A DNA stretch of 64,000 nt from contig NC_092673.1 in the NCBI RefSeq assembly GCF_964355755.1, positions 19,589,648 through 19,653,647 of the forward strand, read 5' to 3'. The stretch comes from Antedon mediterranea. Its lineage: Eukaryota; Animalia; Echinodermata. The position numbers and the translations under genes were made by a program. Of the stretch, positions 1 through 64,000 are shown piece by piece; the stretch's first letter is position 1, and every line of letters starts with the position of its first letter. A model generated the notes under the pieces. That model had not been told where the DNA came from. It saw nothing but the letters and a program-made list of their open reading frames with translations, and made no database searches.

Positions 1-480
1 AATATTCCATGTGAGACTATAGTTAAACAATGTATGCAGTGGAACCCCCACTGTCAATATTCCATGTGAGACTATAGTTAAACAATGTATGCAGTGGAAC
101 TCCCACTGTCAATATTCCATGTGAGACTATAGTTAAACAATGTATGCAGTGGAACTGTCAATATTCCATGTGAGACTATAGTTAAACAATGTATGCAGTG
201 GAACCCCCACTGTCAATATTCCATGTGAGACTATAGTTAAACAATGTATGCAGTGGAACTGTCAATATTCCATGTGAGACTATAGTTAAACAATGTATGC
301 AGTGGAACTGTCAATATTCCATGTGAGACTATAGTTAAACAATGTATGCAGTGGAACCCCCACTGTCAATATTCCATGTGAGACTATAGTTAAACAATGT
401 ATGCAGTGGAACCCCCACTGTCAATATTCCATGTGAGACTATAGTTAAACAATGTATGCAGTGGAACTGTCAATATTCCA
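1..480. repeat. Intronic minisatellite, 55-bp and 49-bp unit variants (~9 copies, runs off window start)
   Basis: Near-identical tandem units AATATTCCATGTGAGACTATAGTTAAACAATGTATGCAGTGGAAC(CCCCAC)TGTC; no unique spacers. Confidence 0.95.
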
Positions 481-563
481 CCACAGACTCTACAAAGGCA
501 TTGCATTATGTACTATAAACATTTTCCTATAGTAAATGTACATCTCATTTTAATCATTTTTAG

Positions 564-626
564 GCTGTAGTGATGAGGACCAAAATGAAAGCACATCATC
601 CAGTCACCAATCTCAACCAAGAGAAG
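564..626 (+). CDS. Gene A internal linker exon (phase 1-1), Ser/acidic: CSDEDQNESTSSSHQSQPRE
   Basis: TTTTTAG acceptor, AAG|GTAAGT donor, 63 bp open frame, phase matches exon at 2207. Confidence 0.75.
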
Positions 627-1226
627 GTAAGTTACTAGTAGATAAAGATTATGATACGAAAAGAGTTTCTCAACCTTACAACTTTACTTCCTTTATGGAA
701 ACACATGGTATATACACCTACCCTGACTTTACTAGTGTTTATTTGCACTCTATGAAAACCTTTAAACAATATAATCATATATTATAGTCATGATGATATG
801 ATACTGAAATTGATGTTTAAATGATGAATTTCTGGGATTTTATTTTTCATTCATTCATCTTCTTATTTCGAAATACCATGGTGACATAATATATCCATAG
901 CAAAAGAGGAAAAAAAATCTTAATCTAAGAGCTCATAGAACAAAAACATATAAATCTAAATATAAAGTCAATGCAACAAGGCATTCCATTGTATTTGCAT
1001 TCTTGACACATTAAGAATGTGGCGATTAATAAAAAGAATAATACTAATTATTAACATAAGATAAAAAAAATAATGCGAGTGAGTATTTGTTTACTGTAGT
1101 ACTTTGTTTCTAAAGCTCATTTTTCTACATTATTTAAAAAAAGTACAGAAAGGTAGTTGATTTTCCACAATTTATTTGAACATTTTATCACAACAATTTT
1201 CTATGTGATCACTTGATGACACCTAA

Positions 1227-1973
1227 AGCCTGTTTTGCTGTCGACGTTGTTCGACGCTATCGTTAACAATAATCGCCGATCTCATACGTAAACATTGAAT
1301 TTTAACGATTTACAGGAAAAGGTACTTTTTTAACTAACCACGACGATACAAATCATCTGCGATTTACAGGAAAAGGTATAATAATCGATGGTAATCAACG
1401 CTACAAGTCGCGATCGTTGACAATCGCAAGAGTTGAATCCAGTTCAACTCTAGCCGATATCGCAATGCTAAAATGTAAGAACTGACCAATCATCTTGTCG
1501 ATACAGCATATGACGTCACATAATTAGTGGAAAATTCTGAGATTACATTTATTTTTGTTGCATTGCGGCTCGATCAGAGCTAGGCCTAGCCATGCCAAAG
1601 TGAATATAAAATGATGTTCCGGAAAGTAGGCGTAGGGATATTAGGTAGGTCTAAGTCATCAGCCTAGTCCAAAATGCTGATTTGACTAGGATAGGCCTAC
1701 TGAGAATGAAGAACCATCAGTATAGAGATAGTAGTATGCCTAGGCCCACGTCTGCTACAGTGTGAGCCTACTAGTACTAGTAGTAGAGGCAGCGGAATCC
1801 TCTATTCATTTTTTCATGTTACGACGGCATTTCAACTCTAACGTTCAACGCTAGAAATCAAATGTTCGCGCTATCGTTATAATTTCAACTTGATAGTTTA
1901 AAAACGATCAAGTTGAACTTGTAACGATTAACGATGATAGCGTCGGCGTATAACGTCGACAGGAAAACAGGCT
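1227..1973. mobile_element. Non-autonomous DNA transposon/MITE (PIF/Harbinger-like ends), nested in an older inverted-repeat element (~1139-2033)
   Basis: TIRs AGCCTGTTTTGCTGTCGACGTT / AACGTCGACAGGAAAACAGGCT; outer IR GTACAGAAAGGTAGTT vs AACTACCTTGTCTGTAC. Confidence 0.7.
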
Positions 1974-2206
1974 TATGATCAAAAACGTTTGTGATCACAT
2001 TTTCAAATAAAACTACCTTGTCTGTACATCTTTTGGACATTACATATTTTCTTATGCAGCATCATCCTTTTTGTTATTTTATTACTTGAAAATTATTATG
2101 GTGTTTTAATAATTCATATTCATAATATTCAAACATTGATTATGATTTAACAGCATTGATAATTATGCTAAATATATATTGAAAACTTGCTTTTCTTTAA
2201 CCATAG

Positions 2207-2709
2207 GTTTCTCAGAGGATGATTTTAAACAGTTGATTGCAGACTTTGCAAAATGGTTTGATGACCGTGGACTTCTTAACAGGCTACAAGTTCTATTCAT
2301 AGAAATAGTAGACGACATTGAAGCAGTGAAAAGGGTTACAAGTACAACTGAACTGTTAGCTCTGTTAACTGCAAATGGGCAATTGAGTCAAACAAATCTG
2401 TCTGTACTGTATGATGCAATAAAAGTAACTGCACAATTTGGCTTCGAGTCGGTCATTAAAGAAAAGCTTCGTCCTTTCAAGAATATCAAGAAGCGTAAGG
2501 TAGCATCATTTTCATCGCAAACAAAAAAGATTTTTAATCTGGGAAAAAGTCTTAGTGATTCAGATAAAGAAACTCTTGATGTACGATACAACTTTCCTGT
2601 TGTTAAGGGGTATACTGACAGCTGGAGTCTGATATTAGATTTTGTTCCTCGAGGGTTGCTGAGTGAAGACAAAATAGATGAGGTTAATAAGTTGTTGAAA
2701 AGAAATTGA
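2207..2709 (+). CDS. Gene A terminal exon: tandem death-effector-domain-like (death-fold) module
   Basis: CCATAG acceptor (phase 1), ORF 2179-2709, stop TGA, AATAAA at 2736; helical pattern F..L....W....L.RL.VLF ... L..G.LS..NLS.L followed by K.IF.LG..L ... W.LI..L..RG.L..D resembles two DEDs. Confidence 0.8.
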
Positions 2710-2949
2710 GGTGACGTTTAGTTCACCATTAGTGCAATAAACAATGGACTGCAATAACAAAAAGAAATGATAACAATAATAGTTATTTAAGGATCATTTT
2801 GACTACATTTCACACTTCACATGACCTATTGCAGCAGAAACTTTCCGAATTGAGGTGTCATTTATATAACGATATAACTGTAATATTATTATAAATTATA
2901 TATAATATTATTCTAATACCGCAATTTAAGTTTCTTCGCTATTGTCTAT

Positions 2950-4660
2950 CTTGAATGAGCAGCCGTTTCTTTAGCAATATAATGTATATGCATTGTACCT
3001 CAGTGTATGTATTGTAATGCCACAATGCAGGTAGTACACTACAGTTGAATGAGCAGCCATTTATTTGTCAATGTAATGTTAGCGTGTCATACTTCAGTGT
3101 ATGTATTGTAATACCACAATGCAGGTTGTACACTAATAGTTGAATGAGCAGCCGTTTATTTGTCAATGTAATGTTAGCGTGTCATACCTCAGTGTATGTA
3201 TTGTAATACCACAATGCAGATTGTACAGTAATAGTTGAATGAGCAGCCGTTTATTTGTCAATGTAATGTTAGCGTGTCATACCTCATTGTATGTATTGTG
3301 ATACCACAATGCAGGTTGTACACTAATAGTTGAATGAGCAGCCGTTATTTGTCAATGTAATGTTAGCGTGTCATACCGCAGTGTATGTATTGTAATACCA
3401 CAATGCAGGTTGTACACTAATAGTTGAATGAGCAGCCGTTTATTTGTTAATATAATGTTAGCGTGTCACACCTCAGTGTATGCATTATAATACCACAATG
3501 CAGGTAGTACACTATAGTTTATCTCGTATGATACAGCCATTTATTTGTCAATGTAACGTTAGCGTGTCCTACCTCAGTGTATGCATAATACCACAATGCA
3601 GGTAGTATGCTATAGTCTATCTTGTATGAGCAGCTATTTATTTGTCAATGTAGTGTTAGCGTGTCATACCTCAGTGTATGCATAATACCACAATGCAGGT
3701 AGTATGCTATAGTCTATCTTGTATGAGCAGCTATTTATTTATCAATGTAGTGTTAGCGTTTCATACCTCAGTGTATGCATAATACCACAATGCAGGTAGT
3801 ATGCTATAGTCTATCTTGTATGATACAGCCGTTTATTTGTCAATGTAACGTTAGCGTGTCATACCTCAGTGTATGCATAATACCACAATGCAGGTAGTAT
3901 GCTATAGTCTATCTTGTATGAGCAGCCATTTATTTGTCAATGTAGTGTTAGCGTGTCATACCTCAGTGTATGCATAATACCACAATGCAGGTAGTATGCT
4001 ATAGTCTATCTTGTATGAGCAGCCATTTATTTGTCAATGTAGTGTTAGCGTGTCATACCTCAGTGTATGTATTGTAATATCACAATGCAGGTAGTGTGCT
4101 ATAGTCTATCTTGTATGAGCAGCTATTTATTTGTCAATGTAGTGTTAGCGTGTCATACCTCAGTGTATGCATTATAATACCACAATGCAAGTAGTATGCT
4201 ATAGTCTATCTTGTGTGAGCAGCCATTTATTTGTCAATGTAGCGTTAGCGTGTCATACCTCAGTGTATGCATAATACCACAATGCAGGTAGTGTGCTATA
4301 GTCTATCTTGTATGAGCAGCCATTTATTTGTCAATGTAGTGTTAGCGTGTCATACCTCATTGTATGTATTGTAATATCACAATGCAGGTAGTGTGCTATA
4401 GTCTATCTTGTATGAGCAGCCATTTATTTGTCAATGTAACGTTAGCGTGTCATACCTCAGTGTATGCATAATACCACAATGCAGGTAGTATGCTATAGTC
4501 TATCTTGTATGAGTAGCCATTTATTTGTCAATGTAGTGTTAGGGTGTCATACCTCAGTGTATGCATAATATCACAATGCAGGTAGTATGCTATAGTCTAT
4601 CTTGTATGAGCAGCCATTTATTTGTCAATGTAGTGTTAGGGTGTCGTAGCTCATTGTTTG
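2950..4660. repeat. Satellite array, ~92-95 bp unit, ~18 copies, downstream of gene A stop
   Basis: Repeated GAGCAGCC(A/G)TTTATTTGTCAATGTA..GTTAGCGTGTCATACCTCAGTGTATG...CCACAATGCAGG. Confidence 0.95.
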
Positions 4661-5275
4661 TACAGATACAGTATTACTACTATACATATTTCTGACATGA
4701 CAAGATTAAAGCTTTGCTAAATACTGCTTTTTTTTATTGGTTTCCATTTTATATTAATTTGGTATTTGTTTGCTTAAATGAATTTGAATAATATTAGCTA
4801 TGTATTTGTTTAATCACCCTTAACATTATTTGGGAAATTGTTTTTAAATGAAATCAAACTAACTGCATAAAACCATAATGTAATTAAGAATTCATTTTAT
4901 GTTTACAACTTCAACATTTCAATTTAGCATAAATGACCCACCCTTTATACCTATCTAGTGAGTAGCTCAACATTTAAAAGTTTATTTAGTTTAGATGCAG
5001 TTTATTTATTTGTTGACCTTCACCTTTGAATCAGTGACACAAAAAGTGTTGCAGTCAAGTTTAAAAACAAACAGAAAATATGAAATTAAACAATGAAAAG
5101 GGAAAAGAAATTGGAAGTAAAAAATGTTAAAATTAAAGCTAATTAGAAGAAAATGACTTAAGTAACTTTATTAATATGACAAAAATGACTTTATTATAAT
5201 AAAATTACTGGAATATTTAGAAGCAGCAATACAAGCAATCATTGGGATTTGTTTATTTTAATTATTTTCATTTTG

Positions 5276-5416
<141 letters not shown>

Positions 5417-5737
5417 GTATAGAGATATTATATAGTGAACTATATATAAATAGTTCACTATATAATATCTCTATACATAAAGTGATAAAGCTGTGAGTTT
5501 TTCTTGTCAGAGAATAATAAAGATTCTCAGCTATTTTGTTAGATTTTCCCCAAGTCTGTATTGGTTTTTTTTTCTATTTATTTGTTTGTTTATTTCGACC
5601 GCGATTTTTGTCTGAAAATACACCAAACTCAAGTAATACATGTATGAAACGCCATATGTGCAAAAATATTTATATTTTTACTAATATCAAGAAAAAACTC
5701 CGTCTGGAGCCCATATTTTGTATACATTTGTACATTA

Positions 5738-7190
5738 CATGAGGCAAAACTCTCCCTTAGCAGAAATGGTCCACATGGGGTGTCACGAAACCTAAGACCA
5801 CGAAAGCTAAGATCCCCTAAGACCTAAGATCACGAAAGCTAAGACCCAAGACCTAAGATTACAAATATTTATCTTTCGCACCTGCCTTGTATTTTAACTC
5901 CCAACATTTATTCTGAATACCACACCTTAGAATTGGCACTTTCATGAAAAAGAATCACATAAAAAGTAACAAATACATTTTTAAATTGATGATTTTACCG
6001 ACGTTTTTCTCGCACACAAAATGACTAGCCTACAGTACACTAGTACCAGTATACTGTAATGTAACTCCTCGAGCTCCCCATGCTCAATGTTTTTGTTTCT
6101 ATGGAACGTCAAAAGAGCAAAAATTATATAGAGGGCTGAAAACTCTGTTGGAGTCCATCTACAGTGTGGATGGAACAATGTAAAATTAAAATTGTAATGA
6201 TAATAGTATAATCATGCAAGTACGAAGAAATAAATACTGGCAAATAAATTTTAACTTAAAAATCATGATAAGTTTTTTTGTTTCGTTTTCTTTCTGTTTT
6301 TATACTTGTACTATTATTGTTGCTCTTTTGGCGCTCCATAGAAACAAAAACATTGAGCATGGGGAGCGGAGTTACATTACAGTATACAAAGAAACGTCTG
6401 TAAAATCATAAATTTAAAGGATTTATTTATTTGTTATTATGTGTTTCTCCTTCTGAAAGTACTTATAAGTCCTAATTTTAAAGTGTGGTATTCAGGATAA
6501 AGTTAGTCAACAAATTTGGAGTCAAAATACAAGAAAGGCAGGTGCGTAAGAAAAACATCCTCTGAACCAACACATTGGAGTAAATATATACCAACAAACA
6601 ACCCGTCAAGTTTGTTTGTTGTAAAGAAAAAATATACATTTACTCAACGGGCGAAAATAATGTGAGTTTATCTATGTTTTGCGGTAGTATTAAATTATAT
6701 TTATGGTAAATAAATGAAACCTACTGTGTTTAAAATTATGTATGGATAAACAAGTATTGTTTTTAAGCTGTAGTATATCTTAGAATTTGTAATCTTAGGT
6801 CTTGGGTCTTAGCTTTCGTGATCTTAGGTCTTAGGGGGGTCTTAGCTTTCGTGGTCTTAGGTTTCGTGACACCCGGTCCACGTGCCTGTCCAGAGTGTCA
6901 ACCCATAAAACACACAATTGTAATTTGATTATATTAACTGCCCATTAAATACAACCCAAGGGTACTATTAGGTCATTTACAACAAGGTCACCTGGACAGC
7001 TCATGAAAATTCCTACATGGTTTTCAGCAATTTCTGTAGTGAAGTGTCTGTCACACTCCAGCTGGCCTCTCATGTGTGTCAAGATCAGAACTCATAAATT
7101 GTTTAAAACAGACCAAGATTTATTACCCTGATTTTTTCAAAAACCCGGGTGAAATGGACTGATTCTGCTAAGGGAGAGAAATGCCTAATG
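5738..7190. mobile_element. MITE (host element) interrupted by a nested insertion
   Basis: TIRs CATGAGGCAAAACTCTCCCTTAGCAGAA / TTCTGCTAAGGGAGAGAAATGCCTAATG; uninterrupted partial copy on - strand at 26257-26403. Confidence 0.8.
5778..6874. mobile_element. Foldback/MULE-like non-autonomous transposon
   Basis: Long TIRs beginning GGGTGTCACGAAACCTAAGACC, largely palindromic body, 10-bp TSD GGTCCACATG/GGTCCACGTG. Confidence 0.85.
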
Positions 7191-7738
7191 ACAGTGATAC
7201 AATATTACATAAAATGTAAATAAGATGATTTATTTCTGTGTAAAGAAAATTGTAACAATAAATAATTTATATTTTGATTCATTGTATCAGTCATTGTGTT
7301 TTGTGTGTATAGCAATATAAAGGATTATTTGTGTGTTACATTGTCTGCTACATTGATTTTGTAACTGTAAAATACAGTCAACTCTCCAACCCAGAACATT
7401 CATTCATTTTAAAGACCAGAATTCCTTTCTTGCTTTTATAAAATGTTTTTAAGAAATCATACTTTTTAGCTTGGATGAAGTGTGTCTTGCTTCATTAAGG
7501 AGCATTGGCTCTATACTTTAATTGATATAATAGGTGTTACGTTACCAGTTTTGTCTAGAATAAAAATTTTTTTGTTTTCTTATTTTGCAATTATACATTT
7601 TCAGCCTTAAAGTTGCTTGTTCTACACATAATACAAATATAAAACAAATCAATGCAAAATTTTGAGTAATAAGACTATAAAAAATAGAGAGGTAAAATAC
7701 GCTGGAAGTAATCAAATTAATGTGTGTTATGTAGGCCT

Positions 7739-10115
7739 ATGTTATGCGCAATTTGAACGATTTGCGCAATTTGAAATTGCGCAAAAAAAATCCTTGCGCA
7801 ATTTGAATTGAAACATGTGTTTCAAATTGCGCAAGCAACGTATTAAATTGCGCAAGTAATCTGCAAATTGCGCAAGGTTTTTCGACAGATTGTGAAATCA
7901 TGCACACCCATATATTTTTATAGTAATTTCTAAGAATGATTCAAAATTAAAGATAAATATCGCATTTCCTTATTTTAGTAGTGCAAATATTGTTATTAAC
8001 AATACAGGGGTGGCGCCAGGATCTTCCCGACGCGGGGGCTACATTCCCCGACGAGGGGGCTATGCGAGCGAAGCGAGCATCACTATGCTGGGGGCCAGGG
8101 GGCCGCCAAGGGCCTTCGGTGGGGGTCCAGGGGGCGAAGCCCCCGGAAGCAACGCGTTCTAGCGTCATTTGAGGTCATTTTAATCAGATTTAGGGTAGCC
8201 ATTTTTTCCATTTTTTATAATGCATAAATAAAATACTGCGTGCAAAAAAACGATGCGCGATGACTGTTTCAATCCATATTTTTCAATTTAAAAAATAAAA
8301 TTTCAGAGAAAATTTAGAAAAATAGAGTTGGAGGTCCCGGAAATTGGACTTATTATACTTCAAAACATGAAACAAAATATATAAGTCCCTATCATGGTTG
8401 TGACTGAGCTAAGAAATGTTTGAAAAATAGAGATGTTAGGTCCCGGAAAATGCACTTCTTGTACTTCGAAATATGACCAGCTTTATTGTTGGGGCTGAGC
8501 TAAGAAACTGTTTAAAACTAGAGCTGCAGGTCTTCAAAAAATTGCATTTTATACTTTGGAAACATCAGGCCTAGAGGCTTAAAAAACGCAAGCGTAGACC
8601 TTTTTCAGTCGGGGAAATAAGTTTATTCCTCCCAAGTGTATGCGTGCGTACCATCTGGACTTCCGAGTGGTGAGAAATTCATGACATACAGGACATTGAA
8701 AATGTAATAACTTAGCTATAATAAGATGTTGGCTAAGCGAAAATGGCATGTTTTTTTGTTTAGTAATGGATGAAAAATTTATTTTAGGTGCCCCACGGTA
8801 CAGAGAAGGTTACTTGTAAATTAAAAAATTGGTGAACATACGGACAATTAACATAATTCGTTTTTGCTGCTGTAGTGTAGCGTACGTCGACGCAGTACAC
8901 GACGTAACCGTCAGTAAACTTCGCCTGGAAAATAACTACAGTACACATTTTGGTCCCTGGATGGAACATGATATCACGCGTCTCGACCCAACGTTGAACG
9001 ATTCGTACAAAGGGATACCGACAGACAAGTGCGAACCTAGCTATTGTTTAGTAGTAAGTTAGATCGCTGGCAATAATGAATGCATATAAAGTGCATAATA
9101 TCACTCTGACGTACTCTCACGGTCAATGAAACGTCGCGGTTTTCTAGGCGCTGAAGCTAGCTACGAAGTGAACGCGAACGCTTTTTACTGTATATTATAT
9201 TCCCCGACAAAAAGTACCCGTGTTCCCTTCGGTAACCGCCGGTAAACTTCGCCTGGAAAATAACTACATTACACATTTTGGTCCCTGGATCGAACTTGAT
9301 ATCACGCGTAAGCGTGTCGACCCAACGTTGAACGATTCGTACAAAGGGATACCGCCAGACAAGTGCGTACCTAGCTAATGTTTAGTAGTAAGTTAGATCG
9401 CTGGCAATAAATGAATGCATAAAAGTGCATAATAGCCCTCTGACGTACTCTCACGGTCAATGGAACGTCGTGGTTTTCTAGGCGCTGAAGCTATATGAAG
9501 TGAACGCGAACATTTTTTACTGTATATTATATTCCCCGACAAAAAGTACCCGTGTTCCCCGACGGGGGGGCTAGGCTCCACCACTGATTGTTATAAGTTA
9601 GCATACCGTCGAAGAACCGACGAAGGAAAACGAAGCGGTGGTGTTCCACCAGGCGGGCGCGGCGCGGGCGGCCGGCTATACTACTCTAGCCTAGCTAGGT
9701 TCTGGACTACTGATACTGACTAGGTTACATGGCCTAGCTTAAACTAATATTAAAAACTTAAAAAGTGAGTATTAACATTATCTTCATTGAAATGGTCTTA
9801 TTTACCCTATATAATAAAATACTAAATTTTAAACTCCTCTGCCTAGGCCTAGCCTAGCCATGTATGGGAAAATTTACAGTTCGTTTTCAAATTGCGCAAA
9901 GGTGTCATATTGCGCAAGAACTATCTTGCGCAATTTACAAATTGTGCAGCGCAATTTAAAATTGCGCAAAGATTTTCTTGCGCAATTTGAAATTGCGCAA
10001 AAAAATCCTTGAGCAATTTTAAATTGCGCAAGAATTCTTTGCGTAATTTCAAATTGCTCAAGGATTTTTTTGCGCAATTTCAAATTGCGCAAATCGTTCA
10101 AATCGCGCATAACAT
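7739..10115. mobile_element. Non-autonomous DNA transposon with subterminal AAATTGCGCA repeats
   Basis: TIR ATGTTATGCGCAATTTGAACGATTTGCGCAATTTG at 7739 and its reverse complement ending 10115; terminal fragment also at ~20496-20545. Confidence 0.8.
8005..9586. mobile_element. Nested hAT-like non-autonomous element containing a ~327-bp internal tandem duplication (8905-9230 / 9232-9556)
   Basis: Ends CAGGGGTGGCGCC / GGCTCCACCACTG, subterminal TTCCCCGAC repeats; no clear TSD. Confidence 0.6.
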
Positions 10116-13100
10116 GTATATTGGAAAACAAAACAGGACAAGATAGAAGTACAAAATCAAATGTAAAATTGGAAATTACTCTTTATAAAAGAAAGATTAT
10201 TTTGGAAGAGGTGATGTATTATTATTATCATTAATGTTTGATAAGAATGTAGGCCTATTACAATTTATAGCAATATAATATTTGTATCATTTTACCATGG
10301 AGAAATAATAATAATGCTCTTCGATTTTGACATGGACCTATTCTAATTTATAAGTTCATGATTTTAGGATTTTAGAGATAAACATTGATTGCGCCCTCAA
10401 TAAAGTATAATTTCAAAAAACATAACAAATAATCTTTGACAACACGTACGTACGTACGTACCGTAAGTAGGTTCATTAATGTTACCTTATTTATTAACTT
10501 AACAACGATATTATACGAAATTCTTTAGAATGGCAGATTATATTCTTTGATCAGCATGGTTACACCTATCTAGGCCTAGGCTAGTAGGTAATTCGATATA
10601 TCTAGGCTAGTACTATAGCTAGCCTAGCTAGGCCTAGGCTAGGCCCTAGTACTAGGATAGGCCCTAGTACTAGGATTCAGGGACGATTCGGCCCGGGACT
10701 ATTCGGCCCACTTTTGGTGGGACGATTCGGCCCACTTTTGGGCCGAAACATCCCACTTTGTGGGCCGAAACGTCTCACTTTAGACCAAATTCATATTCAT
10801 TTTTTTTTGGTATTTATCAAGTTTTTAAAAAAGGTGTTTAACAATCCGTATTTTAATTTTATTGATATTCACAAAGTTGATATAATATATATAATAAATT
10901 ACTAAAAAAACGTAATTTTATATTCAATTTATTACTTTGAAAACCTTGTTTATTTCGTGCATTCGCCAAGCGGCCAACAGAGGGCGTAACTTGTTTACCT
11001 CGTTTGCGTGACTAAAAAATGATCATTTTCGACAATGTTTTCAAAATGTTTGCTTTATTGCATCTTTATCCCTAGTAGTGCTACCCCATATTCTCTCTGA
11101 AAATAAAGTTCTGCTGTTAGTGTTTATATTATTAATTTGGCCAGAAGGCTCCTGTCCTGCTTCCCAAGATAACCAGATAATCCACGACCGCGATCGGTCA
11201 TGTTTCGAATTGGCTGCTTTTCGAATCAGTTAGGTACCCAATGTATAATTTATTGATATTCTGGAAAAAATGATAAATAATATAAATGATATAGGGGGGG
11301 GGGAAACAGGGGTTGATCCTTCCAGACACCAAGTACTTGAGCCACAGCCCCCGCCCCCCCCCCCCCCCCCATGGTGGGGCCTGTGGCGAAGCGAATTTTG
11401 GTAAATGACACCCCTAGATCGTCGGAAATGGTACTCTCGCACATAAAATTCATGATAAATGGCGCCTCCAACTAGTAGTAGTTGGCCTGGAAATAACACT
11501 CCCATTTATTGCACAGCAATCAGCAAAATGGTCGTACATTTTCCACTGTTAAAAACACAGGTGACATAACATTTGAACACGTGAAAACCCAATCTAACAT
11601 TGGATCTGCGCCTGGCAAAGGTAGTAATTTTTCCGGTTAGAAGACTGAAAGATTGAGTATTGGAGCGACAGCCAGCCACGAAAAGTACGTTCGTTTTGCT
11701 GATCGCTAGCGCGTTACATACGATTAGTAGGAGTGTATTTTTTTAAGGTGGCCTCACACGCACAGCACAGCGTCACAATTGTGTATGAAATGCCAAAAAC
11801 CACAGTCAACTGACCGCATGTTAATGTACTGATAAGCAGTGCGTCTTCTTCCCACGAGCTGTCAGTCAGGATTTTGTGTATTTCATATCATCTTACTTGA
11901 ATATCATACTGTACTGTGACTCATTTGAAGCCATATCATATATCGTATATTTTATTCTTATCTTATATTTTCTTTTTCTTTCTTCTATCCCTTCTTTGTA
12001 TTTTATTTTTTTTACTTGTTACCCAGCCCAATCGAACGCTTCGCAACCTGGTAAAATCCGCCAGGGGGGTATTCCGCCCCCCCCCCCACCTGTTACGCCA
12101 CTGACAATACGCACCTCGTGAAAAGTGCAGGTAATTGTTTATTTGTTGAGTTTGTACGTTACTGGAGACCATTACCTGATATACGTAGATTTTAAAAGTG
12201 GAATCCATGGGCTTTGATCAGTAAAAACACATACGAAGATGAACAAGCTGAAGTAGTTGAAATGTACAGCTCATAAAATCCGACATGAAAATGACATTGT
12301 TAATGATAATAATACCTTGATAACAATACATGTATTTTGGTCACTGCACCGCTTTTGCACAATTCGAAGTTACGAAAAGAATTCCTTGCTCAAATTGTAA
12401 ATAATATTGCTGTGTTTTTTAATGAAGTTAAACAGCCTAAATAAATTGCACAAGAAAATCGGTTACACAACCTAATGAGGAACATACATGAAATCCCTAT
12501 AATCGCACAGCCAACCACTTTACTTTCCAAACATGGTAAATGCTCCTCAATAAGAGGAGTTGTGTGTGATTTGTATGCAAGTCCTGGATAGGCTATTGTA
12601 CCATTGGTGACCTCTTAAGATCTAAAACTTTTTCATTTCTACTATACTAGTGGTACAGTAACTCACTGCCAGACTTTAGTAATCTACAGTAAGTTCTGCA
12701 GACACTGGGCCACGGCAAAGTTTGTATCGTGAAACATTTGAAGTGCCACAGGGTGCCTTGAGGGACTGAAAATATTGGAATCAGTAATTTAAACCAGGCC
12801 GTTTTATTGGGTATTTATATTAGTTGTATATTACATTCCAGTTGATGAAGTAATTGGTGTTAATAAACTAAATAACTAGATCTATCAATATCAATCAATA
12901 TGTTATTACAAAATAGAACAAAAAAAGTAATTACAAGCATTTTAAAATAAATCAGTCTAACTTTAGGCATAATACTGTGCATGTTCACAAGTATTCCATG
13001 CATCAAGTACTTTAGTACACTTTGGACATTAACAATTTAATAATTATCATCGTCAAATTGACTTTCCACCTGCATTGAAATTAATATTTTGTCAATTTTT

Positions 13101-14015
13101 AATTTTCTTTTTTTCTCTAAGTTCATGTCAAGCAATTTCTGTAATTATTTCATACACATCTGTCTAATGAGTGTTCTTTTTGAATTACATATCCTAATTT
13201 AGTAAATGTTAACTTCAGATATTTGGGTAGTCTAGGTTCTAGAATTATCTAATTACTTAATCTTAGTAAAAAGATAACTGGTATAGTAGATCGGAATGCC
13301 CGATAATTATAAAATGTATACACACTAGCTTCTATTATGTTGACTCGCGCGAAGGCAGCAATCGTCAGGTTTTTATTCAATCAATGACAATCAGTAATTT
13401 GCATACATATTTACATGTGTGACTAATCACTACAATTGCCACAATGGCATTTCATACATATAAAAGCACAAAATCAAAACGCTGACTGGTGGACTAACAT
13501 AAAAAAAAAAGAGAATAACTACAGACGTGGGGAAAGTTTAATATTTGGGCAACTAATCTTTGTTATATGGATATGTTGTAATAAAATGGTATTAGTATAA
13601 AGATATTCAAAGTTCATCCTATTTATTATTACTTTGGTACAATATTGACTGATTGACTATTGACAAAGTTTATTATCACTGTGCGTAAATATAACCAAAA
13701 AAATGTAATTGTACCGAACAGTAATAAACTGCTGTGTTCTAGGAATACTATCTTTGTTGAACATTAGAATATCTCATATTTGACAGAGCAATGTAGGCCT
13801 AAAGACAGAAATAAATAAATGAGTATTAAGGTCTATTAGTTAAAAAAACAAAATATCTCTTTATTACCGTATATGTTGAAGATTCATACTGAAGACATTA
13901 GTAATACACTTTTTTTTTATAAGAAAGCACATTTATCAAATAAATAAATAAACTGCTGCTGTGTATTGACAAGTTTACTGTATTCATTTTCACCATTCAA
14001 ATATAATATCTCCAT

Positions 14016-14307
14016 CAGTGAGTGAGTGGCCGAGCGGTTAAGACAGTGGAACCGCAATTAGGCTTACTCACTCCATGGTTCTGGTGGTAGAACGAGTCTT
14101 CTCGGATAAGGACTATAAACCGTAGGTCCAGTGTACACATCTAGCTCGTGTGCACTTTAAAGAACCTAGTACATCTTTCGAGACGAGTAGGGGGTTACCC
14201 CGGTGTATTAGTACATCACAGCCACTGATCACCAACTGGGCCCTCTGGGAGACCAGTCTTTGACTGAAGAGGTTACCCAGTATAAATATATATTTCAATT
14301 CAATTCA
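14016..14307 (+). mobile_element. tRNA-derived SINE with Deu-domain-like core
   Basis: A-box TGGCCGAGCGG, core TCGGATAAGGACTATAAACCGTAGGTCC...TAAAGAACC...GAGTAGGGGGTTACCCCGGTG, (TTCAA)n tail; second copy at 57545-57850. Confidence 0.8.
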
Positions 14308-14989
14308 TAATTAATGCATCATATCATTAGCATCACTTCCTAATATCATAATCACTATTATAATTATATATACTAAAATAGAGATTGTAGTGTTGTACAA
14401 TGAAATCTGTGGTGTTTAATTGGAATAATTAGTCATTGCATTATCTTTATTATCATTGTTGAACATTGAAATACAATGCTTAAATTTTAAATCTCTAAGA
14501 TTATCTGATAACAAATTGTGTAGCAGGAACTCAATAGATAATAATTATATAAATTTAAAAGTTAGTTTTCTGTATAAATGCACTTATATTGAACTTGTTA
14601 TAATTATCAACATAATCAGTTACTTTTAACTAATTGGATTCATTAATCATTGCATTATCTGTGTTGAACATTTAAATACAATAGTTATATTAAATCTCTA
14701 GATTTTTGATAACAAATTGTGTAGTAGCAGAAACTCAATAAATAGATTACTGGGGCGTTTATTCAGGGGAGGCATTTTTTTTTTTTTTATGTAATTTGGT
14801 AATGTGTATAATCAAATAAATACCCCAGATATGAAAAAATACACTATGATTTATATAAAAAACTGATAAACTACACTAAAAATTGTATCAATTCAAAATA
14901 CTTGGTAAATTGTAGATCATGTCAATCAATGAATTCTACTGGAAATATAAATGTGTTGTAGAACAATATTGTATATATTATAATGCATG

Positions 14990-15100
14990 CGGCGGGGCGT
15001 TTATTCAAGAAAATAAATACCACAGGGCATTTATTCAAGAAAATAAATACCACAGGGCATTTATTCAAGAAAATAAATACCACAGGGCATTTATTCAAAA
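14990..15100. repeat. 30-bp tandem repeat x3, within locally duplicated AT-rich segments (14420-15480)
   Basis: GGCATTTATTCAAGAAAATAAATACCACAG repeated. Confidence 0.85.
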
Positions 15101-15769
15101 TGATGTTCTATTAATGTTTATTTAAAGCATGGCATATATTGGAATAAATATATTAGTTAGTTTTCTGTATAAATATGCACTTATATTGAACTTGTTGTAA
15201 ATGGTCACATCAGTGTCACATTATCAATTTCATATCTCATAAATTTTTACTAATTGGATTCATTAGTCATTGCATTATCTTTATTATCTTTGTTGAACAT
15301 TGAAATACAATGCTTAAATTAAATCTCTAAGATTATCTGATAACAAATTGTGTAACAGGAACTAAATTTCCTGATACACAAATAATTGTTTTATTAGTTC
15401 ATGTTGATAATGTGACACTAATGTGACCATTTATAATGATAACAAGTTCATATAAGTGCATTTATGCAGAAAACTATCTGATACATTTGAATAATGAGGG
15501 TTTGTTGAAGTAAACTGACAGATACGGCGATATAATATAATTTTGTATTTAAACAGAAGATAAAGTAAATATCACCTGATTGTTTTACAACAGGAATAAG
15601 ACTATAAATGTTTGGTGTGGTGTTTTGATGTAGTACTGCAATATCAGACTGCTAGACCAGTGGATGGAAGAATCTTGAAATTCATAGCCGACAATTGTAA
15701 TTTTTTGGTTACCAACAACTTTTTATAAATTCATTTGTGTGAATTATATATTTTTTTTAATTTCAGTAG

Positions 15770-15990
15770 ATCCACCTGATTCCCAGTGCTGTATCTCCAC
15801 ATACTATCTATTTCCGAAGTATCATAGGAATATTTGGTAATACAGCATCACATGTGGTGCCTGTATCGTGTAAGGACGTTAAGGGTTAGGTTACTCTAGA
15901 TACATGTGAAACACATGTGATGTTGTATTACAAAATATTCCTGATACTTCGGAAATCGATACAGATACAGTACCGAGAATCGGCTTGTAG
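15770..15990. mobile_element. Small foldback MITE
   Basis: Inverted arms TTTCCGAAGTATCA..GGAATATTTGGTAATACAGCATCACATGTG / CACATGTGATGTTGTATTACAAAATATTCCTGATACTTCGGAAA. Confidence 0.6.
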
Positions 15991-16381
15991 ATTAGTGAGG
16001 TTAATTCTTGTTACAACTATACATTATTTGGGCTGCTTTGTGAAATGCGTATTAGACTCAATACTCCAATATGCCTCTTCAAAGTTAGCTTGGATATCAC
16101 TCCTACTAGATGTATGTTGATATAATGTATTAATCCTCAACAAGTAAACAAAAGCTGTTGGGTGATAATGTGTTTGTGTATGTCATGATCTACTGTATCA
16201 ACACTTTTACAACAGGCCTACGCAGTTTGTTAAAATATACTGTTTAAATCTAAATGCCCTGAAATAATTATTTCAGACAGATATTTTAACAATAACAGGA
16301 GAGATTTAATGTTTACCATTTTTATTTTAAGAGAGGCATTAAATTGACTTGATTAGTAAATGAAGACGGTGTATTTTTAAA

Positions 16382-19300
16382 ATGGAGAGGTATGGTTTTT
16401 CAAATTTATTTAAATTACGAATAAATTTACTTTCAATTATTTGTTGATATTTATTTTGCTTTTTTAAATTTCATTTTTATGGCGCTTTTAACAAAGTGTC
16501 AAAAAAAATATGTATATTATATCAAAAGACCATAGAGATGTATTGTCCCCCAAAAACATGACAAAATGAAGATTATATATGACTGTCATGAACACTGACA
16601 TTATCTGGCATTGATTTGGTCATCTCACTTTCTAGATCTTAAGAGATCTTAAGTTGACTTTTTGAAAGTATAAAGTTAAGTTGACTTAGGCTGTATTTAT
16701 ACAACACCCTAAATTTGAACACGTCTTTAATTTTTAGCGTGTTGCACGGGCCGAGGTCAACCCCACAAAAACCTTGCAGTTATACATTAAATAGTAATAC
16801 TGTGTTATACCGTAGTTCATAATCCTAAGTTGGATGTATACTCGCATGCATTATGAATTAATATGAGTTTTTTAAAGGATTTTTATAAAGAATGATTTCG
16901 TTTAAAATTTAGTTTATTCAGTTATTGAGTTTTTAAATCTGCTTTTGAAATTATGGACCAAAATGTTTTAGAATTAGGATAAAACTATGCTACATTTTGC
17001 CAAATTATGCCAACATTTGATTAGCGTTAATGTTAAGTGCAAAGGCAAAATTATCTACTAGATTTGGTCAACATTTTCAAAACATATACTTTTTCTTAAC
17101 GAGAGGTCAAAACAATACCCTGAGGACACTTCCAACACGCCAACAGCAACCGGGAATCCACAACATTTTAGGATTCAGCCAGGTAACCTTTTTAGTCGCG
17201 TGGAAGCGACTCTATAGTTCACTATGTCGGTCTGTCGGTCTGCCTGTCGGTCCGGTATCACTATGCATTTTATCGCTTTCTGACCTTATCTTGATATCAG
17301 TTTAATCTAGCTAAGTCAATTTTTCACAGTATATTCCTTATGGCCAGGAATCGATGTGGTTATGTTTTCACGGTGCGCAATAAAAATTTACGCGGTCTAC
17401 GCACGATTTAACGAAATCACGTTTGTAATCATATCTTCACAACCATGAATCACAATTAAATAAAATTTGGTACTCATAAATTTCAGGGCATAAATCATCA
17501 TATGGCAATACAATTACGTGCGTAGCGCATGTAACGCATGCGTACGCACGCTTAAAATTTTCAAAATTTTTTTTTGCGCGCGCACTGCACGTTAAATGTT
17601 ATTGCGCACACTTTTTGTCCGATTTCTGTTTTCTTGACTTATTTTTCAACTCGAAATTACGTTATACGAGCACGTCAAAAGTGACAGGCTACGCACGTGT
17701 AAATTAAAAAAATATAACTGTTTTTAAACATTTCAACATTTTTAAACATGTTCAGTCAGTCGGTCGGTCGGTAAACACTAGGCACGCGACTGCAGCCATC
17801 CATATGGCCTTGTTTGCAATTAAAATCTCATTACCCGGAATCTCTTCGATGTTATACAACACACTTCTCGTAGGCGTGTTGAATATGCGTGTAATAGCGT
17901 GTTGTATAAACGCGCCCTTACAGTAAAGGGCAATTTGTATATTATTTCAATATAGAAATAGGTAATTCCAAACCTTTTAGGATAATATTGAAGTTTATAA
18001 TTTTCATTTTGACAGGAACAATTTAGAACAAGCTTTGGTCAGGAATGATTTGGAAACAGTTGAACGACTTTGTAGGACGCAACCAGATCTTGTGAAAACT
18101 ATCGATGAGGTATAACTAAATATAATCAGACTTTGAATAGGCCTTGGCAGTTTTAATAAGTTATTCACTTCCATAGAAAAAAAAAATATTTTTCTTTTAC
18201 TAAAAACCATTGTCTGATGGACAACTTGACGATTTGTTGCTTAAATTACAGTTTTAATTTTTGTTATGATCCAATTTTGGTCAAAGTGATTTGAACATTG
18301 TTTTAAATACAATTTTATGAAATTCACATTTTTGCTATTACTACTTGCCTTAATAATAGGCTTTTTCATTTTCCCTCTTGCCTTTTCTATATCAAAAAAT
18401 TTGTATTTAAAGATGTATTGTCCCCCTGAAAAAAATTATTATTAAAACTTTTTTGTTGAATATGTCATTTTAATGTCACATAATAGTTATCCACTTTGAC
18501 CAAAAATTAGATTAAAAAAATATATATTTACCTGAAATAACTGTAATTTAAAGAAAAAAATAGTCAAATTGGTGGCCAGCCAATTGATTTTTGGTTGAAT
18601 TTAACCATTTATTTTGTCATTTTATTTAATTTATTTTCTACGGAAGTACAAAATAACCTATTCAAGTCTCATCTAATTAATCTTCATTTTTCATGTTTTC
18701 ATGTTTCTAAACTTTACTTAAAATGACCTCAGTTATAATAACAGTTTTTCCCCATTTATCAATAAAGATGACAATTAAGATCATTTACTCAGTACAGTAC
18801 GTTATTTAGTAATTGTTGTATTGACAGAAATCCAATTTCACACAATGTCTGTTTATGATTATGATTCCTTTACAGAATGGAAACACTCCACTGTATGTAA
18901 ATTTTTGTGATGATCTAATTAACCCTACTTTAGCAATCGTAAATTGTCTCTTAAATCATGGTGCATCAGCAACATTGCAAAATAAGGTAATTTACAGAGA
19001 TTTTCGTGAACCATTCTATTTTTTATTTCAATAATGACGATTAGAATTAGAATTATTTACTAAATTACTGTATTTAGCAGTAATTGTTACTATATTGACA
19101 GAATAATCTGTTGTCAGTATTATTTATAAACTTCATGATTATGATTCCTTTACAGGATGGAAACACTCCACTGCATGTATATCTGAGTGATGATAGACAA
19201 ATACAACCTACTTTAGAAATAGTGACATCCCTTGTTGCATCAGCAACATTACAAAATAAGGCAATTTATTTTCTTTGAATAATGACAAGATTATTTGTTA

Positions 19301-22300
19301 CATTGTTTAGCTGTAATGGTTGCAATAATTTCCATTGACAGAAAACCAATTTCACATTATAGCTATTATAGTATTTATAAACCTCATATATTATGATTTC
19401 TTTACAGGATGAGGACACTCCATTACATGTATATCTGAGTGATGGATTCAATCATACCTTAGAAATAGTGACTTGTCTTGTACAGCACAGTACATCAACC
19501 ACATTGCAAAATAAGGTATTTTAAAATTGCTAATGTAGGCTAACATTCTCTATCTACTGCAGTAAACCCTTATATTTTACTTTTATATCAATAATGACAA
19601 TTTACGATTACTACATAATTTAGCAGTAATTGTTTCTATAGTTTGTATTGATTTTTTATTTTTTGATTTTTTGTCTGTTTTCAGTATTTATAAACTTTAT
19701 AATTATGATTTCTTTACAGGATGGGGACACTCCATTACATGTATATCTGAGTGATGGATTCAATCATACCTTAGAAATAGTGACTTGTCTTGTACAGCAA
19801 TGTACATCAGCAACCATGCAAAATAAGGTAATGTACAGAGATTTAGATCTGTTGTGGTAAACCAGTCTATTGTTTAAATAATGACAATATTATTTACTAA
19901 ATTACTTATCCAATAATTGTTGTATTTAAAGAGAAACAATTTCGTTCGCTTACCCTCTAGGAGTTCACAAAAACATGACCACGACCCAGGAAATCAGAAA
20001 CCCGGGTCAGACCTATGCATATTACATATGATTACTGAATTTGACATTTCATGAGGGGTACCCAACTTATGTACAAAAACCAAAATATAGCGACCTGGGT
20101 AGTAAAGCTCGTTTTATTTTTTGGAAGTAACAGAGTTGAGATGGGTTACAGAAATGCTGTTTAGGACTGTTGTTATGACATCTTGATGACGTCGTAAGAA
20201 TGTTAAAATGCAGGTTTTTCTTGAGCATAGTAAAATTAGAGATATTACAGAAAGTATGATTAGGGAAACAGAAACTATAATATTTGGCAGTGTATGAGAT
20301 TTGAGCCTGCTACTGAGAATAAGTACGATGAGACGCGAAATATCATTTATTATTAATTATATCTACTGACCACACACATCATAAGAATATAATTTTAGAA
20401 GTTTTGCAAATTGATAATGTGTTACCTGAAACATAAAATAATAGACTTTATGGTACACAGGAAGGAAAGTCAATGCATCAATCACTGAGTGGTTATGTTA
20501 TGTGCAATTTGAATGACTTGCGCAATTTGAAATTGCTCAATGATTTCCTTAAGTATTTGATTATCAAAACGCATTTTACATATTACAGATGTCTGTTATC
20601 AATATTTTAAAAGTCATGACTATGATTCATTTACAGGATGGAAACACTCCATTACATGTATATCTGAGTGGTAATTATGACCCTACCTTAGAAATGGTGA
20701 CATGTCTCCTAAATCAGGATGCATCAACAACATTGCAAAATAAGGTAATTTATAGGAAATTGTCAGTGTAATAGGCTAACAATCTATATCTTCTACGGTA
20801 AACATTCTCTCCCTCCCCCCCCCCCCCTCCCCACTCATTTTATCATAGGCCACAAGAAATTCTATTGTTTCTGATGTTATTCTATAATTTCTTAATGTTA
20901 TACAATGTTAATTTTATGGTTCACATCTCATCAAAAGTTCTCTAAAATGTGTGGCAATTTTGATACCTTTTATACCCCCTTTGCTCATAGGGTGTACAAT
21001 TTGTATATGTAATTCTCTGACACATATCTCTATGATTCATTGTACAAAATTAGATAAATTATTGAGGTGCCCATACACCATATTTGTAGTGGGCCCTTTT
21101 AAGCCTCAGTTGAATTAGACAATCAAAAATGGCAACTCCTGTGGCAGGCCATTGCTCAAATAAACTGGATATTTTGTGGAGAACATTTGATATAGTCCAC
21201 AATATCAACTTTCAAAATGTTTACAGCTATTGCAAACAATTCACATAATGTCTGTTGTCATTATTTATAAACTTTATGATTATAATTCCTTTCCAGGATG
21301 GAAACACTCCATTACATGTATATCTGAGTGATAGATATCACCCTACCTTAGAAATGGTGGCTTATCTGAAACAGCATGGTGCACCAGTAACATTGCAAAA
21401 TAAGGTAATGTAAAAAGAATTGTCAGGACAATCAGCTGCGGAAACATTTTTTTTGTTTCGTTGTTTATCAATAATGGCAATTATTATTAGATTATTTAGA
21501 TTTACATATGTGAACTTTATTCAATCAATCGTACATTTTTTTGGGTGTCTAGAAAACTCAGATCTCAGATACCTGAGTTTTCTAGATCTAGAAAACTCGG
21601 ATATCTGACTTTTCTAGTTCCAAAATGGAGTTTTCTAGACACCCCATTTTTTTGGTATTATAATGGTAAACATAATAAAGTGTATTTACAGTGATTTTTA
21701 CAAAAAAAAATATTAATTATAAAATATATATAGTGATTATTTACAGTAATGATAATAATAAGAATGAATTTAATTATATTGACTATTATTTTTTTCGGTA
21801 TTTATTTATAATGGTAACCATAATAACGTGTATTTACAGTGATTTTTACTTTTAATAGAAATAGTAAATACTATTCTCGTCTAAATTTAATATTTTGTCC
21901 AACGCAGCCAATGATGCTCTATCAACCAATCACTAGACAGTAAATTTATTTATTTATTTGTTCTTTCTTTAAACTGAAATACACTTTCAATACAAATGTA
22001 CTGATTTCCAAAGTGGTTCAGTAAACATATTTACAACAAAAATAAAATATAAAAGAAAAACAAAAAGAAAGAAAACAGATATAAAACTATTTACAATTGT
22101 GAAGGCAAAAAGGTTAATACATATATGATTTCTATAGTGAAGATTTAAAAGTTGCCAAAGACATATTATGGAGTTCTGATTTAATGTTATTTGGTAGAGA
22201 ATTCCATAATTTAGTTGATCTATAAACAAAAGTTCTTTTACCCTGAGAGTTATTCCATAACGGAATAGATAAATCATTATTACTTTGGGAGCGAGTGCAT

Positions 22301-22603
22301 TTATTATGGTTATCTACAGTAAATTGAAATAATATTGTTAAGTATCTTGGAGCTATTTCTTTTAAACATTTAAATAGCATTATAAGAATATTTTCATTCC
22401 ATTTTTCTGTAAGTCTACTCCATCCAAGAGTATTTAAGATATCATAAATGTTTGAGCCATGATATGATACTGTATCAATTAAATAATATTCTGATACTTC
22501 TCTAAACTCATTTTTATAGGAAGGAAATACACCCATCTCTGTTTTGAAAAATAACAAGCAGATACAGGACCCAGAAAAAAATGAAATTTTAAATTTTTTT
22601 TAA
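16382..22603 (+). CDS. Gene B: ankyrin-repeat protein (~277 aa), one repeat per exon
   Basis: Exons 16382-16389 (ATG GAG AG), 18016-18109, 18876-18986, 19156-19260 (GC donor), 19408-19515, 19720-19827, 20637-20744, 21297-21404, 22520-22603 (TAA). Repeats DGNTPLHVYLS...TLEIVTCL...ATLQNK; all phases consistent. Confidence 0.85.
17189..17814 (+). mobile_element. Helentron-associated (DINE/HINE-like) non-autonomous element
   Basis: 5' TTTTTAGTCGCGT..GCGACT hairpin, (GTCG/GTCT)n microsatellite, 3' CACGCGACT..GGCCTTGTT; copies at 56870-57497 and 33265-33386 (-). Confidence 0.75.
18411..18700 (+). mobile_element. Partial TTAA-targeting (Kolobok-like) MITE copy
   Basis: TTAA|AGATGTATTGTCCCCC terminus; homologous to full copy at 35109-35475. 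Confidence 0.65.
21543..21644. mobile_element. 102-bp MULE-like mini-MITE
   Basis: TIR GGGTGTCTAGAAAACTC / GAGTTTTCTAGACACCC; perfect 9-bp TSD CATTTTTTT. Confidence 0.85.
21944..22470 (-). mobile_element. 5'-truncated CR1/L2-group LINE 3' end (ORF2 C-terminus, 3' UTR, (TAAA)n tail)
   Basis: ORF 22132-22557 with LGW..L..., APRYL, GKRTFVYR..KLWNSLP, FK..L motifs; same 3' end on + strand at 63434-63641. Confidence 0.85.
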
Positions 22604-23289
22604 AGTAAGTGAAGTTTTAATTATCAAGATTTTGGGGTAAACCAATTTTCATTGCAAAGGACAGATGTTCAATTTCTTTTTCCAATGCTTTGATAAACTG
22701 ATTTTGAAAATGTTCTCATACTGATCATATGATGAGCTCTGTAAATTGTGTGCATGTACGGTATCCATGCATTGTGCTATTGAAAAACTCTTTAAACTTA
22801 TAGAGAATCATTGTGAGGATGTATGTAATTTATTTATAATTTCTGAACCATGCCTTATGTAGATGTGAATGAATTATGCACATTTACAGGTTTATTAGTT
22901 TTCTTCTTTCATTAGCATTGACTATAATCACAAATGATGCAGTCATTAAAAATACAATTCACGGGGTAGGGGTACAAAAACGGTTTTTAGAGTCAAAGTA
23001 ATATTGATGGATAATATGGTGCATAATTAGCAAGCAAGGTGATTGTTTACAACTGGAAATGTTTTGTGATCGATTAGGAGCTACCTGTTTCAGAGCATAG
23101 ATTTCATTTTTATGAGTTATTATAGGGGTCAAAAGGCTAATGATGACCTCTCAATAATTTATTTTGGGATCAATTGCTTTCCCTGACAAACCTGTTTCTG
23201 TGTATAAGTAGTGCGTCATCAATGCACTACAAAACCAACATATGATATATTAGGGACTTTTAGATTTGAGTGAACGTGAACTAAATCCA

Positions 23290-24062
23290 CGTCCACATGG
23301 GTCGTAGTCGACTGTTACTCGTCGACAGATATATGAACGCAACCTTTTTTGACTCCGACCCCATGATCCTATTTTGGTAATTCTCGCGACCCAACATTGC
23401 GTATTTGAGCCACAGACCTGCCATGTTAAGTGACACCCATAGATGGCCGGAAATGGTACTGTCGCACGTAAAAATCCATATAAAAGGCACCTCTAGTCCG
23501 CTATAATAATAGCGCGCTCGCAATTGGCAAAAGGATCGTAGCCTACTTTTTCCGCCGGTACACACATTTGTGTTCAATGCTAACATCCCGAACCATAAAA
23601 AGTTCCCCTGGCTAGGAACAACATCGCTATGAATGTAATTTGGTAGGGACCTGTTTCTATTGAATGTTCATTGTAAATGTTCCCACCGCCGGTGCATCAA
23701 AGGATGCACTTTTTCAGTCAAGTTACACACTCATTGCAAACTACAGAAAAATAGCGTCATAGAACCAGTTGGTAGATTATTAAATTCACGCCCTAAAAGG
23801 GGATTCCCCACTTGTATATTAGCAACGAACTATGTGTCAAAAGCGTCCATTGGCCCGTCGTCAATTCCCAATTGTGTGTACGCTACTCGCCTAAAAAAAA
23901 AACTGTAGATGTAAAATATAATTAGCCTTTGTAGATTACCTTTCACATCTAGATCAGTTTATACTTTCTAAAAGGTTTCAGTATCTGAAACATTCTCGAT
24001 CCATCAATTTGTTTTCGCGACCCAAACATTGGGTCTTGACCCATAGGTTGCGGAACGGCGGT
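23290..24062. mobile_element. Degenerate hAT-like MITE
   Basis: CGCGACCC/GGGTC subterminal motifs, end GACCCATAGGTTGCGGAAC; internal segment homologous to 11410-11470. Confidence 0.5.
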
Positions 24063-24662
24063 TTAGATTAAATGGATATTTTTTTTATTTTTTTTTTTTT
24101 AGAATTTAGGATTTATAATACAAAGAATATAATGTAACTTATTATTATAGGAATAAAATAATTAGAGTGAGTAGTAAATGTAACTTATAATTAGAGTGAG
24201 CTGTGTTTTTGTAGTTGTTCCTAATAGCTGATTATAGATATAGAAAATTGTTGAATTTAATTAATATTATATATCATATTCGAATAATGATGATTATTAA
24301 ACAATACTTATAACAATGCTGAATTTATTACTTAAAATTGAAAATGATTTTGTGGACTTTCTTGAATTTTTATTCATAAATCTTAAAACAGTAATTATGA
24401 TAAGAATGCTATCTACTGAATTTATTTTCTGAAATTAGAAATGATTTTGTGGCATTTCATTAATTATACTGTAATAATATTCAAATAATGATTATGATTT
24501 CAACAATAATTATGATGCTAATCTACAGAATTTATTACATTGGAAAATATTGTGGTGTTTTATGAATTTATATTTATTATTTATATTATAATCTTAAAAA
24601 AACAATTACAATTTCTGTAACTGTTATACTAAATGTATTGATACTGTTTTTCATTCGTATAG

Positions 24663-24830
24663 ATCTCTCAGAAGATTTAGCCCAATGATGCAATAAACAT
24701 GGACATTCTATTCATACAAATGTTAGATGACGTTAAAGTGTTGAAAACTGGTACCAGTACAATCTATCCGCGAATTTATTAGGGATTTGGTTGCGATTTA
24801 ATGTTAGCGTGTCATACCTCAATGTACAAT
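24663..24830 (+). pseudogene. Relic of the tandem-DED terminal exon (deletion derivative), now probably 3' UTR of gene B
   Basis: Intron end and exon start align with 2160-2230 (TTATRCTAAAT..TATTGA.A..TAG|.T.TCTCAGARGAT); immediately followed by TGCAATAAACATGGAC matching 2733-2750. Confidence 0.7.
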
Positions 24831-25717
24831 ACTGTAGATACCCTGGTAACCCAGAATTAAAACACACTAGTTATTGTCTGTGGTGTTCTCTTTCCACAAA
24901 AAAAATTGGTGTCCCCCTATAATAGGATTAAATCAACCATTTTTAAATTACTTTCATATACTAATGGCTTATTTCATGAACGAATTATTTTTTAAATTAA
25001 GGTGATGCAAAATATTACTATAAAATAATAATGTAAACAAGATGATTTATTTGTGTATAAAAAGACAATTTACAATAAAATCCTTTCTAATTTTAATCAG
25101 TTGTATTTGTCATTGTGTGCATATGTTTTGATGTTGTGGAGCTTTCTGGAAAAAAAAAATGAGCATGAAACAAATTCCCAAATGATGCTAAGATAACTTT
25201 TGATTATGATAAGTTCTATAATATCTGAATGTGTATTCGGTTTACAAAGCAACCAATAATATCATAATTAGATGCAACTGATTTTCAGCGAGGCCGATTT
25301 CATATGTCACCGTGTATTCTGCACATGAGTAGTTAATTAAAGAATTATTATACAAAAAAATGTATTTTTGATATAATTACATTATATAGGCCTTATAGTC
25401 ACTGTAGTATTTATTTGTTAGCATACACTAGTAGCCCTTTAAAGTACTATGTTGTTTGAATGATGCGCCCTCTATAAAAAAGTATACCAATGCATGAAGA
25501 TCGTATGTCAACAAAAACACATGTTAAACTGAACTTTTTTTTGTTGCATAATATAATAGGCCTATCCCCCTAGCCTAGGCCTATTTTTTTTTAACGTAGG
25601 AAAATATCTTTAACAAAATGTTTAGCATTAGCATCACATTCTTACATTCATAACTGCAAACATGCCACCAAAAACTTCAGAAAAATTGATAGTATGTATA
25701 CTTTAAATTTGTTCGTA

Positions 25718-26048
25718 AATTTATGTTATGTAGACTAGAATTTATGTTATGTAGACTAGAATTTGTGTTATGTAGACTAGAATTTATGTTATGTAGACTA
25801 GAATTTATGTTATGTAGACTAGAATTTATGTTATGTAGACTAGAATTTATGTTATGTAGACTAGAATTTATGTTATGTAGACTAGAATTTATGTTATGTA
25901 GACTAGAATTTATGTTATGTAGACTAGAATTTATGTTATGTAGACTAGAATTTATGTTATGTAGACTAGAATTTATGTTATGTAGACTAGAATTTATGTT
26001 ATGTAGACTAGAATTTATGTTATGTAGACTAGAATTTATGTTATGTAG
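25718..26048. repeat. 21-bp minisatellite, ~15.5 copies
   Basis: AATTTATGTTATGTAGACTAG tandem, nearly perfect. Confidence 0.97.
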
Positions 26049-26256
26049 CATTATACTGAACTCATCTATATATAAATTTACGTAAATCGTGCGTTATTTC
26101 TAGAATGTTTACTCGATGGTATATAAAGTTGGTTAGAATCTCGGTACTGATTTTAACCACCTGATGTAACCCTGTTTACTAATTAAATTGAGTTAGATAA
26201 TAATAATAATAATACCACATTTATATAGCGCCCTTTTCATGAGTAATCATGTCCAT

Positions 26257-26403
26257 GTGACCTTGTTGTAAATGACCTAATAGTACCCTTGGGTTGTATT
26301 TGATGGGCAGTTAATATAATCAAATTACAATTGTGTGTTTTATGGGCTGATACTCTTGACAGACCTGTAGACCATTTCTGCTAAGGGAGAGTTTTGCCTC
26401 ATG
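26257..26403 (-). mobile_element. Partial copy (empty-site form) of the 5738-7190 MITE
   Basis: Reverse complement matches 5738-5777 joined directly to 6885-6992. Confidence 0.8.
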
Positions 26404-27895
26404 AAAACCGGTTGAACAGCTCGAGTACAGTATCATAATGTTGAAGACAGGCCGATTTTCTTAACAAAATACTATTTTGATAGATTTAATATTCGTTTAT
26501 ACAAATGTATTGATTTGCGATGAATGGAACATTTCAATCTCTCAGACTCCCAGTTTGTTTGGTAAATTTAACACAAGTAGGTAAATTTATGGGCCCTTGG
26601 AGAATAAAACTTATATTGCAATACTTTGACAATATTGTAAATACTGTACGTATTAACCATTTTTGGTTGCCATTTGAATCGAAATTGTCTTATTGTGAAT
26701 GTGGTTACTGTTAAATGTATAAACAAAATATACAAAGAACATTTATTACTGTGACTGTGGGTAGATTACTGACAGTTGCTTCTCAACGAGTTTGTATTAA
26801 TTAATAATTATAAAAAATATAAACATCGTAGTGGTGTATCGTTATTCTTTACTCCATGCATGTACTTTACTATTTCAATCGACTATAACAGAGACAGTTT
26901 TAAACAAGAAATATTTCTTACAAAAAACGCTGCTCGCTTATTGAAAAATAATTTTTATTTCAAATGTTTTTTAATGTGTCATTTTATTGTCACATAATAG
27001 TTATTTTACCTGGAAAAAATGTAATTTAAAGCAACAAATACTTAAATTGTCTGTCAGACAATGGTTTTTGGGTTTCTTTTCTTTTTTTATATGTGAATAA
27101 ATATTATATTTTTGTTACAACAGAAGTGAATACTCAATTTCTGTTACTTTAGTTAATTTTATTGCTAAGGTAAAATCTGGGGGTCACTTCATCACCCTAG
27201 ATATTTCAATTGTGAAGTATCCTATTACAAACACAAACTTTATTGGACGGTTTCGATAATAATTCAATGAATATCTGACAGTGAATATACCAGAAATGCT
27301 TAGGGATTTGTAATTTTAGCATGACATGTCCTAATAGACTCTTTCCCAGCCGTTTTTTGGGTCTACTGTAGCAGCTGGAATCAATAAATCATAGTGGAGT
27401 TTCCATTTTCACAAAACTGTCTGTCCTTAGAACTATAACTGCTGCTTGCTTTAGCTTCTGATTGAGTAGTCCTAATGGGACGTAGCGGGCTAGAGCAGCA
27501 GCGTGAAAAGTATTATAAATTGTAAATGTTTTACTGTGTTTAGTGGTATATTATTGATAGGCCTATAAAACCTTTAAAACAATATTTCGTTACTGAGTGG
27601 ATAGAGAATATATTTAAAAATTGTTCTTCCCATCCTCTTCCCCATCCCTTAACTCTAATGTTATATACAAAACACAAATTGGGTTTGTTTAAATGAGTTC
27701 AAATAAAAAAATTGGACTCATTTTTAAGACAAGGCCTAATTCCCAGGGTGCTAATTTTACATAAATCAACGTGACTATTTATTCGTTTCTGTAAACGACA
27801 ATGTACTATAGTCCTGCGTTACGTACATTTTTTACGCTGAACTTACTGTGTATTCGAGAACCATCTGTGGACACGACCTAGATGGTACGCGAGCG

Positions 27896-27915
27896 AAGCG
27901 AAACGAAAAACGAAA
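27896..27915 (+). promoter_or_regulatory. Candidate IRF-E/ISRE-like cluster upstream of gene C leader exons
   Basis: AAGCGAAACGAAAAACGAAA = three AANNGAAA cores in a CpG-rich island; possible donor GAG|GTATTG at 28012. Confidence 0.35.
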
Positions 27916-29839
27916 TCAAAGACGTTTATTCATCATTTTGTGCACTCACCATGAAAGTTTGCTGTTTTAAAGTATGGACATTTTTTAGTTTTAATTGTGT
28001 TTCTTAAAGAGGTATTGATTAATTAACGCTGCGGTTAATTAAATCGGATTTGAATAGGTATATTTTGTAGTTTTAATAAAGTTAATTACTTTCATAGAAA
28101 AAAAGAAAGAATGTTTTTACTTATAAAATAACAAAATAAATTTAACCAAAAACACATTTGTGGATTATACATAACTAGCATTAGTAACCATCTTCGACGG
28201 GTGTGAGCCCCGCTGATTTCAACCACGCCGAGAAAACTTAACGTATGTAAAATAATATGTAAGAATTGCAATTGAAGTCTCATTTTTTATGTTTTAAATC
28301 CATTTGTACACAAAGGATTGAAAGAAAGTTATGGTAGGCTAAAGCTAAATGCTAATTATAAATATGCAATGTTGCGGTCAGTAAAATTCATTGTAACAAA
28401 ATTAAATACAACATTTTACATACACTTGCAAGTGTTACGTACGTCCGTCCGTAACCTGAAGTTCATAAAGAAAGTCCACTGTTATTTACGATTTGAAAGT
28501 AGGCCTATTGCTAGAAGATATTGAAAGAATTTTGAAAATAATGGTACGTCTGTAGAGAGGCAAATAATTAAATATTATTTTAATTAATGATTACCACACA
28601 GTACAGAAATATGTTTCCTTACAGGTAGTAGCCGTTTACTACTGAAATACAATACTGATGAGATATCAAATTTGACGCTTTTATCTTTACTGTATTCATG
28701 TACATGTAGGAAGCTTATAGAAGAACTGTACAAATTACTGCATGGGCTTATATACATTAACACTTATTTCTGTAGGACTTTCATTACAAAGGTTTACTTG
28801 GATTGGATAGACAAAAAACAAAAAATAACATAGCTACAGTATATGGGGAAAAAATGTTAAGGCGTGTAACGTTTTATAAACTGGAAATAAGCAGACTCAG
28901 GTGGTCCAACGTTGACAATCCCGAATACCATGATACAATAGGACTTGTACAGTAGGTACAGATGTAAACTGATGTAATTGCACTGCAAAGTAAAATTAAA
29001 ATGCATTCCATACTTTTTGATTACAAATTAGGAAATCCAGAGTAAACAAATCATGATAGGCATCAAAAGGTATAGCCGTAATTATAATTAAGATTCTGTA
29101 CCAATGATAAGCTGGTAATTATCTGGTGGATTGGTAGAATAATGAAGAATACTACGTTCAAAATGGAAGTGAACTGAAGTAATCCACGACCATGTGGATT
29201 TTCTTTTACTTAAAAATGGTGTCTACCCTATAGACTCACCTCTCTTTAAGTGTAATGCTGTTGTTTTTTTCTTGTTTCCTGCTTGTATAGGCTTAATGAG
29301 AAAATCTGGAAATTCCACATTTCATAGCCTTTTGATCCAGAGGTCATTTTTAGTCCTAATTTAATAAATATTTGGTTTACAAACTTTTTATATAGACCAT
29401 GACCATCTCCGTTGCAAGATTGATGTTGAGTTCAAAATTCACACCAATCAGAGTTTGTACCGCGTCGTGCATAGAGGACAAACTTTTGTGTTTGCCTTAA
29501 TATATTATATAGAGATATAACTGTATTATGGTATATTAAAATGGCATATTCAACAACAAAAAATGTAAGAATCTTTAAATTATTATTGATATGTAATTTT
29601 GTTTGTTTATTATCTAACATTTTGGAGCAAAGAGTTTCACAAAAAGAAATTAAGTAAATGTAACAAATGCGGCCTCTATTTTCAAGGAGATGTACATTTT
29701 CGGAGGCACAAATAAATAAATCGGACATTCATAACTAGAAACCTCTTTGACTGCTTTATTATTAATTTTCATAATTTATGGCTGTTTCACAGGGCAAAGT
29801 AAAATGGACAGAATGAAAGCGAACAAGTAAGGTGTATTT

Positions 29840-30616
29840 CTAATAATAATAGTTCATTCTTATAGCGCATATAGGCAAGCTCTCAATGCGCTCCTTATAT
29901 AGCGCATATAGGCAAGCTCTCAATGCGCTCCTTATATAGCGCATATAGGCAAGCTCTCAATGCGCTCAACATTATTACCAAAGTCATAAATAATAATAAT
30001 AGTTCATTCTTATATAGTGCATATAGGCAAGCTCTCAATGCGCTCAACATTATTACCAAAGTCATAAATAATAATAATAGTTCATTCTTATATAGCGCAT
30101 ATAGGCAAGCTCTCAATGCGCTCCTTATATAGCGCATATAGGCAAGCTCTCAATGCGCTCCTTATATAGCGCATATAGGCAAGCTCTCAATGCGCTCCTT
30201 ATATAGCGCATATAGGCAAGCTCTCAATGCGCTCCTTATATAGCGCATATAGGCAAGCTCTCAATGCGCTCCTTATATAGCGCATATAGGCCAGCTCTCA
30301 ATGCGCTCCTTATATAGCGCATATAGGCAAGCTCGCAATGCGCTCCTTATATAGCGCATATAGGCAAGCTCTCAATGCGCTCCTTATATAGCGCATATAG
30401 GCAAGCTCTCAATGCGCTCCTTATATAGCGCATATAGGCCAGCTCTCAATGCGCTCCTTATATAGCGCATATAGGCAAGCTCTCAATGCGCTCCTTATAT
30501 AGCGCATATAGGCAAGCTCTCAATGCGCTCAACATTATTACCAAAGTCATTTTTTTTTATCAAACGCGCAAGGAAATATACTCCAGAATGCAGATAGTAA
30601 TCAGCGCAAAGTTGTG
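29840..30616 (-). repeat. 37-bp tandem array built from an amplified SINE/L2-type 3' stem-loop tail, joined to a SINE body fragment
   Basis: TTATATAGCGCATATAGGCAAGCTCTCAATGCGCTCC repeats; reverse strand GAGCGCATTGAG...GCGCTATATAAGAATGAACTATTATTATT; 30551-30616 matches SINE at 32320-32390. Confidence 0.85.
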
Positions 30617-31235
30617 AAATTAATATATAAAATAACATTTTTGTTGAAAACAACACCTAATACATTTTGAAAGGTCATATCCCACATATTTAAAAATAAT
30701 TTTGAACAACAAAAAATGAGGATGATTTTATATATATTATTTTTATATATACTGTTTATTATATTCCTAAAAAGGTTTTTAGGAATTAACATTATTTTGT
30801 TGACTTGTAATGTTTTATTTCCCCAAATAATGTTGTGCTGCTATTTAAAAGAAGTTCTGTTTATAAATTATTTTGTAGAAAAACTGCCAAAACAATAAAA
30901 CATGAACAAGAAAAAGAAAGAGATGTGTCGGAAAAGGAAATAAAAGGTGAAAATAAAACAAGTTATAGTTGTTTATAAGTCACACATTTACCACAATTAA
31001 ATTTTTGGACTCTAAGAGGACAAAGTAATGAACCAATGTTATGTAAAAGTGTATTTCAATCCATTTCACCATTGGAAAGCCATTATGGCACAACGTTTTA
31101 AGAACTGTGCTTTATAATATATTGCCTTAAAATCTGTATGTGTTTTTCTAATGCAGAAAATAAATTTGTATGAACTGTAGGTGTCTTATCTAATTCTAAC
31201 AAACATATTGTACTTTTATTATCAATTTGTTATAG

Positions 31236-31297
31236 GTGAAGATTACACTTACTAATGCTTAGTCTGCTGAGCTGAGAACATATACCTAGCTGGACAG
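31236..31297 (+). other. Putative 5' UTR exon of gene C
   Basis: TTGTTATAG acceptor and CAG|GTAAGT consensus donor. Confidence 0.45.
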
Positions 31298-32244
31298 GTA
31301 AGTTATTTATTATTTACTGTATTAATTAAACATATAGAAGGACATTATAAGAAAAAACACACAGCCCCTCCTGAAAAAAATGTTAATTGAATTGACAAAT
31401 TGTATCGAAAACACACTAGTTCATCTCAGATAATAGTAACATTTAAGCATTTCTTCATATTTTTTTATATAGATTGCTTGAGCCATGGTGTCAGTCAGTA
31501 TGAGATGCATTAAAAAAAATATTATACATTTATAAAGCTTAGTCTACACTGACAAACCTTCGTTTGCAAACTCTGAGTTTTCAAAGTCTACCTTGTAGAC
31601 CAGTTGACAAACTTTGAAAACTGCAGAAAACAAGTTTTCACAAGTCTACACTAACAAACTTTGAAAATAGACCTGATTTTTGTGTTGAGTTGGTGTTTCC
31701 TTTGTAACTCTCAATAACCTTTTAATAATAAAATAAATTTTATAAATAATTCATAGTTGAAGATTCAAATAATCCTCTGATCACATTATGGCACTGAATG
31801 GTCAATTTACTCAATGGAAATATGAATGGCCAGAACTATTAGTACAGAACAGAATATAATCTTGCAGCCTGCTGGAAATAATGCTGTCAAAGGAATCGTG
31901 TTTTTGCAAATTTTGAAACCACTATTTTATCCATTTTTTCATTTTTCTTTTAGTTGTGTTAATGTTGAAATTACTATTACTATTACAGTATAATTATTAT
32001 TATGTATGTATTAACATGTTAATGCTTATTGGTATGCTCTTGTGAATAATAAACATTAGGTCTCAATAGAATTGAGCCCATTTGTCTAAAATAATACTTA
32101 CTACCGTCTGGCAACACAGAGTCAGATGTGCGGCAAACTCTTTTTCAACGCGGTGGATCGATGATAGTGATTACAATTTTTTTATTTTGAAAGGCCAATT
32201 GCATTTTTAATATTAACCACTTAAAAGTATCCGGAAATGCAAGT

Positions 32245-32520
32245 TAATAATAATATTCTGGATTTATATAACACCTAATGTTGTGAAACCAACCTCTAAG
32301 CGCTGAACATTCCCCAGTAATTTTTTTTAATCAAACACGTATGGAAACATACTCCCATAATGCAGCTAGTAATCAGTGCAAAGTTGTGTCTTGATCTAAA
32401 CCAGGGTTCCCATTTATTCACCTGGGTGGAGAGAGGCAAACGTAAGTAAAGTACAGTATTCAAACCTTGATCTCATGATCTGTAGTCAAACGCCCAACAC
32501 AATGCGCCACACGCCCTTAC
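32245..32520 (-). mobile_element. Degenerate tRNA-derived SINE
   Basis: Reverse strand CCTCTCTCCACCCAGGTGAATAAATGGGAACC core and (TTA)n tail. Confidence 0.6.
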
Positions 32521-32863
32521 AAAATGTTCTGCCGGTTTAGGAAAAAAAATTCGGAAAATAATAATAGCGACTACGCAACTATCAGATGTTTCTGAGCGTA
32601 TGCAGAGTTTTTTTTTACTTGATAGTGGCATAGTCTAGTAACATGTGAAAACAAAAAGTTGTTTATAAGGCAACAAAAATAAAAAAATATCGTATATCAT
32701 AATAAATATTTTTTAATTCTCGAGTTTTGTTCACTGTATAGACTTAAAAATAGTGCAATATCCTGACTGGGAAATTTATAGTCAATGTTTTTAGACACGT
32801 ACAATAAATTATCATTTCCTCATAATATTCAAAACCATAACAATACCATTTTCTATTAAATAG

Positions 32864-33045
32864 GCTGTATGCTAGGTTGATTATCAATATGAAAGTTCTG
32901 TGACACACAGAACGCGGTAAAATGTGTGTTTGTAATTTGCATAACAATAAACATCTTTATTACACAGTTTGCATCCTTATAGAGATGCGCAATTATAATT
33001 ATACTATACCACCAGTGAGAGTCTAGACATACATAGCCTACGAGG
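32864..33045 (+). other. Putative 5' UTR exon of gene C
   Basis: TAAATAG acceptor, AGG|GTAATT donor; homologous with exon 62884-63016 including both splice sites. Confidence 0.55.
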
Positions 33046-33264
33046 GTAATTTTATGGAGCAGTAATTCTGTTTTAGATTCAGTTGTAGCGTGAGTTATAT
33101 CTATCATTATTATTATTTAATACTACAGTACTTTTATTTAATATAGACTGTTTGATGTAATCAGAAATAGCCAGTAGATAGCTAGTAAACAATGCTACAC
33201 TGACAGTGGTTTAGCATAGTATGTACAGTAACAACTAATACAGAAATATTGTGCAATTAGAACT

Positions 33265-33386
33265 AAACAAGGCCAACAGCCATAAGTCGCGTGCTAAAAC
33301 GCATAGTGATACCGGACCGACAGACAGACCGACAGACAGACCGACCGACATAGTGAACTATAGAGTCGCGTCCATGCGACTAAAAA
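33265..33386 (-). mobile_element. Short HINE-like element copy
   Basis: Reverse complement of both ends of 17189-17814. Confidence 0.7.
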
Positions 33387-33783
33387 TTGTAAATAACATT
33401 CACTTGCATATTATGAAAATATTAAATATGAAATGATGTAGCATGCTGCCAATCTATAGATTAGATTAACTTTTAGGCCTTTCTTTTTGTTATTTTTGTA
33501 TGTGTTTTTATATTTATATCTATATTTTCATCCTGTAATTGGTGTATACTGTTGGATGTGAAAGAATAAAATACAAAATACAAAATATATTGCAGGCCCG
33601 TAGTAGGCAGGCGGATGGGGATTATGGTTTGAATAAACCCCTTTGTCTGCAAACCCTCATTTCCCAGCAAGCCCTTTTGATTTATGAGGATAAAAAACAT
33701 CAAATCATGTCAGGACAAGATGTCTTTAGATAGGGGTGTGACCAGGGAGTTGTTACAAATCCATGGTTTGAACATAGATATAA

Positions 33784-33921
33784 AGCTCTGTCTACACTAT
33801 CAAACTTTATGTGATGTGCCCATATATGGACATGATGACATACCATAATTGGGCATATCACTACCATATTTGGGCACATGACACCATTTTTGTCAAAGTA
33901 GTTTGATGTGTAGAGAGAGCT
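33784..33921. mobile_element. Short Harbinger-like MITE
   Basis: TIR AGCTCTGTCTACAC / GTGTAGAGAGAGCT flanked by TAA/TTA. Confidence 0.65.
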
Positions 33922-35108
33922 TTATAGTAGTTTCATTTTCTCCTTCTTGGACTAGCTAAGGCATGTGGTGCACCCTAACCTTGTGTTGCTCCCAGAGCCT
34001 GAATTAATTTTAGCGGCTATTCAATACCTGAACAATGACTCAACATCATCTGTTGAAATTTCATGTTTAACTAAATTTGTTTATACCACACTTTCATTTC
34101 AAAAGATATAAATAATATAAACTGACATTTCTGGTTTATTTTAACATTTGACTGAAAGTTATGTATCTGTCTCTACAAATGTTTGTGAAAAAATTATATA
34201 AGGATAAGGATATATCTAATATGTAAAATTTGCTAACCACATATTGATTTTGTGTGTATTGTTCACCATCATGTAAAATTTGCTATTGTTAAGCCACATT
34301 GATATTATAATATGTATTGTGCATGTGAGGTTCAAGGGTTACATCAGTCTTAGAAGGCGTCTATGGAAATGAACAAATCAATAATGCACAAACACAATGG
34401 TACTGTAAATTGTAAAAAAATGGATATGGATGTCAACATGTATTTTGCTTTTTGCATAGCTGGTTATGCAAGTTTCTCTGTAATTTCTGGCACTTTAACC
34501 TCTGAACCTTGGAAGCCCCCCTTTCTCCCAGCCTAAAGTTGCTCACTCCACTAGCAAAAACATAATAAAGTTACTGGATTTGTTCTTTAGTTCCCCTCAC
34601 ACCTTCTAAAACAATTTTCTAGGTAACCCAGGGTATTTTTTTTCTAGGAATGATATGTTATATATTTATATATATTATAAATTTTAAGTTCTGTTGTCAT
34701 AGAATAAAAAATACTATAACATGCCGTAGAAACTAATCGTAAAATGTACAGATGATAATACTGTTTTATTTGGCAATATATATCAAGCATTTATAAAGAC
34801 TCTGAAGCCCTCTAAACACACAAAACTCATGTTTAAGAACTATAGCATCATATTTTCTGTATTCCTTTAAGATTGGTAAGATATATTCGTCATTAAATGT
34901 GTTATGCTGAATTATATACCACCATGGTAGTTAAAAAGCTAGTTACAACCATTCTCTTCTGGGAATATCTGTACTAATATATTTCTTGACTGTGTCTTAA
35001 ATGTTGCATAATCTCCAGGTCACTTTGAGTGATACGTTCGAACAAATGCATCAATTATTTATTATATTATCATTATAACATAGAATCAATGTTTTTTGGA
35101 CATATTAA

Positions 35109-35475
35109 AGGTGTATTGTCCTCCTGAAAATATAATTCTTAAACAATTTGTTTACTGAATATGCCATTTTAATGTCACATTAAATAGTTATCCGCTATGA
35201 CCAAAAGTTGGATTGAAAAAAAAATTGTATTTAACTGAAAAAACCCCTGTAATTTAAAGCAAAAATCAGTCAAATTAGCTGCCAGCCAACAGGTTTTTGG
35301 TTGAATTTAACCATTTATTAGAGTATATCATTGTATGACTGAACAAATTATTGTTTTTCTTTTTTTTTCTATAGAAGTGATTAACTTTATTAAAACTACA
35401 AAATAACCTATAGTATTCAAAGTCTGATTTAATTAATCTTCATTTTTCAAGTTTTTGGGGGACAATACAATATCT
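35109..35475. mobile_element. Full-length TTAA-flanked (Kolobok-like) MITE
   Basis: TTAA|AGGTGTATTGTCC ... GGGGGACAATACAATATCT|TTAA; partial copies at ~16535, 18126-18340, 18411, 26940, 41652. Confidence 0.75.
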
Positions 35476-35966
35476 TTAAGCAACTCCCTTCTATTTTAGT
35501 TATATCATGGACGAATAACAACTAGTTTACCTCCATGGTTATATAAAGTAGCTGAATTATTAGCTTTTCTTAACCAAGCATTCCTCTCTCCAGACTAGAC
35601 AATCACAATACTGTATGTTTGGTAACATTTCCACTCAAAGAAACAGAATTCTAAATATCATACATTATTGAGTTAGGAAATAAAGACTTTAGTTTAAGAA
35701 TTTTGAAGTCATAAAATTGTCTCAAACATTTTGGGGTTCAGTTTCTTCAAATCAATAATCAAATTATCTATAATTCAAAGTGATATTGTTAAAAATCACA
35801 CAAAGTGTGAACATGATTTATTTCTTTATTCTTTATGAATTTATTGTAGATGGTGTCATTTTAAGAATCTTCCATGCAATATAATCTGTAACCATAATTA
35901 CATGACACCATTGGATGTAATCAGTAGTGTACAGGCTAAATAATATTCTTTTATGGAATTTTGCAG

Positions 35967-36486
35967 GCTAAAGCAAACTTTGAAATGGAAACAAATTTCC
36001 AGCAACTGAAATTGTCTTTCAGTGGACACTATAGAGGTGACAAGTATAAGTGGCTGAGGTTCTTCCTTTTCGATCACGTAACTGTAGAGGATATTACACA
36101 TTCTTTTAATAGTGATTTTTTAATAGACAAACTCGAGCAGGAAGGTATAATCTCACCACAGAATGTCAGCCTTCTGTTAGATATTGCTTTAGTAACACAA
36201 TTGACGGATGCCGTAGATCTGGTAATTCAGTATATGAATGTCAATGGTCAATACACTGATAAAGAAATTTCAAAATATCGAAAACAACTATTTGAGGTCT
36301 TAAGAGAAAGTGAACAAACTAATTTGAGCAGGGTTATTGCTCACTATGGTATGAAGTCAACTGAAATTAAAGATATTTGGGATGCAGTTTTGATGTTAGA
36401 GATTTGTGGCGATTTAGAAGATGACAATGACAAAATTAAACATTTTGAGAGTCTTCTTAAAATAAGCTCAAAGGAAGCACTAACTG
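35967..36486 (+). CDS. Gene C first coding exon: tandem DED-like module
   Basis: ORF 35961-36515; LIDKLEQEGIISPQNVSLLLDI and ISKYRKQLFEVL...IWDAVLMLE motifs; donor ACT G|GTAATA. Confidence 0.8.
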
Positions 36487-39400
36487 GTAATAATTTTTTC
36501 CTTTTGATTGTATAGTTTTAATTTTTTAGGGTAAAAAAAAGATAATAACATCAGAGGGTTAACTAAGGCAATGTAAAGATGTAAGCCCACCGTAAAGTAA
36601 TTTGGTAGGTCATTCAAACTGCTTGTGATTGATCAACTCACTTGCGTTGCGCCTACATTGTTGCGTTGTGTCCAAGTAGGAACCAAGCTTAAGCTATCTT
36701 TTGTACAGTAGATCAACTTTATATTGTGAATGAAAATATGGCGGTGCAGAGATTAAAGCTTCAAAACGCTTCCCTGCTCAGCATTGTTTGTCATCTATTG
36801 AAGTTGTCTTCCGTTTTGTGTGAAAAGTGTATCCCTTGTGGTCAGCAGCTTGATTATTGACCTAGGCATATGAAAATTGATTCACATGTTCCCATACAGC
36901 AATGAAACCAGTCTTTAAAATCTTATCGGGAATCGGGAAATAAATTTTTGAGTAATCCTGCTAACTAACAAACACACACAAACACACCCGATCTACCTCA
37001 TAACCTCTTGCCATTCTGGCAGAGGTAATAAGTATTAAAATAATTATGTAGAATATATACTGTACACAAATTTAAATTATAGTTTTTGTTATTACTTACC
37101 TAAAAAACCATTTTTTGTTGAAAAAAGATTACTAAACACTGCAAAATTCCAAAAATACAGCAGCCGCCATCAAAACCAAAACAATTCTGGCAATTTTGAC
37201 ACCCCAAACTTCTTCCCTGGGGTGAATAAAATATAGTTTAAAACCTCTGGTCATTTTGATACCTCATTACGCGCTAGAATCCCCTCCCCCAACCTCTACT
37301 GCTGGCCCCAATAAAGAAAAAACGTGAACAACTATTTTAAAAATGTAATTAGACTATAAACTAAACACATCTGTTTGATATATCCTGTTGAAATAAAAAA
37401 AAATTGCGGAAAATGGCCAATCTTGCATTGTACTGAAGGTGATCATGGAAATTGCTATAACAAATACCATAAAAGTAATATTTTTATTCTGCAGATCAAA
37501 TTGTGGAGGTAATTGTGGATTCTACAGGTGGAACGCTTCACCTTAAGGATGAAGACATAAAGTTAGAGATACATTCTGAAGCAATTGAAGGGGAGGAAGT
37601 GAAAGTAACGCTAGAAATTTTTTCTGAGGAAATAGACATTCCCATATCTCATCCTCGGGAATCAATAATATCACCTATAATTAAATGTGGACCAGAAGGT
37701 ACCACCTTCAACAAGCCTATTTCATTGTCATTTCCACACGATGCTGTAAATGAAGAGAATTGGGAATTCACTCTACTTGTTAAAGATCACATTCAAGATG
37801 AATGGAAACAAATAGCATTGACAAATGATAGAAAGGACGTTCATTTTACTTTAAACAAAGGTCTATGCTGTATAACATTAAATCATTTTAGTTGGTATGC
37901 ACTAAAGGGTCATGTCAGAAATGCCGTTCATGCTAAGAAAAGAATGTTGTCAGGAGTTTTTGGAAAGATGCTTGCAAACGATGAGTATCAACTTCAAACA
38001 AGACTTTGTAAGCCGTCGGATGTAAAGGTAATTAATATATAATTAATTGTTATTAAACTGTATTTGAATAATGTAGTTATAATTTGTATTATTTTACTTA
38101 CATTAACCTTTTAAAATATAGATATATTTTAATAAATGCATTTTGCTAGCTAGCCTTGTACTTTTTATTATGCCAAGTTAACTACTTTAGGTAATATTAC
38201 TATTGACCAAACATCTGATCCCAACCGAGAAGTAACAGTGATTTTTGGCTTTTCGCAGAATTATTATTTCTAGAAATGGTGACAAAGTGGATTTTCTGCT
38301 TCTTTTCACAAGCACTGAATTTGAGCTAACGTCTAACACATTGATTAAAATTGATGGCAGAAACATTCAAAATGTCATGTTGAATCATAAATTGAATTGA
38401 TTCCTGATCATTATAAAATATACAGTGAAAAAGTGAACACGATGATTACATCTGACTTCCCTCAGATAATAGAAAACGTGTAATAAATCGGGAGATCAAA
38501 CCTGGTTAAACAATTTATGCAGATTTGAAAAGGGTGTAGGAAACAAATATGTACACAAATAACATTAAGTTTATGTATTTCAGAAGATAAAAGAAGACCA
38601 CAGAGAAACCGGTGAGCAGCTTTTACGACCACCTGTAGATGTACTTGTTATGTATAAAAAGATGAAAATTACTGTAGCGGCAGTATCAGAACAAGAATGG
38701 AATGTTCAAGATGAAAATGTACAAGTAAGAATATTTGTTCTAATTTACATTACATGTATTATACAAATCATCACAATTTTTTAGGTTTGCATGGTAAAGA
38801 ATATGCATTAAACACGTTTTTGCAATAATACCACATAACTTGGGAATTCATAACTTGATCAATAAATAACAAAATCTCCATTGCTATCAGTATCAACCAT
38901 GGACCATGATGCTGACTTAACATAGAAAGTCTGTCTTTGATTAGTCTCTTTGAAGGATGCACACCATTCTTTTTGTGGATTTATCATTGAGAAAAAAAAG
39001 AAAATTAATTTATATATAAATAAATAGTAATATTAATCACCGCAGCAACCAATTTTTTATTTACAATGCCTTAGAGCTGTAACATTTTATGCATGACTTT
39101 TTTCCTAGACTGTCACTGCTGAATACTTATGGCGTGGAACACCATTGAAGACATTTCTTTTAAGAAGAAGCAATTCATTAGAAAATGTCTTAAAGGCAAC
39201 AGTATCACTGTCACAAGAGTCAAATCGTATTGATCCAGTGCCTGTGTATTGTAAGTATTTCAAATGCTAACATCAATTTAATTTAAGTAGCAAATCAAGT
39301 CTACATTTATGATGAAGTAAATAAAATGTGGTATTCAAAATGTTAATCAGACATTTTAACCATTAGAGTGAGGTGAATAACAAATAATAACAATGTTGAA

Positions 39401-42400
39401 TGTTGGCTTGTTTTTATCTGGTACTACAATATATTAATTGTTACGTTCCTATTAAACATCTTAATTCTTTTGAGATTCCACTTTTAATTCACAAATTTGG
39501 AATAGAGATTGAGTGTAAATGTTACATTGTGTTTTACATTTTGTAGGGCGTAACATTTTATTTTACTATAATTCAGGAAAGTGATTTGAAAAGCTTATTA
39601 ATTATCAATTGTGAATATTGGCGCATATAATGTAATAACATATGTTAAAATTCCAATTACCTACACAACATGTATATGACGTACGTCTGTATTTGATTAT
39701 TGAAAATCTTAGTTGGGGTGGTTTTCCTGATCTCACAGATTTCCTCTCTTCATCGTATATAAATTATTAATTTCCAGTAAAATATCACTTGGTGATCGTT
39801 TCACAATTGTACATTATTTTGTTTCTTTTTTCTATTGAAATAATTATGATTGTATATTTTGTTTGTATTTTTTGTTACAGGTGATGTTGAGACAACAAGG
39901 CCAAATCCAGGTATGTTATATAATTATATTATGATAATGCTTGAGATTAATTTCTTTTTCAATAATGTTTTATGAAGAACTTAACTCAAGCTTTAATTAT
40001 TTAATTTTTTATTTGTTTCATCACATGCCGGGACAGGTGTTCCTTCCAGTACAGATGTGTCTTCTGGTGCAGGTGTGTCTTCTGATACAGGTGTGTCTTC
40101 TGGTACAGGTGCATCAGACCAATGTATTAGGCAAGGTAATAATACTCTTCAGTTACAGTACTAATGTACTTACATTTAGAAAAATAAGTAAAAAAATAAG
40201 GGTTTTCTCAAATCTATCATGTTTACTGTATCTGTACGGTGACTTTTAGCTGATACAAGATTGATACGAGTTTGTACCTTGGTCTGATGGCTTAAAAATA
40301 TATAATCTGAATCATCATGTTTCATTTAAAATGGTTACTTCTTATAAATTGGTTGTAAACATACTAATATTCATGTTATTAGTGATAGGTTATGGTGACT
40401 AGAAGAATATAATTAATTTGTTGCAGAAACAAGAAATCCGTTGACAGAAAAGTTTAATGTGTTAAATGATGATCTCAGTGAAGTCTTTACGAAGAATAAG
40501 AGAAAGTCTTTGTCTATGTAGAGCATCTTGTGTATATGTTTGTCTTATATGTTCTAGTGCAGTATATGGAGAGCCATCTCGATAGTGCTTTGCACTCATG
40601 GCAATCCTCAGGGTGCTGCACCGCTGTGTTGTCATGTATGTTTGCCTGAAAATAAAATAAAATAAAAAATAAAATAAAGTTACTTTTTTTGAGATGTTGT
40701 CTATCTCAGCACGTTGAATTACAGGTCCTTGGCAATAAACATTACAAAGCAAAAGATTATTTTAATGACCTCTCTGATAAAGCAAAGATTAAACCTACTG
40801 ATGTCAGCCTTCTGCTGGAGATTGCAAGGCTATCCGAAATTCAGGAAGCTGAAGATGTTGTACAACAGTACATGAGAGACAACAATGTTCAAAATACTGA
40901 TCAACATAGATTGTCTCCGTATAGAAAGAGGTTGTGCAAGGCATTGACACAGTTTAACCCAAATGAATTAAATAGAATTAATGCTTTTTATGAGTTGGAA
41001 TTACCAACCATTTGGGATTTAACATTTGAGTTGGAGAGGAAAGGAAAATTAAGAGATGAATCACAAAGAAAAAAGTTTGCAGATCTTCTTGGAGCAATCC
41101 CAAAGGAAATATTATGTAAGTCAATTTATGTAATTTATAACCATACTATAAATCTAGGAAAAATAAATAATAAAAAATAAAATATATATAATTAAATTAA
41201 AGAAAGGAAAACAACAAGTTATACATTATTTTAATAATGCCTAATAACCAGTCAAAGATTTTTTAAATTATTTTCTATTTCTTTCCGTTTTAACTTTATT
41301 TTGACCCAGTCATTGTTCAGCACATTATACGATGAATCAATTGATCAAATGCAAAATCTGATAGTGATTCAGACATGTGAAGTCTCAAAAAAGCTATACC
41401 CCAGTGGTTAGAATTATACCACACTTTTCAAATCTCATAATAGTAATTACCATACCCTCTAATGATATATAATTTTGTTTACTAATCAATGAATGTTACA
41501 TTTATACCAAACAAAAATATTACTGCACATACTGACATGCTATGGTATTATAATATTACCAAAATATGTTTTTACAGATGGACAAGATGATTTCAGTTTT
41601 GCATCACTGCAGTCTGTCAACCGAAGCAGTCAACAAGGTATGATCTATTAAAGATATATTGTCACCCTGAAAAAAAATTTTTTTTTATAAATATTTTTGT
41701 TGAATATGCTATTTTATGTCACATAATCGTTATTCAGTTTGACCAACAATTGGATCAGATAAAAAAATAATGATTTACCTGAAAAATTGTAATTTAAAGC
41801 TATAAATAGTCAAATTGACTGGAAGTGAATGGGTTTTTTGTTGAATTTAAATGTTTATTTTTGTTTTGAGTGAAGTGAGTGTGAAAACATTACTTTTTTA
41901 AATTTTACTGAAGTGATAGGCCTAAACTTTATTAAAACTGCAAAATGGCCTATTCAAAGCATATTATATTAATCTTTAAAATACATACAAACATGTGTAT
42001 AAATATGAAATTGCAGTTGTACTGTGTCAATTATTTTGCCAATTACTAGATGAAAAGTATATTTAATTAACCCAGAATTAAACAAATGACCCACACCACA
42101 CCAATATTTTGGTTCCTTTAATTGTTCAGTCAGCAAAAATACTGAAATAATATATGTCAACACTGAACTGTTCTTGTACATTACATTTTCTATTGTAAAA
42201 TTTTATGCATCTTTCCTACAAATTGTTTTAGTCCTAAATTCATCAAACTGTTTAGTTAGATATTTTATTTATTTATTTATAAACATATTTTACATGGATA
42301 CAATATTTATTTACACATATAAATTACAAGATGAAAACTACAAACTGTGATAAAAATAAGAAAATAGAAACATTTTATCAAATCTTGGCATAATGTGTAT

Positions 42401-43570
42401 ACTTGGAAATCAGCGCCATCTAATTTTATTTTGACAAACACAAATTCACTGAATTTGTGCCATGTAATGGTGAAATTGTTTGCAATTCTGATGGTTTTAA
42501 ATTTTTAGGAAGTTTAACACAAGTGAAATGTTTAGTTATGTATACATTAACAAATAATACAATCTTATTTTAATCATTCATTATTTCAGGTTCACAGCAA
42601 CCACATAGGTAAGTGTTATCTTTATGAGTAATCTCACACTATAGTAGTGTAAATATGCAATTAGAGCACCAATGGTACAGAAACAATTTTATATTGTTAT
42701 TGTGACTTTAATATTAATTCTCAGTACATATATTCTGGATATATTCCACAATGACAATATAGCCTACTTAGATTAGAGTAAACTGTAACATTTGACATCC
42801 CCGAGGGAATGATATTTTTCTCAAGGAACTATATATTTTCCTGAAACAAGGCTGAGGGAAATATCATTTCCAGTGGGATGTCAAATGTTGTCATTCACCA
42901 ATATAAAATGTGATATTTGTTTTATGATATAGCCAAATATCAGTAGACCTGGCTGGGTATGCCAACTCATCTGCTGGGTCTGTCGGCTTTTCGGGTATGT
43001 CCCTATCAAGCCAGGTCAAAATCACATTTGGTATAGGCCTTTGTTATAAAGTTTAAAGACTAGATGTTCGACTTATTGATCGGAAGGAGTGTGCTCCTTC
43101 TAATAAACAGAGGTGTCCCCTGCACATAAAAGTTTATAATCCAACCAATCCCAAGTTGCTGCACATAAATTACTCTTTCAATATAATACTAGTCCTCAAA
43201 AGTAAACAGAATTTACAGTCAAAATAAACTCGATGTTTACAATCCACAAAACGGTAGCCATTTCAACCAATCACGTTCATGTATTTACATAAGTTATATA
43301 GAACATTATCCATAACTTGATCCATGATTAAAATTGTTTGATTGATTAATTATTATGCATCATCTTAATTCAATATTTATAAATAAAACAACAAGTTAAA
43401 GAAACAATTTGGGACATGCTAAGAAATGTTCATAAAATTAACATTTCATCAATATCTTTTGAATTTATTTATGTGATCTATTTACAGTGCTAAGCAAATA
43501 AACCAATTCTTAATGAATTTTTAATTTTGTGTATATATCTTTATTTAAAGGAGACAAAGGATACCGACAG
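35985..43570 (+). CDS. Gene C N-terminal part: tandem DED - ZU5 - UPA - linker - tandem DED - linker (UNC5/PIDD-like ZU5-UPA death-fold protein); disrupted by an insertion at 40501-40679
   Basis: Exons 35985(ATG)-36486, 37495-38027, 38584-38724, 39109-39250, 39881-39910, 40037-40135, 40427-41115, 41578-41637, 42590-42608, 43551-43570; all GT-AG and phase-compatible; no terminal exon found. Confidence 0.8.
37495..38027 (+). CDS. Gene C ZU5 domain exon and start of UPA
   Basis: VDSTGGTLHL..I.LEI...AI, ISPIIKCGPEGTTFNKPISLSFPH, LNHFSWY. Confidence 0.9.
40427..41115 (+). pseudogene. Second tandem-DED exon of gene C, interrupted by a 179-bp insertion
   Basis: Joining 40500 to 40680 gives VFTKNKLLFLRCCLSQHV, colinear with HYRGDKYKWLRFFLFDHV of the first DED exon; downstream ORF 40689-41180 with DVSLLLEIA, LSPYRKRL, IWDL..ELE. 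Confidence 0.8.
40501..40679 (+). mobile_element. 5'-truncated retroelement 3' end with (AAAAT)n tail, inserted in a coding exon
   Basis: Non-coding 179 bp ending AAAATAAAATAAAATAAAAAATAAAATAAAG; introduces TAG at 40519-40521. Confidence 0.75.
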
Positions 43571-43864
43571 GTAATTTAACCATTCTATTTTTAACTCCTG
43601 ACGCATTTTAAAGTTTTATTTCTCTTGAAAAACTAAATGCAATTTAGGATATGATACGATATTATTTATTTTCATTTTAACAACATGGTTCAAATGAAAT
43701 TTGGTTCGTTTGTAAGAAAAATAAACGATTACCTAATAAACAATTTTGTCATTTCCAAAAATATAAATTTATATGAATGTTGTATTTTTAACTAATTAAG
43801 CCAATTAAAATGATATTTAATAATAATTGCATGCATGCAATATACCAGATTTAAGGAATTGGAA

Positions 43865-44115
43865 CATTACATGACATAAATGTGGCACGGTAAACATCTT
43901 TTCTTGGCAAAATATATTGATATATGTCAGCCATGTCTGACGGCTCCTCGAAAATGCAATGATGGATCGCCATGTACGTCGGATTTGGAGCATTACATGA
44001 CATAAATGTGGCACGGTAAACATCTTTTCTTGGCAAAATATATTGATATATGTCAGCCATGTCTGACGGCTCCTCGAAAATGCAATGATGGATCGCCAAG
44101 TACGTCGGTCTTCAG
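43865..44115 (-). repeat. 126-bp tandem duplication, possibly including an RTE-LINE 3' fragment
   Basis: Two near-identical units at 43865 and 43991; reverse-strand EDRRTWRSII resembles RTE ORF C-termini. Confidence 0.7.
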
Positions 44116-44701
44116 TTAGATGATATATGCTATGTTGCCCAATTAATAGTTTTATTCTGGTCAACCCATGACTTTGGACGTCCTGACCTCCGAGCTTACT
44201 CGATTGTATAACATGCAAAAATATCTTTTCTATAGCCAACATATAATAGCGTTTTTCTTTAAACCTATTATTTTAATACCACAGAATACTGGAATTTATT
44301 TTCATCAATGTTTTTGGTTCTGATACAGATGGTTATGAAGTATATCATAGACTATGTAAGCAAACCATGGAATGATGGGACAAAGAAAAAGACGATTATA
44401 ATTTAGTCATTATTCAAACCATTAAATCACTTAGGAGGAGGACGACCATTTTTAGGGTTAATCTCTAGGATGCTCTCTAGGGTATTCACAATGTCGTGCA
44501 ACATACACTCGGCTGCGCCACATCTCCCCTATTGCATCCTGACTTGTGCATTATTTGTTTGAAAAACATAGTTATGTTTGGGATGGGGTATGGGACGTTA
44601 CTAACTAATTAAATCTAAATATTTAAAGCCCAAAATTGTCACAATATTATCAAGACCAGCATAATCAGTACCATAATTATGTTTTACTTTTCACATTTCA
44701 G

Positions 44702-47700
44702 TTGTGGAAAGAGTTCTTGCACATGGTCACAAGATACAACAGTGTCCTCTTGTTGTTAAACGCCCAAGCAAAGAGTGGAAGTTTAAAGATTGTTTGGATA
44801 AATTGGTAGAAGTACATGGATGTGATGAAAACATCACTAAAAATATTTTGCAAATGTATTTTGAATCAAATAGATCAGGTGGTAATGGTGAAGATGTTAA
44901 CGTCGAGTATGATGAAGATAGAAATGTGTGGACGGTCAAGTTTTCAAGTTCTGAAGGTAATTTAGGTCTTTATATGTTGTGAAATATTCATTCAGATAAA
45001 AAAAACTTTAAACAATTTAGCTTATCTTTAGGTGAAGGTAATATCAATAAAATACTACCATTTCTTTGCTTAAAATATATACAAATATTTATTTATGCAA
45101 TTAGTTTATACTGCCTTAAAATTATTTATCCCCACAATTCTAACATATAATATTTCAGGTTTTTTTTTTCTTTTTTTATTGATAGGCCTATAATATTTTT
45201 TTAAACACTTATATGATGCCTTCTTAATATATTAAATTCCATTATGATCCTGACCAAAATAATTATAAACTATTATTGATATTATAATTCCAACTGCAAC
45301 AACTAATTAACAAATTGCATACTGCATAATACTGTACAGTTGCATTTAAATTATATATTATATTGCTCTTCAGTTGCTGATAGAGTCTTGAAAAAGTCTC
45401 ATAAATTGAGAAGTGAGTATATTACAGTTGTGAGGCCAAAACCAAAAATGATTAGCAACAAGAAAGCAAAAATACAGGAAGATGAAGACGCTGTTCCATT
45501 GTTAGTGGAGAATGTGGATTCCTCAATATCTGAGGAGCATTTGAGACTGTATTTTGAGAGCAAGAAATCTTGTGGAGGACCAATTGCTTTAATGCAGAAG
45601 AATCTGAAAGTTACTGGTAGTTGGATCATACAATTTCAACAAAATGGAGGTACATTTTGCTTTCACATGTTTTTTCCGCTTTAATCATGAACTAATTTTT
45701 ATCATGAAAAATGTTTTCACAGAAAAAAATATGATATTTACTAATAAAAATAAAAAAATACCCTACTGAGTGTGACCAATCAAAGATTTTTAAGTTTGTA
45801 TCTATAAAATCATGCCTATTTTCCTTCCCAATATACCCTGACATTTTGTATGTTAGTGTCCAGGGAACTAGAAGCTCTGTTTTTCAAAATGACAGTAGCT
45901 CCAGTCATGGTGTAGCTAATGTCCTGTAGTGTAGTTTTTTTAAGGTACAGTATATAGGGTGTTCACAGGTTCTTACCATAGATTATAGTAACTCAAAAAT
46001 TATTATCTTTGACCGAAGGCCTCTGTGTTATGCAGCTGGCTCCGCCCCAGACCCTTTTGACGCCCAAACAACCAATCCCAGCGCCACCACTTTTGGGAAT
46101 AACAGATATGTTGATATTTTCACATTGACATGGCTTGATTGCTTGTTCATTACTATAAATTATAATGTAAAATACCCTATGTACTAATAACATTTCAAGA
46201 AAATCATTTTAACCTTGGGGTAATGCAAGGGCATAGCTTAAATGCTACAATTATTAAATAATGGGGATATGGAATAATAATTTAATATGGAATGTTGTTC
46301 TTTATTATGCAGTAAAATGTTTTCATTATGATAAAGCCTGTACGAAAAGTACTGTTTTGAAAGAGCCTATAAGTATAATCATATAATAATGTAATTATTA
46401 TAACATGTATTACAATTATGTATAATTTTAGTTGCTGAGGCAGTGGTTCAAAGGGAGAACCATGAGCTGTCTGGAAAAAGATTGAAAGTTAGACTTGGAA
46501 TGAAGCAAGTTAAAAGGCCACTCAGTAAACATAGTTTGCTGATTACTGATCTTCCAAAGAAATTAAATGAGGAAATGTTTGATCTCTATCTGGAAAAAGT
46601 GACTTCAATGAGTGAACCAACAGTCAAGTTGGGAAAAGATCCTACAAAAGCTATGGTGACTTTCACAGACCCTATCAATGGTAATACATTACAATATTCA
46701 CCTTGGTCAGATATATTTTAACATTTTTATAATAAGTGCCCAAATATGTTTTACATAAAGCATTGTAGCAATATAAAGATATTGTTTTCACTAATAGCAA
46801 TATTTTTTCAGACAAGAGCTGTCGCAATAGCAAATCCAAATGGCTAAAAGCAACTGTGACTGTTATGGTATCTGATACACTTTCCCTAATGTACTGTTTT
46901 GTTTATATTTTTGTTATTAACAGATATTGATAAGGTGATATTGAACATTAAAAATGAGAAACTGTCTGGTGTAGTAATCAATGCAAAGAAAGTGTTTGAT
47001 GTCGACACAATCGCTGTGAAGAACTTGGACAAGTCATGTACTGAGGAGATGCTGAAACTTTATTTTGAAAATCCTAAAAGTGGTGGAGGACTGATTCTAG
47101 ATACAAATCTGGAAAAGGGAACAATACAATTTGCAGACTACCAAGGTATGGACAATTTATGAAATAAAAACACAAGCAAACATTTGAGATTATCAAACAA
47201 TTATCTCCTTCAGAGGGCATTAAAACTTGAGATTGTACATATACAAACAAATATTGATATAATTAAAAATCCATATTGTAAAACCTAAGACTTAAAAGTC
47301 AGGTGTGGGCAAAACAATTGTATTGATCATGCATTCCAATTATTATCGATTTATAGTTTCCCCTAAAATGTTTTATAATTTTTGGGACTTTATTTGTGTT
47401 GCACAAACTTGTTGAAAATAAATACTTTCTTATCAGTGGGGGATAGTTCAAATTGTGACACAGTAAAATGTTTATTCTTTTGTACACAAATGTTGTAATA
47501 GATGCATTTTTAAAAAACTATGAAAAATAAACGGTGTAGTAAAAAATGTTATCACATGACTAATATTGGTAATATAATTTTAATGTTACGTTTTGATGTT
47601 TTTATTCAACTTCTTCAGGTTTATTTTGGCCCTATAGCAAAAATGATCCACCGTATACCCACCATTTTTTTTCACTTTCTGGGAGTCATCAGATATGTTA

Positions 47701-50700
47701 TTACATTAGATTAAACTACAGAAGAAAAAGTCTGTCTGATTTTTATACCACAATTTTTATATAATAAATTTAATTAAAATTTTGTATTTGACCATTTTAA
47801 GGGAAATTCCTATTTTTTTGTCATGATTTCAGTTACACGTTTGATTAATGTACAATTAATCAAATATTCATTCTCAATTCTGAGGACGATCAAAGCATAT
47901 TGATCGAAACGTCGAGAAACTCAACAGTTCTTTTCAGAACGAATACATGTGGTCTACCGCAAACTTTATATCAACATAATCAGATATCATATTTAAAATT
48001 CATGTATTAAATTTATGAATAATTTATAGTTTTTGTAAACATAAAGTATATGCAGTGTGTTAAATTTCAATAAATGTTAAAAATTAAGATCCAGCTAGAT
48101 TGTAAGACTTATCTTGTGAACCAAATTCAAAACATATTTGAACAATGCACCCTTTTCATAATTCATGAAAATCTGCTTTAAAAAATACTGTTACTTCTAA
48201 GGTTAAAAAATTACATAAAATCGTATGGTTTTATTGCTGTGACTTTTCATTAGCAACTAAAATTCCATGAAAAAACTATTCTTTTATTTATGATTTCAGT
48301 TGTAAAGTCAGTCTGCAAAAAGAAACACACACTTCAAAAAAAAGATCTCGAAATTCGCCTATGCTATGATGAAATTGGTGAAGTCGTGTCAGAGGTCTCT
48401 CAATGGACACCAGATCCAGTTTGTGTCAAGGTTGATCCTTACCTTTTGACCTTTGCATGTAAGAATCAAGAGTTCATGAATGAACTATATGCTGCTGGAA
48501 TACTGGTACAGTTTGAAGAAGGTTCTCCTAATGTGAACTTAAGTGTTGATTCTGAATTTGACCTTAAAAGTATTCATGATTGGGACGACTATGCTACAAG
48601 CACTTTCAAACGCCTCTGTGACCAATTTGATGCAAAGTGGTTGGACATTGGTGATGAATGCTTTGAAGATTTCCAGCCATACATTGCAAAGGCAAAGATG
48701 GAAGGTGTGGAATTGCAACTAGATGACTCGTCACCATCCCTTATAATTTTAGGAGTAAGGCATATTGTTGATAACACATTCCAACAGCTTGCACAACAAC
48801 TCAAGATCATGAATGACGAAATCAAAAGAAAGAAAGACATAGTAGTGAAATCTGAAGAGTGTAAAGCCTTAAAAATGAAAAAAATTCATTTGCTTAATTT
48901 TGAAGAAACTTCTAAGAGTAAATTTGGAGTAGATTTTGTTGTCGATGATAATAGCAGTACAATAATATTTAAAGGACTTCCTGGTGACATAAATGATGCG
49001 ACTTTGTGTCTTTACAAAGATCTAGAGAATATTGCCGAAACCTCTTTCCTGTGTGAATCTGCTGAGATTCGTAAATTTCTGATGAAATTCTATGATGAAG
49101 TCATACGTGTTCAAAGGGAAAACCATCTCCACATTGAATATGTTGTAGAGGAAAACCGTGTGAAGGTGTATTCTGCTTCTCTTGACCATGCCAAGGCTGC
49201 AAGATCATCTATTGGGAAATTGATAAAATGCCAGAAATATACACTTTCAAATGATGAAATTAAAGTAATGAAATCAGCTGAAGGCAAATTATTATTTGAG
49301 GAATTTTACAAAAATAAATCAACCGTCGGAATTTCTCAATCAGAAGATGAAACCTGCATTATGATTACAGGATTTGACAGTTTTGTCGATCAAGTTATCA
49401 GCAAGCTGGATAAATTCCTACGAGCCAACCTGATATTAGAAAAAAAAAGAACTGTGGACAAAGGAGTAGTTATGTTACTAAAAAATCATCATTCACAAGA
49501 AATTTCTGCTATAGAAAAGGCTTGGGAAGAATTCTTTGTGGAGTTAATAATACCGAATTCAGACCTTGGTTATATCATAATCAAAGGTAATCCTAGTGGA
49601 ATCGATAAAGCTATTAGAGAAATAATAGTCCTTGAAAGCAAGGTGCAAACAGATGAACATGTGATATCACAACCAGGAATGGCAAGTTTCTTTAAAGAAG
49701 AGAAAGGAATAAAAAAAATGATGGGTGTGGAAAATGACTTCAAATGTATTGTAGAGGTCGATGGCAAGTTCACAAGCAGTGAATCAATGCAAGTACTGTT
49801 ACGACACAGGTTGCAAAGAGGAGTTGAGTTGATCATATGCAAAGCAGATATGACTAAAATGAATGTTGATGCTATTGTCAATGCTGCAAATAAACAACTT
49901 TTACATAGCGGCGGATTAGCTAAAGCTATTGTTGATGCAGGTATATTAATTTCTTTTGTATACAGAATTTTTATGTTCAATTTAAAATTCAAATTCAATT
50001 TATTTTCAATGCTACCAAAGTAGTGATAATGCTACCAAAGTAGTGTTATATGCCTTTTTTCTCTTCAAAAAAAATTATAATCAACTAGATGGTGCATTTG
50101 GAAATTATTATGATTGATTTCAATTTTATTTCTCACACTTGCATCCACTGCTTTTTTATTTCTAATAAAATTCCATATTAGGAGGAAAAGAAATACAGAT
50201 AGAAAGTGACAAGATAATAGCAAGTAGAAGTAAGCTTCTGTCAGGAGAGGTTGTTTTAACCAATGCTGGGAATCTCCCATGCAAAAAGATTATTCACACG
50301 GTTGGACCAACATAAAAAAAACAGCAAAAGAAAATTATGCTCATGAAGTCAGTGACAGGTGCCTATGAAGAAGCAGCGAAATATAGATTCACTTCAATTG
50401 CAATGCCAGCAATCAGTTCTGGGATATATGGCTACCCCTTAGCACCATGTACACAGGCGATTTTAGAAGCAACTAAAGATTATTTTAAAGATAATCCTAG
50501 ATCAACACTGCAGCAAGTGTATTTCGTAAGTATTGATATCCCAGTTTGCGAAGCTTTTGAATCATCTATGAAAAGTGTCTTTATGGGGGATGAAGAAGAA
50601 TTATGTATGGCTGAAGATGATGATTTTGTTGGCTTAGAAGCAGAAGCATCTGCCACAGAAAGTAGTTCAAATTTTGGAATGAAGATAGATAATGATGTAG

Positions 50701-53700
50701 TAACAACAAAAGAGGGCTTTGATATTATGCTTATGAAAGGAAGAATTGAAGATTCTAAGGTATGAATTTTTATTTCTATTCTATACTACTGAATATAAAG
50801 TTTGTTCAAATTGTTTCCATATGTGTTTTTGCTAATTATTCACTACAGTGCTTACTGAAGATGCAATACCATTTATAATTTCTCTAGGTGGATGTCATTG
50901 TAAATTCAACCTCACACGATCTTAATCTGAACAGTGGTAATGTTTCTAAAGCTCTTCTTCAAGCTGCAGGTCCTCAACTTCAACAAGAGTGCAGTGCTAT
51001 AAAAGCTACTGAAGGGAATATTCCAGTAAATGGATTTGTTGAAACTGGTCCTGCTGCTTTGAAATGCCAGAAAGTATTTCACATATCACCACAACATTAT
51101 CAGGGAGCAGCATCAATGCAGGTCTGCTATTAGCTTTTATACCATTTATCATAATGCTTGCTTCTTTTTATATACAATTTTGTTTGTAGGCGAATTACCA
51201 GTTTTATTTTCAGCGAATCTATAATTAGACAAGACCATACAAATTATGATTTGCTCTGGCATTAGACCGTGGACAATTATATAATTTTGATATTGTTTTT
51301 TTTATAGAATATAACAATTCTTCTTAAAACGATATTGTCATCAGCATCTAGCATGAGATCAATTGCCATTCCGGCACTAGGGACTGGAAACCTGAAGTAT
51401 CCAGCTCATCAAGTGTCAAATGTCATGTATGAGGAAGCTATAGAATTTAGTGCAAATCATCCACGAAGCAATCTGAAGGAAATACATTTTGTAGTTTACT
51501 ACAAAGATACCAACACTATTTCGGTTTGTTTGAATGTTTTGATCGATAGTCATATACGCTGCTGTAAAGTCTCTATACATAACTATTTTATATGAAAATT
51601 AATTAATTAATTAGCTTTTTCAACAACTAACCTACTAACATTAATTCTCTATTGAATATACAAATAATGATATCAATCATATACTTACAGTTTGTAATTT
51701 TTATGTTATTTCTACTTTACTTTATTCTTTGTTTTTATATATTGTGTTGTCTTATACCTCTTCTAATTTAGGCATTTGACTCCGAGATAAAGAATTTAAA
51801 ATATCTAGCAAATGAAGTAGAAAAAACAACCAACCAAAGAGATCTTGGAAAAAGAAGTAGGCATACTTTGGTTTTAAAACTAATACATAATTTGCAATTC
51901 ATTTGGTCATATTTATTACAGTACTTGACATTTGTCAAAATTAATAAAATCACATGCTGCTATATGTATTTATAGTGCATTATCTAGATTATAATCAATG
52001 TTGTATTTTTATTCCATGAACAACCAAGTAAAATTCTATAACTATAGTTTTCTAAAAAAATGCCTATAGTGGAAGCAGTTAATTTGAGTCAACCTACTGC
52101 AGCTGACCACATTACAAGTTCATCACCACACAAACACTTTAGACGGCTGAGTAGACGTCGGGCAGAGATGGAAATAGGATGTGTAACTGTTACAGTTGAA
52201 CAAGGCGATATAACAACTTGTGATGCTGATGCCATTGTCAATTTAACCTCGAATACATTTAATTTGTGTATGGGTAAGGTGTTTATATACAAATCATAAT
52301 TATAAACGTACATGTTAGTAAACTATAGGGATAACACATATAGGCCTACAGTTCACATTGCAATCTACTACAATTAAAGATTGTGTCTTCTACTGTAGTA
52401 GCTAGTTTACTTTTCATAAAGAGAAAAATATATTAAATGATTTTTTTACACTATCAGAAATATTTGATGTGATAATTGTTTTAATGCTTTTGCTACTCTA
52501 TTATAATATTTAACATTTTTCATCATTGTTTTTTCATTTACTTATAGGAGCTGTTTCAAATGCAATTCTTAAAGCAGGTGGAACATCCATTCAAACAGAA
52601 TGCACAAACAACATGAAATGTAAGATTTGTTCATTCTAATTTCAAATATTTTTGTAACAACTTTTCATTATGGGGATTATAATATATGTAGGCCTCAACC
52701 AAGTCTTTGAATCGCTACTTTTTAATATAAAAAAATCTTGATTTTTTTCAGCCCCTTCGTTGACTTTCCCAGATGAAATATGGACAGGCTCAGGTAGACT
52801 AAATTGCAGTGCAATTTGCCATTTACCTATTTCCAACGATATCAATCAGCAAAAAACAATGTTAGTCAAAATAATGGCAACAGCAAACGTCCGAAAGTAT
52901 AATAAAATAGCATTTCCAGCTATTGGTACAGGTAAGGTAGAATATGGAAGTTAAAGAGGCTTGGAGATTTTCAGTATTATCTTTATTAAAAAGAAATAAC
53001 ATGAGGATGAAACAATGTGATATAATAGCAGTTTATGTTGATTTGTCCATCTTGGTTTTGGTTGACATTATAATTTCATTTAAATTGTGATGAGGGTCTA
53101 TCAATGTGAGCTTGCATTTAATAATATATTGATTCTTGCATTCAATTAGAGCACGGTCTTACTGAAAATCAACTTTCAGTTGAGTTAAGTATGCGTGATT
53201 AAATAAAGCTTATTATTATTATTGTTATTACACTATTAATTTCGCTTTTGTGATTGTTTTTTTTATTTTGTAGGAAATTCTAAAAAATCACCTAAAGAAG
53301 CAGCTACATTACTTTTTGACTGCATCCTAAAATTTTCAAAGAAAGAAAATCCAACCAGTTTAAGAAAGATCATGATCATTGTGTTTGAAATGCCTATGAC
53401 TTTAGAATTCATTTCTACTATGGAAGATTTACATCAACCACAGCTTCAATCCAAAGGCTTTTTTCAGAGAAGCTATGGTAAATATAAGTTTTCCACAAAT
53501 ATCAAAATTAATCAAAGTGGTGCGGTAATTGCAAAACGAAGGAGTCCTTGTGTGGGCCAGAGGGTTGTCAAGGGCCACGTACTGGTGGTTACGGCCAGGC
53601 CCGTATCCAGGGGGGGGGGGGGGGTGCGTTGGGTGCAGACGCATCCCCCCCCCCCCACCCAAGTCCCAAAATGTCCACTATTTCCTCGGTTGGTATTTTT

Positions 53701-56700
53701 TCTTGTCTTGTTTAACTAAAGACAATATTATATATATATATACAAAATTTACATCATCAATGGTATACAAACAAAAATATGTTAATATAAAATAAAAAAA
53801 TACCGGTAATTAAATTACGGAATCTGAACTGACTACAAACTCGATGTAAAACATGCGCAGTCGATCATGTGACGACAAGCAATTCAATAGCTTAGCGCTT
53901 CATGTACGCGGGACGCGGTAAAGTGTTTGCTGGAAATACAGACAACTTAACCGGCGGTAAAGACGTGTCTGGAAATACAGACACTATCAAATACGGCGCC
54001 TAAACAAGGGAAGGAAGGCCAACTCAGACAGCGTCGTACAACGCTGTCTGAGTTGGCCTTAAACATCATGAAAGCGTTAAGTTCTGGACGTCCATCATTC
54101 AACTAGCCCAAGCCACAACAAAGAAAAAATCAGTCTTTAGAACGTCAAATAACGCAAATTTTGTCCGGGGCCTTCGGCCCCTGCACCATCTGACCCCCAG
54201 CCATTGTTGCTCGCTCTTCGCTCGCACCCCCCCCCCATTATAAATGCTGCAAACGGGCCTGACGGCCCTGATGAAAATGCTAATTGATGACTTGGCAAGA
54301 TAAATATTGCTATATTGCTGTTAATTCTTATCTCCATGATGCATATCATCACCTTGATTCAAAAAGAAATTATGTACGGTCTATATTTTTCGATTTCTCC
54401 AGTGCTTTTAATAGGCCTACTATTTTACCACATGTTTTAATTGATAGATTATTAAGTTTTAATGTCTCACCTCAGCTCGCCAAAGTTATATATAGTTTTT
54501 TGATTAATAGACCGCAGATGGTTAAGTGCAATGGTATCCTATCCAACAAAGAATCTACCAGTGTTGGAGCTCCTCAAGGATGTGTTATCTCTCCAATTTT
54601 GTTCTCTTTTTATTCTAGTAGTTTTAATATTTTAAGCAAAGATTGCAATATTGTAAAATACGCTGACGATACTGTAATTAGTGGTTTTCTTTGCGATAGT
54701 AAGCATAATGTAAATGAATTTGTTAATGAAGTTGGAAGATTTGTTAATTGGTGTGAAGATATGAACTTAATACTTAATATTACTAAAACCAAAGAGATGA
54801 TAATAGATTTTCGTAAAACTGCAGTTGAACATAATGTAATAACTATTAAAGAAACCGAGGTTGAAAGAGTAACCCAATACAAATACTTAGGTACTATAAT
54901 TGACAACAAATTAAAATGGGAGTCAAACTCTCTCATGATTTCCAAGAAGGCATCTCAAAGGCTCTACTTTCTCAGAAAACTCAAGCAAATTAGTTGATAA
55001 CACTATTTTAATTCTATTTTATCAAAGTATTATTCAAAGTATTTTATCTTTTAGCATTGGATGTTTTTATGGTAACTTTACTGAAAATGATAAGAAAAAT
55101 ATTGAGAGACCACGTAAAATTGCACAACGTATTATTAAAGCTGATCTTACGCCTTGTTCACTTATCTATGAAAAGAGTATTCTAAAAAAAGTAAACAATA
55201 TTATGAAAGACCCCACTCATCCGTTACATTACTGTTATAACTTAAATAGATCAGGCATTAGGCTACGACCTCCAAGAGCAAATCTTTGTAGAACTAGAAA
55301 ATCCTTTGTTGTAAATAGCATTCATATTTTTAATTTTAATGTAAGACGTTAATGCAATTTTTAATAGTTTTACATTTTTAACAGTATTTTTAACTTTTTA
55401 TCTTGTATTTTTAATCTGTTTAATACTGCACGTTTTTAAATTGTTGCAATATTGTTGTTTTAATGTACCAAGCAAAGTGAATTTCCATTTTTATGGACAA
55501 ATAAAATTTCTTGAATCTTGAATCTTGAATCTATAATATTATACTGTTTATCACACAAGATAAAAGAATAATACTTTTGTCTTTTTACCATTTAAGATTA
55601 TATGAAGGCAAAGGTACGCCTACTAGGATCAGAAGAAACAACTGACGAAGATGTTCAAACTAGCCCACAGCTTTCCTTAAGAATTCTGTCACTAGATGAG
55701 GAAGGAATAAATGGAGCAAAGAGTAGAATACAATCAATAATAGCCGGGGAAATGACAGAAGAGGTATTTTTTTTAACTGAATAATTAATTTACTTTACAG
55801 AGCATGATTCATGATATTATAACTTTGCTGCATGCATACATTCTTCTCTTTTTCCGGGTCCAAAAAATACATTTTTTTACCTTCATCGTTCATGAGTTTC
55901 CACAATCATCATATTGATTATCACGGAACTAGTTGGTGTGGTGGCAGTATTCACAGCTGGTTTTGGGTTTACTGTAGTTCTTATTTTATTTAAATTGTTA
56001 TGTTATTTTTTGTGTTATTGATCTTTTTATGCTTTTTTTTACAAGGGCGTGACTCGAGTTGTCATGTCATGCCCTAATTTAGATGCACTATTTAAACTTC
56101 TGGCTAGGAAATGGAACATAGTATGATTTTGTTGTGATGGTCTTCACATTCCTCATCATATCACTCCTGTTATCATGGTCTTTTATTGGCTCCCCATCAA
56201 ACTTTAAGATCATTGTTTTAACATTTAAAGCTTCTTTTTTCCTGTCCATCATATATCGCCCAACCTATTCCTCGATACACTCCATAACATCGCCATTGCT
56301 TCTCTGACAAATCATTGCTAATCTGTTAAAATGTTCCCTGTTTCCCGACTTACGGTGGATGCTCATTTTCTGTTGTTGCATTCTTGGAATGAATTCACAC
56401 GTTTTGTAAAGCTATCACTAAAAACTCGTTTAATTAGCAAATGTCATGATACAATGCGCCTTTGATCATCTTTTTGGAATTGGCGCTATGTAAATGTTTG
56501 ATTGTCGTCGATATTATTATTAACATCATTATTATATTAATTCATTTAGTGGGTAGTTTATTGCAACAATGTTTTTTTTGTTCAAGGTTTTTCATAAAGA
56601 TGCTTTTAGCAAATTTACCCCACAGCAGATTGCAAAGTTAAAGAAGATTGCTGGTGATTATGAGGTATGTTCAATTGAAAACCATATTTGTGTTAGTAAA

Positions 56701-59700
56701 TTAAGTAGTATTTTCCCAAATGTAGCGAATATTCAGCCACCTAATTTCATTTCAGTCAGAAAACTGAATTGCGAAAGAAAGTTTACAGAAAACAACGGCA
56801 ATAAAACTGACTTTTATCTATATTATAAGTGAGATAGTTTACGTTTGTTCGTTGAAGTGAGATAGTAATAACTCTATAGTTCACTATGTCGGTCGGTCTG
56901 TCAGTCCGGTATCACTATGCGTTTTATCGCTTTCTGACCTTATCTTGATATCAGTTTAATCTAGCTAAGTAAATTTTTCACAGTATATTCCTTATGGCCA
57001 GGAATCGATGTGGTTATGTTTTCATGGTGCGCAATAAAAAATTACGTGGTCTACGCACGATTTAACGAAATCATGTTTGTAATCATATCTTCACAACCAT
57101 GAATCACAATTAAATAAAATTTGATACTCATAAATTTCAGGGCATAAATCATCATATGGCAATACAATTACGTGCGTAGCGCATGTAACGCATGCGTACG
57201 CGCGCTTACAATTTTCAAAATTTATTTTCGATGAAATAAGAGTACGTTTCAGGCAATTTTAAGCGTTTACAAAATTGCCATGAGTGCGCAGATTTTTGCT
57301 CGCAGATTTTTGCTCGCGCACTGCGTGTTAAATGTTATTGCGCTCTCTTTTTGCCCGATTTCTGTTTTCTTGACTTACTTTTCAACTCGAGCACGTCAAA
57401 AGTGACAGGCTACGCACGTGTAAATTAAAAAAATATAACTGTTTTTAAACATTTCAACATTTTTAAACGCGACTGCAGCCATCTATATGGCCTTGTTTTT
57501 TACTGCATGCCGCTATACTCGGAATTATGTGGTATCAAAATGCAACAACATCGGCAAGGGTTCGAGGCCGACTCGCTCCTAGTTCTGGTGGTGGAACAAG
57601 TCTTCTCGGATAAGGACTATAAACCGTAGGTCCAGTATACACAGTTATAACCTGTGTGTACTTTAAAGAACCCAGTTCATTATTCGAAAAAGAGTAGGGG
57701 GTTACCCCGGTGAACTGGTTCACACAATAGCCTCTGTATCAGGGGGATTACCACCTATCTGATAGGACAGTGATTAATTTACTATTGGTAATCCTTGGCC
57801 ACAGTGCCTAAAGACATAAAATAAAATAAAAAAATAAATAAAATAAACTATACATATGGGGTCAGACTTGCCCCAAGTGCGTAGTTATTTTCTTTTTTAT
57901 GTTCGTCCACCAGTCGGCGTTTCAATTTGGTCTGTAAACTATAGACTTGAAAAATGCTTATATAAATTGATTTGCAAACCCGCAAACATCGGATAAGAAT
58001 GGCCTCTGGAGTAATGATTGATCGGAACTGTTCTGGGAAGGTTTTAAACTAAATTTGAAACCTGCTCTGGGCTGGTGTAATTGCTAGTATGTTATTAAAA
58101 AAATTATTTTATTTATAACTTTAGGTTGCTATTAGTACTCGAAAAATCAAGTCAAACATCATTGAATTGCAAGGCAGACGTGTTAATGTAATGAAAGCTC
58201 AAAAACTCATATATGAATTGATTGTTGAAATACAAGAAAAGCAGTTAATTTTAAAAGATGTGAAGTGGTTCTACACAGGTGTTAATAATGAAATGGTGGA
58301 ATTTGATGGCGATATTACAGTTTTGCTTGAAAAAGCCTTCCAAAAGAAGAAGAATGAAGTAACATATACTACACGTAATAATCACAAATTTAAGGTGAAC
58401 CTAAAAAAGATGCCAATGGAAGAAACTGATTTAACGTTGAATACAACCAACATGGTTATTCGTAATGAATGTAAGGGTACTGTTTAAACAATTTTTAAAG
58501 AAACTAGTATTTATTTATTCTTTTATTTCTATCATCTCATAAAATTATAATAAAAGAAGGAAAAAACCTGAATTGTTATCTAACCCAAATTGTATAAATG
58601 TGAAGTCTCACAATAAAGTGAGTCAAGTTTTTACTATTGTTCAAATTTACTCATAATTTACCTATAATCTACCTATAATCTAAAATGCTCTTGCCGAGAT
58701 AAAACCCTCAAATGAGACTTAGTTTAAAGGCATGATGAAATTGTAGTTTATCCAACTCGTAATTTGTGAGTTTGTTGCTGTTTAATGCGTATGAAATAAA
58801 AAAATTATAAATATAATTTAAGCTACGATGAATCTTCCTTCTGATTGGAGTCCAATGACGGAAAAGCAAAAGTCGGAAATATGTGATCTTCAGCCAATTA
58901 GTAACGAATACCACCAAGTTGAGATTCAGTTTACTGCTGCATTGGGCAGCAAGGTTCAACTAAAGGCTATTGTCAAGGTTTGCATGAACATTTGTTAATG
59001 TACATTTTCCTCCTGTTTACCACACTTTCAAAAGTAGTGGCTTCTAAAATTGTTGTTCCAATAAGAGTATTCTGTTAGTTACTGAACTGTTTAACTATTG
59101 AATGGCTGATAGGTTCAGATAAAATCTCAACATTGTAGTTGTACAACTTTAGCATTAATTTGAGTTAATTCAACTACCGTCAAACTGATTTGTCTGCTAC
59201 CATTTCTTTCTCTATAGATAAGTCGCATTCAGAATATCGAGTTATGGAAACAATATGCTATTAAAAAGGAAGCTTTTAAAAAGACTATGGAAGGTCAAGG
59301 ATTTGAACGAACGCTGTACCATGGGACTGATGATGGAACCATTACCAAAATTAACAATACAGGATTTAATAGAAGTTATGCAGGAAAAAATGGTATTTTC
59401 ACGTTTTGATTTATTAGGTTATCAATGACCTATCTTAAGCAATAAAGCCAGCCATTTAAAATACTTCCATTGCAATGCACAACTTGTATTTTATCAAAAT
59501 GATTATAATAATTATTAGAGAAATATATTAATTATCCTAATTATTATACTTATGGGAAGTCCATCCAACCAGTCATGTGATGAAGTGTTAGACTTTTAAT
59601 TGTGTTATATACATGAGTATCCCTTTTTTTAGTGCAACCTTCGCCACATGGGTGGATTGTTGCAATTACAGGTTGTTTGTACAAAAATTATAATAATAAC

Positions 59701-60250
59701 CAGTTTTTTTCATTATCAGTTATGACACAACGATCAATTAAAAACTACAGAAATAAGCAGATACATTAACTTCTGACCTTTATAACTATAATATAGTATT
59801 TGTTTTGTATTTGTTTACGAATAATACACATTACAATAACACTTTATTTCAATCACTTCTGCCCACTGTTACTTGATTTTGCTATTTTCATTCATCATAG
59901 CATTGTTACACATTTTTAAAAATAATGACCACTGTTATTATTTTAGCCATATTTAAAATCAAATGTTTTTGGATATTTCAGTGACTGCTTTTGGAAAAGG
60001 AACTTACTTTGCTACCTCTGCTGCTTATTCTGCTCAAGAAAAGTATTCTCAACCAAATGCAAATGGAGAAAAACACATTTTAATGTGTAGTGTTCTTGTG
60101 GGTAAATGTACAAAAGGAACACCCGACATGTTGGCACCACCAGCTGGCTTTGACAGTGTTTGTGATGATCCTGCCAATCCTAAAATTATCGTCATATTTC
60201 ATGATGTTCAAGCTTATCCGAGTTATCTTATTACCTTTAAGTTGACCTAA
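44702..60250 (+). CDS. PARP14: Gene C C-terminal part: PARP14-like mono-ADP-ribosyltransferase (RRMs, KH region, 3 macrodomains, WWE, ART); premature TAA at 50313-50315
   Basis: Exons 44702-44956, 45374-45649, 46432-46680, 46924-47145, 48300-49940, 50182-50759, 50888-51121, 51308-51523, 51772-51856, 52070-52273, 52548-52619, 52752-52931, 53274-53477, 55597-55763, 56587-56664, 58125-58476, 58823-58977, 59218-59392, 59982-60250. Motifs LYFE...SGGG (RRM), DAIVNAAN..L.HSGGLAKAI, SIAIPALGTG, VKWFY..LEKAF (WWE), LYHGT, GFNRSYAGKN, FGKGTYFA, QAYPSYLITF. Confidence 0.92.
47871..47940 (+). ncRNA. Penelope-type minimal hammerhead-ribozyme-like motif (PLE LTR fragment) in a PARP14 intron
   Basis: CTGAGGA core, stem II CGATCAA-AGCATA-TTGATC(G), GAAAC-GTC; stem I imperfect. 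Confidence 0.55.
53596..54261. mobile_element. Non-autonomous DNA transposon with 5-bp TSD (hAT5-like)
   Basis: TIR CAGGCCCGT / ACGGGCCTG, TSD ACGGC on both sides, G/C-run subterminal repeats. Confidence 0.75.
54300..55531 (+). mobile_element. 5'-truncated Rex1/Babar-like non-LTR retrotransposon (RT C-terminal half, frameshift near 54990, 3' UTR, (TCTTGAA)n tail)
   Basis: ORF 54284-54997: FFDFSSAFN, GAPQGCVISP.LF, KYADDT, LNITKTKEMIIDFRK, YKYLG.IID..L.W, QRLYFLRKL; continues in another frame LFYQSIIQSIL.F. Confidence 0.9.
56150..56535 (+). mobile_element. Degenerate L2-type LINE 3' remnant
   Basis: HITPV....WLPI, FKI..LTFKA remnants; tail GCGCCTTTGA...GGCGCTATGTAAAT..(ATT)n. Confidence 0.6.
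56870..57497 (+). mobile_element. HINE-like element, second copy
   Basis: High identity to 17210-17814. Confidence 0.8.
57545..57850 (+). mobile_element. Deu-core SINE, second copy
   Basis: B-box-like GGTTCGAGGCC, same core as 14016-14307, A-rich tail. Confidence 0.75.
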
Positions 60251-60472
60251 ATATTATTATTACACTTGAGTAGATATTCCTATTAATACATTTACTTGTA
60301 TATAAATAGGCGTACATACTTTACTTATGGGATAAATAGGTATTTGCTGTAACTAATTACCATACTAAACATTCTTTGTCAAACACCTGAACTAAAGTTT
60401 ACTTATATTTACACTTTATAGATCACTTTTTGATAAACCTTTTAACATAAATTCAAGAAAAACAGAAAATAC

Positions 60473-61490
60473 AACTAGAATTTAATTCGTCACTTTGACG
60501 AATTATAGGTGATAATTTTTATCATTTTATTGACATTAATATTTTTTAAACATTGCACAATCGGAAAATGTTGATGTATGCCATCCTATTGTCGTAGACT
60601 GAATTCATTCAAACTAACTAGAACAGTGTAGGCCTAATAATATAGTTCATCAAATTAAGTGTTATTTGACGATGTTCAATTTTACAGCTTGGTAGTTGAA
60701 TTACGATTTATACATTTATACAATTTTGTTATACCTTACATTACAAACTTTGAATGTAATAGTGAGAATTAAGAAAACGATTATAGGAGTAATAATTTTT
60801 GATGTAATGAGGCTGTTACCGCGACTGCGAGAGGACACATGTTTTTGGAGCGCCGATAACTGAGATTGAGGTTAATAACATCCGTTATTTATCTTTATGC
60901 ATCTGATTGATTAAACCTGTTAAACTTCAAATTTTAGATTGATATTATTTTGTTCTAAGGTACGTTGGTTACAGTAGATGATAAAAGTAGTTTGACTTTA
61001 GGCTAGGCTCGAATGAATGTTATTCACAGCCGAGTTATGTTGGAAATGTTCGCTTTGTGCCAACAGAATCAGCTAGTGTACCTCGCTGTCCAATCAGTCA
61101 TAGAGTGGTACAAATTGAGTTAATAATTACATTGGAGATATTGTTTCTCAGACTAGGCTTAGATGTGTGTCAGTAATTGACCTATAAGTAATTATATTAT
61201 TGAAGGGAAGAGTATAATTATTGGATTATGAGTATTTATTATGTTGCGAGGATTATGTTCACGGAACATGAGTTTTATCGATAAAATGGTGGATTTGTAA
61301 ACTAGTTTTTGACCGATGAGGGCGTCATGCTGTAGTTGATTAAGATTTATTTTATGATTAGTGGCGCTATAGTTGTAAACAAAGATTCAAGATGGCTGCG
61401 CCCATGTGGATCTAGCGTCAGATTTTAAATGAATATTTTAGAGTTTTGAGCTAGTTATAAGTACAGTAGTATAGAAGAGTATATAGATAA
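60473..61490. mobile_element. Probable Helentron-like non-autonomous element
   Basis: AACTAGAATTTAATTCGTCA-CTT-TGACGAATTA hairpin start; GTGGCGCTATAG motif; AT-rich ATAGAT end. Confidence 0.4.
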
Positions 61491-62120
61491 TTAGGTTGGT
61501 TGTTTATACCATAGAGATATTCACTATAATATCTCTATGTTTATACTATTGTGGCTTATATTGATTATTGTTTTTAGTGTTTTGCACAAGTGAGATTTGA
61601 CAACAAAATTGGAGGATTACCGTCATTTTTTTGAGTTGAGGATTTAAGATAGTTTATCTCTAGTTGGGTAAGTCGGAATGGCCAAGTGCTAGATTGTTGA
61701 TATCATGTATATTCATGGGTACTATGCTACTGATTTAGGCCTAGTTAATGATTTTATCAGAAATATTCTTAATGCGATATAAAGAAATGTTAAGAACTTG
61801 TTGTTCGTTTTGAAATATTTATATAGTTGAGACAGATAATGTATTGTCAACTTTTATACTTTTTGTTAAAGAATTTCTCTAATTGTTTTTTAGGTTTTTT
61901 TTTTGTATTTTCGTTTCATTGCTGTTGTGTTCTTCACCTTGAGTACGGATATTCACAAATAAAGAATACCAAATTGCAACCAATCTTTTTATTGTATCGT
62001 CGTTACTTCTGGTGTGTGCGTCCTGACAAGACATAAGTAGAATAGAACCCGAACGACGACATTAAGAACAATAATTAATGTTTATATTTAAGCAAAAATA
62101 AAATAAAGCTTATTGACTCT

Positions 62121-62287
62121 TGTTCATATGGATTGTTAATTAGGTGATACATTTTATAAGGGCACACTCCATACTAATGGGGAATTTAGGTGTAAGTTTT
62201 TATTGTTCATATGGATTGTTAATTAAGTGATACATTTTATATAAGGACACACTCCATATTAATGGGGAATTTAGGTGTAAGTTTTAT
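62121..62287. repeat. ~83-bp tandem duplication
   Basis: TGTTCATATGGATTGTTAATTA...GGGGAATTTAGGTGTAAGTTTT twice. Confidence 0.85.
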
Positions 62288-62883
62288 TTTGATTGGTTCA
62301 GAAACGGTAATGGTAAAATGCACAGTGAACAGGCTTGTTGTGATTTTTGTTTATTATATATTATTTAAATTTATATAAATTATTTAATAATTAAGTTAAT
62401 ATAAATATCAGGATACGGATAAAACTGGTCAACAATTGTTGACCAATATTACACTGTCACCTATCACCATCCCCAGTTTTCTATTTCCTATGGTGACATC
62501 CAGAAGAGGATTAGTTGAAATCGGAATTAGAATGCTGTGAGAGTATCACTGAAATATTCATTAAAAAAATGTCATGTTGTTTACAACTAACACATAAGAA
62601 TAATCATTTGTGAATTTAAATACTTGGTAATATCATGAAGAAAATAAAAAAGATTACATTATTTTTTCCTCCATGATAGTACACAGTGTCTTGCTTTTGT
62701 GTGTACACTCTTTTATTGACTTAACCAACTTGACTGGATATCCAGATACCAATTGTGTAGTAAAATGATTTCATATGCTCTAGTTAACATGTTCTTTACA
62801 AAAGGTTGTTCTTTATGAAGTATATAGAAACTACTTATAATAATAATATAAGTTGACAACTTCTATTTTCTGTTATTTTTTAG

Positions 62884-63016
62884 TATGCAAGACTGACTCT
62901 TAAAGTCATGTGACACACAGAACGCTGTAAACAGGGTGTTGGCACTTAGCATAACAATAAACACCTTTGACGATGGACCAGGGAATGGAGGAATATTCAG
63001 ACATGAATCTACAAGG
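62884..63016 (+). other. Leader exon of a downstream gene D (5' UTR, or start MDQGMEEYSDMNLQ)
   Basis: Strong acceptor TTCTGTTATTTTTAG, donor AGG|GTAATT; homologous to 32864-33045. Confidence 0.55.
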
Positions 63017-63313
63017 GTAATTTATTGTTACCAATACCAGCAACTCTTTATGAATTTATTGTTAGTGACTGTGAGTTATATTATTCTTGTTCATTTCATT
63101 ACAGTAATTTAACGTTTTAAGCTCTTTGTCATCTGAAAGTTACAAATAAACAGTACAGTTAAACAAACGCAAGACACATGAATTTTGCTTTACTTTATCT
63201 AATCCAGCAGAAGTATTTAGTGTGAGAACATAGATTACAATTTTTTTGTGATAAACTTATAGTAACCTCTGTCTACACTATAAAACTATTTTGACAAAAA
63301 GGTCAGGTCAGTT

Positions 63314-63421
63314 CATACAGGTCATCTTCAGGCAGTAACACCAGCATACAGGTCATATTCATTCAGTAACGCCAGCATACAGGTCATCTTCATTCAGTAA
63401 CACCAGCATACAGGTCATCTC
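63314..63421. repeat. 31-bp tandem repeat (~3.5 copies)
   Basis: CATACAGGTCATCTTCATTCAGTAACACCAG. Confidence 0.85.
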
Positions 63422-63433
63422 CATAATATGTCT

Positions 63434-63641
63434 TTGGCAACTTTTAAATCTTCACTATAGAAAACATATTTGTATTAACCTTTTTGCCTTCACAATTGTA
63501 AATAGTTTTATATCTCTTTTCTTTCTTTTTGTTTTTGTTTTTAATTTTAATACAAATATGTTTACTGAACCACTTTACAAATCAGTACATTTGTATTGAA
63601 AGTGTATTTCAGTTTAAAGAAAGAACAAATAAATAAATAAA
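63434..63641 (+). mobile_element. 3' end of the same LINE family as 21944-22470
   Basis: Near-identical 3' UTR and (TAAA)n tail. Confidence 0.8.
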
Positions 63642-64000
63642 CTAGAGGGTACTCCGAGAGTACAAACCTCCGCCTACTGTAAAATTCCCCAACATAAAAT
63701 GCCTCCTGAAAATTTTTTTTTACATTTTTTTTAATTAGTTCTAAGTGTAAATATGTTAACTGCACACTACAAAGTTGTGGATGACAGTGTGGTGTAATGG
63801 TTATGTATCCAGCCTCTCACAGTTGAAATCGCTGGTTCAAGTCTCACTGAGGGTTTTTTTTTTTTTATTATTTTTTTATTTATTTTTTTTTTTTTTGTGG
63901 ACCTTGATCTTTGACCCTGACCCTTCAAAATTTAACCACAATTATATGATGTGTCATTGATCATTGTGGCTAAGTTTGGTGAGAATCAGATCAAAACGGA
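63640..64000. mobile_element. Helentron-like element carrying a tRNA-like SINE head, truncated by window end
   Basis: AACTAGAGGGTACTC-CGA-GAGTAC hairpin, TGACCTT/CTTTGACC motifs, A/B-box segment at 63783-63850. Confidence 0.55.

Follow-up and report, generated by a model that had tools for sequence, protein, structure and literature searches.

A probable death-fold/PARP14 fusion gene, interrupted by two premature stops, in the crinoid Antedon mediterranea

The plus strand of a 64,000-nucleotide stretch of Antedon mediterranea DNA (the window) carries what is best explained as a chimeric immune gene, in which phase-1 exon shuffling placed a DED/ZU5/UPA/DED cassette onto a PARP14 paralog and of which this copy has been disabled by stops that are likely recent; we put this reading at roughly seven chances in ten. 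The DED/ZU5 exons, which encode domains of cell-death signalling, are likely spliced in frame onto the gene of an antiviral enzyme of the PARP14 type, with splicing across the linker exons predicted, and the junction is supported, at the level of sequence, by the exon chain, a RefSeq model and the ranks of its splice sites. Because the chain contains two premature stops, the full fused protein is likely beyond the reach of this copy.

The exon chain and its domains

A GT-AG chain of 30 exons at 35985-60250 (+) keeps a single frame and totals 7671 nt with the stop included, in agreement with the repaired coding sequence of 7668 nt (about 2555 aa) given in a preliminary description of this DNA. 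It encodes, in order, tandem DED, ZU5, UPA, tandem DED, RRM, KH, three macrodomains, WWE and ART (Table 1). Of the claim that the cassette is fused in frame to PARP14, the exon chain and the junction stand, but the frame is open only after two repairs, at a TAG and a TAA. A single intact polypeptide is unsupported for this allele, given these stops and the very weak splice sites of the intron that would repair the first.

Two RefSeq models of Antedon mediterranea are identical to the window letter for letter, and RefSeq divides the locus into separate genes, a point against the fusion. P0008 (XP_071947633.1, 513 aa) starts at 35985 and ends at the first stop, TAG 40519-40521; the DED/ZU5 exons, thought to be without a terminal exon, therefore possess one in this allele. 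P0010 (XP_071947630.1, 1039 aa), an exact substring of the chain, begins with a Met of the second DED exon and ends at the TAA in macrodomain 1. In formal terms the gene could be extended to upstream ankyrin exons, which would join 35967 in phase 0; this was rejected as unsupported, the RefSeq start being 35985. Linker exon 40037-40135 contains an 18-bp tandem repeat, and a sequence search of Rfam gave no match.

Table 1. Features of the locus, in window coordinates
Feature	Position	Strand	Basis
Exon with ATG 35985; tandem DED pair 1 (aa 1-167); phase-1 donor	35967..36486	+	AF2, Foldseek; covered by X1 contigs
ZU5 exon; HFSW at aa 298-301	37495..38027	+	Pfam ZU5 E 2e-17; UNC5B 3g5b alignment E 6.5e-13
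Two UPA exons, 38584-38724 and 39109-39250	38584..39250	+	UNC5B alignment spans aa 178-413
Two low-complexity linker exons, 39881-39910 and 40037-40135	39881..40135	+	Used by RefSeq P0008
Exon of tandem DED pair 2 (phase 1-1), split by the insert	40427..41115	+	Homology to other DED pairs
173-bp insert	40507..40679	+	Ends from register with paralog P0118
Linker exons of 60, 19 and 20 nt; phases 1-1, 1-2, 2-1	41578..41637, 42590..42608, 43551..43570	+	P0010, splice-site ranks
RRM exons 44702-44956, 45374-45649, 46432-46680, 46924-47145	44702..47145	+	Pfam RRM_PARP14
KH array, first part of macrodomain 1	48300..49940	+	Pfam KH_PARP14 (weak), Macro; 72-73% to P0011/P0012
Premature TAA in macrodomain 1, exon 50182-50759	50313..50315	+	Paralog alignment; P0010 ends here
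Remainder of macrodomain 1, macrodomains 2 and 3; 8 exons	50182..53477	+	Pfam Macro, paralog alignment
Last KH and WWE exons, 55597-55763, 56587-56664, 58125-58476	55597..58476	+	Pfam WWE E 1.7e-07
ART exons 58823-58977, 59218-59392, 59982-60250; stop 60248-60250	58823..60250	+	Pfam PARP E 6e-12

The domain calls of the preliminary description were borne out by Pfam, the UNC5B alignment, AF2 with Foldseek, and paralog alignment. The AF2 model of pair 1 (pLDDT 91.9) comprises two packed six-helix DED folds. Its best structural match is the caspase-8 tandem DED (Z 14.1, rmsd 2.9, 151 aligned; Foldseek prob 1.00), and the top Foldseek rows are all tandem DEDs, none at E 0.001. Pfam DED on this pair fell under the cut-off (E 0.0065), and a DED-profile search of PDB sequences returned nothing significant (one match, E 0.55). 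Pair 2 is assigned by homology, being 35% identical to pair 1 and 46-53% identical to the pairs of P0004, P0006 and P0007; a single-sequence fold of P0008 reached pLDDT 33. ZU5, UPA and death fold follow one another in this order, Pfam UPA being detected only in paralog P0006 (E 6.5e-05). The HFSW at the end of ZU5 matches the self-cleavage motif of the PIDD type (HF/S or SF/S), and in 8/8 proteins P0001-P0008 the residue after HF is Ser, Thr or Cys. The motif Phe aligns, in the 3g5b alignment, to Leu677 of UNC5B, a position equated in PMC3210808 with the cleavage-site Phe296 of CARD8. The tandem-DED module is also present on crinoid NLRs, ROCO proteins and others, and a caspase among the matches (P0047) shares it.

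The RRM and KH array, three macrodomains, WWE and ART follow the order of PARP14 and the macro-PARPs (Pfam, alignment). The ART motifs HGT, GTYFA and PKII align with those of the paralogs and PARP15, and we take them to be the H-Y-I triad of mono-ARTs, with Leu/Ile replacing Glu. Against the PARP15 and PARP14 structures the ART gave E 6e-22 and 6e-21, respectively. A further macro-PARP property is documented for human PARP14 in PMC10499325.

Two premature stops and the age of the damage

The first lesion is the insert in the second DED exon, within which the reading frame from 40427 meets its TAG. The insert bears AAAG at each end, an (AAAAT)n tail and five AATAAA, and is likely the end of a 5'-truncated non-LTR retroelement. 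In the DNA runs, depth in the bins that span it exceeds that of the flanks 100-1000 times, a summed depth and not a copy number. All three DNA runs of one sample are missing coverage on both sides of the insert; such a hole would be expected if one long insert-free record were removed by the filter, but since a coverage hole proves nothing it was taken as a hint and given no weight.

The second lesion, the TAA, falls in mid-macrodomain 1 at a residue that is Tyr in 5/5 aligned paralogs, and an uninterrupted frame from macrodomain 1 to ART is absent. The macrodomain-1 loop at this site is 2-4 residues shorter than in the paralogs, and the stop is therefore no one-base slip. Both stops are likely recent: each 1% of neutral divergence should bring about 3.9 stops, and one is seen against a protein divergence of about 30% from the sister paralog. 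Conserved columns kept number 814/1233, against 858 and 842 in intact paralogs, a count also cited in favour of this reading. The branch length is 0.25 against 0.17 for the sister paralog; the slightly fewer columns and the longer branch were counted against our preferred explanation. What the open frames reveal is selection acting on the two halves separately; for the fusion they show none.

As the lesions number only two, the gene is either recently dead or represented here by a null allele of a living gene. The latter, a sub-case of our preferred explanation, would have other haplotypes free of lesions and encoding the full 2557-aa protein, and we regard it as possible, if tentative. Only two lesions occur in 7.7 kb, the catalytic and cleavage motifs are intact, the DNA runs contain allelic differences across the locus, and a second sample (X1, a single sample whose RNA nature is a guess) has spliced transcripts from it. 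However, one haplotype bears both independent lesions, no insert-free or Tyr-bearing copy came to light in the comparisons made, those with reads being over 35300-41150, and the full-length protein is absent among 7 matches of 957-2730 aa and 7 of 311-2000 aa.

It is improbable that the locus consists instead of two shorter working genes, encoding a 513-aa DED-DED-ZU5-UPA protein, terminated at the poly(A) signals of the insert and serving as adaptor or decoy in the manner of FLIP, and, downstream, a 1039-aa protein of half a DED, RRM and KH without enzyme domains. These products equal the two RefSeq models, five AATAAA follow the first stop, and P0002, which copies the 5' part at 99% identity, likewise ends after UPA. 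Against this, the second product begins in mid-DED and finishes in mid-macrodomain, and conservation past the TAA (402/606 columns) is similar to that before it (412/627), which disagrees with long use as a truncated gene.

The junction between DED and PARP14 exons

The three small exons that had been proposed to carry the frame into exon 44702 are present, bounded by GT-AG, and all used by P0010. When 41116-44701 was scanned with a splice-site matrix trained on 22 longer exons of the same gene, their donors took ranks 1, 2 and 3 among 168 GT, and the acceptors ranks 8, 2 and 1 among 138 AG. Exon 44702 joins PARP14 at phase 1, as previously described, the alignment beginning at residue 43 of P0012 and 406 of P0011, and a search upstream of 44677 for PARP14's own 5' exons found no match to paralog N-termini. 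The assertion that PARP14 has no ATG exon is slightly overstated: from an ATG at 41493 the frame is open to the donor at 41637, and P0010 has its own Met start in the second DED exon. A PARP14 part occurs in 0/149 other DED-pair relatives listed and an N-terminal DED in 0/6 other PARP14 relatives; a second example of the fusion is therefore absent among them.

In a comparison of reads and contigs that covered 35300-41150, none was seen to span 41637-44702, which counts against the fusion. Contigs of X1 are spliced over ZU5-UPA, with record 3 joining 38025/38582 and 38724/39109. Record 6 has 0 differences over 40691-41115 and departs from the genome at the 41115 donor, continuing for 80 letters more; its 53 letters before 40691 are compatible with a transcript either lacking or containing the insert, since the comparison passed over the insert's A-rich tail. 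A search for a short peptide across the second DED exon yielded 0/12 candidates.

That two neighbouring genes were never joined and agree in frame by chance is very unlikely. In favour, no junction-spanning read was seen over the range compared, read-through past 41115 meets a stop after about 20 codons with an AATAAA nearby, and ATG 41493 could be the start of PARP14, but P0010 spans both parts, record 6 is spliced at 41115 and not read through, PARP14's own 5' exons leave no trace, and the small exons hold top splice-site ranks. Scarcely credible is that this allele makes the whole fusion of the preliminary description, for which a cryptic GT-AG intron, 40518-40693, would have to excise the insert, restoring the frame, and the TAA would have to be a mistake or suppressed by read-through: the donor (-0.8) and acceptor (2.2) of this intron score under all training sites (4.3-11.1 and 4.7-13.4; n=22), record 6 is identical to the genome from 40691, 3 bases inside the intron, so that this record does not use the acceptor, and the TAA accompanies a shortened loop, not a one-base slip.

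Proposed mechanism and comparison with known systems

An intact version of the gene would produce one 2557-aa protein, predicted by analogy with PIDD1, NLRP1 and CARD8 to cut itself at HF/S (aa 299/300), after which DED-DED-ZU5 would stay bound to UPA-DED-DED-PARP14. Either the PARP14 part might cluster on binding foreign RNA or ADP-ribosylated targets, or it might suffer pathogen attack; freed or clustered UPA-tandem-DED could then seed DED filaments and recruit a DED-bearing caspase, while ART would write mono-ADP-ribose and macrodomain 1 would erase it. The preliminary description likewise proposed caspase recruitment, together with a putative role as decoy for viral macrodomains or proteases. 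A more specific proposal, which we consider doubtful, is that the alleles of Antedon include an intact one, whose product is a self-cleaving sensor of this length with PARP14 as bait or detector and UPA-tandem-DED as output. It would represent a fourth independent origin of a death-fold/PARP14 protein, the first to combine an autoproteolytic ZU5 with the lack of TRADD-N, arising from a crinoid system in which one tandem-DED exon is joined to many immune sensors. Such an allele, if it exists, would be a single-protein system in which RNA/ADP-ribose sensing or attack on PARP14 might fire a ZU5-UPA switch.

PARP14 (ARTD8) and the paralogs XP_071948866.1 and XP_071948864.1 share with the crinoid fusion the RRM-KH-3xMacro-WWE-ART order and the macrodomain-1 and ART motifs, identity to the paralogs being 66-69% over about 1900 aa; the fusion differs from these paralogs in having the DED/ZU5 cassette in place of upstream RRM exons and a stop in macrodomain 1. 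PIDD1 possesses LRR, two ZU5 and a death domain at its C-terminus, while Pfam and the structure match give one ZU5, no LRR and a tandem DED here. PIDD1, NLRP1, CARD8 and UNC5B resemble the crinoid gene in having ZU5-UPA followed by a death fold, with HFS at the self-cleavage position; unlike them, it has a tandem DED and not a DD or CARD, a single ZU5 and no LRR/NACHT, and its core is preceded by a further DED pair and followed by an enzyme body. The fold of pair 1 is shared with the tandem DEDs of caspase-8, cFLIP and vFLIP at 15-18% identity, but the crinoid protein has no caspase domain. Tandem DEDs of the caspase-8/FLIP type characteristically bind FADD or a DED caspase and assemble into filaments. 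The same DED-DED-ZU5-UPA-DED-DED cassette (45% over aa 46-653) is found in the crinoid Roc-COR protein P0004 (XP_071965522.1), in which it lies at the C-terminus behind Roc-COR and has Cys at the nucleophile position.

The earlier statement that no protein of such architecture had been described was too strong, since death-fold/PARP14 fusions are listed by Kaur (2021; PMC8195603). Those listed include oyster DED-TRADD-N fused to PARP14-like bodies, coral proteins, and XP_019855315.1 of the sponge Amphimedon (Death+DED+TRADD-N+3xUPA+RRM+KH+Macro+PARP). As in the crinoid gene, their death-fold module is N-terminal of RRM, KH, Macro and ART, and the sponge protein also shares UPA, of which it has three. 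All have TRADD-N, by construction of that list, whereas Pfam, used in place of those authors' own profile, gave no TRADD-N match at E 0.5 in P0008 or P0010; the linkers comprise only about 33-43 low-complexity residues and therefore offer no space for one. The crinoid gene further differs from the listed fusions in its two tandem-DED pairs, ZU5 with HFS, three macrodomains and WWE, and ZU5 is absent from the PARP/Macro rows among the matches listed in PMC8195603. The theme of death fold plus PARP14 is already published, and the ZU5-bearing, TRADD-N-free form differs from the published ones listed there; with its broken copy, the locus is therefore mainly a clear case of the birth and death of a shuffled immune gene. 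The repeated fusions in sponge, corals, oysters and crinoid, apparently independent, suggest a functional coupling in animals between macro-PARP signalling and cell death driven by DEDs, and point to a possible macro-PARP/DED link in species where the parts are separate.

Exon chain and the DED-to-PARP14 junction

The window is AT-rich eukaryotic DNA, and protein searches with two exons returned Antedon mediterranea proteins at up to 100% identity. The exons of the chimeric gene form a single in-frame chain with GT-AG introns, whose summed length equals that of the preliminary description plus the stop codon. This chain agrees letter for letter with two RefSeq models, P0008 (XP_071947633.1, 513 aa) and P0010 (XP_071947630.1, 1039 aa), and encodes, in order, a tandem DED (aa 1-167; pair 1), ZU5, UPA, a linker, a second tandem DED (pair 2), a linker, RRMs, a KH array, three macrodomains, KH, WWE and ART. 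Pfam DED scores lie under the cut-off. The predicted structure of pair 1 (pLDDT 91.9, with a 57-row alignment as input) has the caspase-8 tandem DED as its top match among 48161 chains (Z 14.1, rmsd 2.9, 151 aligned), and Foldseek agrees with a tandem DED without reaching E 0.001. Pair 2, 35% identical to pair 1, is a putative tandem DED assigned by sequence; the donors of both DED exons are in phase 1. One contig from X1, a sequencing run of one sample presumed to be RNA, terminates exactly at the strong acceptor preceding the ATG, so an additional upstream exon probably exists.

Over about 1900 aa, the PARP14 part shares 66-69% identity with two Antedon paralogs. Comparison with paralogs places its beginning at a phase-1 boundary, the upstream RRM exons having been lost; macrodomain-1 and ART motifs are retained. 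Human PARP14 is described as combining transferase and hydrolase in one protein (PMC10499325). The RRMs are marginally nearer the paralog P0011 (76 vs 73%) and the macrodomains nearer the paralog P0012 (72 vs 62%), a mosaic that suggests sequence exchange between paralogs.

The two parts are joined through exons of 60, 19 and 20 nt. In a scoring matrix built from 22 other exons in the same gene, their donors rank 1-3 among the 168 GT of the interval and their acceptors 8, 2 and 1 among its 138 AG. P0010, an annotation model, starts in the second DED exon and continues through exactly these three exons into PARP14; exons so small are rarely predicted by annotation without RNA support. In the X1 read comparison, which covers the region 5' of 41150, one contig spans two introns and joins three ZU5-UPA exons. 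A further 558-letter contig matches 40691-41115 with no differences, ends at the donor and carries 80 more letters beyond it, which indicates that splicing continues beyond the second DED exon. We consider the chimeric gene real, with a probability of roughly 0.9 for the junction.

Features of the chimeric gene and its surroundings
Feature	Position (strand)	Observation
3' end of paralogous gene	564-2709 (+)	small linker exons upstream of terminal exon
Its terminal tandem-DED exon	~2209-2706	74% identity to C-terminus of ZU5-UPA protein P0001
Interspersed repeat	17500-17800; 57150-57500	two copies, by eye
Ankyrin-repeat gene	18016-22603 (+)	six phase-0 exons with one repeat each (18876, 19156, 19408, 19720, 20637, 21297); GC donor on one of the six
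Its last exon	22520	TAA directly ahead of strong GTAAGT
Broken non-LTR retroelement fragment	22135-22599 (-)	
Tandem array	25700-26050	21 bp
Strong acceptor	35967	in frame, 18 nt upstream of ATG
Chimeric gene	35985-60250 (+)	ATG to TAA, 30 exons, 7671 nt
Tandem-DED segments	35985-36485; 40695-41114	relatives P0018-P0162
G>T	39251	present in DNA run X4
Insert	40507-40679	173 bp; AAAG at either end, (AAAAT)n tail, five AATAAA
Candidate cryptic intron	40518-40693	
First stop (TAG)	40519-40521	
Two-copy repeat	43855-44108	126 bp; in last linker intron
PARP14 part	44702-60250	
Second stop (TAA)	50313-50315	
Broken non-LTR retroelement fragment	54284-55349 (+)	inside PARP14 intron; reverse-transcriptase match E 7e-18

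Two lesions and the state of the allele

The exon from 40427 reads into the TAG, where P0008 terminates, and its halves come into register with the paralog P0118 once the insert is omitted. In DNA runs the insert is covered 100 to 1000 times as deeply as its flanks, a figure that gives summed depth rather than copies, and its sequence resembles a non-LTR retroelement 3' end. The cryptic intron was rejected as a frame repair: its splice score falls under every training site, and the X1 contig extends three bases into it. Leaving the insert out yields a chain of 2557 aa with a single internal stop, the TAA at which P0010 terminates. This codon interrupts macrodomain 1 at a site occupied by Tyr in 5/5 aligned paralogs, in which the loop is 2-4 residues longer. 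With two stops and too weak a cryptic intron, this allele cannot encode the full fusion protein, and the one intact polypeptide proposed in the preliminary description is not supported for it. The gene is almost certainly disabled in this copy; that it is alive in other haplotypes is possible and rather unlikely. P0002 (XP_071949184.1), which matches the 5' DED-ZU5-UPA part at 99% identity and reads through the donor after 39250, is a recent duplicate or allele.

Stop-creating changes make up 5.1% of substitutions, and for each 1% of neutral divergence this gene is expected to gain about 3.9 stops, against one observed. Two Anneissia PARP14s have 1233 columns in common, of which 814 are conserved in the model and 858 and 842 in the intact paralogs; the model keeps 412/627 before the TAA and 402/606 after. 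Its branch length is 0.25 vs 0.17 for its sister. The paucity of stops and the similar retention on both sides of the TAA thus point to a loss of constraint that is recent or allele-specific. The column and stop data show selection on each half; they do not show it on the fusion itself.

Predicted self-cleavage

At the end of the ZU5 stands HFSW (aa 298-301), whose Phe aligns with UNC5B Leu677. This residue number we take to be the chain position plus an offset of 540, checked with two cysteines named in PMC3210808. That source matches UNC5B Leu677 to Phe296 of the CARD8 cleavage site and gives the nucleophile as Ser, Thr or Cys (PMC3210808). HF is followed by one of these residues in all eight proteins P0001-P0008. 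Together, the CARD8-type site and the nucleophile rule predict that an intact protein would cut itself into DED-DED-ZU5 and UPA-DED-DED-PARP14. By analogy with caspase-8 and PIDD1/NLRP1 biology, sensing might lead to a DED filament and then to caspase; P0047, a caspase among the DED-profile matches, carries the same DED module.

The tandem-DED module and known fusions

A DED-pair profile search found 242 proteins; among the 150 matches listed, only P0010 itself resembles PARP14. Pfam scanning of 60 matches (58 of the 62 with at least 500 aa, and two shorter) found no Macro or PARP domain in them; partners were NACHT (22), Roc or COR (8), NHL (3) and kinase (2), with RIG-I helicase, Rel, caspase, TIR, USP and URGCP GTPase occurring once each. 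Ten matches looked up were all crinoid (seven Antedon, three Anneissia). P0004, a Roc-COR protein (XP_071965522.1), carries the same four-part cassette as the chain but places it behind Roc-COR. In crinoids the tandem-DED module is promiscuous, and the DED/PARP14 fusion is one of its products; the grafting system as a whole may be of greater interest than this one gene. The tandem-DED relatives P0018-P0162 include NACHT-LRR and TRIM-NHL among their fusion partners; a tandem DED stands in P0113 where CARDs stand in RIG-I helicase, and accompanies Rel in P0122.

The exact architecture was not found in the literature searched; closer cases could lie in further supplements of PMC8195603. A PARP14 review (PMC13224862) yielded, by term search, no mention of invertebrate, echinoderm, fusion or oyster. 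One account of related fusions describes about ten Crassostrea virginica proteins with DED-TRADD-N joined to KH, RRM, Macro and ART, coral HEPN-TRADD-N-PARP14 fusions, and ZU5-UPA fusions separate from the PARP14 ones (PMC8195603); its Amphimedon entry XP_019855315.1 combines Death, DED, TRADD-N, 3xUPA, RRM, KH, Macro and PARP (Figure 4 source data 1). Death-fold/PARP14 fusion is already known in kind, and the present architecture is a variant not found in print. RIG-I-like receptors with DED are reported from lophotrochozoans (PMC8998645), and PARP4 is reported to ADP-ribosylate PIDD1 (PMC13127586), an in-trans link of the same two pathways.
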